This document shows positions 1 to 64,000 of a stretch of 64,000 nt of DNA, one piece after another. The position numbers were made by a program, and so were the translations under genes. The notes under the pieces are model-generated. The model saw only the letters and a list, made by a program, of their open reading frames with translations. It made no database searches and was not told where the DNA came from. Location: contig CAWFJJ010000001.1 in assembly GCA_963816185.1 (NCBI GenBank), positions 256,001-320,000 on the forward strand, written 5' to 3'. Within the stretch, counting starts at the first letter, position 1. The number at the start of each line of letters is the position of its first letter. Source of the DNA: Thermoanaerobaculia bacterium. Lineage in GTDB: Bacteria; Acidobacteriota; Thermoanaerobaculia; UBA5066.

Positions 1-2
1 GA

Positions 3-1445
3 TTCCCCGACGAAGGGCAGACTGTTCAGCTTCGCCTCGATCTCCTCGGGGAAGATGTTCTGTCCCGACGGACCGAGGAACATCGTCTTCGAGCGCCCGC
101 GGATGAAGATCGACCCGTCCGCGTCCACGACGCCGAGGTCGCCCGTGTGAAGCCAGCCGTCCGCGTCGATCGCCGCCGCCGTGGCGTCGGGATTCTTGTA
201 ATAGCCGGCCATGACGTTGACTCCCCGGACGAGGATCTCGCCCGGCACGGCCCGTGGATCGACCGAAGCGACGCGCACTTCGAGCGTATCGACCTTCCGT
301 CCGACGTCGCCGAGCTTGTGGTCGCGCCATCCGGAGTAGCTGATGAGCGGCCCGCACTCGGTCATCCCGTAGCCGCACGTGAAGGGAAAACCGATGGTCG
401 AGAAGAACCGCTCCACGTCGCCGTTCAGCGCGGCCCCGCCGATGACGATCTCCCGGAACCGTCCTCCGAAAACCGCGACGAGCTTTTCGCGGATCTTCCG
501 GTAGAGGATCCGCCTGACCGGCGGGATCTTCATCAGGAGCTTCGTCGTCTCCTTCTCGAGGGCCGGTCGCAGCCTCTTCGCGTAGATCTTCTCGATCACG
601 AGAGGCACCGACAGGATGAGCCGCGGGCGGACCTTGCCGAACGCTTCGAGAATGACCTGGGGAGAGGGTGTCTGCGCGAGAAACGTGATCGCGCAGCCGG
701 CCGTGAAGGGGAACAGGAACTCGAAGGCGCACCCGAACGCGTGGGCGAGCGGGAGGAAGGAGACGATCGTGTCCCCCGGCTCGAGCGGCATGTTCTTCTT
801 CGCGAAGACCACGTTCGCGAGAAGGCTCCGATGCGGGAGCATGACTCCCTTGGAGAACCCGGTCGTCCCCGACGTGTAGACGATCGCCGCGAGCTTCTCG
901 TCCTCGACGGCGGCGATCTGGAAGCGCTCGGGGGGCTCCTGCTTGCGGCGGGTGTCCCGGGCCGGCACGAGGACGTCGGCGAGGCTTCGGGCAAGGCTCT
1001 CTTTCCGGCAATGGAGCACCCGGAAGTCCGTCAGCGAGAAGACGGCCTCGACGTCGTGCAGCTTTTCCGCGTCGAGAGGGGCGAAGAGGGCGTCCGCCGC
1101 GAACAAGAGGACGGCATCGGAGTGGTTCACGATGTGATGCACGTCGTCGGGACGGAAGTCGGGAAGGATCGGGACGACGACGGCGCCGTACGTGACGCCG
1201 GCGAGCCAGACGACCGCCCAGCTCGCGGAGTTCCGCCCGAGAAGCGCGATCTTGTCGCCGCGTCCGACGCGGCAGATCCGGAAGACCTCGTGGAGCAGCA
1301 TGATCTCGCCCGCGACCTGCCCGTAGGTGAGCTCCCGGCCTCCCCAGTCCGCGAGCGCGGGCCGCGTCCAGTTCTGTCGCACGCTCTCTCCGATGAGATC
1401 AACGAGGTTCTCCTGCGTCCGGGGCGCATCGGCTTTGGCGTTCAT
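3..1445 (-). CDS. Long-chain fatty acid--CoA ligase (AMP-binding enzyme), 3' end runs off the window
   Basis: Manual minus-strand translation from ATG 1445 gives MNAKADAPRTQENLVDLIGESVRQNW..., the AMP-binding motif IVYTSGTTGFSKGVML, GYGMTECGP and GWLHTGDLG; not in the ORF track because it has no stop in the window. Confidence 0.9.
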   Translation of the reverse strand, partial: MNAKADAPRTQENLVDLIGESVRQNWTRPALADWGGRELTYGQVAGEIMLLHEVFRICRVGRGDKIALLGRNSASWAVVWLAGVTYGAVVVPILPDFRPDDVHHIVNHSDAVLLFAADALFAPLDAEKLHDVEAVFSLTDFRVLHCRKESLARSLADVLVPARDTRRKQEPPERFQIAAVEDEKLAAIVYTSGTTGFSKGVMLPHRSLLANVVFAKKNMPLEPGDTIVSFLPLAHAFGCAFEFLFPFTAGCAITFLAQTPSPQVILEAFGKVRPRLILSVPLVIEKIYAKRLRPALEKETTKLLMKIPPVRRILYRKIREKLVAVFGGRFREIVIGGAALNGDVERFFSTIGFPFTCGYGMTECGPLISYSGWRDHKLGDVGRKVDTLEVRVASVDPRAVPGEILVRGVNVMAGYYKNPDATAAAIDADGWLHTGDLGVVDADGSIFIRGRSKTMFLGPSGQNIFPEEIEAKLNSLPFVGE

Positions 1446-1580
1446 GGAAGTCTCCTGGCGATTATTGGGTCACGGCGTGCGGAGCGCGCACTGAAGCACC
1501 TGCATGGCGCTTCCGGTGCAGCGCGAAGCAGAAAGAACGGCTTCGACCCTGCGGATCGAATCAAGATATCGTCGAAGGAC

Positions 1581-2185
1581 GTGAGCGAGGCCGGCCCTCT
1601 CGTCCGAAATGTCTCGGACACCGCACTCTGGGTCGCGGTATACCGGGCCCGTGAGACGGAGCGGCCCGATGCGCTCTTCCGGGATCCTTACGCGCGCCGG
1701 CTGGCCGGCGCGCGCGGCGAAAAGATCGCCGCCTCGATGCCGTTCTCGGACAAGGCGACTTGGGCCTGGGTGGCGCGCACGGTGCTTTTCGACCAGCTCA
1801 TCGAGGAGCAGGTCCGGGGCGGCGCGGATCTCGTCGTCAACCTCGCGGCGGGGATCGACGCGAGGCCGGGGATCTCGCGGCGCCTCCGAGCTTCCGGAGC
1901 TGGGCCCTCGACATTGCGTCGCCGGGCCTCCTCAAGATGATCCAGAAAGACTCGGGAACCAAGCTCAGCGCTGCAGGCGCCGCCCTGAAGTTCGGGCCCC
2001 CAGAAGGGCCGGGATTCTTCGCGCCCCACGGCTGGAAGAGTGTCGACGTCCGCTCGCCGCTCAAGACGGCAGCGCGCCTGAAGCGGCTCGGGCTCGGGAT
2101 GCGGATCCTCGCGAAGCTGCCGGAGTCGTCGGGCCCGCAGGGCTCGCGGCCCTGGTCGGGCGTGTGCCTTCTCGAGAGGGCTTGA
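1581..2185 (+). pseudogene. Class I SAM-dependent methyltransferase (LCM/TIGR00027-like) with apparent internal deletion and frameshift
   Basis: N-terminus NVSDTALWVAVYRARETERPDALFRDPYARRLAG...VVNLAAGIDARP in one frame joins directly to C-terminal DLAAPPSFRSWALDIASPGLL in another frame near 1868; the usual central EVD/DL/EG segment is absent. Confidence 0.7.
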
Positions 2186-2232
2186 ACCGACCGACGAAAC
2201 CTCCTCCCGTTCCAACCGTACAAGCACCTGGG

Positions 2233-3135
2233 ATGATCCTCGCTAGGTTCGTGCACGCGATCGGGGTCGCCTTGGCGCTCGCTGCGTTTTCGCGCCGGGC
2301 CGCCGCGGGTGAAGCACTGAAGGTCAAGAAGATCCTCTGGGTCGATGGCGTCAAGAACGCCTACCCGCGCTGGTCGAAGCACGGCACCCGGATCCTCTAC
2401 GAGTCGAACCGCACCGGGAAATGGCAGCTCTACGTGATGGACGCGGACGGATCGCACGACCGCGCGCTCACGAGCGGGGGCGCTGACAACCAGCTTCCCG
2501 ACTGGTCGCCGGACAACGCGCGGATCGCGTTCGTATCGAACCGCGACGGCAACGACGAGATCTACGTCATGCGCGAGGACGGCACCGGCGTTCGCAACCT
2601 CTCGAGCAGCCCGGCACGCGACATCCATCCCTACTGGTCACCGGACGGCGCGTGGATCCTGTTCAACTCCGACCGCGACGGCAAGACGCTTCAGCTCTAC
2701 GAGGTGCGTCCGGACGGCACGGACCTTCGACGCCTCGCCGTCAGCGAAGACGAGGAGACGTGCGCGCGCGTCTCGCCGCAGGGCGACCGCATCGTCCTCC
2801 TTGCGAACCTCAAGGCGGGACGCGACGACGTGATCCTGCGCCGACGCGACGGCTCGAACCCTTTGAACCTGACCCGCGACGCCGCGGCCGATGGCTGGCC
2901 GACCTGGACGCCCGACGGCCGGCGCATCGTGTACGCGTCGCAGCGCGGCGGCCCCTTCGCCCTGTATTCCATGAAACCGGACGGCTCCGACATCCGCCAG
3001 CTCACGTTCCCGGAGAAGCCGTCCTCCGACGCCCGACCGAGCGTCTCGCCCGACGGCCGCCATATCGTCTTCAACCGCGAGAAGGGCGAGACGATCGGCA
3101 TCTTCGTAACGGACCTGGCATTGGCGCCTCGCTAG
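2233..3135 (+). CDS. TolB-like PD40/beta-propeller repeat secreted protein
   Basis: Signal peptide followed by repeated P-x-WSPDG-x-x-I-x-F-x-S-x-R-x-G units. Confidence 0.85.
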   Translation: MILARFVHAIGVALALAAFSRRAAAGEALKVKKILWVDGVKNAYPRWSKHGTRILYESNRTGKWQLYVMDADGSHDRALTSGGADNQLPDWSPDNARIAFVSNRDGNDEIYVMREDGTGVRNLSSSPARDIHPYWSPDGAWILFNSDRDGKTLQLYEVRPDGTDLRRLAVSEDEETCARVSPQGDRIVLLANLKAGRDDVILRRRDGSNPLNLTRDAAADGWPTWTPDGRRIVYASQRGGPFALYSMKPDGSDIRQLTFPEKPSSDARPSVSPDGRHIVFNREKGETIGIFVTDLALAPR

Positions 3136-5274
3136 CGCTTCGCCGCCAGCGGCACTCCGAGCTGCGAAAGCAGGAACGCGTCGACGTCGGTGGTGAGCGA
3201 GACGACGTCCTTCACGCCCGCGCCGATTCCGCCGTGGCCGGTGCTGCCGCTCGTGCGTAAGAGCACGGTCCCCTTCGGATCCGCCGCCTGCAGGCGCGCG
3301 ACCATTTTCCGCGACTGCATGGGGTCCACCCGGGGGTCATTCGCTCCCGTGGGCATGAGGATCGCGGGATAGCGCGTCCCGTCCTTGACGTGGTGGTAGG
3401 GCGAGTACGCGTAAAGCGCACGGAACTGTTCGGGGACTTTCACGGTGCCGAACTCCACGGTGTTGAATTGTCCGTTCGCCGACGTTTCGACGCGGAGCAT
3501 GTCGTAGATGCCGACGTGCGAAACGACGGCCCGGAACAGCTTCGGCGCCTGCGTGAGTGCCGCGCCCATCAGGAGGCCCCCATTCGAGCCGCCCTCGATC
3601 GCGAGCTTGCCGGGGTTCGTGATCTTCAGCTCGATGAGCCGGCGCGCGCAGGCGAGGAAGTCGTCGAAGACGTTCTGCTTCTTCGTGAGGCGGCCCGCGT
3701 CGTGCCATTCCTGGCCGAACTCGCCGCCTCCGCGCAGGATCGCGAAGACCTGAACGACGCCCCGTTCCGTGTAGACGTGCGCGAGGTCGCTGTAACGGGG
3801 CGTCTGCGAGATCCCGAAGCCGCCGTACCCGGTCAGGACGACCGGGTTCCGGCCGTCCCGCTTCGTGCCTTTCGGCTGAAGGATGAACATGGGGACGCGC
3901 GTGCCGTCCTTCGAGAGCGCGCTCTCCTCGAGGACCTCGGCGTCCGAGAAGTCCACGACGGGCGGCCGGCCCACGACCGTCCGCGTCGAGACCTTCTTCG
4001 CCGGGTCGAAGACGTAACCCCGGGACGGCTCGAGGAAGCTCGAGACGCCGTAGAACACCCGATTGCCGTCCAGCGGTTGCAGAGAGAACGCGGCGGAAAC
4101 CGCCGGGGTCGGCAGCTCCTCGACGAGGTTGCCGGCGAGGTCGTACGCGCGGACGCGGCTCTTCCCGCCGAGCGCCTCGATCGCGTAAAGGCGCGACCGA
4201 CCGGGCGCGATCGCCTCGATCACCGCCGGCGCGCTGGTCCAGCACGACGTGCGCCGCGGCCAGCGTCGGGTTGCCGGCGGGGATCCTCAGGACGCGCCGG
4301 CGCGGGGCGCCTTTCTTCGAGATCGCCCAGATCGAGCCGTCCGGGCCGAAGCGCGCGTCGATGAGGCCGTCGGCGAACGTGCTCACGCTTTGCCAGCTCG
4401 CGGCGCCTTCCGGGAGGACGTAGAGCGCGTAGTCGCCGCTGTCGCCGTTCTGGACCAGGGCGAGGTGGAGGCGTCCGTCCCTGCTCGCGCGCAGGAAGAT
4501 CTCGGCGATGCGCGGCAGGTCCTTGCCGAAGGCGTACCGGTCCTCTCCGACCGGCCGGCCGAGCTCGTGGAAATAGACTTGCTGGTGGAAGTCGAGGTCC
4601 TCCTTCGGCCGCTCGCCCTCGTGGGGATAGCGCGTGTACCAGAGGCCTTTGGAATCCGCGGTCCAGGCGACGCTTCCTCCGGCCGTGCCCACCTGTACCC
4701 GCGGGATCTCGTCGCCGGTCTCCCTGCCCGTCGCGACGTCGTAGACGTGAAGCGTGCCCGACTCGCTTCCGCCCTCCGAGAGGGAGACGGCGAGCTTGCT
4801 GCCGTCGGGCGAGGGGACGAACCAGTCGAATGCCGTGTGGCCGGTCGGATCGATGACGTTCGGGTCGACGATCGCTTGCATCCCGTCGGTGCTCGTGAGC
4901 GACGGCAGGAGGACGATCCACGCCTGCTGTTTCCTGGCGGGATCGAAGCACACGGCGAAGGTCTTGCCGCCCCGCACGACGGGACCGCCGATGGAGGGCG
5001 GGCGCGTCGTGACGAGATGCTCGATCCGCGCACTCAGCGCCGCCCGGCCGGGCAGGCGGTCCAGGAACGCACGCGTGCGAGCGTTCTGAGCCTCGCTCCA
5101 CGCCTTGACCTTCGGATCGGTTCCGGTCTCGAGCCAGCGGTAGTCGTCCACGACGCGGACGCCGTAGTACGTGTCCGTCACGGGGATCTTCGGCGTGCCG
5201 GAAGGCGTCGCGGCGACGAGCGGGGCCGCGCAAAGGAGCGAAGCCGCGAGGACGGCATGGGCTGCGTATTTCAT
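3132..5274 (-). CDS. Prolyl oligopeptidase (S9A), frameshifted near 4230
   Basis: N-terminal DTYYGVRVVDDYRWLE and propeller in one frame; catalytic domain GYGGF, GGSNGGLL, DPRV, GHG in ORF 3132..4223. Confidence 0.9.
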
Positions 5275-5380
5275 TGCCGAGCATCGTATCGGAGTCATGG
5301 CCGGGAATAACTCGTGGCCTCGCGAGGTCTTTTCTTCAAAGCCGGCGGATCCTCCGGCCGGCGGAAAGGATACAAAGATC

Positions 5381-5867
5381 ATGAGCAAAAACGGTTCGTC
5401 GGGGAGAGCTCTCATCGCCTTCGCGCTCGCGGCGGCGTGCGCATCCGCGGTTCCGGCCGCAGCCGCGAAGATCATCGTTTTGGACCGGAGCCTTCCGCCC
5501 GAAGTGAAGGTCACCGGCACGAGCTTCGACGTCGACGAAAAGCTCGGGCGGGCGCGTCTTGCGGTCGACCTTTACGACCAGTCGTTCGAGGGAAGTTTCT
5601 CTCTCCGAGTCGGTCGCCGTTCCCGGGCTCACGTTCGACCGCCAGCGCCGGGAGGTGCGGTACGAGAGCGGTGGCTCGGTCGTGACGTGCGCCCGGAGCA
5701 AGAATTTCCTGTGGGGGAAGACCTATCCGGACACAGGCGCCTGCCGGATCACCGTGCGGAGCGAGCCACGGGTCGCGGACACCGGCGCCGGAGCGCGCCC
5801 GATGACGGGGTGGGTCGTCGAGCTCGCGACGAACGAACCGACGAGATCAGCCGGGCTGAAGCGCTGA
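5381..5867 (+). CDS. Secreted hypothetical protein, frameshifted near 5600
   Basis: Signal peptide MSKNGSSGRALIAFALAAACASAVPAAA continues plausibly into ORF 5559..5867 across a TCTCTC run. Confidence 0.55.
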
Positions 5868-5874
5868 GAAGGAC

Positions 5875-6288
5875 CTACTTGGCCGGCGTCGTGAGCGGCT
5901 TGCCTTTCTCGGCGACGAACACGGCGGCCAATTTCGCCGTGACGCTGCCCTTGTTGATTGCCTGGTGAATCTGGCCCGGCTTGATATGGAAGACGTCGCC
6001 GGCTTTCAGCGTCACCGTGGGATTGCCTTCCGTCTCGAGCGAGATCGTGCCTTCCTGCACGAACGCGTAGACCTCGGCGGGGTGACTGTGTCGCCCTTCT
6101 GCCGAACCGGGAGGCAATTCCACGAGGGCCATGACGGCCTCGTGGCCCGGAATGGTCATGTCCTGCTTCATGACGATGTTTCGTTTGACCTGGGGAGGTT
6201 GCTGGGCGTTGAGCGCCTGGCCGCCGGCCAATCCAATGAGGGCGACGACCAATGAGATTCCGACGATCTTCGAGCTCCGGGTGTTCAT
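5875..6288 (-). CDS. Secreted cupin-domain protein
   Basis: Signal peptide, RHSHPAEVYAFVQEG and GDVFHIKPGQIHQA cupin motifs; GAAGGAG RBS upstream. Confidence 0.85.
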   Translation of the reverse strand: MNTRSSKIVGISLVVALIGLAGGQALNAQQPPQVKRNIVMKQDMTIPGHEAVMALVELPPGSAEGRHSHPAEVYAFVQEGTISLETEGNPTVTLKAGDVFHIKPGQIHQAINKGSVTAKLAAVFVAEKGKPLTTPAK

Positions 6289-6378
6289 GACGTCTCCTTC
6301 TTGTCCTGAAAACGGCTTCGACTCACGGTTGCGTCTCGGGAGGGGGCGAATGCTACGGGATGGCATGCCAAGAGTAAA

Positions 6379-7290
6379 TCAAGGCGGCAAGGTGCGGTCG
6401 AGGAATTCGGCGGCGACGTCGGCTGGCCGCCGGTGCTGCCCGACGACGAGGTTGTTGAGCTTTTGCATCACCTCCGTCGCAATCTTGCCGCACAGCTCCT
6501 CGAGCGCCGCGCGAGCCTTCGGCTCCTTCGTAAAGAGGCTTTCGTTGACGACGAAGGCCGCCTCGTAAGGTGGAAAGTACTTTCGGTCGTCTTCGAGCAC
6601 CTTGAAATCGCGCTCCGCGAGAATGCCGTCCGTGGAATTCCCGGCCACGAGGTCGACCTGACCTCCTTGGAGCGCGGTATAGAGGAGGCCGAGGTCCATG
6701 GTCTTCGGCGCCCCTTCGAGGGGCAGAGCGTAGGTCTTCTGGAGGCCGGCGAGGCCGTCCGGGCGGTTCAGGAACTCGTATCCCACGCCGAGCACCCAGG
6801 GTTTCTTCCGTTGCGCGGCCTGACTCAGCGTCGCGATTCCCAGAGAACGCGCGTCGGCGCCGCGGATGACCATCGCGAACGTGTCGTCGAAGCCGAGCGG
6901 GGGAAGCCAGACGAGCTTCCAGCGCGAGCGATATTCCTTCGCGACGGTGTCGTAGACGGCCTTCGGGTCGGTCGCGGCGGGGAGCTTCAGGATCGCCGTG
7001 AGGGCGGTGCCCGTGTACTCCGGATAGAGATCGATCTCTCCCGCGACGAGCGCCTCGTGCGCGAGCAGCGTCCCGCCGATGTCGAGCTTGCGCGCCACGC
7101 GGATCCCAAGCCGCCTCTCGAGCTGCTGCGCGGCGATCTCGCCGAGGATCTCCTGCTCGGTGAAGTTCTTCGATCCGACGACGAGCGTGCGAGAGCGCGC
7201 GCAACCCGTCAGGCTCGCGCTCGCGAACGTCGCGGCGAGCGCGACCGAGAGTCCGGCCGTTAGGGTCGCGCGAAAAGCCGCTCGATCCAT
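6379..7290 (-). CDS. Glycine betaine/osmoprotectant ABC transporter substrate-binding lipoprotein (OpuCC/OsmF-like)
   Basis: VGSKNFTEQEILGE, DLYPEYTGT and LEDDRKYFPPY motifs; lipobox LTGC. Confidence 0.9.
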   Translation of the reverse strand: MDRAAFRATLTAGLSVALAATFASASLTGCARSRTLVVGSKNFTEQEILGEIAAQQLERRLGIRVARKLDIGGTLLAHEALVAGEIDLYPEYTGTALTAILKLPAATDPKAVYDTVAKEYRSRWKLVWLPPLGFDDTFAMVIRGADARSLGIATLSQAAQRKKPWVLGVGYEFLNRPDGLAGLQKTYALPLEGAPKTMDLGLLYTALQGGQVDLVAGNSTDGILAERDFKVLEDDRKYFPPYEAAFVVNESLFTKEPKARAALEELCGKIATEVMQKLNNLVVGQHRRPADVAAEFLDRTLPP

Positions 7291-7877
7291 CCGAGACCTC
7301 CGTCGGCAAGAAGTGCCAGTAGCGCCGCGGGCACCGCTCCCGCGAGTATCTGCGAAGAGTCGACCGAGGCGAGACCGCGGAAGATGAAGACGCCGAGGCC
7401 GCCGCCGCCGATGGCCGCCGCGATCGTGGCCGTGCCGATCGTCGTGACGGTGGCGACGCGCACCCCGGCGAGGATCGTCGGGGCGGCGAGCGGCAGCTCG
7501 ACTTGAAAGAGCCGCTGCCGGTCGGTCATCCCCATCGCGACGGCGGACTCCACGACGGCGGGGTCGACGCCGAGGATTCCCGTCAGCGTGTTGCGCAGGA
7601 TGGGGAGGAGCGCGTAGAGGACGAGCGCGACGATCGCCGTCCTCTTGCCGATGCCTCCGATGAAGGGAAGGGGAATGAGAAAGCCGAAGAGGGCGAGGCT
7701 CGGGATCGTCTGGACGACGTTCGTGAATCCGAGGACCGCGGAGCGAAAGGCCGCTCTCCGGGTGAGGAAGATACCCGCCGGAATGCCGATGAAAGACGCG
7801 CTCGAAAGCGCGACGGCGACGAGGACGATGTGCTCGAGAGTCAGAGACGCGATCTCGTGGAGGAGCGAAGCCGGCAT
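7260..7877 (-). CDS. Osmoprotectant ABC transporter permease
   Basis: QTIPSLALFG, EAA-like loop ESAVAMGMT...VELPLA, IGGGGLG. Confidence 0.9.
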   Translation of the reverse strand: MPASLLHEIASLTLEHIVLVAVALSSASFIGIPAGIFLTRRAAFRSAVLGFTNVVQTIPSLALFGFLIPLPFIGGIGKRTAIVALVLYALLPILRNTLTGILGVDPAVVESAVAMGMTDRQRLFQVELPLAAPTILAGVRVATVTTIGTATIAAAIGGGGLGVFIFRGLASVDSSQILAGAVPAALLALLADGGLGWIERLFARP

Positions 7878-8620
7878 CAGGCCTCCGGAAGGTCCTCGAG
7901 CGCCGCGAGAAAGAATCGCGCCTCGCCGCTCTTGGCGGCGAGGAACTCGCGAGGCGTCGCCACGACCTCGAGCCGCCCTTCGTGCAAGAGCGCGATCCGC
8001 GTTGCGAGCGCGAGCGCTTCGCGGACGTCGTGGGTGACGAAAAGCGAGGTCTTCGTCCAGGTGCTCCGAAGCGTCCGGAACTCGCGCTGGAGGTCGCGGC
8101 GCGTCACGGGATCGAGCGCGCCGAACGGCTCGTCCATGAGAAGGACCGACGGCTCCGCGGCGAGCGCACGCGCCACACCGACACGCTGCCTCTGCCCTCC
8201 CGACAGCTCTCGCGGATATCGCGACCGGAACTCGGCGGGCGGAAGGCCGACGCGGGAGAGGAGCTCGTCGACGCGCGCGTCGATCCGGCCGCGCTCCCAC
8301 CCCAGGAGCTCCGGCACGACGGCGACGTTCCGGGACACCGTGTAATGCGGAAAGAGCCCCGCCTCCTGGATCACGTAGCCGATCCGGCGCCTGAGGAGAA
8401 TCGGGTCCCACTTTCGCGTGGGCTTCCCCTCGACGAAAACGTCGCCGAAATCCGGCGCGAGAAGCGCGTTCACCATTTTCAGAGCGGTGGTCTTTCCCGA
8501 GCCGCTCCGGCCGAGGAGAACAAGAGTCTCTCCCGCCGCGACCTCGAGATCGAAATGACGAAGGACCCCTTTCCCGCGAATGCCGTACGAGACATCCCGG
8601 AAGGCGATCACCGGCTCCAT
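7877..8620 (-). CDS. Osmoprotectant ABC transporter ATP-binding protein
   Basis: Walker A GRSGSGKT, signature LSGGQRQR, Walker B LLMDEPFGALD. Confidence 0.92.
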   Translation of the reverse strand: MEPVIAFRDVSYGIRGKGVLRHFDLEVAAGETLVLLGRSGSGKTTALKMVNALLAPDFGDVFVEGKPTRKWDPILLRRRIGYVIQEAGLFPHYTVSRNVAVVPELLGWERGRIDARVDELLSRVGLPPAEFRSRYPRELSGGQRQRVGVARALAAEPSVLLMDEPFGALDPVTRRDLQREFRTLRSTWTKTSLFVTHDVREALALATRIALLHEGRLEVVATPREFLAAKSGEARFFLAALEDLPEA

Positions 8621-8708
8621 TCGAAGTCAGTATATCGGCGGCGCGTGGCTCGCTCCTTGCTCGGAGGACGCCGGGGGAGGCTCACCCGAGCCTTTTTGGA
8701 GGACTTAC

Positions 8709-9161
8709 ATGAAAGTGAAGGACATCATGACGGGCAGCCCTACGTTCTGCACGACCCGGACGGGGCTCGAAGAGGTCGCAAGGCTCCTTACCGAGCACGA
8801 CTGCGGCGCGATGCCGGTCGTCGATGACGACGCGTTTCCGAGGCCCATCGGAATCGTGACGGACCGCGACATCGTCTGTCGCGTCGTCGCCGCCGGAGAA
8901 GACCCGAGCCTTCTGACGGCGGGCGACTGCATGTCGAGTCCGGTGGTCACCGTCAACCCCGTGACCCGCCTCGACGTCTGCTGCGAGCTCATGGAGAGGA
9001 ACAAGATCCGGCGCCTCGTCGTCGTGGACGAGGACGGCTTCTGCTGCGGCATCGTTTCGCAGGCCGACATTGCGCGGCGTGCGACCGAAAAGACGGCCGA
9101 GGTGCTCAAGGAGCTTTCGCAGCCGACGCACGGCGCGTCGTCGGTCGCCGCGAGCATGTGA
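8709..9161 (+). CDS. CBS-domain protein
   Basis: MKVKDIMT, GAMPVVD, GIVTDRDI, GIVSQADI; GGAGG RBS. Confidence 0.88.
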   Translation: MKVKDIMTGSPTFCTTRTGLEEVARLLTEHDCGAMPVVDDDAFPRPIGIVTDRDIVCRVVAAGEDPSLLTAGDCMSSPVVTVNPVTRLDVCCELMERNKIRRLVVVDEDGFCCGIVSQADIARRATEKTAEVLKELSQPTHGASSVAASM

Positions 9162-9176
9162 GGCGGCGAGCGAGCG

Positions 9177-9668
9177 TCAGCCGATGCGCGGGCTGCGCCG
9201 CTCCATGAGGACGACGTCGCACCACGCGTCGCCGAGCTTTCCGAGGCGCTCGCGCGTGCCCACGACGCGGAAGCCGCACGCGACGTGGAGGCGGATGCTG
9301 GGTGTGTTGGCCGTTAGGATCCCGGCCTGAAGCGTCCAGAGGCCGCACGCCTCCGAGGCGCGGACGAGCTCCGTGAGGAGGCGCGCGCCGACGCCTCGCC
9401 CACGAAAGGCTTCGGCGACGAAGATGCTCTCTTCCGCGACGCCCGCGTACACGCGCCGGCTCGAGACGGGGCTCAGCGCGGTCCATCCCGCCATCGTGCC
9501 CCCCGAGACCGCCTTCAGCCGTGGCTTCGCGAGGTGCCCCGCGTCCCACTTCTCCCAGGACGGCGCCTCCGTCTCGAACGTCGCGACTCCGGTCGCGATG
9601 CCCTCGAGGTAGATCGACCGGACCTCGGGCCAGTCGGCTTCAACGAACGACTCGACGGACGTATCCAT
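9177..9668 (-). CDS. GNAT N-acetyltransferase (phosphinothricin/MnaT-like)
   Basis: IYLEGIATGVATFET, RGRGVG, N-x-x-SIRLH, GFRVVG motifs. Confidence 0.85.
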   Translation of the reverse strand: MDTSVESFVEADWPEVRSIYLEGIATGVATFETEAPSWEKWDAGHLAKPRLKAVSGGTMAGWTALSPVSSRRVYAGVAEESIFVAEAFRGRGVGARLLTELVRASEACGLWTLQAGILTANTPSIRLHVACGFRVVGTRERLGKLGDAWCDVVLMERRSPRIG

Positions 9669-9736
9669 CTCGCGCCGAGTATCTCGCACGTGGGGGACGC
9701 TAAGATCCCGGCGGCTTCGCGCTTCGAGGTGTCGCC

Positions 9737-11140
9737 ATGCGCCGCAAGAAGGTCTCTGCGCTTCTGTCTCCTCTCGTCTTCGTCGCCCGCGCTCTCTTCG
9801 CAGAAAACGCGATACCCGCCGACACCCGTGCGGCGATCGACAAGGACGTCGGCGAGGTCCTCGCGAAGACGGGGGCGCCGAGCGCCTCGATCGCGATCGT
9901 GAAAGACGGGAAGATCGCGTACGTTCACGCGTACGGCTCGGCGCGACTCGGGCCTCCCGCCGTCGTCGCAGCGCCCGCGATGCGGTACAGCATCGGTTCC
10001 GTCAGCAAACAGTTCACGTCGACGGCCATTCTTCTGCTCGCCGAAGAGGGAAAGCTGTCGCTCGACGATCGGCTCGTGCGGTGGCTGCCGGAGCTGACAC
10101 GCGCGGGAGACGTCACGATTCGCCAGCTCCTGTCGATGACGGCCGGCTATCAGGACTACTGGCCGCAGGACTACGTGATGCCGCGCATGAAAGAGCCGGT
10201 CACGGCGCACGAGATCGTCGACGGCTGGGCGAAAAAGCCGCTCGACTTCGCGCCCGGCGCGAAATGGCAGTACAGCAACACGAATTACGTCATCGCGGGG
10301 CTCATCGTCGAGAAGGCGAGCGGCACGCCGCTGTTCGACTTTCTCGAGAAGCGCGTCTTCGGGCCCCTCGGCATGACGACGGCCGTGAACACGGACGCAA
10401 CGCCCCTCGGCTCCGACGATGCGGCCGGATACCAGCGGTTCGCGCTCGGTCCGCCTCGCCCGGCGCCTAAGGAAGGGAAGGGCTGGTTGTTCGCCGCGGG
10501 CGAGCTGTCGATGACCGCCCAGGACCTCGCGCGCTGGGACATCTCGCTTATCGACCAGACGGTGATGAGACCCGCGTCGTACCGGGAGCTGGAAACGGAC
10601 GTGCGGCTCGAAAGCGGCGTGGGATCACGTTACGGGCTTGGCGTCGGGTTCGCCCTCGTCGACGGTCGAAGACTGGTCTCTCACGGCGGAGAGGTTTCGG
10701 GCTTCACGGCTCGGAACGACGTCTATCCCGACGAGCGCGCCGCCGTCATCGTGCTCGTCAACCTCGACGCGACACCGGCCCCGACCGAGATCGCGAAGAG
10801 GATCGGGAACTCATTGTTCGCCACTTCGGACGGCGGTACCAATCAAGCGGTGGAACAAGCGAAGAAGATCTTCGAAGGTCTTCGGCTCGGAAGACTCGAC
10901 CGCGCGCTTTTCACGTCGAACGCAAACGCCTACTTCAGCGAACAGGCGGTCAAGGATTTCGCGGCCAGCCTCCGCCCCTTGGGCAAGCTCCAGGAATTCA
11001 CGCAGAAATCCAGGTCTCTCCGCGGCGGCATGACGCTCCGCCGCCTGACGGCGAAGTTCGCGAAGAAGACCCTCGGCGTCACGACACTCGAGACGCCTGA
11101 CGGCAAGCTCGAGCAGTTCATGGTGGCCGCCGAGGAGTAG
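9737..11140 (+). CDS. Serine hydrolase, beta-lactamase/PBP-like family, secreted
   Basis: SxxK (GSVSKQFT), YSNTNY and HGG motifs; signal peptide. Confidence 0.9.
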   Translation: MRRKKVSALLSPLVFVARALFAENAIPADTRAAIDKDVGEVLAKTGAPSASIAIVKDGKIAYVHAYGSARLGPPAVVAAPAMRYSIGSVSKQFTSTAILLLAEEGKLSLDDRLVRWLPELTRAGDVTIRQLLSMTAGYQDYWPQDYVMPRMKEPVTAHEIVDGWAKKPLDFAPGAKWQYSNTNYVIAGLIVEKASGTPLFDFLEKRVFGPLGMTTAVNTDATPLGSDDAAGYQRFALGPPRPAPKEGKGWLFAAGELSMTAQDLARWDISLIDQTVMRPASYRELETDVRLESGVGSRYGLGVGFALVDGRRLVSHGGEVSGFTARNDVYPDERAAVIVLVNLDATPAPTEIAKRIGNSLFATSDGGTNQAVEQAKKIFEGLRLGRLDRALFTSNANAYFSEQAVKDFAASLRPLGKLQEFTQKSRSLRGGMTLRRLTAKFAKKTLGVTTLETPDGKLEQFMVAAEE

Positions 11141-11170
11141 CGCGGCCGGCCGGTCGCAGGGTCCCCCGGT

Positions 11171-11641
11171 TCAGTCTTCGATCTGCTGGGCGAGGTAGTT
11201 CGGCAGCCCCATTTCCTCGATCTGCCCGAGCTGGGCCTCCAGCCAGTCGATGTGCTCCTCTTCCTCCTTCAGGATCTTCTCGAGAAGGAGCCGCGAGCCG
11301 TTGTCTCCCTTGGCGCGGCACGCCTCCAGCCCTGCGTTCAGGCGCGCGACGGCCTTCCGCTCGACCTCGAGGTCGAAGCGGTGCTGGTCGGGGATGGTCT
11401 GCCCGACCTGGATCGGGAAATAGCGCTGCATGTTCGGGGCGCCTTCGAGGTAGAGGATGCGCTCGATGAGCTCCTGCGCGTGCTTCATCTCCTCGATTGA
11501 CTCCTTGCGCGAATGCTCGGCGAGCCTCTTGTAGTGCCAGTTACGGCACATCATCGCGTGGATGAAGTACTGGTTGACGGCGGTGAGCTCGGCCGTGAGC
11601 ACCTCGTTCAGCAGCGTGATGACGTCTGCTTCTCCACGCAT
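11171..11641 (-). CDS. bfr: Bacterioferritin
   Basis: MRGEADVITLLNEVLTAELTAVNQYFIH, EEMKHA, ERILYLEGAPN, EEEHIDWLE. Confidence 0.95.
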   Translation of the reverse strand: MRGEADVITLLNEVLTAELTAVNQYFIHAMMCRNWHYKRLAEHSRKESIEEMKHAQELIERILYLEGAPNMQRYFPIQVGQTIPDQHRFDLEVERKAVARLNAGLEACRAKGDNGSRLLLEKILKEEEEHIDWLEAQLGQIEEMGLPNYLAQQIED

Positions 11642-11673
11642 TCTTCCTCCGGTTCGCGAGATTATCAGCCGCG

Positions 11674-11916
11674 TCAGGCGCGGCTGGCGAGATAGGATTC
11701 GAGGTCGGGGCGGCAAGCCGTACAGGTGCTGCCGCAGCCCGTCCGTGCGAGCGCCGCGGGAAGGGGCTCCCCGGCATCGAGAAGCCTTCCGATCTCCGCG
11801 AAGGAGATGCCGGCGCATTCGCAGCGGGTCATCGCCCGCCCGAAGGCGGGAAGCGCGAAAAGGTTCCGGGCCGGTGCCGGTGTCTCGTCGACCGGTTGAG
11901 TGAGACTCGTTCTCAT
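11674..11916 (-). CDS. bfd: Bacterioferritin-associated (2Fe-2S) ferredoxin
   Basis: CxC...GCGSTCTAC motif directly upstream of bfr; start 11916 chosen from TATATT 7 nt upstream (alternative 11832). Confidence 0.75.
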   Translation of the reverse strand: MRTSLTQPVDETPAPARNLFALPAFGRAMTRCECAGISFAEIGRLLDAGEPLPAALARTGCGSTCTACRPDLESYLASRA

Positions 11917-11972
11917 CGCTCGCAATATACGCCCCGCGGGCTCCGGGTCACTGATGCAAATGGATCGGTCCG

Positions 11973-13307
11973 TCAGTCGGGCAGGAGCTCCCGCGTGAGG
12001 TTACGGTTCGCGCCCTTTCCCACGAGGATGTTGTCCTCGATCCGGATGCCGCCCGAAGGAATGAGCCGGTCCACGAGCGCCCAGTCGAAGGCGTCCCGAT
12101 TCGCTCCCGAGCGATAAGGATCGAGCAGCATCGGAATGAAGTAGAGCCCCGGCTCGATCGTGAAGACCATGCGCTCCTCGATGACGCGGGTCGTCCGGAG
12201 GGCCGGGTGGCCGTCCGGCGGCGGCGCGATCGTGCCTTCGCGGTCTATCTGGCGGCCCGCGACGTCATGGACCTGAATGCCGAGGAAGTGACCGAGGCCG
12301 TGGGGCAGGAACGGGCGCGTGAGACCCTTCTCGAACGCGTCGGCGCCCGAGACGCGAAAAACACCGGCCTCCGAGAGAAGAGCGCCCACGCCCCGATGGG
12401 TTTCGAGATGCAGGTCGACATAGGAAATGCCCGGGCGGCCTTTCACGCAGAGGCGCGCCTGGAGGGTCTTCATGCCGTCGAGGAGGGTCGCGAAGACAGG
12501 ATCGGCCGCGGCCGTTGCGTAGGTGCGGGTGATGTCGCTCGCGTAGCCGCGCACGGCCGCGCCGGCGTCGATCAGGAAGACACGGGCACTCGCGGCCTGC
12601 CGCCCGCGCTTTCCGTGATAGTGGAGCGTGGCGGCGTGGTGGTCGAGGCCCACGATCGTCGTGTAGGGGAGAGCCTCCTCGACGTCGCCGAGCGCGGCGA
12701 GGTAGGCGTGATGGATGTCGATCTCCGAGGCGCCGGCGCGGAACGCGGCCTCGGCGGCGCGGTGCGCGGGCGCCGCCTTCGCGGTCGCCGCTGCGATCGC
12801 GTCGACCTCCCAGTCGCTCTTGTACGACCGCTCCCAGTCGAGACGCGCGACGAGGGCCTTCGGGTTCACGCCCGCCGGCGGCACCCCATGCGCGCCGGCC
12901 TCCTCCGCAGGGGCGCCTACGAAGGCCGTGCGTGCTCCGGCCGCTCCGATCTCCCTCCACGCCTCCTCGGGCGTCGCGACCTCGACGACGTCGAATTCGC
13001 GGCGTACGAAATCCGGTGCGGGTGCGGGCGGCGCGTACCAGTAGTCGCGCGGCTGGACGCGCACGAGGCGCGGCCGCCTGCCCGGCACGACATCGAGCAG
13101 GTGGTACGGGCCGTCCACGGGCGCCCAGTGCGCGAAGTGAGGCGTCGAATGAAAGGGCGCGTCGTTGTCGTCGGCGAAGTACGTGAACGGGACGCCCGAG
13201 TGGATTAGCAGCCGGTCGAAACCGGTCTCCCCGAGAGCGCGCGCGGTCGTGGCGGCGCGCGCGGCGACGTGGGCGGAGTAGGTCGCGAAAGAGGCGGTCG
13301 TGGGCAC
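11973..13307 (-). CDS. pepQ: Xaa-Pro dipeptidase
   Basis: ATLHY, LIDAGA, YASDITRT, PHGLGHFLGIQVHDV, TIEPGLYF, GGIRIEDN. Confidence 0.9.
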   Translation of the reverse strand: MPTTASFATYSAHVAARAATTARALGETGFDRLLIHSGVPFTYFADDNDAPFHSTPHFAHWAPVDGPYHLLDVVPGRRPRLVRVQPRDYWYAPPAPAPDFVRREFDVVEVATPEEAWREIGAAGARTAFVGAPAEEAGAHGVPPAGVNPKALVARLDWERSYKSDWEVDAIAAATAKAAPAHRAAEAAFRAGASEIDIHHAYLAALGDVEEALPYTTIVGLDHHAATLHYHGKRGRQAASARVFLIDAGAAVRGYASDITRTYATAAADPVFATLLDGMKTLQARLCVKGRPGISYVDLHLETHRGVGALLSEAGVFRVSGADAFEKGLTRPFLPHGLGHFLGIQVHDVAGRQIDREGTIAPPPDGHPALRTTRVIEERMVFTIEPGLYFIPMLLDPYRSGANRDAFDWALVDRLIPSGGIRIEDNILVGKGANRNLTRELLPD

Positions 13308-13310
13308 GCG

Positions 13311-13946
13311 CTACTTCTTCGTGGCAGGTGCCGCGGCGGCGGGCGCCTGCGGCTTGCTCTTGTTCGCCTCGACGGTGATGGTGAGGTCCACGTCGTCCGA
13401 GAGCATCGCATTCCCGTCCACGATGCTGTTCCAGCTCACGCCGAAGTCCTTACGGTTCAGCTTTCCGGTCACGTCGAAGCCGGCCTTCTGTCCGCCGTGC
13501 CCGTCGTTCGCAAAGCCGTTCGACGCCACGGTCAGGACGACGGGCTTCGTCACGCCCCGGATCGTGAGGTCCCCCGTCACTTCGTAGAGGTCTTTTCCCT
13601 TCGCGGCGATCTTGGTGGACGTGAACGTGATCTGCGGGAACTTCGCGGTGTCGAAGAAGTCGGGGGAGTTGAGGTGCTTGTCGCGAGTCGGGTTGCCGGT
13701 GTCGAGGCTCGTGGCGTCGATCGTGAGGTGCACGGCGCTCGCCGCGGGGTTCGCCCGGTCGATCTCGATCGTGCCGTCGAACTTCGTGAAGCGGCCGCCG
13801 ACTTTCGAGACGAAGTGGCGCACCTTGAAGTCGAACTCGGAGTGAGCCTTGTCGAAGGTGAAGGTCTCCTTGTCGGCCCGCGCGCCGGGCGCGAGCGCGA
13901 GGACGGCGAGCGCCACCAGGGGCGCGAGGCGGCGGAGTCGGATCAT
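13311..13946 (-). CDS. YceI-family polyisoprenoid-binding protein
   Basis: DKAHSEFDFKVRH, RDKHLNSPDFFD, GDLTIRGVTKPV, RKDFG; signal peptide. Confidence 0.9.
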   Translation of the reverse strand: MIRLRRLAPLVALAVLALAPGARADKETFTFDKAHSEFDFKVRHFVSKVGGRFTKFDGTIEIDRANPAASAVHLTIDATSLDTGNPTRDKHLNSPDFFDTAKFPQITFTSTKIAAKGKDLYEVTGDLTIRGVTKPVVLTVASNGFANDGHGGQKAGFDVTGKLNRKDFGVSWNSIVDGNAMLSDDVDLTITVEANKSKPQAPAAAAPATKK

Positions 13947-14043
13947 GAGCGCGGTCTCTCCTTTTTTCCGGTAGATTGCGGGGGCTCGCCCCGGCGCGCG
14001 CGAGTCTAGTCGAGTCATTTTCCAGAGGAAAGCGGAGGAGCTC

Positions 14044-14493
14044 ATGCCCGAAGACGGCGTTCAGGTTTACGCGACTCACCGGCGTTGGGATCCCTGGTAT
14101 CACTTTTTCGCCTTCTCGGTCGTTTCGATCTCGTTCTTCGCGGCGCTCTGGATCTTCATCAAGAGCCTCTCGGGCGGCTTCTCCGTCTGGGGCGCCTGGA
14201 ACGTCGTGGTCTGGGCGGCCGTGATCGCGTTGACGCTGAGGGTCAGGCTCTATCCGCTGAGGGTGCAGGACCGGATCATCCGACTCGAAGAACGGCTTCG
14301 GCTCGCGACGCTTCTCGACAACTCTCTCAAGGCGCGCATCGGCGAGCTCGACGTCAAGCAGCTCGTCGGGCTGCGTTTCGCCTCGGACGCCGAGGTGCCG
14401 GGGCTCGTGAAGATCGCGCTCGACGAGAAGCTCACGGGCGAGGAGATCAAGAAACGCATCAAGACCTGGCGCCCCGATACGTTCCGCGTCTAG
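14044..14493 (+). CDS. Small membrane protein (DUF6526-like)
   Basis: Q-x-Y-x-x-H-R-R...YHF, two TM helices, VQDRIIRLEERLR, LRFASD, IKKRIKTWRPD; family name recalled, not searched. Confidence 0.7.
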   Translation: MPEDGVQVYATHRRWDPWYHFFAFSVVSISFFAALWIFIKSLSGGFSVWGAWNVVVWAAVIALTLRVRLYPLRVQDRIIRLEERLRLATLLDNSLKARIGELDVKQLVGLRFASDAEVPGLVKIALDEKLTGEEIKKRIKTWRPDTFRV

Positions 14494-14506
14494 ATTCTTC
14501 GTCTCG

Positions 14507-15295
14507 TCAAAATGCGGCCGCGGTCTCCCCAAACAGCTCGTGGCGGGCGGCGTCCATCTCCGCTCGCGTGCGCGACAGCAGTGCCGGGAGGTCGTCCTCC
14601 GTCATTCCGGCCGTCGCGATCGGCTCGAGAACCTTCACTTTGATCCGGCCCGGGCGAACCAGCAGCCGCCTCGCGTCGAGGACGGCCGCGAGCGGCCCGA
14701 CGACGAACGGCACGATCGGCACGTGCGCCGCGAGGGCGAGACGAAACGCGCCCTTCTTGAACGGGAGCATTTCGGGGCCCTGATTCCGGTGCCCCTCGGG
14801 CGCCATCCAGACGCGCCAACCCTCCCGCTGGATCCGCCTTGCGGCCTCGGCGATCGAGCTCCGCGCCTTGGCGGCATCCTCGCGGTCGACCAGGATGTTG
14901 CCGGTCGCGCGGAACAGCCAGCCGAAGATCGGGATGAGCCCGATCTGCTTCTTGCCGAGGACCAGCGTCGAATCGGGAAAGAAGGCGGCCCACACGACGG
15001 CATCGAGATTCGACTGGTGGTTCCCCACGAGAATCGCCGGGCGGTGCGCGACGAGCCGCTCGGCGTGCTCCACCTCGACCGTCCAGCCGAGGACGGCCAT
15101 CATGAGGCCCGACCAGCGGTCCAGCCAGCGCCGCGTGGCGCGGTCGCGCTCCCACTTCAGGACGACGAGGCGAAAGAGCGCGAGGACGGAGAGCGAGAGG
15201 AAGAGGGCGCCACCGAAGAGACACGCGGCGACGAAATAGACCCGGGTGAAGAGCCGGCGCAGGGCGCCGGCAAGTCCGCCTTTCCGTTCGGGCAT
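14507..15295 (-). CDS. plsC: 1-acyl-sn-glycerol-3-phosphate acyltransferase
   Basis: NHQSNLD, APEGHR, PFKKGAF motifs. Confidence 0.88.
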   Translation of the reverse strand: MPERKGGLAGALRRLFTRVYFVAACLFGGALFLSLSVLALFRLVVLKWERDRATRRWLDRWSGLMMAVLGWTVEVEHAERLVAHRPAILVGNHQSNLDAVVWAAFFPDSTLVLGKKQIGLIPIFGWLFRATGNILVDREDAAKARSSIAEAARRIQREGWRVWMAPEGHRNQGPEMLPFKKGAFRLALAAHVPIVPFVVGPLAAVLDARRLLVRPGRIKVKVLEPIATAGMTEDDLPALLSRTRAEMDAARHELFGETAAAF

Positions 15296-15313
15296 GCCGC
15301 AATATAGCCCGCG

Positions 15314-16649
15314 GTGAAGCCGGATGTCGTCGTCGTGGGAGGGGGCGCGGCGGGCCTTCTCGCGGCGCTGGCGGCGGCGCGCGGCGGCCGGCGTGTCCTC
15401 GTGCTCGAGGCGGCGAAGGACGCCGGCCGGAAGATCCTCGTGTCCGGCGGCGGCCGCTGCAACGTCCTCCCGATGGAGGACGCGCCCCAACGCTTCGTCT
15501 CCGAGTCGCCGAACCGCCTCGTGCGCCGCTTCCTCGACCGGTGGCCGCTTTCAGGCCAACGCTCGTTCTTCGAGGAACTTCTCGGGGGGAAGCTCCGAGA
15601 GGAGCCCGAGACCCGGAAGCTCTTCCCGCCCTCGAACCGCGCGAAGGACGTGCGCGACGCGCTGTGCGAGGCGCTGGCGGCCGCGGGAGGGACGCTGCGC
15701 GCGGCGGCGAGAGTGCGTCGACCTCGTGCGCGCGGGCGAGGGCTTTTCCTTTCGCCTCGACGGAGACGAGGAGATCGCCGCGCCGCGCGTGATCCTCGCG
15801 ACCGGCGGGCGCTCCGTCCTCGCGGGGGGAGCGGACGCGGCGGGTTACGCGTGGGCCGCCGCGATGGGCCATACGGTCCGGCCGACGTACCCGGCGCTCG
15901 TGCCTCTCACGGGCGACGCGCCGGCCCATCACGCGCTCGCGGGCGTCTCGGTCGCGGCGCGTGTTACCGCGCAGAGCGAGAAAGAGCGTGCGACGTCGAG
16001 CGGCGGCTTCCTCTTCACGCACAAGGGCTGGAGCGGCCCTGCGGTCCTCGACGTCGCGCACGTCGTCGAACGCGCCGCGCTCGCGGGAGCGAGCGCCGAA
16101 GTCCGGGTCTGCTTCGGATTCGGAGAAGGACGAAGAAAGGAGGAAGACGAAGAGAAGATTTCTTTGAATCGTCCCGTGCAGGGGGGAACGGCCTCTTCAT
16201 CCGGCCGGGCCGACACAGCCGCAAGGTGGGATGCCGCCCTACGCAGCGGCGGGGTTTCCTGCGGCTCCCTCTCTCTTTCTTCCTTTCTAAGCAAATCTTC
16301 TTCTTCTCTTCCCGACCGTCTGGTCCGCCTGATCCTCGAAACAGCACGGGTCCCGGATGTCCGACTCTCTTATCTTTCGCGCGAAGCGCGCTTGCGCGTC
16401 GTGGAAACGCTGACCGCGTTTCCGCTCCCCGCGACGGGGACCGAGGGCTATCGCACGGCGGAGGTGACCGGGGGCGGTGTCGCTCTCGAGGAGGTGGACC
16501 CCGGAAGCGGGCGCAGCCGGCTCGTGCCGGGCCTTTTTCTCGCGGGCGAGATCCTCGATGCCTTCGGCCCGATCGGTGGCTTCAACTTCCAGTGGGCATG
16601 GGCGACCGGCCGCACCGCCGGCGAAGCCGTGGCGCGCGCCGGAATCTAG
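15314..16649 (+). CDS. HI0933/YhiN/BaiN-family flavoprotein, frameshifted near 15715, with low-complexity insertion
   Basis: GGGAAG, GRKILVSGGGRCN, LATGG, LFTHKGWSGPAVL, AEVTGGGV, GPIGGFNFQWAW. Confidence 0.88.
16118..16312. repeat. Purine-tract inverted pair, locus A (inside flavoprotein gene)
   Basis: GAAGAGAAGATTTCTTTGAA (16149-16168) versus TTTCTAAGCAAATCTTCTTCTTCTC (16284-16308). Confidence 0.65.
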
Positions 16650-17320
16650 ATCTTGGCCCCGTCCCACCAGCTCGAGAGATGCGCCGTGGGCGTTCCCGGG
16701 GCTCCCCGCGCGTAATGGGAGACGTCGTTGAAAAGAGTCAGGCGGGCGTGGGAGGAGTCCTTGAAGTCGAGGGCGTTCAGGCACGCGGGACTCTGGTCGA
16801 GGCGGTCGCGATAGAAGCGCGGGTCGAAGCCGACGAGGACCGAGATCAGGAGGCGAATCGTGGCCTTGTGCGAGACGACGAGGAACGAGCGACCGGTCTG
16901 CGCGGAAACGAGAGAGAACAGCGCGGGAAGCGCGCGCGCCGTGACCGCGAGCCCGCTTTCGCCGCCCTCCGGCGCGAACGTGTACGGGTCCGAGTCCCAG
17001 CGCGCGTACTCTTCTGGCCACAGCGCCTCGACCTCGCGGCGCGTCTTCGTCTCCCAGCGGCCGTGTGAGATCTCCCGGAGAGCCGGGACGGGGACGACCG
17101 GGAGTCCGTGCGGCCCGGCGAGGATGCCGGCGCTCTCGAGCGTGCGGCGCATCGGGCTCGCGTAAATCGCGCAGAGAGGCTCGTGCGCGAGGCGGTCGGC
17201 GAGCTGGCGAAGCTGCGCGCGCCCCGAATCCGAGAGATCCACGTCCGTCTCCCCCGCGAAGCGGTCCTCGGCCGAGAGCGTCGTGGCCCCGTGCCGGACG
17301 AGATAAACGCGCGTCGCCAT
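16646..17320 (-). CDS. Histidine phosphatase (phosphoglycerate mutase-like)
   Basis: LVRHG, SPMRR, LREISHGRWE, GGES, VSH motifs. Confidence 0.88.
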   Translation of the reverse strand: MATRVYLVRHGATTLSAEDRFAGETDVDLSDSGRAQLRQLADRLAHEPLCAIYASPMRRTLESAGILAGPHGLPVVPVPALREISHGRWETKTRREVEALWPEEYARWDSDPYTFAPEGGESGLAVTARALPALFSLVSAQTGRSFLVVSHKATIRLLISVLVGFDPRFYRDRLDQSPACLNALDFKDSSHARLTLFNDVSHYARGAPGTPTAHLSSWWDGAKI

Positions 17321-17325
17321 TCGGG

Positions 17326-17676
17326 TCAGCCTTTCACCGAGAGATTCTTAGAAGGAAGAAGAACACGGAGGCGCTCGCGCCACTCGCCTTGAAGCTCGAT
17401 CGTGGCGCCCACGACCGAGCCGCCAGTGCCGAGGGACTTCTTGAGTTCCTTCGCTAATCCTTCTAAGAAATCCGAATTCTCCGGAAGTCCGTAGAGAACC
17501 GTCACCGTCTTGCCGCTCCGCCCCTTTTTTTCGATCCGCAGCCTGACGACGACCTTCGAAGGGATCTCTTCCTCCGCCTTCGAGGAACATCTGCATTGAT
17601 CCGAGGGCCAGCCGCATGTAGCGCAGACGCGCCCGACGGCCGTGGAATAGACGAGCCGGACAGGGTCCTGCCTCAC
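17326..17676 (-). CDS. yciH: SUI1-family translation initiation factor
   Basis: RLVYST, CxxC, KGRSGKTVT, LAKELKKSLGTGGSV, IELQG. Confidence 0.85.
   Translation of the reverse strand: MRQDPVRLVYSTAVGRVCATCGWPSDQCRCSSKAEEEIPSKVVVRLRIEKKGRSGKTVTVLYGLPENSDFLEGLAKELKKSLGTGGSVVGATIELQGEWRERLRVLLPSKNLSVKG
17341..17475. repeat. Purine-tract inverted pair, locus B (inside yciH)
   Basis: TTCTTAGAAGGA (17345-17356) and its exact reverse complement TCCTTCTAAGAA (17458-17469). Confidence 0.7.
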
Positions 17677-17695
17677 GGTCTCAGGATAATGCCCT
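17677..17695. promoter_or_regulatory. Bidirectional leaderless promoter between yciH and arfB
   Basis: GATAAT (17685-17690) 5 nt before arfB ATG; TATCCT on the minus strand 6 nt before yciH GTG; 19-bp gap with no RBS. Confidence 0.55.
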
Positions 17696-18127
17696 ATGGC
17701 CGATCCGATCCCGGTCGCCCCGGGGGTGACGATTCCGGCGGCCGCGCTCGAGACGCGGCAGGTTCGGGCGTCGGGACCGGGTGGGCAGAACGTGAACAAG
17801 GTGGCGTCCCGCGTGGAGCTGCTCGTGGACGCGGCCCTGATCGAGGGTCTGGACTCCGCCGCGCGCCTTCGCCTCTTCGCGCTTGCCGGCAAGAGGCGGG
17901 CGGCCGACGGGCGGCTTCGCCTCGTGGCCCAGGAGAGCCGCGATCGGCACCGGAATCTGGAAACCGCCCGGAAGCGCGCCCGGGATCTCGTGAGGCGGGC
18001 CCTTCACGTGCCCGCTGTGCGACGGCCCACGGGGCCTTCCCGCGGCGCCCGGGAGGCGCGTCTCAGGGAGAAAACACGGGAAAGCCGTCTCAAGGCGGCC
18101 CGCCGACCGGTCGGGGCCGACGAATAG
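17696..18127 (+). CDS. arfB: Alternative ribosome-rescue peptidyl-tRNA hydrolase
   Basis: RASGPGGQNVNKVAS (GGQ) and basic C-terminal tail. Confidence 0.92.
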   Translation: MADPIPVAPGVTIPAAALETRQVRASGPGGQNVNKVASRVELLVDAALIEGLDSAARLRLFALAGKRRAADGRLRLVAQESRDRHRNLETARKRARDLVRRALHVPAVRRPTGPSRGAREARLREKTRESRLKAARRPVGADE

Positions 18128-18213
18128 CGCATCTGAACTACTGCAAGTCGCAGTTCCGGGGCCCATCGTTCACGTTGGCGGGCCATGGGGCGTCTGCCGA
18201 GGAGGATTCGACT

Positions 18214-19551
18214 ATGTCATCCAGTGCACCGCGGCAGTCTGTGACCGTCACCGACAACCGCACCGGGAAAACGATCGAGGTTCCGATCCAGAACGGCACG
18301 ATCAAAGCTCTCGACCTTCGGGTCCTGAAGACCTCTCCGGAGGACTTCGGCCTGATGACGTACGACCCCGCGTTCATGAACACGGCCTCGTGCAAGAGCA
18401 AGATCACGTTCATCGACGGCGACAAGGGCATCCTCGAGTATCGCGGATACCCGATTGCCGAGCTGGCCGAGAAGACGACGTACCTCGAGACGGCGTATCT
18501 CGTCCTCAACGGAGAGCTGCCGACCAAGCAGCAGCACACCGACTGGGTGAAGGACGTCACCTACCACACGATGGTCCACGAGAACATCAAGGACCTGATG
18601 GCGGCGTTCCGGTATGACGCGCACCCGATGGGCATGCTCGCCTCCACGGTCGCGGCGCTGTCCACGTTCTACCCGGAGTCCAAGGAAGTTCGTTCGCCCG
18701 AGACCCGGAAGCAGCAGATCGTGCGCCTGGTCGCGAAGATGCCGACCCTGGCCGCCTTCGCCTACCGCCATTCGATCGGCTTCCCGTACGCGTACCCGGA
18801 CAACGACCTCTCGTACACGGGGAACTTCCTGCAGATGATGTACCGCGCGGCCGAGCCGAAATACCGGCCGAACCCGGTCCTCGAGCGGGCGCTCGAAGTC
18901 CTCTTCATCCTCCACGCCGACCACGAGCAGAACTGCTCGACGAACGCCATGCGTGCGGTCGGCTCCTCGGAAGCCGATCCGTATTGCTCGGCAGCCGGCG
19001 CGATCTCGGCCCTCTACGGCCCGCTGCACGGCGGGGCGAACGAGGCGGTCCTGCGCATGCTGTTCGAGATCGGCTCGAAGGCGAACATCCCGGCCTTCAT
19101 CAAGGCGGTCAAGGAGAGCGGCGGCGAGACGCGCCTCATGGGCTTCGGCCACCGCGTCTACAAGAACTACGACCCGCGCGCGAAGGTCATCAAGAACATG
19201 GCCGAGCAGGTCTTCGAGGTCACCGGCCGCAACCCGCTCCTCGACATCGCGCTCGAGCTCGAGCGGATCGCCCTCCAGGACGAGTACTTCCTCAAACGGA
19301 AGCTCTATCCGAACGTGGACTTCTACTCCGGCCTCATCTACCAGGCCATGAAGTTCCCCGTCGACATGTTCCCGGTCCTCTTCGCGATCCCGCGCATGTC
19401 CGGCTGGCTCGCCCAGTGGAACGAGATGATGGGGGACAAGGAGCAGAAGATCGCCCGCCCGCGCCAGGTCTTCCTCGGCGAACGCGAGCGCCACTTCATC
19501 CCGTTCGAGAAGCGGGAAGTCAAGACGGAGGGCGTGCTCACGACGGCGTAA
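18214..19551 (+). CDS. gltA: Citrate synthase
   Basis: [53 protein letters not shown]; GAGGAGG RBS. Confidence 0.97.
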
Positions 19552-19954
19552 TCGGCAAGCGCGTGATCGGGGACGGGCGCCGCTTCTCGTCCACGTTCAC
19601 GTAGACGACCTCGGCCTCGGTCACCTTCACGGTTTCGTCCGTCTTCTGCCAGCGCTCGGCGGTGACGACGACCTTGATGGTGATCGAGGTTCGGCCGATG
19701 CGGGCGACGGTCGTGTAAAAGCTCACGATGTCGCCCACGTAGACGGGGGCATGGAAGACGACTTCGTTCATCTTCACGGTGAGCACGCGGTCACAGTGCG
19801 GCCGCGTCGCGATCGCTCCCGCCTGGTCGATGTAGGCGAGGAGCACCCCGCCGAAGATCGTCCCGTGGCCGTTCGTGTCGCGCGGGAACATCGACACGCG
19901 GATCGCGGGCTGGAGGCCTGAGGAAGAAGACGGAGCGCCGGTCTCGGAGTCCAT
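19538..19954 (-). CDS. Acyl-CoA thioesterase (hotdog fold, YciA-like)
   Basis: [24 protein letters not shown]. Confidence 0.88.
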
Positions 19955-19984
19955 GGCCGGATTATGGCGGGCTAAGATCCCTTC

Positions 19985-22179
19985 ATGCCTCCCGCGAGAA
20001 ACGGCCTCTTCCTGGGCCGGGCCGTCGACCCGGCTTCGGGAAAGACCGGCGCCGAGCCTTTCCTCCTCGACCCCGCCGACCTCACGACGCACGGCCTCAT
20101 CGTAGGCATGACGGGGAGCGGCAAGACGGCGCTCGGCATCGTCCTGATCGAGGAGCTGCTCTTGCGCGGCATCCCGGTCCTCGCGATCGACCCGAAAGGG
20201 GACCTCGGCAACCTGCTCCTCGACTTTCCGGGCCTTTCGCCCGCGGAGTTCGCGCCCTTCGTCGACCCGTCCGCCGGGACGCCCGAGTCCGAGGCGAAGA
20301 AGTGGTCGGAGGGCCTCGCGGGCTGGGGACTCCATCCCGCGGACGTCCGGGCGCTCGTCGACAGCCGGGACGCCGTGATCTTCACGCCCGGTTCGACGTC
20401 GGGAACGCCGGTCGACCTCTTCGGATCCTGTGCGCCTCCGCCGAAGGAGGCCGACGACGAGGACCGCCGGGACGTCGTCACGGCCTTCGTGGGAGGGCTT
20501 CTCACCCTCGCGGGCCGCGACGCGGATCCCGTGAAATCGCGCGACTTCATCTTCCTGTCGCTCTGCGTGACCGCGCTCTGGGAGAAGGGCGCAACCGCGA
20601 CGTTCGAGTCGCTTCTCGAGCTTGCGGCCTCGCCGCCTTTCGCGAAGGTCGGCGTGCTGCCCCTCGAGACGTTCTATCCCGCGAAGGAGCGGCAAGATCT
20701 CGTCCTCGCGGTCAATGCCCTCCTCGCATCGCCCGCGACGTCTGCGTTCCGCGAAGGGGAGCCGCTCGACGTCGGGCGGATGCTGGCTCCGACGCCGGCC
20801 GGCGGGAAAGCGCGGCTTTCGATCGTTTCGATCGCGCACCTCGGCGACGCCGAGCGAATCTTCGTCGTGGCGACGCTCCTTGCGCGCGTGAAAGCCTGGA
20901 TGCGCTCGCTGCCGGGCAGCCCCGCGCTCCGGGCGCTCGTCTACGTGGACGAGATCTTCGGGTTCTTCCCGCCCTCGGCCGAGCCGCCCACGAAAAGGCC
21001 GCTCCTCACGCTTCTCAAGCAGGCGCGAGCGTTCGGGGTGGGAGTCGCCCTCGCCTCGCAGAACCCCGTCGACCTCGACTACCGCGGCCTCGCGAACTGC
21101 GGCTGCTGGTGGATGGGCACGCTTCAGACCGAGCGGGACAAGCTGCGCCTCTCCGAGGGGCTCGTGGAAGCCGGCGGCACGGACGCCTCGGAGCTCCTGA
21201 CCAGGACGCGGAAGCGCGTCTTTCTCCTGAACGACGTGCACCGCAAGGAGCCCGCGCTCGTCGAGACGCGCTGGGCGATGAGCTATCTCCGCGGGCCGAT
21301 GACGAAGGCCGACCTCACGAGGCTGAAGGGTGCCGGCGGCGAGGCGACCGCGCCGCCGAGGAAGACCCCGGCGGAGTCGGCGGCGCCCGCCCTTTCCTCG
21401 GCTTGGCCGGTGCGATGGCTCGAGAAGCGGAATGCCGACATCGCATCCCCGTCGCTTTTCGTGAAGTATGCCGTGCGCTTCCATTCGGGTACGTCGTCTG
21501 CGCCGGAGATCACCGCCGCAAAGCTTTTCCCCCTCACAGCGGGGTCCCCCGCGGAAGTGCTGGAGACCGAACCCTCGACCTCGAGCCCTCCGGCCTGGAG
21601 TCGCTGAGAGCCGCCGCACCCGGCCGGCCGCTGCGATATGCGGACCTGCCCGCATGGCTCGGCGAAGGAACGGTGAAGGCCGTCGAAAAGGCGGTGCGAT
21701 CGCGGCTCCCCGACAAGCTCGCAACGACGCTCCTGAAGGATCCCGTCACGGGCGCGCTCTCCTCTCCGGGCGAATCGCCCGAGGACTTCGCGAAGCGCCT
21801 CGCGACGGGCACAGAGCCGCCGGCGGCTCTTCGCGAGAAGCTCGAGAAGAAGCGCCGCGATCTCGCGGCGGCCGAGGCCTCCGAGCAGGGGAGATCGATG
21901 GAGACTCTCGCGACAGGCGCCGCGGCGGCTTGGGACGTCGTCGGGGGGATTTTCTTTGGAAGAAAGAGAACGCTGCGCGTCTCGAAAGTCAGCTCGGTTC
22001 TGACGAAGAAACGGCTCGAGGACGCCGCGGACGCCAAAGTCTCAGGTCTTCGCGCCGAGGTCGCCTCGTTGGAGGAGAAGGTGGCTCCGCCGGACACGAG
22101 TCGCTTCGAGAAGGTGAACGTCGTCCCGGCCGCAGCACACGTGGACGTGCTGTCGATCGGAATAGCCTGGATCTGTTAA
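19985..22179 (+). CDS. HerA/FtsK-superfamily P-loop ATPase (DUF87/DUF853-like), frameshifted near 21573
   Basis: [47 protein letters not shown]; coiled-coil C-terminus continues in the frame ending 22179. Confidence 0.85.
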
Positions 22180-22318
22180 GAGAAGAGTAAGAAAGATTTC
22201 TTAGAAGGTAATAGGGCTGGGGCAGCGCCGCCCTTGCCGCGAGGCGCCTGCCCTGCCCGAGAACGCATTCACTTTCTAAGAAACTCTTATCTTCGGTCTC
22301 TTTCTCTAGAATCCTCCC
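22176..22318. repeat. Purine-tract inverted pair with GC-rich inner hairpin, locus C (intergenic)
   Basis: TTTCTTAGAAGGT (22197-22209) versus ACTTTCTAAGAAA (22271-22283); inner GGGCAG-CGCC...GGCG-CCTGCCC. Confidence 0.7.
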
Positions 22319-22690
22319 ATGCCCAAGATACCTCCCCGGAAGGAAGTGCTTGAGCACCCGCTCTACCGCGCGGCCATGGCCGCGCAGCACCTCGCCTATC
22401 AGCTCATGCGCGAGGTGCCGCCCGAGCACAAGGCCGCCGCGACGCGGCTGCACGCGTCGCTCGTCCACGCCACGACGTATGCAGCCTACGCGGTCGACCC
22501 GGACGTGCCCGACAAGGAGGCGCAGCGGGCGGGCCTCGCCGCGACCGCGGCCCGGGCGAAGGAGCAGCTCCAGCCGCTCGCCCAGTTCGCCGGCGACGCG
22601 CGCGACGTGGAGAAGCTGAGCGAAAAGATCAGCGAGCTGTCTTCGGCAGGGGAAAAGGGGCTCATTCCTCCCTCTTCGTCCCCAGGATGA
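22319..22690 (+). CDS. Small all-helical protein, four-helix-bundle-like
   Basis: PLYRAAMAAQHLAYQLMREVPPEH...TRLHAS pattern resembles degenerate 23S-IVP/four-helix-bundle proteins; TAGAAT 6 nt before ATG. Confidence 0.5.
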   Translation: MPKIPPRKEVLEHPLYRAAMAAQHLAYQLMREVPPEHKAAATRLHASLVHATTYAAYAVDPDVPDKEAQRAGLAATAARAKEQLQPLAQFAGDARDVEKLSEKISELSSAGEKGLIPPSSSPG

Positions 22691-23012
22691 CGAGCACGAT
22701 CAGGAGCAGGAGGACGATCAGACCGATGACGATCGTCGTCGTACGCGAAGAGCCTGCCGGCGACTCGGCTGCCGCGGCGTTCGACGTGGCGGCGGTCGCC
22801 GCCGCTGCCGTGGTCGGCTGCGGGGCCTCGCCCGTGGTGGGAGCGGCGGCCGCCGTCGAAGGAGCGCCCGTCGACGCCGCCGCGGGCGGGGCCGTCGCGG
22901 ATTCGGCGGGTTTCGGCGCGGCGGCCGTGCTGGCAGTCGACTGCGAACGGGCGGCGGACGAGACGAGGGCGAGAGCGAGGAGGAGGGCGGAGATCGCGGC
23001 GCGTGGCTTCAT
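22662..23012 (-). CDS. Small Ala/Pro/Thr-rich exported protein with C-terminal TM anchor
   Basis: Signal peptide, low-complexity spacer, IVIGLIVLLLLIVLVIL followed by KREE. Confidence 0.7.
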   Translation of the reverse strand: MKPRAAISALLLALALVSSAARSQSTASTAAAPKPAESATAPPAAASTGAPSTAAAAPTTGEAPQPTTAAAATAATSNAAAAESPAGSSRTTTIVIGLIVLLLLIVLVILGTKREE

Positions 23013-23060
23013 AGCGGATGAAACTATCGGGCGGACACCGAAGCGTCAAGCGGTCGGGGC

Positions 23061-24606
23061 GTGCGCGTGACGACGCTCCCGCGCGCGGGTTGGCGCCTCG
23101 ACGCGGCCGTTTTCCTCTCGGGCGCGGCCCTGATGGGCCTCGAGATCGTCGGGAGCCGCGTCCTCGCTCCGGTTTTCGGGACCTCGCTCTTCGTCTGGGG
23201 AGCCCTGATCACGACTTTTCTCGCGGCGCTCGCGCTCGGATATGCCTTCGGCGGGCGCCTGGCCGATCGCCGGCCCGACCCGGGAATGCTGGCCGCGCTC
23301 CTCGCGTGCAGCGGAATCCTGCTCTTCGCGGTCTTCTCGTCCCCTCAGGTCCTGCTCGCGGCGCTCGGCCGCGCCTCCGTTCCCGAGCGCTTTCGCCCGC
23401 TCGTCGCGGCCGTGATTCTGTTCGGCCCGCCCAGCGTCCTGATGGGGATGGTCACGCCCTTCGCGGTGCGCCTCGCCGCGAAGGAGATCGCGACGGTCGG
23501 CGCTGCGGCGGGCCGCCTGTCTGCGCTCTCCACGGCGGGCTCCATCCTGGGAACGTTCGCGACGGCCTTCTTCCTCATTCCGGCATTCGCGACCCGGCCG
23601 ATCCTCTTCGGCCTCGGCGCAACGCTTCTCGTGGCCTCGCTGCTCGTTCCCGTCCCGCGCTCGGCTGCACGGTTCGCGCTCGTTTCCCTCCTGGCGATCG
23701 GGGGCGCGGTCTCGTACCTTGCCGTGCCTTCGGATACGGGTTCACCCGAGCCGGCCGGGAAGGTCGTCTACGAGAAGGAGACGGCCTATCACCACCTCCG
23801 CGTCGTCGACGGGGGGCTCCGCCGCTCGCTCTATTTCGACGCTCGCCTGCAGGGCTTCATCGCCGTGCGGCCCGACCTCGTGCTGCACGAAGAACTATAC
23901 GGACGGCATGATGCTCGCGCTCCTTTTTCCCGTCCGGCCCGTCAAGACGGCCGTCATGATCGGTCTCGGGGCGGGCATGGTCCCGACCCTCCTTTCCGAG
24001 CGCGCGCCGGAGATCGCCACGACCTCGATCGAGATCGACCCCGAGGTCGTCGAGACCGCGCGGCGCTTCTTTCGATTCACGCCGGGCGCGAACAGCCGCG
24101 TTCTCGTGGGCGACGGCCGGCGTGAGCTCGACCGCCAGGTTCCGGCCGCCGACGTCATATTCGTGGACGCGTATTTCGCGGACAGCTTGCCTTTCCATCT
24201 CGTGACGAAGGAGTTCTTCGAGCTCTGCCATCGAAAGCTCCCGCCAGACGGCGTCCTCGCGATGAACTTCGGCGGCCTGCTGACGGGCCGGCGGAACGTC
24301 CTGTTCTGGGCGGCGGTCAAGACCGTCCGCCTCGTCTTTCCGCGCACGTACATCTTCTCGTCCGAGCTCGCATCGGGGCGAGCGACCTTCGCCTCGAACG
24401 CCATCCTCATCGCGACGCGATCTCCCGACGGCCTCGACAGGGCCACGATCTCCGACCGCGCCGCCGTGCTCGCGAAAAAGCTCTCACGCCCGCCCGTCGT
24501 GGACTGGGCGAACGAGCTTTACGACGGCGAGCTGAAGGTCGGGGATGTCCCGGTCCTCACGGACGCGTACGCGCCGACCGACGCGCTCCAGAACCTCACG
24601 CGATGA
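23061..24606 (+). CDS. Fused MFS-like membrane domain/spermidine synthase-like methyltransferase, frameshifted near 23888
   Basis: MGLEIVGSRVLAPVFG, STAGSILG, IGLGAG, IEIDPEV, GDGR, VDAY, VLTDAYAP. Confidence 0.85.
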
Positions 24607-25619
24607 ATCGCCGGCTCCGTCTCGCGTGCGGGGTTTCCGCGCTCGTCGTCGCCGTGGCCTGCGCGCCTCGCGAGCGGCCCCCGGCGGTTTCCGCCTCCGA
24701 CCCCGCGGGCGAGACGCTCGAGGCCGACACGCGAGCGCTGTGCGCGCTCGGGCCGCGCGTGACGGGCTCCGATGCGTGCACGCGGGCGGAGGAATGGGCC
24801 GCCGCGCGCCTTCGCGAGTCGGGCCTCGCCGCGCGGCTCGAGCCCTGGGAGTGGCCTTCCCGCCCGCCCGGAGCCGCGATCCCGCGCAACGTGGTGGCGG
24901 AGCTTCCCGGCCGGGATCGGCCGGGCGAGATCGTGCTCCTCGCCGCGCATCTCGACACGGTGGCGGGAAGCTCCGGCGCGAACGACGATGCCGTGAACGT
25001 GGCGCTCGTCCTGGGCGTGGCTCGGGCGATGCGCGCGGCGGGCCCCGCTCGCCGGTCGCTGCGCTTCGTCCTCTTCACCGGAGAGGAGCAGAAGCTTCTC
25101 GGCTCACGGGCTTATGTGAAGGCGCACGCGAAAGAGCTCGGGGCGCACGTCCTCGCTCTCGTGTACGACCTCGGGTCCGCACGGACGCTGGGCTTTTACC
25201 TGAACGGACGGAAGCAGGACCTGCGCGCGCTCTTCATGCGCGCCCTGTCCACGCGCGAGGGCTCGGGCCGCCTCGTCGGCCTTTATTCCATCTGGGAGGG
25301 ATGCGACGCCTTCTCGTTCGTGGAGGAGGGAATTCCGGCGCTGACCGCCTACCAGGAGCTCGGGCCGTACCTTGCCGTCTACCACTCGGAAAGAGACAGG
25401 GTCGAGACGGTGAATTTCGCGGCGGCGCGCGAGAACGCGGCGCTCGCCTCCGCCCTCGTGAAAGGGGTGGCGGAAGACCCGGAGCCCGCGTTGCGCCGGA
25501 TGACGCCGGAAGAAACCGCGGCCCTCCTCGAGCGCCACGGACTCGGAAAGGCCCCTCCGGATGTCAGTGCGTCCGCCCGCCCGACCGTTCTTCCCGGAGC
25601 TGCGCCAGCTCGCCCCTGA
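24603..25619 (+). CDS. M28-family metallopeptidase lipoprotein
   Basis: Lipobox AVAC, NVVAELPG, AHLD, GANDD, GEEQKLLGS, YH...D. Confidence 0.85.
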   Translation: MNRRLRLACGVSALVVAVACAPRERPPAVSASDPAGETLEADTRALCALGPRVTGSDACTRAEEWAAARLRESGLAARLEPWEWPSRPPGAAIPRNVVAELPGRDRPGEIVLLAAHLDTVAGSSGANDDAVNVALVLGVARAMRAAGPARRSLRFVLFTGEEQKLLGSRAYVKAHAKELGAHVLALVYDLGSARTLGFYLNGRKQDLRALFMRALSTREGSGRLVGLYSIWEGCDAFSFVEEGIPALTAYQELGPYLAVYHSERDRVETVNFAAARENAALASALVKGVAEDPEPALRRMTPEETAALLERHGLGKAPPDVSASARPTVLPGAAPARP

Positions 25620-25935
25620 GAGCCGAGAGATCGCTCAGGAGACTCTCGCGGTCCGGCTCGGGGATCCCGGCGAGGGCGGGCTCGGAAGTCAGCAGCTTCG
25701 CCACCTCGGCTAGCTTCGTCTCGGCCAGGTCGAGCGCTTCCGCCACGTCGCTGCCCGGGAGATCGAGAAAAGCCTCCCCGACGAGCGACGGGACCGAGAC
25801 GGCGGCCTTCCGAAGCCGGGTCCCGGCCTCCGTACCCTTCGCCCCGGCGGCCTCGACCGCGGCGTACACGGTGTGAGCAAAACTCATTCCGCGCTTCCAG
25901 GTCGGGAGGTTCTTGTAGTGGCTCACCATCGTCAT
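25564..25935 (-). CDS. Four-helix-bundle protein (23S rRNA-IVP/TIGR02436-like)
   Basis: [19 protein letters not shown]...[15 protein letters not shown] matches the family pattern Y-x-x-L-x-x-W...Q-x-R-R-A-A-x-S-x-P-S-N-I-A-E. Confidence 0.7.
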
Positions 25936-26038
25936 CCTAGTACGTTTGCATGGTCGCGGGCGTCGCAATCCCGGTGCTAGGCTCCTCGATATTCAGGCAC
26001 GTCTTTCGACCTTGACGTGCGAGGAAGGAGCGAAGCCA

Positions 26039-26965
26039 ATGCGACGCAAAGTCACTGTGATCGGTGCCGGAAATGTGGGCGCGACCGTCGCCCAGAGAAT
26101 CGTCGAAAAGGAGCTCGCCGACGTCGTCCTCGTGGACGTCATCGAGGGGGTCCCGCAGGGCAAGGGGCTGGACATGATCCAGTCGGGCGCCGTCGAGGGC
26201 TTCGACATGAGGATCGTCGGCTCGAACGGCTACGACGAGACCGCGGGGTCCGACCTCGTGATCGTCACGGCCGGTCTCGCGCGCAAGCCGGGCATGTCGC
26301 GGGACGACCTCCTGCACAAGAACGAGGAGATCGTCGCGAGCTGCATCTCGAAGACGACGCGCGGGTCGCGCGACCTGACCGTCATCGTCGTCACGAATCC
26401 GCTCGACGCGATGTGCGAGGTCGTCCGCCGCGTCACGAAGCTGCCCAAGAACAGGGTCATCGGCATGGCGGGAATCCTGGACAGCGCCCGGATGCGCGCG
26501 TTCATCGCGATGGAGCTCGGCGTCTCGATGACGAACATCCACGCGACCGTCCTCGGCGGACACGGCGACACGATGGTCCCGCTCCCGCGGTACTCCACGG
26601 TGGCCGGCGTGCCGATCACCGAGCTGCTGTCGCCCGAGCGCGTCGCGGCGATCGTCAAGCGCACCGCGGGCGGCGGCGCCGAGATCGTGAACCTCCTGAA
26701 GACGGGCTCGGCCTACTACGCCCCGTCCGCGGCCGCCGTCGAGATGACCGAGGCGATTTTCAACGACCGCAAGAAGATCCTGCCGTGCGCCGCGTACCTC
26801 GAGGGCGAGTACGGAATCAACGGCGTCTTCGTGGGCGTTCCGGTCGTGCTCGGCAAGAACGGAATCGAGAGGATCATCGAGCTCAAGCTCACGCCGGAAG
26901 AGTCCGCCGCCCTCAAGAAGTCCGCCAGCTCCGTTCAGGAGCTCGTCGGATTGCTGGCCGTCTGA
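26039..26965 (+). CDS. mdh: Malate dehydrogenase (LDH-like)
   Basis: [43 protein letters not shown]. Confidence 0.96.
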
Positions 26966-27000
26966 TTCCGTCCGACAACTGAGGGAGGAGACTCGATCGC

Positions 27001-27669
27001 ATGGCGGCTCCCGCGCACCTTCTGAACTCGTCGGTCGGCAAGAAGATCGTCATGGCGATCACCGGGATCGTCCTTTCGCTCTTCGTCCTCGGCCACATGG
27101 CCGGAAACCTGCAGGCCTTCCTTCCGAACGGCCCGGCGGCGCTGGACCACTACGGCGCCTTCCTGCGAGAGCTCGTGCACGGCACCGGAATCTGGTTCGT
27201 CCGGGCGGGGCTCCTCCTCGCGGTGGGCCTCCACATCTGGGCCTACCTCGGCCTCTCGCTGAAGAGCTGGGCGGCCCGGCCGCAGGGCTATCGGGTGACG
27301 GACTACGAGGAGGCCACGCTCGCGTCGCGCTCGATGCGCTGGACGGGCCCTCTCCTCGGGATCTTCATCGTCTACCACATCCTCCACATGACGACGGGCA
27401 CGCTCCACCCGCACTTCGTCGAGGGCAGGGTCTACCAGAACCTCGTCGCGGGTCTCACGCCCGTCGCCGTCGCGCTCTTCTATCTCGTCGCGATGGGCGC
27501 GCTCGCGTTTCATCTGTTCCACGGCGCCTGGAGCATGTTGCAGACCCTCGGCCTGTCGCACCCGAAGTACGACCCGTGGCGAAAGCGCCTCGCGATCGCC
27601 TTCACGATCGTCGTGGCCGGGGGTTTCGCCCTCGTCCCGATCGCGGTCCTCGCGGGGTGGCTGAAATGA
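27001..27669 (+). CDS. sdhC: Succinate dehydrogenase cytochrome b subunit (single-anchor type)
   Basis: [33 protein letters not shown]; five TM helices; upstream of sdhA. Confidence 0.92.
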
Positions 27670-27809
27670 AGACACGGGAGAAGAAGAAGCTTTTCTTAGA
27701 AAGAAAGAATTCGGAGAAGAAAAAGATCTTCTTAGAAGGAAAGAGAGACAGCGGCGTGCCGAGTATTGGTTTCTTCGTGGCTCTTTCCGGGGGGCGCTCA
27801 TGGAACTGA
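27666..27809 (+). other. Purine-tract motif tandem (locus D) forming a 47-codon bridging mini-ORF between sdhC and sdhA
   Basis: TTCTTAGAA at 27693 and 27729; ATG overlaps the sdhC stop (ATGA) and the stop lies 10 nt into sdhA. Confidence 0.55.
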
Positions 27810-29713
27810 AGTCGAACGTCCCCGATGGTCCTCTCGAGAAGAAGTGGGACAAGTACCGCTTCGACATGAAGCTCGTCAACCCGGCGAACAAGCGCAAGTA
27901 CTCGGTCATCGTCGTCGGCTCCGGCCTCGCCGGCGGCGCGGGGGCCGCGTCGCTCGCCGAGCTCGGCTACAACGTCTCGTGCTTCTGCTATCAGGACAGC
28001 CCGCGGCGCGCGCACTCGATCGCGGCGCAGGGCGGCATCAACGCTTCGAAGAACTACCAGAACGACGGCGACAGCATCCAGCGACTCTTCTACGACACGA
28101 TCAAGGGCGGGGACTTCCGCGCCCGCGAGGCGAACGTCTACCGGCTCGCGCAGGTCAGTGCGAACATCATCGACCAGTGCGTCGCCCAGGGCGTGCCGTT
28201 CGGACGCGAATACGGCGGCACGCTCGCGAACCGCTCGTTCGGCGGCGCGCAGGTGTCGCGCACGTTCTACGCGCGCGGCCAGACGGGGCAGCAGCTCCTC
28301 CTCGGCGCCTATCAGGCCCTCGCGCGCCAGATCGGCCTCGGCAACGTGAAGATGCACGCGCGCCACGAGATGCTCGAGGTCGTCCTCGTCGACGGCCGCG
28401 CGCGCGGCATCGTGACCCGCAACATGATCACGGGCGCCATCGAGTCGCACGTGGCCGACGCCGTCGTCCTCGCGACCGGCGGCTACGCGAACGTCTTCTA
28501 CCTCTCCACGAACGCCGCGGGTTGCAACACGACGGCGATCTGGCGGGCGTACAAGAAGGGCGCGGCCTTCGCGAATCCCTGCTACACGCAGATCCATCCG
28601 ACCTGCATCCCCGTCACGGGCGACCACCAGTCCAAGCTCACGCTCATGTCCGAGTCGCTCCGCAACGACGGGCGCATCTGGGTGCCTCTCAAGAAGGGCG
28701 AGATGCGGCCCCCCGACCAGATCCCCGAGGCGGAGCGCGACTACTACCTCGAGCGCAAGTACCCGTCGTACGGCAACCTCGCGCCGCGCGACATCGCGTC
28801 CCGCGCCGCCAAGCAGGTGTGCGACGAGGGGCGTGGCGTGGGAGAGACCGGCCTCGGCGTGTACCTCGACTTCGCGGACTCCATCAAGCGCCTCGGCGAG
28901 GACGTAATCCGCGAGCGCTACGGAAACCTGTTCGACATGTACGAGCGCATCACGGCGGAGAACCCGTACAAGGTCCCGATGCGCATCTTCCCGGCCGCGC
29001 ACTACGTGATGGGCGGCCTCTGGGTGGACTACAACCTCATGTCCACGATTCCGGGCCTCCACGTCGCGGGCGAGGCGAACTTCTCGGACCACGGCGCGAA
29101 CCGCCTCGGCGCGAGCGCCCTCATGCAGGGCCTCGCGGACGGATACTTCGTCCTGCCGTACACGATCGGCAACTACCTGGCGTCGACGAAGCAGCCGAAG
29201 ATCGACACGACGCACGCCGCGTTCCGGGAGGCCGAGGCGGCCGTCGGATCACGGATCAAGAGGCTTCTCGCGATCAAGGGGAAGCGGACCGTCGATTCCT
29301 TCCACAAGGAGCTCGGGAAGATCATGTGGGAGTACTGCGGCATGGGCCGCAACAAGGCCGGGCTCGAGACGGCTCTCCAGAAGATCCCCGCCCTGCGCGA
29401 GGAGTTCTGGAAGGACGCCGTCGTCGGCGGGCATTACGAGGAGCTGAACCAGTCGCTCGAGAGGGCCGGCCGCGTGGCCGATTTCCTCGAGCTCGGCGAG
29501 CTCTTGTGCCTCGACGCGCTCGCGCGCGAGGAATCCTGCGGCGGACACTTCCGCGAGGAGTACCAGACGCCGGACGGCGAGGCGCTTCGCAACGACGAGA
29601 AGTTCTGCCACGTCGCGGCCTGGGAGTACGCGGGCGAGGGCAAGGCGCCGATCCGCAACGTCGAGCCGCTCGCGTTCGAGAACGTGCACCTGACGCAGCG
29701 GAGTTACAAATGA
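27800..29713 (+). CDS. sdhA: Succinate dehydrogenase/fumarate reductase flavoprotein subunit
   Basis: [50 protein letters not shown]. Confidence 0.97.
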
Positions 29714-30486
29714 AGCTCACCTTGAACGTCTGGCGTCAGAAGGACGCGAAGTCCGAGGGGAAGTTCGTCACGTACGACGCGCCGGACATCAGCCCCGACA
29801 TGTCCTTCCTCGAGATGCTCGACGTCGTCAACCAGCGCCTCATCCTGAGCGGTGAGGACCCGATCGCGTTCGACCACGACTGCCGCGAGGGCATCTGCGG
29901 GATGTGCGGCATCGTCGTGAACGGCAACCCGCACGGGCCGCGCCGCGGCACCACGAGCTGCCAGCTCCACATGCGCAGCTTCAAGGACGGCGACGTCATC
30001 ACGCTCGAGCCCTGGCGCGCGACGCCGTTCCCGGTCGTCAAGGACCTCATCGTCAACCGCTCGTCCTTCGACCGGATCATCGCCGCCGGAGGCTTCATCA
30101 CCCTGCCGACGGGCAATGCGCCGGACGGCAACGCGATTCCGGTCCCGAAGGACTGCGCCGAGCGCTCGATGGACGCGGCCGCGTGCATCGGCTGCGGCGC
30201 CTGCGCGGCGGCCTGCCCGAACGGCTCGGCGATGCTGTTCGTGGCGGCGAAGGTTTCGCACCTTGCGCTCCTGCCGCAGGGCCAGCCCGAGCGCTACGAC
30301 CGCGTCCTGTCGATGGTCGCGCAGATGGACGCGGAGGGCTTCGGCACGTGCACGAACCACGGCGAGTGCTCGCGCGCCTGCCCGAAGGAGATCCGCCAGG
30401 AGTTCATCGCGCAGCTCAATCGCGACTTCTTCAAGGCGACTCTCGTCAGCCGCCCGAAAGTCGCCGGGGGCGCCGGCGCCGGCTGA
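29710..30486 (+). CDS. sdhB: Succinate dehydrogenase iron-sulfur subunit
   Basis: [35 protein letters not shown]. Confidence 0.96.
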
Positions 30487-30512
30487 CGATCTAGACTCCG
30501 CGCATGAACGCG

Positions 30513-30565
30513 CGGCGGGCGGCGGTCCTTCTCTCGGCTCCGATCCGCCCGCCGTTTTTCTTTTC
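30513..30565 (+). terminator. Intrinsic terminator after mdh-sdhCAB
   Basis: CGGCGGGCGG (30513-30522) pairs with CCGCCCGCCG (30545-30554), followed by TTTTTCTTTT; loop is long. Confidence 0.6.
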
Positions 30566-30692
30566 TTAAAAGCGACGCGCGGCAGCGGTGGAGTGATTTT
30601 CCGGCGCCGTCGCCCGCGACGCGCTGACGCCGGTCACCCATTTGCAAGAAAGACTTGCGCGATCGCGGTCCGTATTTTGCACACTCGAGAAC

Positions 30693-31601
30693 ATGATGGA
30701 CGAGCCACGAGATAAGAAAGAGACGCCACTGCTAGGAGCCACCGTACTTTTTCTCCTGCTCGCGGCCGGATCGCGGGCGGCGGCGCAGCCGATCGACTTC
30801 AACAGCCCCGAGGCGTGGGCACTGAAGTATTTCAGCGCGGTCACGACGTTCACCGCCATCGGGCCTCCGGTCTTTCGGCAGCCCGGCGCGATCGACTTCG
30901 GCCTCGAGGGGGGTTGGATTCCCCATTTGAGCGAGAGCCAGCGCCGCGTCGGCTTCGGCGGAACGGCTCTCGAAGACCTCAACAAGCTGGCGGTGTACGG
31001 CCGGCCGAGGCTGACGGTGGGCCTCCCCGGCGGTGTTTCTGCCGAGGCCGGATGGGTGCCCCCGGTCGGGATCAACGGCCAAAGAACGAACCTCTTCGAC
31101 GCGGCGCTCGAACGGCCGTTCTTCGTCGGGGGCTCCTGGTCGATGGGCGGTCGGCTCTACGGTCAGGTCGGCCACTCGTATGGCGATTACACGTGCTCGG
31201 AAGACGTCGTCGCGCAGCCGCCGGGTTCGCCCGGCAATCCCAAGAATTGCGACGCGCGGTCGACGGACTCCGCCACGCTCGACAATGCGGGCGCGGCCCT
31301 GACGGGCGGCGTCAAGGTCGGCGGCGGCGGAAACATCCACTTTGCCGTCGGCGGGACGTACAACGACCTCGTGTTCCAGGTCGGCGCCTATACGGGGGGA
31401 AAGCCCGACAACACCCGTCTCGCGACCCATGGCTGGACGGGCTGGGTGGCCGCGGGAGCCGGTTGGCCGCTCGGCAAGGCCGCCTCGATCGCGGCCGAGG
31501 CCTACTACAGCCCGCTTCTCGTCAAGCGGCCGCCGAATTTCGACACGCAGAACGACGGACTCTTCAACGTTCGGGCGCTCCTGCGCTTTCACCTGCGCTG
31601 A
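30693..31601 (+). CDS. Secreted hypothetical protein, probable outer-membrane beta-barrel
   Basis: Signal peptide, alternating beta-strand patterns, C-terminal RALLRFHLR. Confidence 0.6.
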   Translation: MMDEPRDKKETPLLGATVLFLLLAAGSRAAAQPIDFNSPEAWALKYFSAVTTFTAIGPPVFRQPGAIDFGLEGGWIPHLSESQRRVGFGGTALEDLNKLAVYGRPRLTVGLPGGVSAEAGWVPPVGINGQRTNLFDAALERPFFVGGSWSMGGRLYGQVGHSYGDYTCSEDVVAQPPGSPGNPKNCDARSTDSATLDNAGAALTGGVKVGGGGNIHFAVGGTYNDLVFQVGAYTGGKPDNTRLATHGWTGWVAAGAGWPLGKAASIAAEAYYSPLLVKRPPNFDTQNDGLFNVRALLRFHLR

Positions 31602-31610
31602 GGAACGCCG

Positions 31611-32192
31611 TCAGGGCCTGGCCGTCACGATCTCGAAGTCGACCTTGACCTCGTCTTTCACATTGACCGTGCCGCCTCCGGCGCTGATCGGCTTGATGCC
31701 GAAGGCGCTCTGCTTGACGGTCGCCGAGCCGCGAAACCTCTCCTTCGAGCCAGTGACCTCGAAAGACAGCGGCACTTTCTTCCCGCGCAGCTCGAGGTCC
31801 CCTTCGACGCGCCAGCGCCCTTCTGCGATCTGCTTCACCGTCGTGGACTTGAAGCGGATCTCCGGGAACTTCGCGACGTCGAGCACCTCCGGCCCCAGCA
31901 TGCGCTTCTGCACCTCGGCCCGTTTCTCCTTCGCGAGCTTCGGGTCGAGCACCGTCATCTGACGCGCGTCCACCGCGATCTCCACCGCCGGCTTTTCTCC
32001 GTCGGAAACGGATCCCGACGAGACCGTCGCCCGCACTTCGTGGTTGTCGCCAAGAGCGGAGAGGAGGCCCGACTTGAAGACGTGCACGGTGAACGAGGAC
32101 TGCTTGGTGTCGATGGCCCACGTCTCGCCGTTCGCGGATGCGCAGAGGAGCGCCGAGGCCAGGACGGCGCCCGGGAGGAGTTTTCGTCTCAT
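31611..32192 (-). CDS. YceI-family protein
   Basis: VLDVAKFPEIRFKS, GDLELRG, QSAFGIKP, VKDEV. Confidence 0.85.
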   Translation of the reverse strand: MRRKLLPGAVLASALLCASANGETWAIDTKQSSFTVHVFKSGLLSALGDNHEVRATVSSGSVSDGEKPAVEIAVDARQMTVLDPKLAKEKRAEVQKRMLGPEVLDVAKFPEIRFKSTTVKQIAEGRWRVEGDLELRGKKVPLSFEVTGSKERFRGSATVKQSAFGIKPISAGGGTVNVKDEVKVDFEIVTARP

Positions 32193-32256
32193 GGAAGGAC
32201 CTCCTTCATGTCTCGCCGGAAGCAATCGGCGGGCCGGACTGCCTATACTCCGCGGA

Positions 32257-33213
32257 ATGAAGAAAGCCGCGCTCGTCCTTCTTGTGGCAGCTCTGTCCCT
32301 CCCCGCGCTCGCCGACGACGCGCTCGGAACGCTCACGGTGAAAGGAAAGACGACGGTCCTCAAGGCGGTCGCCGCCACCGAGGAAACCGGCGAGGGCGGG
32401 CAGAAGTGGCTCGTCATCCTCGCGTCCGACCGGAAGGTGGAGGGCGATCACTCCATCGCGCGTCTCGCGCAGCTCGCGAACGACGGCAAGCTCCACGCCG
32501 TGAGAATCCTCTGGCGGATCGGGAGCGACACGGTGCGGGCGGTCCCGTACGACGCGAAGCTTCCCACGAGCGGCCAGATGGGCCAGGAGAGCCCCACGCT
32601 CGACCTCCGGAAGTACGGTTCGGGCCGCGTCGACGCGGAGTTCAAGTCCAAGATGCTGGGACAGGACTGGCACTTCCACGCGAACGTGAAGGCGAAGGTC
32701 GTTCCCGGCGGGACCCTCGAGTACGAGCACGAGGCGCAGAGCTCGGTGCGGCGACCCCGGGCGGCGACAAGAAGCTCGCGCTCGGAAAGCTCGGCTACGA
32801 ATACACGCCGGAGTCGTTTCACCACGCGATCTCGGACGGGAACCTCGAGGCCGTGCGCCTCTTCCTCGCGATCGGGATGTCGCCGAACGCGCATGCGAAG
32901 GGCGACAACCACCCGATGATCATGGCGGCGATGGGCTGCGGCAACCCGGACAAGAGCGGACGATCGCTCGAAGATCCTCGAGACGCTCGCGTCAGGCGGC
33001 GGAGACGTGAAGGCGGCGGACCAGAACGGATCGACCGCGCTCCTGTGGGCCGTCCAGGGCGGCTGCTCGGCCGACAGCGTCAAGGCGCTCCTCAAGGCCG
33101 GTGCGAACCCGAACGTCCGCGCCAAGGCCGGCGCCACGCCGCTCATGTTCGCGGAGCTCTTCAAGCGCACGGAGCTTGCGGACATTCTCAAGGCGGCGGG
33201 CGCGAAAAAGTAG
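32257..33213 (+). CDS. Secreted ankyrin-repeat protein, frameshifts near 32735 and 32960
   Basis: Signal peptide; GNLEAVRLFLAIGMSPN, GSTALLWA and GATPLMFA repeats spread over three frames. Confidence 0.7.
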
Positions 33214-33230
33214 CTCGGCCTGCCGCCGTT

Positions 33231-34010
33231 CTACCTACGACCCGGTGCGCGGGCCTCTCGCTCGGCCGCCTCGGCCGCTTCCGAAGCCTTTCGTGCCTCG
33301 GCACATTTCGCTTCGAGCGCCTTTTCTTCGGCCGCAGCCTCGGAGAGCGCGACTTCGAGCGAGGCCTTCTTCCTTCGGATCGCCGCGACCGCTTTCTCGG
33401 CGGCGCGGAGGCTCGCGCTTGCCCGCCGGGCTTCCTTCGTCCGCTCCGCGAGCGCCTTCTGAGCCTCGCGACGGGCCGGGGCCGCTCGGGGAAGGCGCGG
33501 TCCCGCGGCGCCGCCCCGAGAATGCCGAGCGAGGCGACCTCGTCGAATCCCGGCGCTTCCACGTCTTCGCTCAAGCGTCCGGCGAGCGGACGGCCGGCGG
33601 CGCTGCCGTACGGTCGCGATCGCTTCGAGAGTCGCCGAGACGCGGCGCAGGACGTCGGGATTCGCCGCGAGGCCCGCGCCGACGAACGCACGCTCGACTT
33701 CCCGCCGCGCCTCGTGGACGGCATCGCGCCTCTTCCGCATCGACTCGCGCGGATCGGAGCCGCCCAAGCGCAGCCGGTCGCCCGACGCGACGAGCGCCGC
33801 GAGGACACGCGGTGCGGATAGCGCCAGGTGGTTGACCCCCCACGCGGCGGCGTTCGGCTTTTTCAGCGCCTTCACCCGCGCGGCGTCGTCCTTTCGGCCG
33901 GCGGCCTCGAGCGTCTTCACGAGCGCGTTGCGGGCGGAGACGAACTCCGAGGGCGGGGAGGCGTAGAGCGTGTCGAGCTCCGCTTCGATGTCGATGCCGG
34001 CCTTCGCCAC
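33231..34010 (-). CDS. Conserved hypothetical helical protein, probable frameshift(s) near 33500-33600
   Basis: ELDTLYASPPSEFVSARNALVK...LKKPNAAAWGVN N-terminus, coiled-coil C-terminus, garbled middle. Confidence 0.6.
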   Translation of the reverse strand: MAKAGIDIEAELDTLYASPPSEFVSARNALVKTLEAAGRKDDAARVKALKKPNAAAWGVNHLALSAPRVLAALVASGDRLRLGGSDPRESMRKRRDAVHEARREVERAFVGAGLAANPDVLRRVSATLEAIATVRQRRRPSARRTLERRRGSAGIRRGRLARHSRGGAAGPRLPRAAPARREAQKALAERTKEARRASASLRAAEKAVAAIRRKKASLEVALSEAAAEEKALEAKCAEARKASEAAEAAEREARAPGRR

Positions 34011-34058
34011 AGGCGGATTCTGTCAGGGCCGCCCGTAGGAGGGCGAAAACCCACGGCA

Positions 34059-34093
34059 TTGATTTTTTTAAGCTGCATCTTGATTTTTTTAAG
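34059..34093 (+). promoter_or_regulatory. Direct-repeat operator candidate TTGATTTTTTTAAG x2
   Basis: Exact 14-mers at 34059-34072 and 34080-34093 (21-bp period) upstream of the DUF2089-like gene. Confidence 0.65.
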
Positions 34094-34116
34094 TCCAAGC
34101 GCTATGTTCCTGAGGT

Positions 34117-34494
34117 ATGGCTCAGGACTGGCAAGCTCTGACAGACCTCACGCGCGGCGAGCCGATCCTCGTCGAGCGCGTCCGACTCGCCGGACGGGAC
34201 GTGAGCATCGAAGGCAGCTTCGAGCCTCCGCCGCTGGCCCGGCTGTCCGCCGAAGACCAGGTCTTCGTGGCCGCGTTCGTGAAGTGCCACGGGTCGATCA
34301 AGCAGATGGAGAAGTACTTCGGGGTCAGCTACCCGACGATCAAGAACCGTCTGAACAGGATCGGCGAGGGGCTCGCGTTCGTCGAGATCGCGAGCGACGA
34401 CGCGCCGCCCCCGCAAGACGTCCTCTCGCGGATCGCGGACGGAACGATCACGGTGCAGCAGGCGCTCGAAGAGCTGAAGGCGACGCGGAAGTAG
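34117..34494 (+). CDS. DUF2089-like HTH protein
   Basis: IEGSFE, LSAEDQVFVAAFVKCHGSIKQMEKYFGVSYPTIKNRL, C-terminal GTITVQQALEEL. Confidence 0.8.
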   Translation: MAQDWQALTDLTRGEPILVERVRLAGRDVSIEGSFEPPPLARLSAEDQVFVAAFVKCHGSIKQMEKYFGVSYPTIKNRLNRIGEGLAFVEIASDDAPPPQDVLSRIADGTITVQQALEELKATRK

Positions 34495-34526
34495 GAGTTC
34501 ACAGAACCGGAACGGAGGAGGACCCC

Positions 34527-34934
34527 ATGTCCGAAGACAGGAAACGTGTGCTCGAAATGCTCGCGAGCGGCAAGGTGACCGTGGACGAGGCCGAACGCCT
34601 CCTTGCCGCGCTCGGGGACCCGCCGCCGCCTGCGCCCGACGCCGTAGCCGCGCCGCAGCGCCCGGGCCGCTTCTTCCGCATCGTCGTGAGGAAGAACGAG
34701 GGCAGCGGCAAGAACGTCGACATCCGCATCCCGCTCTCGCTCGTGAAAGGCGGTATGCGCATCGGCGCGATGATCCCGGGCTGCGGCGAGGCCGTGACGG
34801 AACAACTGCGCAAGAAAGGCATCAACCTCGACGTGACGAAGCTCGATCCCGACGGCCTCGAGGCCGCGCTGCGCGACATGGGCGAGATGGACATCGACGA
34901 CGGCAAGTCGCACGTGCGCATCTCGTACGAGTGA
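34527..34934 (+). CDS. SHOCT-like/YvlB-LiaX N-terminal domain protein
   Basis: MSEDRKRVLEMLASGKVTVDEAERLLAAL, VDIRIPLSL. Confidence 0.75.
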   Translation: MSEDRKRVLEMLASGKVTVDEAERLLAALGDPPPPAPDAVAAPQRPGRFFRIVVRKNEGSGKNVDIRIPLSLVKGGMRIGAMIPGCGEAVTEQLRKKGINLDVTKLDPDGLEAALRDMGEMDIDDGKSHVRISYE

Positions 34935-34959
34935 GCCGGCCGGAGAACGGAGGCGAGCT

Positions 34960-35862
34960 TCATCGGCGCGGGAGGGCGCCGGCCGTCAGGAAGGCCCGGA
35001 ACTGCTCGTTCTTCGCGACGACGTCGTTGTGCTCGAGCGCGGAGTCGATGAAGACCAGCCTGTTCTTCCGAAGGAGGTCCTGCGTGACGGCGGTCTCCGG
35101 AACCGCGGCGAACGGGATGTCCCACGCGCGGAGGTCGTCCATGAGGTCGAGCGACTGGTCCCGCGTGCCCCCCTCGGCCGTGTAGATGTCGACGAGCCTG
35201 CCGGGGAAACGGTCGATCCAGTGCGCGAACTTCTCCGACTGGCCGTAGAGCGCGTCGAACAGGTAGACCTCGCGGATGTTCGCGGTCAGGCCGCCCCGCG
35301 TCAGGATGTACGCCATGACCCTGTACGCCCCGCTGTGCCCGGCCAGGACGATCGAACCGGGCTTCGTGTTCTTGATCACGCCGCGCGCCTTCAGCGTCGA
35401 GAGCACGTCGGCGACGAGCTTCGAGAAGACGCCTGTCTCCTCGAGCTTCCCGCCGAAGGAGTCGGGCGCGTTCTTCGGCCCTTCGGGGAGGACGAGGACC
35501 GCGTTCACGCCGCTCGCCGCGAGCTGCTCGGCGACGCGGAACTGCGCGAACGTGTCGTCGACGTTGTTGCGCCACCCGTGGAAGTAGAAGACGAGGCTTG
35601 TGGCGCCTCCGGCGCGGAAGCCCTTCGGCACGAAGATCGCCACCGTGCGGTCGCTGTAGTGGACGTCGGCGGGATACGTCTTCCCCTCGTAGGTGTACCC
35701 CTTCGCGCGCTTCTCGTGCGGGAACATCGTGAAGTCCGACGTCGTCACGATCATCGTGCCGATGTCGGCGTAGCGCTCCGCGAGGGGCTGAGCGGGCTGG
35801 GCGGCGGCCGTGCCCGCGGCGAGCGTCACGGCGAGGGCCAGAACGTGTCGGATCTGTTTCAC
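34960..35862 (-). CDS. Secreted alpha/beta-hydrolase-fold protein
   Basis: YFHGW, LAGHSGAY nucleophile elbow, LFDALY. Confidence 0.7.
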   Translation of the reverse strand: MKQIRHVLALAVTLAAGTAAAQPAQPLAERYADIGTMIVTTSDFTMFPHEKRAKGYTYEGKTYPADVHYSDRTVAIFVPKGFRAGGATSLVFYFHGWRNNVDDTFAQFRVAEQLAASGVNAVLVLPEGPKNAPDSFGGKLEETGVFSKLVADVLSTLKARGVIKNTKPGSIVLAGHSGAYRVMAYILTRGGLTANIREVYLFDALYGQSEKFAHWIDRFPGRLVDIYTAEGGTRDQSLDLMDDLRAWDIPFAAVPETAVTQDLLRKNRLVFIDSALEHNDVVAKNEQFRAFLTAGALPRR

Positions 35863-35904
35863 GGTCCGCGGATGCTACACGGCGCAAATCGGCGCGGGCA
35901 GGAA

Positions 35905-35932
35905 GTAAGAGTCTCCCTGGTAAGATTCTTAC
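35905..35932. promoter_or_regulatory. Palindromic operator of the toxin-antitoxin operon
   Basis: GTAAGA-T-TCTTAC (35920-35932) plus degenerate copy GTAAGAGTCTCC (35905-35916). Confidence 0.65.
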
Positions 35933-35947
35933 TCTGAGGGAGGCGCC

Positions 35948-36172
35948 ATGAAGATCACGTCCAAGGGCCAGGTCACAATTCCCATCGGGATTCGCCAGCG
36001 TTTCGGCTTGCTGCCGGATACCGAGGTGGCGTTCGAAGCGCGGGGCGGCGCGGTGGTCATCCGGAAGGTGCGGGAGAGCGGGAGACGGGGCGCGAACGTC
36101 GTCGCGCGGCTGAAGGGTAAGGCCACGTCCGGCCTGAGCACGGACCAGATCCTCGCGCTCACCCGTGGCTGA
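35948..36172 (+). CDS. vapB: AbrB/MazE/SpoVT-type antitoxin
   Basis: MKITSKGQVTIP; overlaps the PIN gene. Confidence 0.88.
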   Translation: MKITSKGQVTIPIGIRQRFGLLPDTEVAFEARGGAVVIRKVRESGRRGANVVARLKGKATSGLSTDQILALTRG

Positions 36173-36569
36173 CACGCTCGTCGACAGCAATGTCCTTCTC
36201 GATGTTCTGACCGAGGATGCCCGCTGGTTCGCGTGGTCATCCGAAGCCTTGGCGCGCCGAGCCGGGGAGTCGGCGTTCGTGATCAATCCGATCGTCTACG
36301 CGGAGGTGTCGATCGGCTTCACGCGGATCGAGGACCTGGACGAGGTGCTGAATAGCGCCGGTTTCGAGAGGCGGCCGCTGCCGTGGGAAGCCGCGTTCCT
36401 CGCGGGTAAGTGCTTCCAGCGCTATCGGGGGCGCGGCGGCGTTCGGACGTCCACACTTCCAGACTTCTACATCGGCGCGCACGCCGTGGTTTCGGGCCTC
36501 GCACTCCTCACACGGGACGCCGCGCGATATCGGACGTATTTTCCGGGACTCGAGGTCATTTCACCGTAG
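36165..36569 (+). CDS. vapC: PIN-domain toxin
   Basis: LVDSNVLLD, YAEVS, LPDFYIGAHA, LLTRD. Confidence 0.9.
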   Translation: MADTLVDSNVLLDVLTEDARWFAWSSEALARRAGESAFVINPIVYAEVSIGFTRIEDLDEVLNSAGFERRPLPWEAAFLAGKCFQRYRGRGGVRTSTLPDFYIGAHAVVSGLALLTRDAARYRTYFPGLEVISP

Positions 36570-36622
36570 AGGCATCGGGGCTCGCGCCGGCCGCAGTCCC
36601 TGTCTCACAGAAAGCTCCGCCC

Positions 36623-39600
36623 TCACCTCACCGGCATCGGCGGCCGCTTCGGCCTGACCGGCGGGTTCTTCTTCAGCTCCTCCATGACGATCGAAATCGC
36701 CTTCTCGAGCTGCGGGTCGTGGCCGGAGATGACGTCGGCCGGCGTCTGCTCGACCTCGACGTCGGGCGGGACGCCGACGTTCTCGACGCCGAAGCCTTCC
36801 TCCGGCGTCCAGAACCCGATGTTCGGCGCGGTGACGACGGCGCCGTCCATGAGCGTCGGGAAGCCGAGGATGCCGACGAGGCCGCCCCACGTGCGCTCGC
36901 CGACGATCGTCCCGACCTTGAAGTGCCGGAACATCCACGGCAGGAGGTCGCCGCCGGAGCCGGCCGTCTCGTCGATCAGCATGACCTTCGGCCCCTGGAT
37001 GGACGCGGTCGGCGTCTTGAGGTCCTCGCCGTAGCGCATCGCCCACCATGCGATCGGCTGGCGGGTGAGCGCCTCGATGTAGTAGTCCGCGATGCTGCCG
37101 CCGCCGTTGAACCGCTCGTCCACGATGATCGCGTCCTTGGCCGCCTGCGGGTAGAAGTAGCGCTTGAAGTACGTGAAGCCGAGGTCCGCCGTGTTCGGGA
37201 CGTAGACGTACGCGACGCGCCCGCCCGTCGCGGCGTCGACCTTTCGGAGGTTCCCTTCCACCCAGTCACGGTTGCGAAGCAGCGCCTCGTTCGCCACCGG
37301 GACGACGCTGACCGTGCGCGCGCCCTTGCCGTCCGCGGTCGGGCCGACGGTGATCTCGACGATCTTCCCGGCCGTGGCCTCGAAGCGCTCGTAGAGGTTC
37401 TCGGGCGGCGCGAGGGCCTTGCCGTTCACCGCGAGGAGGTACTCGCCCGACTTCACCTCGACGCCGGGCTCGGAGAGCGGCGCGCGCAGCTCGGGGTTCC
37501 AGTTCAGGCCGCCGAAGACTTTCTTGAAGCGGTAGCGGCCGTTCGCGACTTCGTAGTCCGCGCCGAGGAGCCCGCCCGGGACGGGCGTGACTTCGCCGAA
37601 CGAGTCGCCCGGCGTGATCCGGTGGTGGCCGACGGAGAGCTCGCTGCACATCCACTGGATGACGCGGTTGAGGTCGGTGCGCGACGAAAGGTACGGAAGG
37701 AAGGCGGCGTACTTCGCCTTCATGGCCTTCCAGTCGACGCCGTGCATCTTCGGGTCGTAGAAGAAGTCGCGGTTGACGCGCCAGGCCTCGTCGAAGATCT
37801 CGGGCCACTCGGCACGAGGATCGACGCGCACGGCGATCGCGTCGAGGTTGAGCTTGCCGCCCGCGCCTTCCTTCGGCTTGCCGTCCGGACCCTCCTTCGG
37901 GTCGGCCTTCTTCGGGGACGACGGGACGATGAACCACGAGTCCTTCCGCGGCGCCCCGTTCTGAGTCTTCTCCTTCTGCTTGAAGAGAATCTTCTTGCCG
38001 TCGAAGGAGACGAGGTAGTCGTCGGCCTCGGGGACGATCGTCTCGGTCTTGCGGTCCTTGAAGTCGAAGCGCTGGACGGACGTCTTTCCGTCGGCGGCGC
38101 GCTGGAAGAAGACCTGGCCCGCGCTGCCGGCCTGGAGGTTCGAGATCTCGGCGGGGTGGACCGGGAGGTCGACGATGCGGAGATTGAAACCGTCGCGGTC
38201 GATCACGACGGGCTCGGGCTTCTTCGGGGCTTGGCCTTCCAGCTGCGGCATTCGTGTCGCCGTCCTTGGAATCGGCGGGACGGTCGCCTTTGCTCCTTTC
38301 GAAGAATCTTCTTCTTTCTTCTACTTCCGTCTTCGCGCCGTCTCGCCCTTCTCCTCGTCGCTCTCTTTCGCGAGCGGCGAAGGCGTGCCCTTCTTCAGCG
38401 TGGCGACGTAGATCGCGTTCGTGATGCGGGAGTCGGTGCTCTGCAGGGAGAACCAGCGTGCGCTGCGGTCCGGCGTCGGTCGAGGCGAGGAAGTAGAGGA
38501 ATTTGCCGTCCCGGTCGAAGGCGGGGTCCGAGACGTCCGAAAGGCCGTCCGTGAGCGCGTACGACTTGTCCTCGCCCACGGAGTAGACGAACGCGGTGCG
38601 GATGTACGTGGGGCCCGAGAGCGTGTAAGCCACCCAGCGCGAGTCGGGCGACCACGTGCCGCGGAGCCGCCGCGTCTCTTCCGGTCCGTAGCGGCTCTCA
38701 GCCGCGATCTTCTTCGAGGCGCCGCTCGCGAGGTCCACGATCCACAGTGTCAGGGAGTTGTCGGTGAGGACGATCTTCTTTCCGTCGGGCGAGAAGACGA
38801 GGTCGTCGTAGAAACCCGAGCCCGGGACCTTGATCTTCCTCGGCGCGCCCCTGCCGTCCTGCGTGCGCACGACGAGCTCGTTCTCGCCGCTCTCGTCGGA
38901 GACGTAGGCGATCTCCTTGCCGTCCGGCGACCAGGCGGGCGCGCGCTCGTGCGCGGCGGTCGTCTCCGTGAGGTTGCGGGGATCGCCCTTTTCGGCCGGA
39001 ACGGTCACGATCTCGCCCCGGAACTCGAACGCGGCGCGCGCGCCGGAGGGGGAGAGGGCGGCGCCGCGGATCCACTTCGCGCCTTTCGCCCAGCGCGGGC
39101 GCGTCTCGAGAAGGTCGCCCGCGACCGTGATGGCAAGGTCGGTCGTCTTCTTCGAGGCGAGGTCGAGAAGGTGGAGCGTGCCCGCCTGCTCGTAGACGAT
39201 GCGTCCCGCCGCCGCCGCCGCGTTGAGGACGGGGAAGTCCTTGAGGTCGGTCAGGCGCTCGAGCGACTTCGACTTTGCGTCGTAGGCATAGACGTTGAAC
39301 TCGCCGTCGCGGTCGGAGCGCAGATAGAGAGCCCCGCCGATCCACATCGGGTCCACGTCGTTGCAACGCGTCGCGGGCTGGGGAATGCGGTTGATCGCGT
39401 GCGTCGCGACGTCGAAGAGCCACACCTTCGAGACGAGCCCGCCGCGGTAGCGCTTCCACTGCAGGTGCGCCGGGTTGTTCGGGTTGTAGGCGATCGTCTT
39501 TCCGTCGGGCGAGTAGGCGGCGCGGCTGGCGTACGGGATCGGGAGGGCGGTCTCGAGCCCGCCCTCCACGGGCACCGTGTAGAGCTGCGTGTGCCGGTTG

Positions 39601-40016
39601 TTGACGGCGGCGCGCGGCGACGTGAAGAGGACGGATTTGCCGTCGGGCGCGAAGCCCTGCACGACGTCGCGTCCGGGATGCCACGTAAGCCTCTTCGGCA
39701 CGCCGCCCGCGGCGGGGACGACGTAGACGTCGAGGTTGCCGTCGAGCTCGGCGCTGAACGCGAGGAGCGAGCCGTCGGGGCTGAAGGCCGGCCGCATCTT
39801 CACGCCCGGACCGGAGGTGATGCGTTCGACGCCGCCGCCGTCGAGGCGGCACGTCCAGATGTCGTTCCCGTAGACGAAGGCGATGCGGTCTTTCGAGAGC
39901 GCCGGGTCCGTGAGCATCTTCGACGGCCCAACCGGGGCGGCCGCGGCGAGCGCGGCGGACGAGACGGCGAGAGAGAGCGTGAGAGACAGGGCGATGACGG
40001 CGAGACGTGCGCGCAT
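36623..40016 (-). CDS. Tricorn-like S41 protease, frameshift near 38457 and in-frame TAG at 38321-38323
   Basis: PD40 propellers, PDZ, DERFNGGG, AGSGGDLLP, TWGGLVG, ENVGVPPD, DPQLEKAI. Confidence 0.9.
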
Positions 40017-40172
40017 GGGATGGATTCTGCATGTCCTTCGGGCCGCGACGGCGCGGGGACAAAAAAAAGGTCTCACAACCCGGTGGCGCCGCCCCCGCGT
40101 CGACACAATTTCGGAGAAACCGGGGTGAAACGGCCTGGCCCGCGCGATGCATGGTGATTGGCGGAGAGAGCC

Positions 40173-40547
40173 ATGTCCGCTCGCACGCCCGAGGATTGCG
40201 ACCGGCTGTTCGCCGAGCGCGTGAATTCCGGCGATCTCGGCGGCGCCCTGGCGCTTTACGAGGACCGTGGGTGCTACGTGCTCCGCGACGGCGTCGCGAG
40301 GGGCCCGGCGGCGATTCAGCCGGTCCTCGAGGAGCTCATCGCGTCCAAGCCGCGGCTCGAGTGCGAGGTGAAGCGGGTCGTGCGCGCGGGCGACGGCCTC
40401 GCGCTTCTCTACAACGACTGGCGCGTGACCGTGGGCGGCGAGGACGACCTGTCGATCGAGCGCACGGGCAGGGCCGTCGAGCTCGTGCGGCGGCAGGCGG
40501 ACGGCACGTGGCGATTCGTCATCGACGACCCTTACGGACGGACCTGA
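40173..40547 (+). CDS. SnoaL/NTF2-like (YybH-like) protein
   Basis: GDLGGALALYE, ELVRRQADGTWRFVIDDP. Confidence 0.8.
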   Translation: MSARTPEDCDRLFAERVNSGDLGGALALYEDRGCYVLRDGVARGPAAIQPVLEELIASKPRLECEVKRVVRAGDGLALLYNDWRVTVGGEDDLSIERTGRAVELVRRQADGTWRFVIDDPYGRT

Positions 40548-40554
40548 CCTGCGC

Positions 40555-42360
40555 TCAGAAACCCTTCGGCCGCTCCCCCCGCACGCCGAACGCCTTCTCG
40601 AGCGCGATTCCCGCGCGGCCGATCGTCCCTTCGTCGAAGAGGCGGCCGACGAGAGTCACGCCGTGCGGGACGCGCCTCTTCGGCGAGAGCTTCGGGAGCG
40701 GCCGGGCCGGATCGGGCGCCCAGTCGCTGCGGGCCTGATCGATCTCGACGAAGCCGGCGGGCAGCGTCAGCGAGGGGTGGCCGGTGAAGTTCGTGATCGT
40801 GAGGATCTCGTCGCGGAGCGACGGGACGAGGAGGAGGTCCACCGTCGAGAAAATTCGTGCGATCTCCTGCGCGACCTTGCGCCGCAGCCGGTCCGCCTGC
40901 ACGTAATCGACCGCCGAGAGAAACCGCGACTGACGGAACGTGTTCGGCCAGGCGTCCGGCACCTGCATCCTGAGCTGATCGAGACCGCCGGAGAGCGTCA
41001 GCTCCTCGAACGAGGCCGCTGCCTCGGCAAAGAGAATCGTGTTCAAGGAGCCGTAGGGCCAATCCGGCAGGCTCACCTCGACCGTCGTCATCCCGAGGCG
41101 GCGAACGGTCTCGAGCGCGGCGCGGTCGACGTCGGTCGCCGGGCTCTCCTTCATCCACTGCGGGAAATACCCGACGCGCAAGCCCGCCACCGCGCGGTCC
41201 GGCTCGAAGTCGAGCCGGCTCGGAACGCTCGAGACGTCCCCCGGGTCGGGTCCGGCGATCGCCGCGAGGACGAGAAAAGTGTCCTCGACGCCGCGCGCCA
41301 TGGGACCGAGCTTGTCCATCGACCAGGAGAGGGTCATCGCGCCCGTTCGCGCGACGCGCCCGAACGTGGGCCTGAGGCCCGTGACGCCGCAACGCATCGA
41401 CGGGTCGACGATGCTCCCTTCCGTCTCGCTTCCGATCGCGAACGCCACGCATCCGGCGGCGGTCGCCGAGCCCGGACCGGCGCTGCTGCCGCCCGAGCCT
41501 TCCTCGAGAAGCCACGGGTTCTTCGTCTGGCCCGAGAACCAGACGTCGTTGAGCGCGAGCGCGCCCAGGCTCAGCTTCGCGACCAGGACGGCGCCGGCGT
41601 CGTGGAGGCGCCGCACGACCGCTGCATCCGCGTCCGGCACGCGGTCGCGAAACGGCTCCGCGCCCCAGGTCGTGCGGATGCCTTTCGTGTCGAGGAGGTC
41701 CTTGACGCCCCACGGGATGCCGTGCAGAGGGCCCCGGTACTTCCCGGCCGCGATCTCCGCGTCGGCGCGGCGGGCCTGCTCGAGGGCGAGGTCAGGTGTC
41801 AGCGTGATGACGCAGTGCAGATGGGGATCGAAGCGCCGAAGGCGGTCGAGGTAGATGCGGGTGAGGCGCTCGGAGGAGAGGGCCTTCGACTCGATCCAGC
41901 GCGACAGCGCCGCGACGGGCGCGAACGCGATGTCCCCGTCGTGTTTCGGGAGCGGGCCGAGGGCGACCTTGCTCCGTGAGAAGACGCCGCGCGCGGGGAC
42001 CGTCGACGTACCGGGCAGGATCGGGTTCCATTGCGACGCGGGCGCGAGGGATGGCTCGAGCGCGACTTTCCTCGGACCCGTGCGCCGCTCCATCGTGCCG
42101 GCCATGGACTCGCGCCAGTTCCCCGCGGCCTGCGCGCGGTCCTTCGGCGTCATGGAGACGCGCACGAGCTTCTCGGCCTCGGCGATCGTCGTGGGTGAGA
42201 CCTCGGGCCCTACGGCGGGCGCCGTTCCGAAGGCGGGCGGCGTCCCGGCGGCAGGCGTGGAGGCGGGGGGCGGCGTCTGCGCGTCCGCGCGCATACCCGT
42301 TACGAGCGCGGCGGCGGAGGCGGCGGTAGTCGTCAGGAACTCGCGGCGGGACTTGGGCAT
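40555..42360 (-). CDS. Amidase-signature enzyme with Tat signal
   Basis: SRREFL Tat motif, GPLHGIPWGVKD, GGSSAG, GSETEGSI, GLRPTFG. Confidence 0.9.
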   Translation of the reverse strand: MPKSRREFLTTTAASAAALVTGMRADAQTPPPASTPAAGTPPAFGTAPAVGPEVSPTTIAEAEKLVRVSMTPKDRAQAAGNWRESMAGTMERRTGPRKVALEPSLAPASQWNPILPGTSTVPARGVFSRSKVALGPLPKHDGDIAFAPVAALSRWIESKALSSERLTRIYLDRLRRFDPHLHCVITLTPDLALEQARRADAEIAAGKYRGPLHGIPWGVKDLLDTKGIRTTWGAEPFRDRVPDADAAVVRRLHDAGAVLVAKLSLGALALNDVWFSGQTKNPWLLEEGSGGSSAGPGSATAAGCVAFAIGSETEGSIVDPSMRCGVTGLRPTFGRVARTGAMTLSWSMDKLGPMARGVEDTFLVLAAIAGPDPGDVSSVPSRLDFEPDRAVAGLRVGYFPQWMKESPATDVDRAALETVRRLGMTTVEVSLPDWPYGSLNTILFAEAAASFEELTLSGGLDQLRMQVPDAWPNTFRQSRFLSAVDYVQADRLRRKVAQEIARIFSTVDLLLVPSLRDEILTITNFTGHPSLTLPAGFVEIDQARSDWAPDPARPLPKLSPKRRVPHGVTLVGRLFDEGTIGRAGIALEKAFGVRGERPKGF

Positions 42361-42439
42361 GGTCATCCTTTCCGTGCGGCGTCGTGGAGAGCGGCAAGCC
42401 TGCCACAAGTCGGTAACATCAGTCATCGCTTCACCGCGC

Positions 42440-43891
42440 GTTGACACGCCCCTCGCGGCGCCCGGCACGGCCGACGACCCGTCCCCGTTCCGGGCGCGCG
42501 AGCTCTTCCTGCCGGTCGGCCTCGCGCTCGTCCTGGGCGCCGTCGCGCTGAGAAGCGGTCCCCGGCTCGTGGATGACGCCTACATCACGTTCCGATACGC
42601 CCGGAACCTCGCCGAAGGCGAAGGCCTCGTCTACAACGCCGGCGAGAAGGTCCTCGGGACGTCGGCACCGCTCTTTGCCGTCCTCCTCGCGGGCCTCCAC
42701 CGGCTGACGGGCACGGCGATCCCGGCAATCGCCTTCGCACTGGGCGCTGCGTGCCTTCCGGCCTGCGCCCTCCTCGGATACCGGCTTGCACGCCGCGCCT
42801 CGAGCCCGCTGTTCGCGGCCCTCTTTGTCGCGGCCGGGCTCTCCCCGCTCGAGTCGCTCCGAGTGTTCTCCTCGGGGATGGAGACGCCCCTCTACCTTTT
42901 CGGGCTCCTCCTCGCGGTCGAGATCGCGTGCCGCGGCCGCGACGCGACCGCCTTCGCCGTCGCGGGCGCACTCGCCTTCGTTCATCCGGACGCCGTCCTG
43001 CTCCTCCCGGCGCTCGCCGTCGCGCTCCGTGTCGGGCGCGCACGGTGGCCCTGCCGCCCGCTCGCCCTCGGCCTCATTCCGGCTGCTGCCGCGACGGCTG
43101 CCCTCTGGGTCGCGTACGGCTCGCCCGTCCCTCACAGCGTGACGGCCAAGCGGCTTGCGTACACCGCGCCCTTCGGCCACTCGTTCTCTCTTCTCGCCGA
43201 TACGATCTTCGACCCGATCGTGGCGCGCGAGACGCCGGCATCTCCTCTCGTCGCCGTCCTTCTCTCCGCTGCCGCGCTCGCCCTCATTCTCTTTTTCGGA
43301 CGGGCCGCGCTCAAGGGGCTTGCGGCTCTCGCCTTCGCCGGCTTTTCGGCTCTCTACTTTTCGGCCTTCGCCGTCGCGAATCCCCTCGTCTTCGGGTGGT
43401 ATCACCCGCCCCTGACGCTCGCCTGGACGTTCGTCGTCGTCGCGTGCGCGGCGCACCTTCCGCGAGCGTGGCGCTCGGCCGCGGCAGTCCTCCTCGCGGG
43501 CTCCTTCGCGATCCACGTGGTCGCGTTCCGTCCATACGACCCGTCGGGCCGCGAGGACGTCTTCGCCCGTGCGGCGGCAGCACTCGCGCTGCGGCCGGAG
43601 GAGACCGTCGCGGCGCCCGAGATCGGCGCCCTGGGCTGGGCCACGCGCGCGCGCGTCCTCGACACGACGGGCCTCGTCTCGCCCGCCGCCCTCGCATGGC
43701 GGGGGCGACACGAGAGCGGGTTCGGCTTGATCCCGCCACGCCTCCTCCGCGAGACGGACGCGAACGCGCTCGTCACGCTCGACATCTTCCTCGCACCGTC
43801 GCTTGGCGCCGATCCGGGCGCGCTGGACCGTTGGTCGGAGGTCACGGTCTCTGGCGCCCGGTCCGTGCGCGTCTTCCGGCGGGTGCGCTGA
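42440..43891 (+). CDS. Polytopic membrane GT-C glycosyltransferase-like protein (start uncertain)
   Basis: DDAYITFRYARNL, GMETPL, PHSVTAK, EIGALG, LDTTGLVSP. Confidence 0.7.
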   Translation, partial: VDTPLAAPGTADDPSPFRARELFLPVGLALVLGAVALRSGPRLVDDAYITFRYARNLAEGEGLVYNAGEKVLGTSAPLFAVLLAGLHRLTGTAIPAIAFALGAACLPACALLGYRLARRASSPLFAALFVAAGLSPLESLRVFSSGMETPLYLFGLLLAVEIACRGRDATAFAVAGALAFVHPDAVLLLPALAVALRVGRARWPCRPLALGLIPAAAATAALWVAYGSPVPHSVTAKRLAYTAPFGHSFSLLADTIFDPIVARETPASPLVAVLLSAAALALILFFGRAALKGLAALAFAGFSALYFSAFAVANPLVFGWYHPPLTLAWTFVVVACAAHLPRAWRSAAAVLLAGSFAIHVVAFRPYDPSGREDVFARAAAALALRPEETVAAPEIGALGWATRARVLDTTGLVSPAALAWRGRHESGFGLIPPRLLRETDANALVTLDIFLAPSLGADPGALDRWSEVTVSGARSVRVFRRVR

Positions 43892-43892
43892 G

Positions 43893-44753
43893 TCAGCCCA
43901 GAGGGCGCTCGGAGCGCCCGTGTGATGCATCGAGGATCTCGATCTTCGGCGCGGGGTCCTCTGGGCGCCGATAGAAGAGCGAGTGTCCGGCGGGTGAGAA
44001 GCCCGCGGCCTCGTAGACGCGGCCGGCCCGCGCGTCGGCCGCGGACAGGAACGCGAGCGAGACGCCGCGCGAGAACGCGGCGCGAACCGCCGCGCACGAG
44101 AGGAAACCGCCGATGCCGCGCCGCCGAAACGCCTCGAGAGTCGAGACGCCGACCAGCTCCGTGAGGCCGTCGTGCGCCGGCTGAATCATCGCCGTGGCGA
44201 CCGGCTCGCCCGCAATCCGGGCGAGGAACGCGAGACCGTCGTCGAGCGTCCCGCGCAAATTGAGCGCCTGCTCGTCCGACGGCGTTCGCCCGGACGGAAG
44301 TCCGAAGGCACGACGCTGCACGTCGAGAAAGACGACGAACTCGTCGAGCGCCGTCGTGGCGTCGAGCGTCGAAACGTCGAGTCCGCTCACGGGCGGCGCG
44401 GCGCGCTCTTCCCCGCGCGGGCACACCATGAGCTGCGCCCGGTTCTCCAGAGCGAAGCCGTGCGCCTCGAGAGCCTCGGCGAGGTTCGGCGCGCACGCCT
44501 CGACGTACTCGAAGCGCGGCACGCGGCCGCGGGCCTCAAACGCCGTCTGGAGGCGCTCGAGCGGCTCGGCGAGGTCGGTCGGGACGGCGGCGGGGCCGTC
44601 GGGAATCGCATAATTGAAGTAGGGCAGCGGGTCCGTATCGTGAAAGAAGAGCGTGAACGGAGGCACCGGCACCGCCTCGTACTGGCGTCGGGCCACCGCA
44701 CGCATCTGCGCCTGGATGCGTTCGAGGAGAGCGGGCCCGGCCGGAGGGGTCAT
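43893..44753 (-). CDS. GNAT acetyltransferase
   Basis: GVSTLEAFRRRGIG, VYEAAGF. Confidence 0.82.
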   Translation of the reverse strand: MTPPAGPALLERIQAQMRAVARRQYEAVPVPPFTLFFHDTDPLPYFNYAIPDGPAAVPTDLAEPLERLQTAFEARGRVPRFEYVEACAPNLAEALEAHGFALENRAQLMVCPRGEERAAPPVSGLDVSTLDATTALDEFVVFLDVQRRAFGLPSGRTPSDEQALNLRGTLDDGLAFLARIAGEPVATAMIQPAHDGLTELVGVSTLEAFRRRGIGGFLSCAAVRAAFSRGVSLAFLSAADARAGRVYEAAGFSPAGHSLFYRRPEDPAPKIEILDASHGRSERPLG

Positions 44754-44793
44754 CGCGCCATTCTAGGGTTCGCGCTCTGCTAGCCTGTCGCGC

Positions 44794-46113
44794 ATGACGC
44801 CCAAGACGCTCGGCTTTCCCCGTTCCCTCGCTCTCTTCGCCGCGCTGGCTTTGTCCGCACCGGGCCCTCTCGGCGCGGCGGAGAAGGCTCCCGCCCCCGG
44901 CGGACCAGCGGCGGTCCTGGTCAAAGCCGGCTCCCTCGTGGACGTCGTGAACGGGACCGTGAAGAAGAACCAGGAGATCCTCATCGAGCACGGCCTGATC
45001 AAGGAGGTCGGGCCGAATCTCGTGGTCCCGGCCGGGACGCGGATCGTCGACCTTTCTCACAGGACCGTCCTCCCGGGCCTGATCGACGCGCACACGCACA
45101 TCACGAGCCAGCCCGAGGATTACTACGGGGACCGCTTCCGCCGGTCGCCGATCGACGTCGCCGTCACCGCGCACGTCTATGCGAAGCGGACTCTCGAGGC
45201 CGGATTCACGACGGCCCGGGTCGTCGGCTCGCCGGAGTACGTCGACGTGGCGCTTCGGAACGCGATCGACTCCGGCAAGGTCTCCGGGCCGCGGCTGAAG
45301 GTCGCAGGCCTGGCGATCGGATCCACGGGCGGGCACGGAGACCTGACGGGCTTCTCTCCGTACCTCCGGTTCGAGCTTTTCTCCGGCGTCGCCGACGGCG
45401 TCGACGCGGTGCGCAAGCTCGTCCGCCAGAACGTGAAGTACGGAGCGGACGTCATCAAGATGATCGCGTCGGCCGGCGTCCTCTCCGAGGAGGAGTCCGT
45501 CGGGGCGCCGCAGTACTCCCTCGAGGAGATGAAGGCGATCTGCGACGAGGCCGCGATGTGGGGCCGGAAAGTCGCCGCGCACGCGCACGGCACGGAGGCG
45601 ATCAAACGCGCGGTGGCTGCCGGCGTGGCGTCGATCGAGCACGGGAGCCTGATCGACGACGAGGGGATCCGCATGATGAAGGAGCGGGGCACGTACCTCG
45701 TGGCCGACGTCTACAACGACGACTGGATCCTCGCGGAGTTCGCGAAGATGGGCTACCCGGAGAAGATCATCGAGAAAGAACGAAGGGTCGGACTCCTCCA
45801 ACGCCAGAATTTCCAGAAAGCCGTCCGGGCCGGCGTGAAGCAGGCGTACGGTACCGACGCCGGCGTCTATCCCCACGGCATGAACGGCAAACAGTTCGCG
45901 CACATGGTGCGCTGGGGCATGACGCCGATGCAGGCGATCCAGGCGGCGACGGTGAACGCCGCCGACCTCCTCGGCTGGACGATGGTCGGTGTCATCGCGC
46001 CGGGGAGGTACGCCGACCTCGTCGCGGTCGACGGTGATCCGCTGAAGGACGTGACGCTTCTCGAGAAGATCCCTTTCGTCATGAAGGGCGGAGAGGTCGT
46101 CGTCTCGCGATGA
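44794..46113 (+). CDS. Secreted metal-dependent amidohydrolase (prolidase-like)
   Basis: PGLIDAHTH, GGHGD, IK, AAHAHG, SIEHG, YGTDAG, ADLVAV. Confidence 0.9.
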   Translation: MTPKTLGFPRSLALFAALALSAPGPLGAAEKAPAPGGPAAVLVKAGSLVDVVNGTVKKNQEILIEHGLIKEVGPNLVVPAGTRIVDLSHRTVLPGLIDAHTHITSQPEDYYGDRFRRSPIDVAVTAHVYAKRTLEAGFTTARVVGSPEYVDVALRNAIDSGKVSGPRLKVAGLAIGSTGGHGDLTGFSPYLRFELFSGVADGVDAVRKLVRQNVKYGADVIKMIASAGVLSEEESVGAPQYSLEEMKAICDEAAMWGRKVAAHAHGTEAIKRAVAAGVASIEHGSLIDDEGIRMMKERGTYLVADVYNDDWILAEFAKMGYPEKIIEKERRVGLLQRQNFQKAVRAGVKQAYGTDAGVYPHGMNGKQFAHMVRWGMTPMQAIQAATVNAADLLGWTMVGVIAPGRYADLVAVDGDPLKDVTLLEKIPFVMKGGEVVVSR

Positions 46114-48505
46114 GAGCGTTCCTCGCCCTCGCGCTCCTCGCCCTGCCTCTCGCCGCGTCGGCCGCCGAGCCGCGCTTCGAGAAGCGCGCCGTGACGGTGA
46201 ACAGCGTCGTATATCCCTATCAAGTCTTCGTGCCCGAGAGCTTCCTCAGCGCCTCGAAGCCTCCCGTCCTCCTCTTCCTCCACGGCGCCGGCGAGCGCGG
46301 CTCGGAGGGCGAGCACACGCAAGTGGGTCTCGGGCGCGCGATCCGGAAGGACCCGGCCCGCTGGCCGTTCCTCGTCGTCTTCCCGCAGTGTCCGAAAGGC
46401 TCGCAGTGGATCGGCGATCCCCAGAAGGCCGCCTTCCTCGCCCTCGAGGAGGCGCTCGTCGAGTTCCACGGCGACCGTGAGCGCGTGTCCCTGCTCGGAA
46501 TGTCGATGGGGGGCGCGGGAACCTGGTGGAGCGCGTTCCAAAGGCCGGGCGTATTCGCGGCGGTCGTGCCGATCTGCGGGTACGTCGTCTCGTCCCGCGG
46601 ATTTCCGATCCAGAGCTTCCGGCCGCCCGACATGCGCCGCGTCCTCGAGTCGGGCGATCCCTATGGAGTCATCGCCCGGGGACTCGGGAAGACGCCGGTG
46701 TGGGCGTTCCACGGCGACGCCGACGACACGATTCCCGTCACGGAGTCGCGTCGGATGGCGGAGGCTTTGCGCCTCTCGGGTGGAAACGCGACGTACACGG
46801 AATTCTCCGGCGTCGGACACGACGCGTGGGACCCGGCGTTCGCCGAGCCCGATCTCGTGCCCTGGCTGCTCGCCCAGCAGCGCGGCGCTCCCGGACGACG
46901 CCCGAAGCCGTCCACGACACCTGTGCTCTATACCGGAGCGACCGTATACCGCGCCTGGGACGCTGGCCCCGCGAAGGCCGCGATTCTCGTCGAAGGGGGC
47001 GGCGTGCGGTTCGTCGGCGCTGAACGCGAAGCGAGGGCGCTCGCGCCCGAGGCGCGTGTCGTCGATCTCGCGGGAGCGGTCGTCGTGCCCGGCCTCACCG
47101 ACGCGCACGGACACCTCCGCGGGCTCGGGGCGCTCCGGCGCGCGGTCGACCTCCGCGGCCTCTCGAAGGAGGAGATTCTCGACGCGCGTGAAGAGACCGC
47201 GCGGCGACGGCCGCCGCGGGCGAGTGGATTCGCGGGCGCGGCTGGGATCAGAACCGGTGGCCCGGGAAGACGTTTCCGACCGCCGCCGAGCTGACCGCCG
47301 TGTCGCCGCGGAATCCGGTCGTTCTCGGGCGCGTGGACGGGCATGCGATCTGGGTGAACGAGGCCGCGCTCGCCGCCGCGCACGTGACCGCGAAGACGAA
47401 CGATCCCGACGGCGGGCGCATCGAGCGCCTTTCGGACGGGCGCCCCGCGGGCGTCCTCGTGGACAACGCGACGGCCCTCGTATGGAACGCAATTCCCGAG
47501 TCCACGCCGGAGGAGATCGCGCACGACTATCGCGCCGCCTTCGAGGCCTGCGCGCGGGTCGGCCTGACGGGCGTGGGCGACGCCTCGGGCTCGAACGCGG
47601 AGGAGATCGGGATCCTTTCGACTCTCGCGCGCGAAAAGAAGATGCCGATCCGGGTCTACGCGACCGTGGGTCCGAAGAATCTCGACGAGGCGATCGCGAA
47701 GGGCCCGTTTCAGGAGGGGCGCCTCACCGTCCGCGCCGTCAAGATCTATGCGGACGGCGCTCTCGGGTCGCGCGGGGCCGCCCTTCTCGCGGATTACAGC
47801 GACGCGCCCGGCAATCGCGGCCTCGATGTGACGCCGCCCGAAGAGATCCGGCGTCTCGCCGAGAAGGCGCTCCGCGGGGGCTTTCAGGTGTGGACGCACG
47901 CGATCGGGGACCGCGCGAACCGGGAGACGCTCGATGCCTACCGAAAGGCGCTCGACGCCGTGCATCCCGCCGATCCGCGCATGCGCATCGAGCACGCGCA
48001 GGTCTTGTCGCTTCGCGACCTCCCGCGCTTCGCGAAGCTCGGTGTGATCGCGTCGGTGCAGCCGACGCATGCGACGTCGGACATGCCGTGGGTCGAATCC
48101 CGCCTCGGCCCCGGGCGGCTCGAGGGCGCCTACGCCTGGCGATCGCTCCTGAAATCCGGCGCCCGTCTCGCGGGCGGAAGCGACTTCGCCGTGGAATCCG
48201 AGAACCCCCTCCTCGGGATCTACGCGGCCGTGACGAGGCAGGACCTCTCGGGCCATCCGCCGGGCGGCTGGCGGAAGGAGGAAGCGCTCACGCGGGCCGA
48301 GGCGCTCCGGCTCTTCACGGCCGACAACGCCTATGCCGAGTTCGCCGAGACGCGGCGCGGACGGATCGCCCCCACGTTCGACGCGGACTTCACGGTCCTC
48401 GACCGCGACATCGTCTCCGAAAAGACGCCGGACTCCGAGATTCCGAAGGCGAAGGTGCGCATGACCGTCGTCGGCGGAGAGATCGTCTACCGGGCCTCGC
48501 CTTGA
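46110..48505 (+). CDS. Apparent fusion of alpha/beta-hydrolase esterase and amidohydrolase-3 (YtcJ-like), frameshift near 47190
   Basis: FLHGAGERG, GMSMGG, FHGDAD, GHDAW run without a stop into PGLTDAHGH; then DGH, ADGALGSRGA, HAIGDRA, RIEHAQ, GSDF. Confidence 0.75.
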
Positions 48506-48543
48506 TACGGCCTCTGCGAAGTCCAGGTGCGCCGAGTCTGACG

Positions 48544-51500
48544 CTATTCGAAGTAAGCGCTGACGTCCACGATCAGGTGAACCGTCGTCCCGGCGGGCTG
48601 AGTGCAGTGGATGGAGATCGCCCCGCCCGTTCCCAGGCCGAGCAGCGCGTTTCCCGCTCGCGTCCTGGTCGCGCCGTACGCGACCGTCGTGGTGTTAGGC
48701 GGGCTCATGCCGGCCGGGTAGACGTTCACCTGGCCTGCCGCGGTACTTCCCGTGACCGTGATGTTCAAAGCGACACCTTGGGCAGTCGAAGGGATTCCGC
48801 ACCTGCCGATCATTGTGAAGGTCCGCTCGGCGTTCGCATCGAGCGCCGGCCCGCCATAGGGCCCGTTCGCATTTCGTGTGTCGACCACGCGGCAAGGAGT
48901 TAGGGTGTGGGAAAGCGTGCCCATCTTGATGACGCCCGAGGCGGTGTTGTTCGTCTCGTTCGTCTCGAGGACGAGATCGTCAGCATCCGCCTTGGCGATG
49001 ACATAGGTAAGTACCGGGCGTGATTCCAGCCGGAATGACGAGGGAGGTCGATCCGGTGCTCGCGGTCCCGGCCGCCAGAGCGGGAATAGAACGGAAGCCG
49101 AGTTCGATGTCCCCGTTATCCCACGTCGTGTCGGTCGACAGGTAGAACCTGGTCGTGGAGGGGGGAGCGGCGCTCGTGCCCGTCTGGTTCATCGTCGTAT
49201 CGGTCACGGTGAACGCCAGGCCTGCCCCGCCGGTCGCCGGGACCGCGAGAGCGGAGACGATCAGATCGACGGGTGACTGGAAGGTCGCCGTGCAGGTCTT
49301 GTTGGCATTCATCGTGACGATGCCATCGGCGCAGTCCGCATCCCCGCTCCAGCCGGTGAAGAAGACGCTCGCGTCGGGCAGGGTGGCCAGGCTCACGACG
49401 GTTCCTCTGATATAGGCCATCGAGCAGGTCGCGCCGCAGTCGATCCCGAACGGACTGCCCGTGACAGTGCCCGTTCCGTTCCCGCCCTTCGTCAACGTCA
49501 ACGTAAACACCGACGGGGGAGGATTCGGCAACGGATTGAGGTAGATGAGCACGCGGCTCCGATTCCCGTCCACGACGTAGAGGTTGCCGCTCGAATCGAA
49601 CGTGGCGGCCTGCGGCCACGAGTAGAGGTCGTTCAACAGGGTGTCGGGATGCTGGCTGACGAGGGGATTCGTGTAGACGTAAGGGAAGCGCGGATTCACG
49701 TAGCTGTTTCCGCCGACCACCATCTGGCCGCTGGAGTTGAATGCCGGCTCGAAAAGGGCGGCGGGGAGCTCCTGCCAATTCGATGGCCGAAGCCGTGAAG
49801 CTGCCCCCCGTGCCGAAGACGCGGCTGGCCGGGATCGCAAAAAGAGCCGTGACCGGGGCGTCCGGGAAGAGGCTGGCGTCGTACTCGAGAAGCCGAAAGT
49901 TCCCGGAGACTTCCGCTGCGTCGTCAGCTACGTAGAGGTTGCCCTGACGATCGAGGGCGACGGCGCCCGGGTTACAAAGGCTGTCCCGGCTGGGGGCGTC
50001 CTGGAGCTCCCCACGCCCCTGGTTGCATGCGATTTCGGAAGCGCTCGTCTGGCCGAGCACGATGTCCACTACCGGTGAGGTCAGAGGATTGCGGACGCGG
50101 AAGACACGATTCCCCACCGGGTCGGCGACCCAGAGCCTGTTTCCCGCCCCGACGGGCGCCACCCCACCAATCGTGAGGTCGGTCCACGTGAGGTTGCCAC
50201 CCCCGAGAACGGGCAAGGGCGGATTGATCGTCACAGAGGGCGTGGCTCCTTTCACTAGAGGAAGTTCGTAGGCAACGATCGAGCCGGCGCGCGTCGCCCA
50301 GAGATGCGAGGCTTGATCCTCCCGGATGCGCCCAAAGTAGGGCTGCTGTTGGAGCAGAGGGTCGGTGGCGCCGACGAATCCGCTGGCCGTCTGGCCGTTC
50401 GCGAGATTGGGAGGATTGTCCCAAAAGAGGAGCCGCCCGCCGTCCGCGACGATGAGCTGGTTCCCGGCCACGGCGACGCCACTGGGAGCATAGGCGCCGG
50501 ATAACCCGACCTCGTTTGGACTCCAGAATTGGCGTGGCTTGAAGAGCCGGGCATCGGTGGAATGCGCGGCTCCGAGGGTCGGCGTCGGGATTGGCGCGGG
50601 GAAGCGCCAGAGATCGTCGTAGGCGCCGCTCGCCAGCACGTTGCCGTCGTTGTCGATGCCGATCGAGGCCCGAGACCAGAGAAGGTTCCACGAGGAGTTC
50701 ACGGCACCGCCCGGGTCCACGAAGTCGGGCCGATCGCCGACCACTCCTGCCCCGTTCGAACCGGCGACGTCCTTGTACAGCACCTTCTGCACGACTCCGC
50801 CGACGAAGAGGAGGAGCTGGTTCTTGTCCGGCTCCTGATGGCCCGAGTCGTTCACCCAGATGCCTCCCGCCGGATCCATCTCCAGACCCGTCGGATCGCT
50901 GAAGGCGTAATTGAGCTGCCGTGTGGCGTTCATGCCGGAGGAAAGTGGGGGATCGAAAATCAGGATCCGAGCGTTGATCTCGTCCGCGACGTAGACGGAC
51001 CCCGTGTTGTCCACGCGCACGGCTGCCGGATACTGCATCTGATTCAAGCCTGCGCCTTCGGAAAAGGAGCTGAAATCCGGTTGTCCGAGCACGAGGTCGG
51101 ATTGGTGGTGAGCCGATCCAGTGCCGGGGTCGTAGGGGAAGCGAAGCACCCGGTGGTCGAAGGAATCGGCGACCCAGAGGTTGTTTGCGGAATCCAACGC
51201 AACGCCCGCGGGGCTACAGAAGCTCTGGGCGTCCGGAGCCGTCTGGCCGCGACGACACAGGTTGCCCGTGAAGTCCGCCTGCCCCCAGATGTCGTCGGCG
51301 ATCGTGTCCGTCGTGAAGGGGGAGTTGTAACGCAGGACCCGATTGTTCTCGGAATCGGGCACGTAAAGGTTTCCGCTGCCGTCTACGAACATGTTCCCGA
51401 TAGGTATTGCTTCTTTGACGGAGATCGAGCTCTCCGGCAGAGTGCAGAGGGTTGCGGCGCTTGCCGGCGCTCGCAATGGAAACCTCTGAAATGCGCCCTC

Positions 51501-52223
51501 CCCATTGCAGGCTGAGCGGCCGAACGAGGGCTGGCCGAGCACGAGGTCCGCGTTTCTCCCCTCCTGGACCGCGCAGGCCGAGGCCGGACAGTCGGAATTG
51601 GACGTGCACGGCTGCCCGATCTTGGTACCGCCGGCGCAGCTTCCCAGATGACTCAGCCCCAGGATGCGGCTGTTGCCGCCATCAAAGACATAGACGCGAT
51701 TCGGCGTTGCGGACCGATCGACGATCGCGCCCGCGGGTATGAACAGGGTTCTCCCCGTGACCTCGTTTGGAACGATCTCGCCGAACTCCGGCTTGCCGAG
51801 AATGATGTCCGCCCAGAGGTCCCCTGCCGTCCCCCGAACGGGGACCCGAGGTGTCACCGTCACGACAGCCGTCTTGTTGACGCCGCCATAGGAAGCCTGG
51901 ATGGTCACTTGGGTGGAAATTGTGACCGCGCCGGTCTTCGCGACGAGAACGCCCTGCGCGACGGCCCCCGCCGAGACCCCGGTCCCCTGGACATCGACGA
52001 TGGCTGGGTCGGTGCTCGTCAAAGTCACGAACGCCGCGGGCGGGGCGGCGGCATCGAAAGCGACCGTGACCGTGAGAGGAGAGCCGCTGACGATACTCGT
52101 CGGGGTCACCGTCAGTGAGACGAGCTTGGCCGCGGCAGCAGCCGCGGGGAACAAGGCTAGAACCGCCGCGAATCCGAAGGCGCGCACTGTACGACCAAGA
52201 GCGCTGCCCACCTGAACGCGCAA
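48544..52223 (-). CDS. Large secreted NHL-repeat protein with InlB-B-like repeat, CARDB-like and C-terminal TLTPCRVVDTR domain; frameshifts near 49780 and 49003
   Basis: ADLVLGQPDF / P-x-G-V-A-x-D / NNRVL repeats, GTGTVT...DCGATC...FTGWSGDADC, DLIVS...ETNETNN. Confidence 0.8.
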
Positions 52224-52405
52224 ACGCCCTCCAAATCGATAAGAGGATCTACTACGTCAAGTGGTGGATCAAGAGGTGCAAACGCATCACAGAGCGATTC
52301 GTTGCCTAACTGCGCGCTGTCTAAGCGCTCTCTTTCCAGGGAGGTTCGGTCGTGTCACGACTGAGACGTTTCCAGGAGGAGAGAGCGTGACGACCTCTCG
52401 CCCGG

Positions 52406-53065
52406 TCACACCTGGCGCAACGATTCCGCGAGCGCCGAATGCCCGCGCTCCTCCGCGAGGTCGGCGGCGGTCTTGCCGTCGTCGGTCCGTGCCGAGACGT
52501 CGGCGCCTTTCTCGCGAAGCAGGCTGACGATCTCGACGTTTCCCTGCGCGGCGGCATTGTGAAGAGACGTCCATCCGCCCTGCTGGCGGGCGTCGGGGTG
52601 GGCGCCCTTGTCGAGCAGCTTCTTCACCGTCGCGGCGTCGCCGCGCGAAGTCGCCGCATGGAGCGGCGTGACCTTGATCGCGTTCGTGGCCGCTGCGTTC
52701 GGGTCCGCGCCCGACGCGAGGAGAAGATCCGCGAGCGCCGTGTGACCGAAGAAAACCGCGAGGCCGAGGACGGGGAATCCATCGGGTGAGACCGCTCGGG
52801 CCGCCGCGGGATCCGACGAGAGGAACGCGCGCACGGCGAGCGCGTCTCCCGCAGCGGTGGCCTCGAAGAGGTCCAGGGAACGGCCGTGCTCGCGGAACAC
52901 GTTCACGAGGCGCGCGTGCCCGCAGTAGACGGCGAAGAGCACGAACGACGAGCCGTCCGGACGGCGCGCGTTCACGAGGGCGGGATCGGCGTCGAGGAGC
53001 GCCCCGACGGCATCGGCATCGCCCTTTCGGACGGCGGCGGCAAGGGCTTCGTGCGCGTCGCTCAA
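52406..53065 (-). CDS. Ankyrin-repeat protein
   Basis: DGFPVLGLAVFFGH, TPLHAA, GWTSLHNAA, GKTAADLA; TTG start inferred. Confidence 0.85.
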   Translation of the reverse strand: MSDAHEALAAAVRKGDADAVGALLDADPALVNARRPDGSSFVLFAVYCGHARLVNVFREHGRSLDLFEATAAGDALAVRAFLSSDPAAARAVSPDGFPVLGLAVFFGHTALADLLLASGADPNAAATNAIKVTPLHAATSRGDAATVKKLLDKGAHPDARQQGGWTSLHNAAAQGNVEIVSLLREKGADVSARTDDGKTAADLAEERGHSALAESLRQV

Positions 53066-53073
53066 AGCTTTCC

Positions 53074-53313
53074 TCAGGTCGAAGGTGGAGGGGTCCCTTC
53101 GGCGGGCGGAGCCGCGACGGCGGGTTTCGGGGCCGGAGGCGCGGCTGCCGGACCTGGAGATGCCGGCGCCGGAGCGGGGGGCTCGCCGTTCGGGAACGCC
53201 TCCGCGTTGCAGAAGTAGCATTTCACCTTCGGCTGAGTTGCGGCTTCCGGTACCCAGTAGAAGAAGCACTTCCCGCACGTAGGACACGTGAACAACTGCC
53301 TTCCGCCCTTCAT
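53074..53313 (-). CDS. Small zinc-ribbon protein with Pro/Ala-rich tail
   Basis: CPTC...CYFC; ATG overlaps the upstream stop (ATGA). Confidence 0.65.
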   Translation of the reverse strand: MKGGRQLFTCPTCGKCFFYWVPEAATQPKVKCYFCNAEAFPNGEPPAPAPASPGPAAAPPAPKPAVAAPPAEGTPPPST

Positions 53314-54209
53314 CGTGAGGGAGGATACGCGCCCGGAAGCTTTCGTGCGCTCCGGAGGACGAGAAGGACGAGAAGAACGGCCAGGGTGACGGTGGAGAGC
53401 GCCGAGCCTTCGGGGCCGAAGGCTCCTCCGCTCAGGGCCGGCAGGCCCGCGCCGTGGATTCCTGTTTCGAGGGCTGGCCTTCCCATCATCATCCCGCTCA
53501 CGGGGAGAGCGAGGGCGGCGAGACTGAAATTCCAGACCGCGTGGAACGCCCACGGGCCGAGGAGGCCGCCGGTGCTCCAATAGAGCCAGCCCAGCAGGGC
53601 GCCCGCAAGACCAATGTTGACGAGCGCGAGGGGCGTCACGTTCGGGTTCATCGCGTGCATCGAGGCGAACGCCCCGGACTGGCCCGCGTTCGCGAGTAGC
53701 CCGCAAAAGAGCCAGCGCCGCGCGGCGGCGCGCTCCCGAAGGGGCTCGCTCATTCCCGAAAGCTTGCCGAAGAGGAGGCGCGCAAGAAGAAGGAGCAGAG
53801 CCGCGAGGAGCGTGAGGAGGAAGGCGCGGAAAAGAAGCTCTTCGGCCAGGCTCTGCAGCACGAAAAAACCGAAGGAGGCGGGAGCCGACGCGAGCGACGG
53901 CGGACCGGGGGCAGGAGCGAACGGCGCGTAGCCGGGGGCTCGAGGCCCGAACGCTCCCAACAGGGCGGCCGGCAGCAGGACCGCCGTCAGGAGGGCCGCG
54001 GCGGCCGCGAGCCCTGAGGCGATCCCGCGCGCGAAAGGCTCGCGTGGCTCGCGGATGGAAGCTCCGAGCCGCGCGAGGAGGCCGAAGCGGAGAACGGCGA
54101 GGCCGGCGAGGCCGAGCGGAAGGGCGAGGAAGAGGCCCGACGCGAGGCGCGCGTCGAGCCAGTTTCCCATCGCCCCCGGCACCGGTGACGCGAGGGCCGC
54201 CAGGATCAC
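53310..54209 (-). CDS. CPBP/CAAX-family intramembrane metalloprotease
   Basis: EELLFR, FASMH, HAVWN, GGAFGPEGS. Confidence 0.85.
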   Translation of the reverse strand: MILAALASPVPGAMGNWLDARLASGLFLALPLGLAGLAVLRFGLLARLGASIREPREPFARGIASGLAAAAALLTAVLLPAALLGAFGPRAPGYAPFAPAPGPPSLASAPASFGFFVLQSLAEELLFRAFLLTLLAALLLLLARLLFGKLSGMSEPLRERAAARRWLFCGLLANAGQSGAFASMHAMNPNVTPLALVNIGLAGALLGWLYWSTGGLLGPWAFHAVWNFSLAALALPVSGMMMGRPALETGIHGAGLPALSGGAFGPEGSALSTVTLAVLLVLLVLRSARKLPGAYPPSR

Positions 54210-54801
54210 TTCTTGGCGGGCGCTCCGGCCGGCTTCTTCTCCATCTCCTCTTTCATCCTCTTCTGCTGCTCGGCCGTCCACGGCGGGACGATGCCGTTCA
54301 TGCGCGCGTACGCGATGGACTGGCCGAGGTGCTCGTGCTCGTGATTCGCGGCCAGGAGAAGGACTCCCCGCACGGTCGAGTCGCTTCCGAAAAACTTCTC
54401 GGGCTTGTCGAGGTCCGCGTCGGAGAGCGAGGCGATCCCGGCGCGCACGTGCTCGAAGGACTTCTTGAGCTCGTCGATCACCTTCGATTTCTCCGTGACG
54501 TTCTTCTCCATGTCCTTGTCCAGGCCCGCGGGGGCCTTGATGCCCGCTAAACCCAGGATGAAATAGTTCGAGCCCGCGATGTGGGTGTAGACCTCGCTGA
54601 TCGAACGCACGCCCGGAGCGGGCCGCCAGCCGAACTTGTCGGCGGGCGTCGCCTCGGCGAGGCTGAGGAGCTGCTTCTCGATGTGCGCCTGCTGGGCCAG
54701 GAATTCGGCGCGGAAGCCTTTGGTCGGCGCCTGGCGCGCGCGGCAGGAGCGGCGAGGAGAGCAACGGCGAGCGAGCACGGGATGAGGTGGCCGGTTTTCA
54801 T
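54206..54801 (-). CDS. DinB-family protein with signal peptide, frameshift near 54740
   Basis: WRPAPGVRSISEVYTHIA, HEHEHLGQSIAYARMNGIVPPW. Confidence 0.82.
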
Positions 54802-54879
54802 GAAACGTCCTCCTTTCGAATTCGGTGGGCGCATCTTATCCGGCCTGCGTAGAATCCGATCGATTCCGGAGGAAATGAA

Positions 54880-55749
54880 ATGAAAAACACGCTCCGCCCC
54901 GCCCTCCTCGCCGTCCTCGCCGCCGCCGCGCCCGCGCTGGCGCAGCTCGTGACGCCGGCTCCCAGCCCGAACGCCACGATCTCGCAGACGATCGGCGTCA
55001 CGAAGGTCGAGGTCGCCTACAGCCGGCCGCACGTGAAGGGCCCGACGCGCAAGGAAGAGCGCGTGATCTGGGGCTCTCTCGTGCCGTACGACAAGGTCTG
55101 GCGGACCGGCGCGAACGCGGTCACGAAAATCACGCTCGACGGCGACGTGGAGGTCGAAGGGCAGAAGCTCGCGGCGGGGGCCTACGGTCTCTTCACGATT
55201 CCGGGCAAGTCGGACTGGACGATCATCTTCAACAAGCAGGCGACGGGCTCGCCGTTCGACTACAGCGCCGACAAGGACGTCCTGCGCGTGAAGGTGAAAC
55301 CCGAGGCTGCCGGGATGCACGAGCAGTTCACGATCGACTTCCCGCTCGTGAGCGCGGACGCCGCGACGCTCGCCCTCGTGTGGGAGAAGCTCGAGGTTCC
55401 GGTGCATCTCACCGTCGATACGAAGGGGCAGTTCCTCGCGAAAGCAAAGGAAGCCGTCGCGAAGGCGAAGGCCGACGACTGGCGGACGCCGCTCACCGCG
55501 GCGCGCTACCTCTACGACAACAAGTACGCCCTCACGGACGCTTTCGCATTCCTCGACAAGTCGCTCGCGATCAAGGAAACTTTCGCGAATCTTTCCCTGA
55601 GGGCGAACGTACTGGGCGACATCGGGAAGAAGAAGGACGCGGTCGTGGTTGCCGAGAAGGCGATCGCTCTGGGCAAGGCTGCCGAGCAGAAGCCCTCGCC
55701 CGAGGCGCTCGCCGCCCTGGAGAAGAAGATCGCGGAATGGAAGAAATAG
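54880..55749 (+). CDS. DUF2911-domain secreted protein with TPR-like tail
   Basis: PSP, YSRP, LVPYDKVWRTGAN, GAYGLFTIP. Confidence 0.85.
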   Translation: MKNTLRPALLAVLAAAAPALAQLVTPAPSPNATISQTIGVTKVEVAYSRPHVKGPTRKEERVIWGSLVPYDKVWRTGANAVTKITLDGDVEVEGQKLAAGAYGLFTIPGKSDWTIIFNKQATGSPFDYSADKDVLRVKVKPEAAGMHEQFTIDFPLVSADAATLALVWEKLEVPVHLTVDTKGQFLAKAKEAVAKAKADDWRTPLTAARYLYDNKYALTDAFAFLDKSLAIKETFANLSLRANVLGDIGKKKDAVVVAEKAIALGKAAEQKPSPEALAALEKKIAEWKK

Positions 55750-55758
55750 GGAGGGTTC

Positions 55759-58435
55759 TCAGCGCGCCGGCGGGGACGGAACCGTCGCTTTGAGCCGCAC
55801 CCCCGCCCCCGCTGAGACGAGGTTCACGAAGAAGCGGTACGCGCCGGGGACGCCGGCCGGAAGCTGGCGGAAGAAGGCGTATCCGGTATAGACGAACGCT
55901 CCTTTCCCATACCTTGCGAACAGGACGCCGCCGGGCTTGTCGTTCTCGCCCGGATCGTGCGTCTCGATCACCGTCTCGTATCGGGGGTCCCAGGTTCCGG
56001 GGAAGTAGAGGCCGCGCTCCTGCACCCACCCGTCGAAGTCGGCCGCCGTCAGCCTGTTGGGAAAGACGAGGAGGGAGCTCGAGGGATTCAGGAATTTCAC
56101 GGGAGCTTCCTCGACGGTGACGCGGTCTCGAGAGATCTTGAAGGGGTACGGCCCGAGCTGCTCCGTGACGAGGTCTCCTCCCAGAGTGTTGTACTGCGCC
56201 ACGAGCGTGCCGCCCTTCTCGACGTAGTCGAGGAGCCGCGACTCGGCCAGCTTCAGGCGCGGGCGCGTGTTGTAGGCGCGGATCCCCGTCACGATCGCGG
56301 CGTAGCGCGAGAGGTCGCCGTTCTCGAGCTCGTCGTCCGAGAGGAGCGTCACCGTGTAGCCCATCTGGCGGAGCGCGTCGGGGACCTCGTCGCCCGAGCC
56401 CATGACGTAGCCGACCGGAGCCTGGGGCGCCTTCACGTCGAGGCGCAGAACCTTCGCTTCGGCGGGGGGGAACAGGGTCTGAAGAGGGATGTGCGGGTAG
56501 TCGACGTGGACGAGGCCGCGCGAATAGACCTTCCCGCCCACGACGGCTTCGGCCGTGAGCGTGGCCGCGGACGCCCCGGCCGGCGGGGTCACGGTGAACA
56601 CGACCGGCTTCTCCTCGCCGCGGCCCGTGAACGCGAACAGCACCTCGGCGGGCGACGCCGAGAACCCCGCCTCCGTCTTCAGGCGCAGGCCGCCCGAGAC
56701 AGCGGCGCCGCTCGTGAGCGTGACGCGCACCTTCTTCGGTTTCTCGGTAGGGAACGCGTAGACCTTCTCGTCGAGCGTGGCCATGACCGGCGGCGTGATG
56801 ACGAATGGCTCGTAGATCTCTCCCTTGACCCGGTCCGTGCGACGAAAGACGACGGGCGCCTCGAACGGGATTGCGACCCCGTCGACGCGCACCGTGAAGC
56901 GCGCGACGAGCGGCGCCGGATTCTCCGGCAGGCCGATGAGCGCCGGGTCTTTCACCGTGAAGAGGCCCTTTCCGGGCCGCTCCCTGAGCCAGTACGGCTG
57001 CGTCGTCTCGACGTCGCCGGGGAGCGTCAGCGCGATCTCGCGGCGCAGCGGCTCGTTCTGCGCGAGGGCGCCGCCCTGTCCCGGCGCCCGGGCGTACGTC
57101 ACCGAGACCGACTCGAGCGACGCCTGCCGTGGCGAGCGGTTCAGGATCATCGTGGCGACCTTCACGCTCGCGCCCGGCGCGGCGGAGGGCTCGCTCGCGA
57201 CTGCTTCGACCCAGATGCCGAGGCACGCGCGGATCGCGTCGGCGATGTCGCGGCGCTTCCGCGCCAGGAGAGGATCCATTTGCTTCGGACCCGTGCTTTG
57301 TCCTGCTGACGGTTGCGCAGGGGGAGAAGAAGAGGAAGACGAAGATCTCTTAGAAGGGGAAGAGGGAAGACCCGCTCCGCTCTTGTCGGCGGCGGCGCGG
57401 TCGACGAGCGCGTAGGCGGCGGCGAGGTCCGCCACCGAGGCCTCGGGATGCAGCGGCTGGAATCCCTCTTCCGCCTTTCTAAGCAATTTCTGAATCTCTT
57501 CTCCTCCTGGTCCCATCCTCTTCCACGACAGATCGATGCCCTCGAAGAGATCCTTTTCCGCCGGCGCGCCTGCGACGACCTTGAAGTCGTTCAGCCAGGT
57601 GCCGCGGCGCTCGGCCGAGCCGAAGCCCTGGCTCTTGTGCATGGACCGGCTCAGCGCGGCGATCTCCGTGTACGAGCGCCCCAGAAGCGCGTTGTAGGCG
57701 CCGAGGTCCGCCGTGATCTGCCCCGGCGCGTCCTTGCGCGGCGAGTCGCTGCCGAAACGGAAGACGTTCCAGAGAAGCCGCTTCGGCTGCCACGGCGTCA
57801 GCGTGTCGAGCTGCTCGGGGAATCGCGACGGGTCGCCCGCGGCCTTGAACGCCTCCACGGCCAGGATCGCCGAGGCCGTGTGGTGGCCGTGGCCGCCCTC
57901 GCCGGTCGTCGGGAAGCGCGTGACGATCACGTCCGGGCCGGAACGTGCGGATGACGCGGACGGTGTCCGCGAGCACCTGCTCCTTCCCCCAGATCCGGAG
58001 CGTCTCCTCCGGGCCTTTCGAATAGCCGAAGTCGACCGCGCGGGAGAAGAATTGCTTGGCGCCGTCCAGGCGGCGTGCCGCGAGGAGCTCCTGCGTGCGC
58101 AGGACGCCCATGAGCTCGCCCGACTCGGTGCCGATGAGGTTCTGGCCTCCGTCGCCGCGCGTCATCGACAGGTAGCCCGCGTCCACGAGCTTCTCGCGCG
58201 AGGCCCACGCGAGGAACGCCGTGTTCTCGTCGTCCGGGTGGGCCGCGACGTAGAGCACGCCGCCGACGACGTTCAGCTTCGCGAGCGCGAGCCGGATCTC
58301 GGCGGCATTCGGCGTCTCGGTGGGCATCGCGGCGCGCCGCACGGGCACGTCGGTCGCGGACACCGCGAAAGCCGCGAGGAGCGCGAGGACGAGGAGGACG
58401 GCGGCCGGACGGCGGGAAAGGAGGCGTGGCGTCAT
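55759..58435 (-). CDS. PIG-L/LmbE-family deacetylase with C-terminal GATase-like domain, frameshift near 57935
   Basis: AAHPDDE, TRGDGGQN, DFGYSK, HGHH, SMHKSQGFG, RVTVE, WVQERG, FRQLPAGVPGAYR. Confidence 0.88.
57321..57525. repeat. Purine-tract inverted pair, locus F (inside PIG-L gene)
   Basis: CTTAGAAGGGGAAGAGGGA (57349-57367) versus TCCCTCTTCCGCCTTTCTAAG (57463-57483). Confidence 0.72.
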
Positions 58436-58468
58436 GCGGGGATTGTAGGGGCAGGAGCCGGGATCGAG

Positions 58469-59800
58469 TCAGTCCGACGCGGCCTTTCCGAACGTCTCCC
58501 TGATCGCGAGCGTGAGGACACACGCGAGGAGGAGCATGCCGAGGTTCACGAGGAACGCGGCGCGATATCCCGCGACCGGATAGCGCCGTGCGCCGCCCTC
58601 GAGGACGCCGAGCCAGTGCGCATCGAGAATGCGGCCGAGGACGTTCTGCGTCAGCGCCGCTCCCAGAAAGCCGCCGGCGTTTACCGTGGCCGTCGCGATG
58701 CCGCTGAACCTCGGCGGGTTCACCTCGCGCGCGAGGGCCCACGTGAGCGTGAAACAGCTCGTCGCGAGACCCAGGAGGAAGCAGAGCGGCCCGAGCAGGG
58801 CGCGGGGCGGCCCCGCGGAGGGAACCGAGATGCAGGCCCACACGGCCGCGTAGGCGAGCGTGAACAGAATGTAGGGGAGGCGCCGCGCCCGGAAGACCTT
58901 GTCGGAAAGGAAGCCGGCCGCGGGCGCGCCGAGAATGACGCCGATACCGACGAGGGACACGATCCCGGCGGCCTCCTTCGGCGTCATCCCGTAGACGTCC
59001 CGCATCCACGGGACGGCCCAGAGGCCGGAGAAGGAAAGATACGTCCCGTACTGGCAGAAGAAGACGGCGAACATCGGCCACGTCTTTCGGTTGCCGAATA
59101 CGGTGCGATAGCCTTCCGCCACCGAAACGCGGGGGACGACGCCGCGCGGCATGGGCGGCGGGAAGCCCGCGTCCTCGGGCCGATCTTTGACCAGGGCGAG
59201 GCAGAGGCCCGCGAGGACGAGCGAAAGCACGGCCACTCCGCCGAACGTCGCGCGCCAGCCGAGGACGGCGACGACGAGCGCCAGCGGCGCCGCCGCGAGG
59301 AGGCCGCCGAGGTTTCCGGCGACCTGCGTGAGGCCAGACCACGTGCCGAACTCGTCCGGCCTCCACCACGCGCCCACCTGCTTGAGCATTCCGATGAACA
59401 CGACGGAAGCGCCCGCGCCCACGACGAGGCGCGCTCCGTACGCGACGGGCAGGATGTGCGCGGCCGCGAAGGTCGATCCGCCCGCCGCCATCATGACCGC
59501 GCCCGCCGCCACGGCGCGCCGGGGCCCCCACGCGTCCACGGCGGCGCCCACGACGAACTGCATCACGGCGAATGCGTAGAGGTACAGCGCGGCCATCGTC
59601 GCGACCTCGACTCCGGTCGCCGCAAAGCTCGCCATGAGGTCCTTCGCGAGGACGGCGGGCGCGATGCGGTGGAAGTACGAGACGACGTACACGAGCGCGA
59701 GAACACCCCAGATGCGCAGCCGGACGGCGGAGAACGTGTTCATGAAGAACCGGCAACGGGGGACGCCGCCCGTCACACCGGCGGACGCTTCCGGTGCCAC
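58469..59800 (-). CDS. MFS transporter
   Basis: YFHRIAP, GAAVDAWGPRR, GFLSDK, about 12 TM segments; start may be 59743. Confidence 0.88.
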   Translation of the reverse strand: MAPEASAGVTGGVPRCRFFMNTFSAVRLRIWGVLALVYVVSYFHRIAPAVLAKDLMASFAATGVEVATMAALYLYAFAVMQFVVGAAVDAWGPRRAVAAGAVMMAAGGSTFAAAHILPVAYGARLVVGAGASVVFIGMLKQVGAWWRPDEFGTWSGLTQVAGNLGGLLAAAPLALVVAVLGWRATFGGVAVLSLVLAGLCLALVKDRPEDAGFPPPMPRGVVPRVSVAEGYRTVFGNRKTWPMFAVFFCQYGTYLSFSGLWAVPWMRDVYGMTPKEAAGIVSLVGIGVILGAPAAGFLSDKVFRARRLPYILFTLAYAAVWACISVPSAGPPRALLGPLCFLLGLATSCFTLTWALAREVNPPRFSGIATATVNAGGFLGAALTQNVLGRILDAHWLGVLEGGARRYPVAGYRAAFLVNLGMLLLACVLTLAIRETFGKAASD

Positions 59801-61185
59801 TCCGTGCGCGACTGGTAGGCGATTCCGAGAGCGACGAGCGTCTCGTCCGAGAAGGCGCGGCCCGTGAACTGGAAGGCCGTGGGAAGACCGTTCTCGCCGA
59901 ACCCGTTCGGCACGGAGAGCGCGGGCTGGCCCACCAGGTTGCCCGCCGGAATGACCGCGGGTCCGCCGCCGAACCCGGGGTACACGTTGTCGAAGTCCGG
60001 GCCGATCGGGTAGGCGACGGTGGCCCTCGTAGGCGAGACGAGCGCGTCGAACTTCGCATAGAGCGCGTCCAGGGCCTTCTTCATCGGCGCGCGCAGGCGC
60101 AGCGCCTGGATGTAGTCCACGGCGAGCACCATGGACGCCGCGTAGCCGCCCCAGCGGTCGTTCGGGACCTTGAGGTCCTTGACGCGTCCGCTCTCGATGA
60201 GGTCGCGGAAAGCGCTCGCGCCCTCGGCCGCGACGATCGTGCCGACGGCCGGGCCGTACGGGAGCTCGGGAAATGCGACGTCGGGCACGATCTCGCAGAA
60301 GCCCCCGAGGACTTTCAGGGCCTCCTCGAAGTTCTTCCGCACCTCGGGCTGGACCTTGTCATAGGTGCCTTTGATGACGCCGATCCGGAAACGGCGGCTC
60401 TTTCCCCGCACTGCTCGTCGCGGCGTGAACACCCGCGCGACAGACGTCGGATCATCCGGATCGCGCCCCGCGATCGCGGCCATGACGAAGCCGCAGTCCT
60501 CGGCCGAGCGGCACATCGGGCCGAGCTTGTCGAGCGTCCAGCAGAGTGCCATGGCCCCGTGCCGGCTCACGCGGCCGTACGTCGGCCTGAGGCCCGTCAC
60601 GCCCGAGAACGCGGCCGGCGTGACGATCGAGCCCGACGTCTCGGACCCGATCGAGAACCCGACGAGGCCGGCGGCCGTCGCGGCGCCGGGCCCCGAGGAC
60701 GAGCCGCCCGACCAGAAGTTCGTGTTCCAGGGCGAGCGGCCGGGTCCCGTGAACGACGCATCCGCGTTGTTGTAGCCGAGGCCGCCCGCGAGCTCGACCA
60801 TCGCGAGCTTTCCGACGAGAACGGCGCCCGCCTCGTGCAGCCTCTTGACGACGGTCGCGTCTTCCTCGAAGACCTGAGCGCGATACGGCTCGGCGCCCCA
60901 CGTCGTGGGGATGTCCTTCGTCGCGAGAAGATCCTTCACGCCGTAAGGCACTCCGTGGAGCTCTCCGCGCCACTTTCCGGCCGCGATCTCCGCCTCGGCT
61001 GCCTTCGCCTCGGCGAGCGCGCGGTCGCGCGTGATCGTCACGACGGCCCCGTATTTCGGCCCGAGGCGCTCGAGCCTCTCGAGGGCGCCCTCCGCGAGCG
61101 CGACGGGCGAGATTTCTCTCGCCTTGAGCTTTTTCGAGAGTTCTGCGACGGAAAGGAAGAAGGTGTCTTCGCCGAGCGGGGCCAT
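59773..61185 (-). CDS. Amidase-signature enzyme (GatA/AtzE-like)
   Basis: LHGVPYGVKD, GGSSSG, GSETSGSI, GLRPTYG. Confidence 0.9.
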   Translation of the reverse strand: MAPLGEDTFFLSVAELSKKLKAREISPVALAEGALERLERLGPKYGAVVTITRDRALAEAKAAEAEIAAGKWRGELHGVPYGVKDLLATKDIPTTWGAEPYRAQVFEEDATVVKRLHEAGAVLVGKLAMVELAGGLGYNNADASFTGPGRSPWNTNFWSGGSSSGPGAATAAGLVGFSIGSETSGSIVTPAAFSGVTGLRPTYGRVSRHGAMALCWTLDKLGPMCRSAEDCGFVMAAIAGRDPDDPTSVARVFTPRRAVRGKSRRFRIGVIKGTYDKVQPEVRKNFEEALKVLGGFCEIVPDVAFPELPYGPAVGTIVAAEGASAFRDLIESGRVKDLKVPNDRWGGYAASMVLAVDYIQALRLRAPMKKALDALYAKFDALVSPTRATVAYPIGPDFDNVYPGFGGGPAVIPAGNLVGQPALSVPNGFGENGLPTAFQFTGRAFSDETLVALGIAYQSRTEWHRKRPPV

Positions 61186-61556
61186 CAGCGGCCTCCCGGA
61201 ATTTCCGCGAAGAAGACGACGTCCGGCTCGTCGGCGTTCGTGAGCGGAACCTTCTTCATCGCCTCGGCGCCGCGGAGGCGGCCGTCCAGCGCCTTCGCGA
61301 TCTCTGAGAGCTGCTGGCCGGATAAGTTCTTGCCCCAGCGAATGCGTACGACTTCCGTCAGAGCCTCGGCGGCCGAGGACGGGGCTTCGGGCGTCGGAAC
61401 GGGCGCCGGAACGGGTGTCGGCGCAGTCGCGGGAGACGGCGAGGGCGCCGCCTGGCCGAAGGCGGTCGCGGCTCCGGCGAGAGCGGGGGCGGCGGCGGCG
61501 AGCGCGAGGCTCTTCGCGAAGAAACGGCGCGAGGGCGAGGAGATCGGGTCGGACAT
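61185..61556 (-). CDS. Small Tat-signal protein, GatC/AtzG-like amidase partner
   Basis: SRRFF Tat motif, Pro-rich linker, C-terminal PLTNADEPDVVF; TGATG coupling to the amidase. Confidence 0.7.
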   Translation of the reverse strand: MSDPISSPSRRFFAKSLALAAAAPALAGAATAFGQAAPSPSPATAPTPVPAPVPTPEAPSSAAEALTEVVRIRWGKNLSGQQLSEIAKALDGRLRGAEAMKKVPLTNADEPDVVFFAEIPGGR

Positions 61557-61597
61557 TTGTCGCCTCCGTCAAAGTTCCCGTTTCGTTCGAATCTATC

Positions 61598-61626
61598 TTG
61601 ATTCCGCGCGCGCCGCTCCCCATAAT
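61598..61626 (+). promoter_or_regulatory. Sigma70-type promoter of the gltB leader
   Basis: TTGATT (61598-61603), 17-bp spacer, CATAAT (61621-61626). Confidence 0.7.
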
Positions 61627-61635
61627 TCCGTCGCG

Positions 61636-61746
61636 ATGGCAAAGACCTCGGCGATCACCACGAAGACCACGAAGAACGTGGGCGGGGCCGTCATTGGCCT
61701 CGTCCTTACCGAGCGTGCCACTCCGGGGAGCGGGCGAGGGGATTAG
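61636..61746 (+). CDS. Putative attenuator leader peptide (36 aa)
   Basis: MAKTSAITTKTTKNVGGAVIGLVLTERATPGSGRGD*; its 3' end contains the antiterminator strand. Confidence 0.65.
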   Translation: MAKTSAITTKTTKNVGGAVIGLVLTERATPGSGRGD

Positions 61747-61769
61747 GTACACGGTCACACGGAAATCCC

Positions 61770-61801
61770 AAGGCCCGCTCCCACGAGGGAGCGGGCTTTT
61801 T
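61770..61801 (+). terminator. Intrinsic terminator (attenuator) upstream of gltB
   Basis: GCCCGCTCCC-ACGA-GGGAGCGGGC followed by TTTTT. Confidence 0.85.
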
Positions 61802-61818
61802 CGTTGTGGAGGAAGCAC

Positions 61819-63999
61819 GTGGCGAGAGAGCGCGAACCGCGACGGTGGACCGACGGGGTCAGCCCCGCGCGGAACCCGTTCCGCGAGCAGGACGCGTGCG
61901 GCGTCGGCTTCGTCGCCCATCCCCGCGACTCTTCACACCGGGTCCTGAGGCTCGCGCTCGGGGGGCTTGCTCGTGTCGCCCACCGAGGCGCGACGGGTGC
62001 CGACCGTACGGGGGACGGTGCCGGGATCCTGACTCGCATCCCCGAGGAGCTCTTCCGGCGCGAGGCGGCGCGGCTGGCGATTCGTCTCCCCGAGGGCGAG
62101 CCCTTCGCGATCGGGACGTTCTTCCTGCCGCGCGTGAACGACAGCCAGCTCTGGTCCATGGACCTCGTCGAGAAGGCGCTGGCCGACGAAGGGCTCCCGT
62201 TCCTGGGATGGCGCAGCGTGCCCGTCCGGACCGACCGGCTGGGCCAGGCGGCGGAAGAGGGCCGGCCCGCGATCTTTCACGCCTTCGTCGGTCCACCGCG
62301 CGACACTGACGCCGACGAGTGGGAACGCGTGCTCTACCTGGCGGGACGAGTCGCCGCGCGGCGCGCGCGGCTGGCGAGGCTCCACGGCTTCTGCGTCGTG
62401 TCGCTCTCGTCGAGGACCATCGTCTACAAGGCGCTCCTGACCGGGACCGAGCTGAAGCCGTTCTATTCCGATCTCGAGGATTCCGATTACGAGACGCCGA
62501 TCGCCGTCTTCCACCAGCGGTACTCCACGAACACGGTCCCGAGCTGGAGCCTCGCGCAGCCGTTCCACCTGCTCGCGCACAACGGCGAGATCAACACCCT
62601 GTGGGGAAACCGCAACGCGATGCGCGCGCGCGAGCCCGAGCTCTCGTCCCCGGTCTGGAACGGCCGCCTCGCCCGCCTGCTGCCCGTTCTCACCGACGAG
62701 GGCAGCGACTCGACGAGCCTCGACGAAGCGCTCGAGCTCCTCGTGCGTTCGGGCCGCGACCCGCTCCACGCGCTCACGATGCTCATTCCCGACGCGCCCC
62801 AGAGCGAGGCGGATGAAGCCCTGCGCGCGTTCTACGACTTCCACGCGGGTCTCGTCGAGCCGTGGGACGGCCCCGCGGCCGTCGCTTTCTCGGACGGGAT
62901 CGTGGCCGGCGCGCACCTGGACCGCAGCGGCCTCCGGCCCCTCCGCTACAAGATCGCGCAGGACGGGATCGTCGAGGCCGCCTCCGAAGCGGGGATCGTG
63001 GACATCGAGCCCGAAGACGTCATGGAGAGCGGGCGCCTCGGCCCGGGCGAGACGATCGCCGTCGACACCGCGACGGGGGAGGTGCTCCGCGACGCCGACG
63101 TGAAGGCGCGCCTCGCCGCGCGGCGGCCGTGGGGCGCGTGGGTGAAGCGGCACCTGGTGAACGTGACGAAGCCGACGGTCCCTCTCCTGCCGCCGCCCGA
63201 CGCGGACCTCGTCAGGTGCCAGAGCGCGCGAGGCTGGGGCGTCGAGGACGTCCGGTACGTCCTCGCCCCGATGGCGGCCGGCACCGAGCCGGTCTTCAGC
63301 ATGGGCGACGATGCGCCCATTCCGCCGCTCGCGAAGTCGCCTCAGCCGCTCTACACGTTCTTCCGCCAGCGCTTCGCGCAGGTCACGAATCCCCCGATCG
63401 ACTCGCTGCGCGAGACGCTCGTCATGTCGCTGCGCATGGATCTCGGGAAGGGCGGCTCGCTCCTTCTCGAGGAGCCGGGCGACGCCCACTTCTTGACCCT
63501 GGAGCATCCGGTCCTCCTCGAGGACGAGATGGCCGGCGTCCTCTCCGCGTCGGCGTTCAGGCCGCTGACGCTCGACGCGACGTTCCTCGCCGCCGACGGA
63601 GCACCGGGTCTGACCGCCGCGCTCGAGGACCTGTCGCGGCGCGCCGAGGACGCCGTGCGCGCCGGCTCGGAGATCCTCGTGATCACCGACCGTGGCGCTA
63701 CCGAAGAGCGCGTCGCGATCCCCTCGCTCCTCGCCCTCGGCGCGGTCCGCGAGCACCTCCTGCGGACGGGACTCCGCTACCGAGTCGGGCTCGTCGTCGA
63801 GTCCGGAGACGCGCGTGACGGACACCATTTCGCCGTACTCCATGGGTTCGGCGCCGAGGCGGTACATCCCTGGCTCGCGCTCGCGTCCGTGCGGGCGCTG
63901 GCCGCCCGGGAAGACCTTCCCGGTGACGTCGCGGCCACGTTCCGGTCGACGGTCGAGAAGAGCCTGCGCAAGGTCATCGCGAAGATGGGCATCTCCGCG
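61819..63999 (+). CDS. gltB: Glutamate synthase large subunit, runs off the window
   Basis: Manual translation from GTG 61819 (GGAGG RBS): EQDACGVGFVA, HRGA, GDGAG, HQRYSTNT, HNGEINT, EPWDGPA, FAQVTNPPID, KMGIS. Confidence 0.95.
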   Translation, partial: MAREREPRRWTDGVSPARNPFREQDACGVGFVAHPRDSSHRVLRLALGGLARVAHRGATGADRTGDGAGILTRIPEELFRREAARLAIRLPEGEPFAIGTFFLPRVNDSQLWSMDLVEKALADEGLPFLGWRSVPVRTDRLGQAAEEGRPAIFHAFVGPPRDTDADEWERVLYLAGRVAARRARLARLHGFCVVSLSSRTIVYKALLTGTELKPFYSDLEDSDYETPIAVFHQRYSTNTVPSWSLAQPFHLLAHNGEINTLWGNRNAMRAREPELSSPVWNGRLARLLPVLTDEGSDSTSLDEALELLVRSGRDPLHALTMLIPDAPQSEADEALRAFYDFHAGLVEPWDGPAAVAFSDGIVAGAHLDRSGLRPLRYKIAQDGIVEAASEAGIVDIEPEDVMESGRLGPGETIAVDTATGEVLRDADVKARLAARRPWGAWVKRHLVNVTKPTVPLLPPPDADLVRCQSARGWGVEDVRYVLAPMAAGTEPVFSMGDDAPIPPLAKSPQPLYTFFRQRFAQVTNPPIDSLRETLVMSLRMDLGKGGSLLLEEPGDAHFLTLEHPVLLEDEMAGVLSASAFRPLTLDATFLAADGAPGLTAALEDLSRRAEDAVRAGSEILVITDRGATEERVAIPSLLALGAVREHLLRTGLRYRVGLVVESGDARDGHHFAVLHGFGAEAVHPWLALASVRALAAREDLPGDVAATFRSTVEKSLRKVIAKMGISA

Positions 64000-64000
64000 C

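Follow-up and report, generated by a model that had tools for sequence, protein, structure and literature searches.

How does one short word come to stand in pairs of facing copies within unrelated genes and spacers of a bacterial chromosome? The question is raised by the window analysed here, a stretch of 64,000 nucleotides from an uncultured soil bacterium (Acidobacteriota, class Thermoanaerobaculia). The original prediction had listed nine exact copies of CTTAGAA, and all nine are in place, on the forward strand at 17347, 22200, 27695, 27731 and 57349 and on the reverse strand at 16285, 17461, 22274 and 57477. Its estimate was one or two copies by chance; 100 dinucleotide-preserving shuffles of the window gave a mean of 1.12 and a maximum of 5, with none of the 100 reaching nine. 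CTTAGAA is the core portion of a recognition motif of about 30 nt, in which an outer purine-rich flank is followed by the core ATTTCTT[A/C]GAAGG and then by an inner flank, GGTGAAGAGGG; the core holds the quasi-palindromes TTCT-N-AGAA or CTTCGAAG. A 32-nt weight matrix finds 13 sites in the window and accepts the near-variants reported at 16162 and 38298 as true members. Among the 13 are a single forward arm, GATTTTCTTTGGAAGAAAG, at 21951..21962 (+, score 21.7), which had been missed before, and a weak site in yciH at 17577..17588 (-), whose score of 15.3 lies at the matrix threshold and which may be a chance match.

The genome-wide k-mer count that had been proposed as a check gives different answers for the short word and the long one. 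CTTAGAA occurs 449 times, with 137 copies expected from base composition and 344 from a maximal-order Markov model, so the signal resides in a longer word. There the enrichment is strong: 149 copies of TTTCTTAGAAGG were found against 0.065 expected, 905 sites with a matrix score of at least 16 against 33 expected in a third-order Markov simulation, and 591 strict sites against 6.5 expected. At the less strict matrix threshold the 5.09-Mb genome holds about 940 sites (942), or about one per 5.4 kb; at a score of 15.3, roughly 5–10% false positives are expected. Some 25 bits of information per site are kept at roughly 900 places. The window is unexceptional, its 13 sites being the mean density of its own contig. 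To call the tracts foreign to the window was misleading, as the motif is the genome's own most over-represented 11-mer family. The purine tract ascribed to every copy is present at only part of them: the upstream 25 nt are at least 80% purine in 151 of the 591 strict sites.

An assembly artefact had been named as a possible refutation. The motif is not one, because the 13-mer is present in all 24 genus genomes searched (10–110 copies) and in none of the 16 sister-family genomes, while the reversed 13-mer, used as a control, scored 0 in all genomes. The C-variant of the core is also found in 24 of 24 genus genomes (28–108 copies), with 0–3 copies in other genomes, and the ratio of the A to the C variant shifts by species, from 80 A and 66 C in genome G000 to 10 A and 45 C in G024.

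The four forward-then-reverse pairs described in the window are real, and the histogram of orientation and spacing extends them to the whole genome. Neighbours less than 500 bp apart comprise 305 convergent, 34 divergent and 127 tandem arrangements (chi-square against 1:1:2, p 4e-90); 610 of the 942 sites belong to convergent pairs and about 35% are unpaired. The pairs are head-to-head, with the purine flank outward, and neighbours within ORFs are likewise biased (79 convergent against 7 divergent). The commonest spacing is 73–77 bp, the same mode being seen in a second species (G019).

Were the arms overwritten onto their hosts, as had been proposed? The hosts themselves were named correctly: arms lie within an HI0933-like flavoprotein gene, yciH/SUI1 and a PIG-L-family gene, and the loci at 22.2 kb and 27.7 kb fall between genes. 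For yciH and the PIG-L-family gene the term is apt, for ortholog alignments show arms that overlie conserved coding sequence by substitution, with the length constant. At the 3' end of yciH, a minus-strand gene, the first arm (17336..17375, +, core 17344-17355, score 28.9) encodes LLPSKNLS; its length is unchanged from the outgroup, and other genus clades have a TTCGAAGAA variant at the same codons. The second arm, within the yciH/SUI1 core (17440..17480, -, core 17459-17470, score 27.7), encodes DFLEGL in rare AT-ending codons. The AT-shifted synonymous sites of yciH are confined to the arms and to the genus: the arms of 20 genus orthologs have a third-position A+T of 0.57 and the remainder of the segment one of 0.16 (p 2e-42), as against 0.23 and 0.19 among 7 outgroup orthologs (p 0.34). 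In the long PIG-L-family gene, also on the minus strand, one arm (57323..57375, +, core 57346-57357, score 29.5) encodes SPSKRSSSSSSS and is followed by an S/P-rich tract of variable length among 12 genus orthologs. The other (57455..57510, -, core 57475-57486, score 26.0) encodes QKLLRKAEEGF, and its core stands at nucleotide offset 445 in 10 of the 12 orthologs with no indel; the sequence between the two arms is conserved coding DNA. The arms of this gene thus keep to the same codons in 10 of 12 genus genomes. Another pair falls within a single Acyltransferase domain match, in which 140 residues lie on 131 profile positions. The reverse arm of the flavoprotein gene (16262..16312, -, core 12-mer 16283-16294, score 34.0) translates as SSFLSKSSS and has an outer pyrimidine tract. 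All 19 genus orthologs examined have a comparable peptide here (SSFLSKSS, NLLRKSS and others), which amounts to the outgroup SLLRGE plus a few residues at most.

The term does not suit the first arm of the flavoprotein gene or the two intergenic loci, where arms accompany triplet-tract expansion or indels. In the flavoprotein gene the forward arm (16118..16180, +, score 16.6), a GAR-rich tract followed by a core 12-mer at 16159-16170 with the T-variant CTTTGAA, falls within the barrel/H2TH domain. It comes with an insertion that varies from 0 to about 60 residues among genus orthologs, being absent in G023, G024, G017 and G013 and duplicated in G012. The 22.2-kb locus has a forward arm directly past the upstream stop codon (22170..22215, +, core 22197-22208, score 35.8) and a reverse arm in the leader of a gene that begins at 22319 (22262..22310, -, core 22272-22283, score 30.5). 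Here the pair as a whole is polymorphic in the genus, as an indel: of 20 orthologous spacers, 12 are armless (0–27 nt), 2 have one arm, 1 is degenerate, 4 have the pair and 1 is complex, and the centres differ among orthologs. At 27.7 kb, two forward arms stand in tandem at a distance of 36 nt (27677..27750, +, cores 27692-27703 and 27728-27739, scores 31.0 and 34.0), with GAR tracts, in the sdhC-sdhA spacer. The two closest relatives, with 89% identity in SdhA, lack this 130-nt spacer, and their sdhC stop overlaps the sdhA start. An aspartokinase gene presents a similar case, its AA_kinase domain match having about 58 extra residues at the position of a pair. The true insertions at 22.2 kb, at 27.7 kb and in the aspartokinase are left unexplained by a purely substitution-written picture.

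These insertions and that in the flavoprotein gene, together with the low-complexity peptides beside many in-ORF arms, are what one would expect of a mobile palindromic element, MITE- or REP-like, that inserts anywhere, in-frame genic sites included, and then decays. Rickettsia palindromic elements enter genes in frame, each as a complete copy whose interior is conserved, and like the motif they are palindromic repeats that leave the reading frame of protein-coding genes intact. The motif differs from them in that its interiors are unrelated and several arms lie on ancestral codons with no length added. By blastn, recurrence elsewhere is limited to arms of 20–41 nt and the interiors are never shared from copy to copy. 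This bears out the original observation that the DNA between the arms is unrelated from locus to locus and includes conserved protein core, and with it the argument that the motif is not a simple inserted element. The elements have no sharp termini and no target duplication was seen; the information spans about -10 to +20 around the core and decays gradually, with nothing at the dyad. The flanks of partner arms are no more similar than those of random arms. Single arms occur at the orthologous 22.2-kb spacer, arm positions are common to species with 65–89% protein identity, and the yciH, PIG-L-family and acyltransferase arms keep to conserved codons at constant length. A Y1/RAYT transposase was not found in the 94.9%-complete genome, a search that matched in 6 of 14 control genomes. 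The REP/BIME repeats served by RAYT are, like the motif, abundant, short, lineage-specific and often in inverted pairs. REPs are described as extragenic 20–40-bp palindromes with a conserved end tetranucleotide (PMC3733652); a single arm of the motif forms no stem-loop, and most of its sites are in ORFs. We therefore regard a mobile origin as improbable. Rather than being copied from a mobile element, the sites arise and persist in place by substitution, in coding and non-coding DNA alike, and their gain is aided by triplet slippage in GAR tracts and by local indels.

It is worth asking whether the paired arms act in RNA, as a long hairpin serving as a terminator, mRNA stabiliser, RNase III or Rho site or, with a core complementary to the 16S 3' end, a ribosome-binding decoy. 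The arms pair with each other in 83–97% of predicted minimum-energy folds, either strand reads as a 5' purine tract leading to a 3' pyrimidine tract, intergenic elements are often 15–50 nt from gene ends, and CTTAGAAAGGAGG is present at the end of the 16S gene. However, partner arms show no compensatory covariation, their variable core positions assorting randomly (p 0.22–0.99), and the DNA between them is of ordinary G+C and folds no more than expected (median z -0.3 to -0.7, computed for the 122 of 154 pairs of at most 170 nt). No Rfam family matches the window, and convergent genes have no excess of pairs between them (11 of 75, baseline 199 of 1762). Half of the pairs lie in translated ORFs, in both orientations, and most sites are far from start codons. 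A role in RNA is thus quite improbable in our judgement.

The same arms could be the inverted repeats of segments flipped by one master recombinase. Invertons have been described with such an arrangement, inverted arms of one consensus around segments of variable length in intergenic and intragenic locations (10.1101/2023.03.11.532203). A recombinase would count convergent and divergent arms alike as inverted, yet here convergent neighbours far exceed divergent ones. In about half of the pairs the partners have different bases at the centre of the core, a mismatch that would impede strand exchange, and flipping would wreck the conserved, essential protein cores of yciH, the kinases and the acyltransferase. 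Coding orientation is kept in every ortholog examined (23 for yciH, 12 for the PIG-L-family gene, 19 for the flavoprotein), and four public runs, examined as contigs, which hide rare forms, gave no strand-changing joints at the loci. Invertible segments are accordingly a very improbable account of the pairs. Taken together, recurrence of the arms only, the lack of covariation and of a RAYT gene, the ends without sharp termini and the arms laid down by substitution argue that the motif is not a MITE, a REP, a terminator or a Chi-like site.

The distribution of sites over the genome brings another known system into view. By a crude home-made gene caller, 596 of 942 sites (63%) are in ORFs, with a concentration in ORFs of low score, of which some may be false; even so, 302 lie at least 30 nt inside ORFs scoring at least 100. 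The predicted independence of frame and strand holds, each of the six frame/orientation classes having 36–78 of 367 in-ORF sites. Sites are scarcest where codon bias is strong, near the origin and on contigs of odd composition. Their density falls from 3.42 to 0.11 per 10 kb across quintiles of codon bias, it is 4–9 times lower on the dnaA-bearing contig, in coding and intergenic DNA alike, and it is clumped, and small, odd contigs are nearly devoid of them. Single sites have no bias by replication strand (131 against 119).

In most genomic respects this resembles the uptake sequences of Pasteurellaceae (USS) and Neisseriaceae (DUS), and the motif could be one of these, with a competence receptor that prefers motif DNA and transformation that drives motif-creating point mutations through resident DNA. 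As the published accounts describe them (PMC2817400; 10.1101/2025.10.24.684340), uptake sequences have hundreds to thousands of lineage-specific copies in dialects, on both strands, genic and intergenic; they arise through point mutations at positions that tolerate change and are little conserved, are missing from newly acquired genes and may form inverted pairs. The motif likewise has two co-existing core dialects whose ratio varies between species, equal use of the strands, gain at tolerant codons and few sites in codon-biased genes. Its share in ORFs is near the 65% reported for H. influenzae, and its near-absence from odd small contigs recalls the report that uptake sequences are lacking from genes that have no homologs in relatives (both from PMC2817400). 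ComEC is present, but it carries little weight, being found in 10 of 14 controls and common to most bacteria. Unlike USS and DUS, the unit of the motif is the convergent pair, its arms preferably about 75 bp apart, which holds two thirds of the sites, also within genes, and is not a terminator. In Neisseriaceae and Pasteurellaceae, inverted-repeat uptake sequences are described as mostly in terminators (10.1101/2025.10.24.684340); here the inter-arm DNA is not hairpin-like and pairs occur in all intergenic classes roughly as baseline. The motif is also longer (about 30 nt), has a variable triplet-repeat flank and varies 5–6-fold in density between chromosome regions. The low density on the dnaA-bearing contig and the clumping count against uptake too. 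An uptake function is unlikely, though a serious candidate.

The explanation we prefer, and hold tentatively at somewhat less than even confidence, is that the motif is a genus-specific family of putative protein-recognition sites that evolve in place, after the manner of DNA uptake sequences, but are arranged as bridged pairs. A paired signal built in place, in genes and spacers alike, points to a putative reader protein, and paired binding is favoured because the arms are independent and the spacing is preferred. Other genome-wide oligomers take shape in place within genes, each for one reader protein, and are unevenly spread between regions: Chi, KOPS, matS, Noc and SlmA sites. The motif has these habits too, with a putative reader; it differs from this group in being paired and in lacking replication-strand polarity, and its sites are far more numerous than those of matS, Noc or SlmA. 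As we picture it, a sequence-specific DNA-binding protein, common to this one uncultured genus, would read the 30-bp site, perhaps as a dimer on each quasi-palindromic core, and two bound arms would be bridged so that the intervening 60–150 bp are looped or wrapped. The sites might be maintained by weak selection for binding or by a transmission bias created by the reader, and the bridging may serve nucleoid architecture, the marking of resident DNA or recombination. A search for the reader found none: most genomes, genus and outgroup alike, have two ParB_N genes, with no extra ParB/Noc paralog in the genus, and none of 41 genomes gave a histone-fold gene.

Looping predicts helical phasing of the spacing. 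The phasing seen is weak (best period 9.5 bp, family-wise p 0.029, a signal inflated by kinase paralogs that share an identical 92-bp spacing), which counts against looping, as the 35% of unpaired sites count against a paired arrangement. In favour of evolution in place, 26 of the 38 tandem spacings of at most 60 nt are multiples of 3. The remaining site in the window is a single reverse arm of the C-variant, CCTTTCGAAGAA (38296..38345, -, score 28.9), with an outer pyrimidine tract, about 45 nt upstream of the minus-strand gene at 36623-38251.

All nine copies of CTTAGAA or its complement on which the original prediction was built were recovered in the window with coordinates in exact agreement, and its low estimate of chance copies was borne out: 100 dinucleotide-preserving shuffles of the window gave a mean of 1.12 and a maximum of 5. 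The expected polarity was also seen, with a second, reverse-complement copy 75-130 nt downstream of the forward copy at four loci. When the five window loci (a flavoprotein gene, yciH/SUI1, the loci at 22.2 kb and 27.7 kb, and a PIG-L-family gene) are compared by eye, a longer, oriented site emerges around CTTAGAA, in which a stretch of GAR triplets (often purine-rich) is followed by GATTT-CTTAGAA-GG and then by (T)GAAGAGGG. The same consensus was obtained by aligning all 449 copies of the 7-mer in G000, the genome that holds the window at C1:256001-320000 (5.09 Mb in 30 contigs, 67% G+C). The genome-wide enrichment proposed for the 7-mer itself stood only in part: 449 copies exceed the 137 expected from composition, but a maximal-order Markov model already accounts for 344, which places the enrichment in a longer word. 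TTTCTTAGAAGG occurs 149 times against 0.065 expected, or 265 times against 2.5 with one mismatch, the main variants being TTTCTTCGAAGG, TTTCTTAGAAAG and TTTCTTCGAATG. A strict pattern finds 591 sites against 6.5 expected. With a 32-nt weight matrix, 905 sites score at least 16 bits, compared with 33 by third-order Markov simulation, and 942 score at least 15 bits. The shuffles and the strict-pattern and matrix counts together reject a chance origin.

Motif words are the top over-represented 11-mers of the genome, bar one homopolymer run, and the window, with its 13 matrix sites, has the mean density of its contig. The information spans about 30 nt per arm with gradual edges and none at the dyad; a single arm is only a 9-bp quasi-palindrome inside an asymmetric 30-nt site. 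A strongly purine-rich outer flank accompanies only 151 of the 591 strict sites, and 240 of the 1,685 purine tracts in the genome adjoin a strict core. A search of the literature, outside supplementary files, for the motif strings and for comparable elements found no published description.

The motif belongs to one lineage. ATTTCTTAGAAGG was found in 24 of the 24 searched genomes of the same genus, at 10-110 copies each, and in none of 16 outgroup genomes from two sister families (0/14 when the unpublished G025 and G030 are left aside), related genomes of this kind not being independent samples; a reversed control pattern had no copy in any genome searched. The C-variant, one of the two forms of the core 13-mer, likewise has 28-108 copies in every one of the 24 genus genomes and 0-3 in the others, and the ratio of A- to C-variants differs between species, from 80:66 in G000 to 10:45 in G024. 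The nearest named relatives of the SdhA encoded in the window are Acidobacteriota / Thermoanaerobaculia MAGs, at 89% identity. The concern attached to the original prediction, that the tracts might be assembly artefacts, can be dismissed because the motif is found in all of these independent genus assemblies, and public contigs of run X1 cover the yciH arms (window 17112-17650) with 0-2 differences. A nearby segment, window 18900-19450, attracts a pile-up of metagenome and metatranscriptome contigs from related organisms, with many joints and loose ends; this indicates a very conserved gene segment, unrelated to the motif.

How the sites came to lie in genes can be read from orthologs. In yciH/SUI1, 20 gap-free genus orthologs and seven outgroup orthologs all span 54 residues from GLP to the stop codon; 23 genus orthologs were printed, and the other three vary in length, but at places other than arm 1. 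Over the residues D-F-L-E-G-L, arm 1 reads gat-ttc-tta-gaa-ggt-tta where the outgroup has ttc-ctc-gag and similar codons, and arm 2 reads, by clade, cct-tct-aag-aat or ctt-cga-aga-atc (the C-variant). Third-position A+T in the genus is 0.57 in the arms against 0.16 elsewhere (p 2e-42); the outgroup values are 0.23 and 0.19 (p 0.34). On this comparison of sequences, it was substitution that made the yciH arms, and they are held in place. In the PIG-L-family gene, both arms are present in 10 of 12 genus orthologs; counted in nucleotides, the offset of arm 1 is constant and free of indels, an S/P-rich tract of variable length comes after arm 2, and the DNA between them is conserved coding sequence, as had been proposed. 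An acyltransferase elsewhere in the genome carries a pair within a single domain match, 140 residues on 131 profile positions.

Other loci have grown. The reverse arm of the HI0933-like flavoprotein encodes SSFLSKSSS over the outgroup SLLRGE with little added length, and a similar peptide occupies this position in all 19 genus orthologs printed; the forward arm is accompanied by an insert whose length varies from 0 to about 60 residues, and four genus genomes lack this arm while one has it twice. At the intergenic locus at 22.2 kb, 20 genus spacers could be anchored (five further loci have no anchor). Twelve are armless and 0-27 nt long, four hold pairs whose centres differ in sequence, except for one centre common to G000 and its relative G003, and the rest comprise one with a reverse arm only, one with a forward arm only, one degenerate and one complex. 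Presence of the element does not follow relatedness, as G007 and G011, 90% identical in the neighbouring gene, are without it. At 27.7 kb the window has a 130-nt spacer with two tandem arms, while in the two nearest relatives the sdhC stop overlaps the sdhA start. An AA_kinase domain likewise has about 58 extra residues at the place of a pair. The statement that the motif is not a simple insert therefore has to be divided: insertion is found at 22.2 kb, at 27.7 kb and at arm 1 of the flavoprotein, and no length was added in yciH, in arm 1 of the PIG-L-family gene or in the acyltransferase. Two modes thus occur: arms are laid over existing sequence by substitution, and loci grow locally through insertion or slippage.

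Some features of these loci are worth recording in their own right. A leader, TTTCTCTAGAATCC(C/T)NCCA, at window 22296-22318, directly before the ATG at 22319, is conserved in most genus genomes and contains a motif-like TTCT..AGAA palindrome. The Pfam match of the flavoprotein (window 15314-16649) is split: the frame of 15314 gives residues 4-137 and that of 15324-16649 the remainder, which indicates a frameshift near 15700-15730, either a sequencing error or a pseudogene. The PIG-L-family gene (window 55759-58435, minus strand) changes frame near 57930, where ...VIRTFRP is followed by DVIVTRF...; in each of 16 genus genomes its ortholog is one uninterrupted frame of 858-906 residues, and the open frame in G000 has 800.

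The relation of the sites to genes was surveyed with a crude home-made codon-usage caller (4,240 ORFs over 87% of the genome), which serves as a guide only. By these calls, 596 of the 942 sites lie in ORFs and 346 outside, or 1.34 versus 5.34 per 10 kb, and 302 sit 30 nt or deeper within ORFs that score at least 100. The in-ORF sites are spread evenly along genes and use all six frame and orientation classes, with 36-78 of 367 sites in each, in keeping with the predicted independence of frame and strand. Their density drops as codon score rises, from 3.42 per 10 kb in the lowest quintile to 0.11 in the highest, a trend that is partly circular; some ORFs of the lowest quintile may also be false. 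Among 154 strict pairs, 77 lie within one ORF, 43 are intergenic and 34 lie across a gene end. At the end of the 16S rRNA gene (G000:C1 near 445558), the complement of the 3' end reads CTTAGAAAGGAGGTGATCC, so that the motif core and the complement of the gene's final bases are the same; this could be coincidence or a link to ribosome binding. A Shine-Dalgarno role was rejected despite the complementarity, since the bulk of the sites lie well away from starts and half of them are antisense.

Neighbouring sites within 500 bp are convergent in 305 cases, tandem in 127 and divergent in 34 (chi-square against 1:1:2, p 4e-90), which extends the predicted orientation bias to the whole genome; 610 of the 942 sites belong to convergent pairs, and inside ORFs there are 79 convergent pairs against 7 divergent ones. 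The suspected spacing preference is present as well, with a start-to-start peak at 73-77 bp and a tail beyond 300 bp, and the same mode is visible in a second genus genome, G019. Distances of 72-90 bp are also common between tandem neighbours, so that there are short arrays with an approximate period of 75 bp. The spacing of close tandem arms is a multiple of three in 26 of 38 cases (p 1.5e-5), which points to slippage of the GAR tract. Phasing of the spacing to the helical repeat, which a paired operator or nucleoid-protein site would have, is at most suggested: a 9.5-bp periodicity has a family-wise p of 0.029 and is exaggerated by kinase paralogs that share one 92-bp spacing. In five kinase paralogs a pair surrounds the conserved RFEREA...HPNI segment. 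Tandem arrays of Ser/Thr kinase paralogs (G000:C24:613431-622894; also G020:C19 and G015:C28) have a pair 92 bp apart at the same place of each kinase domain (EEFFEGEE ... SFEEI), and inflate some counts.

The two arms of a pair are otherwise independent. Forward and reverse variants assort randomly at four variable core positions (p 0.22, 0.52, 0.76 and 0.99), and the flanks of partners match no better than those of randomly re-paired arms, with 4.14 against 4.20±0.12 matches for inner flanks and 6.07 against 6.25±0.17 for outer flanks. These results argue against selection for base pairing, whether in RNA or in a cruciform, against co-inherited terminal repeats and against copying from arm to arm; neither hairpin covariation nor template copying between partners was found. 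Such independence fits a reader that recognizes each arm separately.

The DNA between the arms bears on several known classes of element. It differs in all 36 pairs printed, and has ordinary G+C and no excess folding (median z -0.3 to -0.7 in the 122 of 154 pairs that are 170 nt or shorter). An intrinsic terminator consists of a stable G+C-rich hairpin and a T run downstream of a gene. This identity was rejected on the folding values, on the half of pairs inside ORFs and on the intergenic pairs, which occur in all four neighbourhood classes (ES 27, SE 24, SS 13, EE 11) near the baseline of 603, 499, 461 and 199. A search of the 64-kb window against Rfam, on both strands at gathering score, gave no match. 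MITEs and Rickettsia-type palindromic elements have a conserved interior, defined termini and usually a target-site duplication. Here blastn with four window elements returned only arm matches of 20-41 nt elsewhere, and the lack of shared interiors, sharp ends and partner similarity speaks against such elements. REP/BIME units are RAYT-associated (Y1 transposase), extragenic, imperfect palindromes of 20-40 bp, whereas the motif lies mostly in ORFs and its single arms are not stem-loops; PF01797, the Y1 (RAYT) transposase, has no match in G000 (94.9% complete) and matches in 6 of 14 control genomes, and this class too was rejected. An inverton would be a segment found in both orientations within a population. 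The yciH, flavoprotein and PIG-L-family orthologs are all in one orientation, and strand-changing joints at motif loci were absent from the covered parts of four public runs, whose short, low-depth contigs drop rare forms. Mobile-element, inverton and RNA readings are the weaker ones.

A motif of about 25 bits in about 900 places requires a common reader and a directional pressure, as the same codons are kept across species at 65-89% protein identity; the argument is the stronger because rare AT-ending codons occur only in the arms and only in the genus. The independent arms, the quasi-palindromic core, the strict head-to-head rule and the preferred spacing lead us to suggest a putative protein that binds each arm and bridges the two, a tentative reading to which we give somewhat less than an even chance. 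Neither a ParB/Noc paralog nor a histone distinguishes the genus: most genus and outgroup genomes have two ParB_N genes with no extra paralog, and the bacterial histone PF00808, sought as a wrapping protein, has no match in 41 genomes, so both were rejected as reader. In a bolder version of this reading, a protein complex specific to the genus would recognize two 30-bp sites placed head to head at a distance of about 75 bp; biased repair or recombination where it is bound, or a fitness effect of bridging, would drive the writing of sites; and substitution together with triplet expansion would place these in resident DNA, conserved coding sequence included. The outcome would be a paired "self" mark that newly acquired DNA lacks. 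That the motif represents such a new genome-wide system, a complex with paired sites that writes its own recognition sites into resident DNA as a mark of self, is more speculative, and we consider it somewhat unlikely.

The density of sites along the chromosome is uneven. Among large contigs it ranges from 0.53 per 10 kb (C29) to about 3.1 (C28 and C21), and coding and intergenic densities vary together. C29 has the tetranucleotide make-up of the rest of the genome (r 0.9986) and carries dnaA (112441-112926), parB (120842-121114) and a GC-skew switch, so the origin region is the poorest in sites, against 2-3 per 10 kb elsewhere; in a genome of 30 contigs this gives a partial picture of the distribution relative to ori and ter. 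In G019, no 13-mer site lies in the 214-kb stretch around dnaA (C2 around 838918), and sites are sparse over about 0.9 Mb on just one side of dnaA. Chi/KOPS-type sequences are skewed in orientation with the direction of replication; this polarity is absent, as 131 single sites lie on the G-rich strand versus 119 (p 0.49) and the paired sites divide 234 to 233. Contigs below 60 kb (342 kb in total) hold 37 sites, and most of them, including the low-G+C C2, C10, C12, C18 and C26, have no strict-pattern site. C10, a contig of 15.6 kb and 61.8% G+C that may be foreign to the organism, contains a run of 1,028 T directly followed by 65 A (G000:C10:1147-2239), probably an assembly artefact.

A DNA uptake sequence, a motif for which competent cells prefer the DNA that bears it through a specific receptor, is a further reading. 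To our knowledge, uptake sequences, which are known from two proteobacterial families, are the only well-studied motif of at least 10 bases kept in hundreds of in-gene places by point mutation. The present motif resembles them in being lineage-specific and over-represented, on both strands, in and outside genes, and in evolving by point mutation; ComEC is found in G000, a presence that does not discriminate. It also shares with uptake sequences its lineage dialects, its gain where codons tolerate change and its rarity on odd contigs (PMC2817400). However, the inverted uptake sequences of Neisseriaceae and Pasteurellaceae lie mostly in terminators, according to a recent report (10.1101/2025.10.24.684340), which leaves the in-gene pairs unexplained, and on balance we think it unlikely that the motif is an uptake sequence. 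What the uncultured Acidobacteriota genus presents is an uptake-type genomic imprint together with a rule that uptake does not explain, that of facing pairs at a preferred spacing. If the binding protein of the preferred reading were found, it would offer a new handle on chromosome organization or self-recognition in a major soil phylum and, given the rare codons and low-complexity inserts in housekeeping enzymes, a clean example of DNA-level pressure reshaping proteins.

In any case, the motif marks the genus sharply, which is useful for binning and for recognizing foreign DNA. Its elements also join adjacent genes into long open frames and so mislead gene callers. At G000:C28:31503-34766, asd, aspartokinase and dapB form one open frame of 1,087 residues with motif pairs inside; this is a true fusion, or else adjacent genes have run together through elements that are free of stop codons. 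A second family of over-represented words in the genome, AATTCCCATTG and CAATGGGAATT, each with 40 copies or some 100 times the expectation, seems to have no relation to this motif.

Follow-up and report, generated by a model that had tools for sequence, protein, structure and literature searches.

Organization of the gltB locus

The window (the whole 64-kb stretch of DNA analysed here) closes with gltB, which runs off its end and was recognised by matches to Pfam GATase_2 (2.2e-143) and Glu_syn_central (3.8e-83). The full-length homologue from the relative L001 matched the NCBIfam model NF008730 'glutamate synthase large subunit' with 1589 bits against a cut-off of 1047. In relatives, gltB is followed by genes for DUF1499 and/or FmdA/AmdA-like (formamidase-like) proteins instead of the ilv, leu or thr genes that the original prediction had proposed to look for downstream. 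Such genes were likewise absent from the 38 ORFs of the window scanned with Pfam, which had been picked by length and GC3 from a total of 52. As judged from the DUF1499 and FmdA_AmdA-like genes downstream, the gltB operon neither makes a sensed amino acid nor charges a tRNA with it.

Upstream of gltB, a promoter, a short ORF, two putative antiterminator arms, a terminator and the gltB ribosome-binding site were all found within positions 61598-61821. Each element of the original prediction was present, with some coordinates slightly corrected:

61598..61603, + strand: -35 hexamer TTGATT, unchanged in 13 of the 14 sequences aligned (TTGCTT in L014)
61621..61626, + strand: -10 hexamer CATAAT after a 17-nt spacer; replaced in relatives by CATACT or GATAAT
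61636..61746, + strand: leader ORF MAKTSAITTKTTKNVGGAVIGLVLTERATPGSGRGD, ATG at 61636, 36 codons plus TAG (61744-61746)
61682..61703, + strand: hairpin 0:1 (61682-61690 / 61695-61703) inside the ORF, filling most of region 1, as predicted by MFE folds
61698..61705, + strand: region 1, CCTCGTCC, over the L-V-L codons (CTC GTC CTT, 61699-61707), from the RNAalifold consensus helix
61721..61744, + strand: region 2, putative antiterminator 5' arm, comprising the final codons of the leader and base 1 of its stop codon, from complementarity to region 3
61764..61787, + strand: region 3, putative antiterminator 3' arm, overlapping the terminator 5' arm (61770-61782), from complementarity to region 2
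61770..61801, + strand: intrinsic terminator (61770-61782 / 61787-61799, loop ACGA, T-run 61797-61801), present in 13/13 leader-bearing relatives
61808..61813, + strand: gltB Shine-Dalgarno GGAGGA, 6 nt 3' of the T-run, read from the sequence
61819..64000, + strand: gltB, GTG start at 61819, running off the window, from Pfam matches

The sigma-70-like promoter was the sole promoter-like site in 61100-62100, where 0.0 were expected (50 shuffles); no sigma-54 GG-N10-GC site was seen by eye in the leader. With 9 nt between the -10 hexamer and the leader ATG, and no Shine-Dalgarno sequence, the ORF is near-leaderless. The terminator stem (61770-61799) comprises 13 pairs, nine of them G-C, closed by a 4-nt loop; the terminator as a whole finishes 18 nt upstream of the gltB start. 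A promoter of gltB's own after the terminator would have spoken against the original prediction; scanning of the window and of two of the 13 relatives (L004 and L002) revealed no promoter-like site there.

Within the ORF, region 1 has its complement, GGGCGAGG, in region 2, which also carries the second copy of the 10-mer GGGAGCGGGC (61726-61735). The antiterminator arms (61721-61744 / 61764-61787) span 24 nt with 79% complementarity, and their helix excludes the terminator. The exact 10-mer occurred four times in 64 kb on either strand, three of them within these 70 nt. A dispersed or REP-like repeat was considered for it and rejected, as the one-mismatch count over the whole window was at chance (26 vs. 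25.9) and only the local cluster of exact copies stood out. The leader (61630-61805) folded with a z of −3.87, and none of 200 shuffles folded as well. A scan of the whole 64-kb window for hairpins followed by a T-rich tail (stem of at least 7 pairs, at least 5 of them G-C) returned only two sites, one of which was the leader terminator, located in a 5' leader and not at a gene end.

Conservation among relatives

The search with GltB matched 198 stretches, of which 144 encode relatives and 80 were kept. Fifteen of these 80 were close relatives (GltB 76–91% identical), all of them Thermoanaerobaculia or Acidobacteriota MAGs; one, L012, begins inside gltB without upstream sequence, leaving 14 for upstream comparison. 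Promoter, ORF, region 2 and terminator were found upstream of gltB in 13 of these 14. The attenuator geometry claimed by the original prediction (promoter, near-leaderless ORF, putative antiterminator and terminator before the gltB ribosome-binding site) is real. Counts given below as 14/14 refer to the window plus the 13 leader-bearing relatives, which are related sequences and therefore not independent counts.

The exception, L009, kept the promoter and the 'TTTTCGGT' tail while everything between them was absent, which placed the promoter directly before gltB. This arrangement indicates that the promoter serves gltB and that the leader is a discrete module. Among the leader-bearing sequences, three divergent sub-families were distinguished. 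The 12-nt core of region 2, CGGGCGAGGGGA (61731-61742), was invariant in 14/14, and blocks AACGGAA and CCCC were nearly invariant across the 14 aligned sequences. Together with the leader-less L009, the three sub-families constitute natural comparison material.

The leader family is narrow. A CM search of the window and the 80 loci (962,314 bases) recovered the 14 training sites at 97.8–142.9 bits and nothing else above 19.7 bits. Two weak matches within the window, at 46572-46682(−) and 53309-53432(+), had neither T-run nor terminator, lay in otherwise ordinary sequence, and were discarded as noise. A profile search of 1.84 billion protein representatives yielded four clusters, all of the same leader peptide.

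Predicted alternative RNA structures

The RNAalifold consensus consisted of the 1:2 helix plus the terminator. The OFF structure was 97.8% paired, compared to 40–64% in slid controls; the 1:2 helix had 99.1% of its cells paired with no double-sided change, and the terminator stem 96.8%. The competing 2:3 helix had 82.6% of cells paired over the 14 sequences vs. 29–55% with the partner slid. It had invariant cores, a single double-sided change and a covariation score reached by 187 of 500 shuffles. Covariation upstream of gltB, which the original prediction had suggested as a check, was not significant for 1:2, 2:3 or 3:4 (observed scores reached by 111–187 of 500 shuffles); since the pairing cores never vary, these tests were uninformative. 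The predicted structures rest on conserved complementarity and not on compensatory change.

In predicted full-length folds, the MFE structure was the terminator form in 13/14. The window itself favoured the antiterminator (−79.3 vs. −75.3 kcal/mol), while in the relatives the terminator won by 2–13 kcal/mol. For chains ending at region 3, the 2:3 helix was the MFE structure in 11/14; for chains ending at region 2, region 1 paired upstream in 10/14. Hairpin 0:1 had 12 pairs and one double-sided change in a sub-family of eight sequences. The predicted upstream partner of region 2 varied between sub-families, being a 5' segment of the ORF in 11/14 and region 1 in 3/14.

Region 2 ends on the first base of the stop codon. 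When a ribosome was modelled as a mask with a 28-nt footprint, an A site anywhere from codon −8/−7 up to the stop prevented the 2:3 helix, and an A site at −9 or earlier allowed it, in 14/14. Positions further upstream at which stalling favoured 2:3 in equilibrium mask folding differed between sequences, and the use of such folding for naming control codons was dropped because of this inconsistency.

A putative attenuator before gltB

The reading that we favour, with some reserve, is that a ribosome-mediated (leader-peptide) transcription attenuator of the trp/ilv type controls gltB. That the attenuator acts on gltB appears likely; that it is ribosome-mediated is a less certain but still probable part of this reading. 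The anatomy of the sequence, its conservation, the preserved frame and the capacity for pairing were observed directly; from these we infer a transcription start, leader translation, termination and a signal as follows. Given the 9-nt distance to the -10 hexamer, transcription would start 1–4 nt before the leader ATG, and the leader would be translated as a near-leaderless ORF. A ribosome moving unhindered into the last 7–8 codons or onto the stop codon would cover region 2, allowing regions 3 and 4 to form the terminator, and transcription would stop 18 nt before the gltB start codon. A ribosome stalled further upstream, with its A site at codon −9 or earlier, would leave region 2 free; pairing of region 2 (61721-44) with region 3 (61764-87) would then consume the terminator 5' arm and permit read-through into gltB. 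In the presumed stall zone for read-through lie the L-V-L codons, which never vary, and the K/E-R codons after them. If no ribosome were present, region 2 would first be captured by its upstream partner. Under this mechanism, ribosome stalling caused by a shortage of amino acids probably raises gltB expression.

A literature search found no described leader-peptide attenuator of gltB, in agreement with the original prediction. Glutamate synthase, together with glutamine synthetase, is a main entry of nitrogen into biomass. With a ribosome-read attenuator before gltB, an uncultured soil and sediment lineage would couple nitrogen assimilation directly to the state of translation. Mechanisms of this class are textbook knowledge. 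If the reading holds, leader-peptide attenuation would reach further than operons dedicated to the amino acid being sensed.

Reading frame of the leader

Conservation of the leader ORF had been named as a decisive point in the original prediction, and the reading frame is, judging from the aligned sequences, maintained. The ORF was present in 14/14 (13 with ATG, one with GTG), with a length of 33, 34, 36 or 39 codons (99, 102, 108 and 117 nt) and a start always 9 nt downstream of the -10 hexamer. All six gap runs that a codon-blind MAFFT alignment placed inside the ORF were multiples of three, compared to none of the eight downstream of the stop codon, which was TAG in 12 sequences and TAA in two.

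The substitutions showed no coding signature: extra states per codon position were 45/42/44, and pairwise codon differences in the leader were 370 synonymous vs. 1437 non-synonymous. In the C-terminal half, the ratio was 212:561, which is neutral-like. By these counts, selection does not act on the amino acids of the leader peptide. At 65–68% GC, 36 codons without a stop are not rare by chance (about 0.4 by our estimate), and the other two frames of the window leader are likewise open. In public data, the peptide has been called as a hypothetical protein in the four representative clusters, one of which bears that name in its source. A homologue search with one database leader protein, the 54-aa P0004, returned only P0004 itself.

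These features bear on a ribosome-independent attenuator, in which the RNA element CGGGCGAGGGGAYUAR with AACGGAA-CCCC would be a riboswitch aptamer or the site of an RNA-binding protein (PyrR, TRAP or glutamine-sensor type). Whichever factor is bound would decide whether antiterminator or terminator forms, with the ORF present only by coincidence. Such a reading agrees with the strongest conservation lying at the RNA level (the region 2 core in 14/14, AACGGAA and CCCC), with a peptide free of amino-acid-level selection and with the existence of riboswitch candidates for glutamate synthase genes (PMC8632094). However, indels that preserve the frame inside the ORF (6/6) and not outside it (0/8), a start codon fixed in 14/14 and a stop kept through TAG/TAA changes would be unexpected for a non-coding aptamer. 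Moreover, no Rfam family was matched at E ≤ 0.1 in 61400-62000 or at gathering score window-wide, and no multi-stem junction with covariation was found. We therefore regard control independent of the ribosome as unlikely.

Leader peptide residues and the possible signal

Under ribosome-mediated attenuation, the signal is most likely slow translation resulting from amino-acid shortage. The original prediction had named two candidate sets of control codons. The first, the Thr/Lys-rich run ITTKTTKN, was not borne out, as the N-terminal half of the peptide is wholly different between sub-families, e.g., MKSLAASVIASILTGDGA... vs. MMNSKAKATRSIKTS... The second, VIGLVLT, held in part: L-V-L was invariant in 14/14 and flanked by Ile/Val within a conserved core ..IRLVLVKRTR.., with Ile, Leu and Val making up 4–5 of the 7 codons around it in the sequences read. 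However, these codons coincide with RNA region 1 and form the conserved block CCUCGUYC, which is able to pair with region 2, and codon identity is therefore inseparable from RNA pairing. The leaders contain neither tandem codons for any one regulatory amino acid nor an enrichment of Gln or Glu codons. Branched-chain amino acids (Leu/Val/Ile) are the best guess for the main signal, though a rather doubtful one.

All invariant residues (L22, V23, L24, G33, R34, G35 and D36, with R27 nearly invariant) lie in the C-terminal half. This distribution, the fixed position of the stop codon and the masking of region 2 by a ribosome on the stop codon (14/14 in the model) would also suit an arrest peptide, whose L-V-L ... 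G-R-G-D-stop chain would halt translation on or close to the stop codon when a product or substrate of GOGAT (glutamine, glutamate or 2-oxoglutarate) is abundant. Held there, the ribosome would keep region 2 covered and cause termination, a TnaC/SpeFL-like logic of opposite sign that would amount to direct end-product feedback on gltB transcription through the ribosome tunnel. Since both L-V-L and G-R-G-D coincide with invariant RNA blocks, the data are compatible with an arrest peptide; by the same coincidence, however, every invariant residue can be explained by the RNA alone. Sub-families differ by one codon in the spacing of L-V-L and stop, database variants of the peptide include one ending in GRGE and another with V for the near-invariant R, and the C-terminal codons diverge in the neutral-like manner described above. 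Arrest is accordingly considered very unlikely.

Least probable of all is an independent small gene or sRNA (a transcript of about 165 nt producing a micropeptide or acting as an sRNA) merely upstream of gltB, with gltB relying on constant leakage past the terminator or on a promoter that escaped recognition: promoter, ORF and terminator do form a complete unit, and gene callers do predict the peptide, but the terminator is followed after 18 nt by gltB with no promoter-like site between, L009 has the same promoter joined directly to gltB, the unit occurred only upstream of gltB in the window and 80 loci, the peptide shows no amino-acid selection, and a mutually exclusive 2:3 helix would be purposeless in a free-standing gene.

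Comparison with known systems

Leader-peptide attenuators are classically known from the enterobacterial trp, his, leu, thr, ilvGMEDA and pheA operons. Like these, the gltB leader has 1:2, 2:3 and 3:4 pairings predicted to exclude one another, a stop codon at which a terminating ribosome would mask region 2, and a terminator just before the first gene. Unlike them, it lacks a tandem run of regulatory codons, has a near-leaderless instead of a Shine-Dalgarno-dependent start, and shows, in predicted folds, an additional 0:1 hairpin and a 5'-segment partner of region 2; furthermore, the leader is not enriched in any amino acid that glutamate synthase makes.

A counterpart of the start region is found in the ilvBNC operon of Corynebacterium glutamicum. 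According to PMC11857589, the start codon of its leader peptide IlvL (MTIIRLVVVTARRLP) lies 1 nt from the transcript start, and a three-hairpin model (anti-antiterminator, antiterminator and terminator) has been proposed. Both systems have a leader ORF starting at, or within a few nt of, the transcript start (predicted for gltB) without a Shine-Dalgarno sequence, and a series of alternative hairpins (likewise predicted for gltB), the last being an intrinsic terminator that precedes the first structural gene. An Ile/Leu/Val core flanked by Arg is also shared, by eye only. In contrast to IlvL, the gltB leader has 33–39 codons vs. 15 and no Val triplet. It would control nitrogen assimilation instead of branched-chain amino-acid synthesis, and its host belongs to the Acidobacteriota and not the Actinomycetota.

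Amino-acid-linked control of glutamate synthase (GOGAT) has a precedent in E. coli, where the DNA-binding proteins Lrp, IHF, Crp and ArgR regulate transcription initiation of gltBDF, and where the action of Lrp is insensitive to leucine (PMC1784095). In both cases, GOGAT expression would be tied to amino-acid status, through a leucine-responsive protein and the arginine repressor in E. coli; the gltB leader would instead act on elongation and termination, via the ribosome. Coupling of central nitrogen assimilation in cis to the charging of Leu/Val/Ile tRNAs, as a ribosome-based counterpart of Lrp control, is put forward here only tentatively; if true, no leader-peptide attenuator would have been described before it for gltB or in Acidobacteriota.

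Other cis-acting 5' elements before GOGAT genes include the gltD motif, a riboswitch candidate of Selenomonadales/Veillonellales that appears to occlude the ribosome-binding site, and the glutamine riboswitch, which is occasionally associated with GOGAT genes (PMC8632094). Both are ORF-free structured RNAs thought to bind a ligand, whereas the gltB leader combines a frame-conserved ORF with a putative terminator/antiterminator switch. Rfam 15, including its glutamine riboswitch and T-box families, gave no match at gathering score in the whole window. At E ≤ 10, only four sub-threshold matches and no riboswitch were returned for 61400-62000: Trp_leader (RF00513; 20.0 bits vs. a gathering score of 41), Thr_leader (RF00506; 16.4 vs. 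55), TCV_Pr and ftsZ-DE. These sub-threshold matches were driven mainly by the terminator hairpin.

Anatomy of the gltB leader

Reading of the sequence from 61000 to 64000 confirmed every element of the original prediction (promoter, ORF, terminator, second arm and ribosome binding site, RBS) with small coordinate corrections, while its interpretation was supported only in part. The elements, as read from the sequence, are the following.

Elements of the leader preceding gltB
61598–61603, + strand: promoter −35 hexamer TTGATT, followed by a 17-nt spacer
61621–61626, + strand: promoter −10 hexamer CATAAT
61636 (ATG) to 61744–61746 (TAG), + strand: leader ORF of 36 codons, peptide MAKTSAITTKTTKNVGGAVIGLVLTERATPGSGRGD
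61770–61799, + strand: G+C-rich terminator hairpin of 13 bp, with a T-run to 61801
61808–61813, + strand: gltB Shine-Dalgarno sequence GGAGGA
61819, + strand: gltB start codon GTG

TTGATT/CATAAT was the only sigma-70-like site between 61100 and 62100, where shuffled sequences gave an expectation of 0.0. The leader ATG was located 9 nt past the −10 hexamer and lacked a Shine-Dalgarno sequence. Two arms of 24 nt each, region 2 (61721–61744) and region 3 (61764–61787), were 79% complementary and overlapped the terminator's 5′ arm. GGGAGCGGGC occurs exactly four times in the 64-kb window, counting both strands, and three of these occurrences fell within these 70 nt of leader. The leader RNA folded better than 200 of 200 shuffles (z = −3.87). 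The downstream gene was assigned to the large subunit of glutamate synthase (GOGAT) by Pfam, and by an NCBIfam equivalog for the full-length homologue in L001, a close relative.

At 68% G+C, the window contained very few canonical hairpin-plus-T-run terminators: by our own criteria there were two strong sites, one of them the leader terminator, which is conspicuous for that reason. Transcription of most genes in the window presumably ends by other means.

Conservation and distribution

The N-terminus of GltB, used to scan genome contigs, gave 198 matching stretches; 144 encoded relatives, and 80 were kept (L001–L080). GltB of L001–L015, all from Thermoanaerobaculia or Acidobacteriota MAGs, was 76–91% identical to that of the window; the other kept loci, mostly Chloroflexota, reached at most 52%. 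Since L012 begins within gltB and has no upstream sequence, 14 close relatives could be compared, and promoter, ORF and terminator were kept in 13 of them. In all 13 the start codon (12 ATG, 1 GTG) was 9 nt past the −10 hexamer, the ORF of 33, 34, 36 or 39 codons ended in ...GRGD-TAG/TAA, and the terminator lay 52–57 nt beyond the stop codon.

The remaining relative, L009 (GltB 76% identical; L009:1–200 aligned to window 61540–61900), retained a TTGATT/CATAGT promoter and the divergent upstream gene start. It had neither leader ORF nor terminator hairpin; the −10 hexamer ran straight into a TTTTCGGT tail and then gltB. This arrangement is either a natural deletion or a state preceding leader insertion. 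Because the promoter is here joined to gltB, it serves gltB, and the leader is a separable module.

Terminator-like hairpins within 350 nt upstream of gltB were found in 16 of 76 loci, namely the 13 relatives and, as weak and unrelated hairpins, L038, L067 and L079 (L012, L070, L074 and L076, with matches that start within gltB at the edge of a contig, were left out). A covariance model was built from the 3′-terminal 130 nt; run against the window and the 80 loci, it recovered only its own 14 training sites (97.8–142.9 bits), with no other hit exceeding 19.7 bits. A profile built from the peptides of all 14 sequences (window plus 13 relatives) retrieved four representative clusters from 1.84 billion proteins, all four being the same leader. 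From these searches the element looks confined to the Thermoanaerobaculia/Acidobacteriota clade.

Two further features were observed upstream of gltB. A conserved block, CGGGGCACTAAG(T/A)A, was present between terminator and gltB RBS in an eight-sequence sub-family (L003:5945–5985, L004:5945–6000 and others) and missing from the window, whose corresponding spacer measures only 18 nt; in L004 this stretch contained no promoter-like site. Additionally, similar small hairpins (CCCGA...TCGGG, then ATTTTC) were present approximately 70 nt upstream of gltB in L038:5871–5898 and L067:1023–1050 (Chloroflexota/Thermomicrobiales); they may represent an unrelated leader element of that phylum.

Selection on the leader ORF

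The position of the ATG was fixed relative to the promoter, and the ORF came in four lengths. Alignment without regard to codons gave six distinct gap runs inside the ORF, all multiples of three (3, 3, 3, 9, 9, 12), and eight downstream of the stop, none of which was (1, 1, 1, 1, 2, 2, 4, 5). The stop codon was kept in L007, where TAG had become TAA, and in L001 despite an insertion. Substitutions were not biased toward third positions (the three codon positions had 45/42/44 extra states), 370 codon differences between pairs were synonymous vs. 1437 non-synonymous, and both other frames of the window leader were open as well. We read this sequence pattern as indicating that the reading frame matters and the peptide product does not. 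Maintenance of a frame without selection on its product is the prediction for a cis-acting leader peptide, which argues against a functional micropeptide.

Predicted alternative RNA structures

The RNAalifold consensus of the 14 transcripts paired region 1 (61698–61705; CCUCGUYC, the L-V-L codons) with GGGCGAGG in region 2, and also contained a small variable hairpin and a terminator extended by AACGGAA/UUUUCGUU pairs. The latter segments flank the terminator upstream and downstream (window 61759–61805; columns 141–147 with 184–189 of alignment A2), and in the model their pairing can stretch the terminator helix over the U-tract; in L013, one pair of this helix had changed in a compensatory manner from C-G to U-A. 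The OFF (terminator) structure was 97.8% paired and the 2:3 helix (antiterminator) 82.6%, both well above slid controls. Covariation was not significant, with 111–187 of 500 shuffles reaching the observed scores, because the pairing cores never vary.

At full length, 13 of 14 sequences adopted the terminator form as their minimum free energy (MFE) structure, the exception being the window, where the antiterminator was favored (−79.3 vs. −75.3 kcal/mol). For chains ending at region 3, the 2:3 helix was the MFE structure in 11/14. Predicted folds held region 1 in a 9–12-bp hairpin with an upstream segment, region 0, in 10/14, with one double-sided change within the eight-sequence sub-family. Before region 3 emerges, the predicted partner of region 2 was a 5′ segment of the ORF in 11/14 and region 1 in 3/14, so no single anti-antiterminator was assigned.

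Ribosome position and proposed mechanism

The ribosome was modeled as a masked footprint of 28 nt placed at each codon. With the A site in the last 7–8 codons or on the stop codon, the 2:3 helix was impossible in 14/14 under this model; with the A site at codon −9 or earlier, it was possible in 14/14. The stop codon and region 3 are 17 nt apart, and from these coordinates the terminator stays clear of a terminating ribosome. Complete translation of the leader would lead to transcription termination and a ribosome stalled upstream to read-through into gltB, the same logic as in trp-type attenuation. Equilibrium folding with upstream stalls favored different codons in different sequences. Beyond anatomy and conservation, we infer these steps from sequence.

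The sensed signal

Threonine/lysine codons had been proposed for control, but the part of the window peptide that is rich in these residues was missing from the other sub-families. Invariant residues were M1, L22, V23, L24, G33, R34, G35 and D36, with R27 nearly so; of the database variants, one had V in place of R27 and one ended in GRGE. The proposed VIGLVLT control codons fared better in that L-V-L was invariant, with Ile/Val neighbors, and sits exactly where a stalled ribosome would release region 2; the codon argument is confounded, however, because the same nucleotides form the conserved region 1 RNA block. Gln and Glu codons were not enriched in the leaders, and no ilv, leu or thr genes were seen among those following gltB in relatives. 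Most amino acids receive their amino group from glutamate, and amino-acid shortage would therefore demand more GOGAT, a rationale that we put forward as inference only. By eye, the conserved core ..IRLVLVKRTR.. resembles IlvL, MTIIRLVVVTARRLP, a proven leader peptide for branched-chain control in C. glutamicum, whose start codon is 1 nt from the transcript start (PMC11857589), a closeness also proposed for the gltB leader. The E. coli gltBDF operon has been tied to Lrp and ArgR (PMC1784095).

The gltB leader shares with leader-peptide attenuators a frame-conserved ORF, a terminator ahead of the first gene and a stop codon placed to select the structure, and, judging from its sequence, probably works like one, although its operon does not appear to make the sensed amino acid; it belongs to no Rfam family. 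Full-text literature searches returned no leader-peptide attenuator described for gltB, as originally supposed, or for this lineage; their coverage excludes most subscription journals, so that absence is not proof. The nearest published item was a gltD riboswitch candidate of Negativicutes (PMC8632094). The leader would represent a new, narrowly distributed regulator of known type with an unusual target gene.

Gene neighborhood

Divergently upstream of gltB were a 123-aa ORF, an amidase and an MFS transporter. The 123-aa ORF (61185–61556, − strand), directly upstream of the amidase, has a twin-arginine-like N-terminus, SRRFFAKSLALAAAAPALAGAATAFG, and gave no family match. The amidase (PF01425; 59773–61556, − strand, together with this ORF) scored best against GatA and AtzE-like models, yet below all cut-offs; the ORF may be a small subunit paired with it. 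Downstream of gltB (approximately 1,500 aa) in relatives, and in the same orientation, lay a gene of the DUF1499 family, one of the FmdA_AmdA (formamidase/acetamidase-like) family or both; no gltD, the small-subunit gene, was seen there.

DUF1499 and/or FmdA_AmdA regions after gltB (gltB strand)
L001: 10550–11557
L002: 5070–5495
L004: 11397–12395
L005: 10475–10897
L006: 10530–11555
L007: 10484–11946
L015: 10465–11911

Given these downstream genes and the divergent amidase, the neighborhood looks like one for amide-nitrogen scavenging. In L010 (8682–8712), the gltB frame breaks approximately 903 codons past the match start and resumes in another frame (ORF 8682–10619), owing to a frameshift or a faulty assembly.
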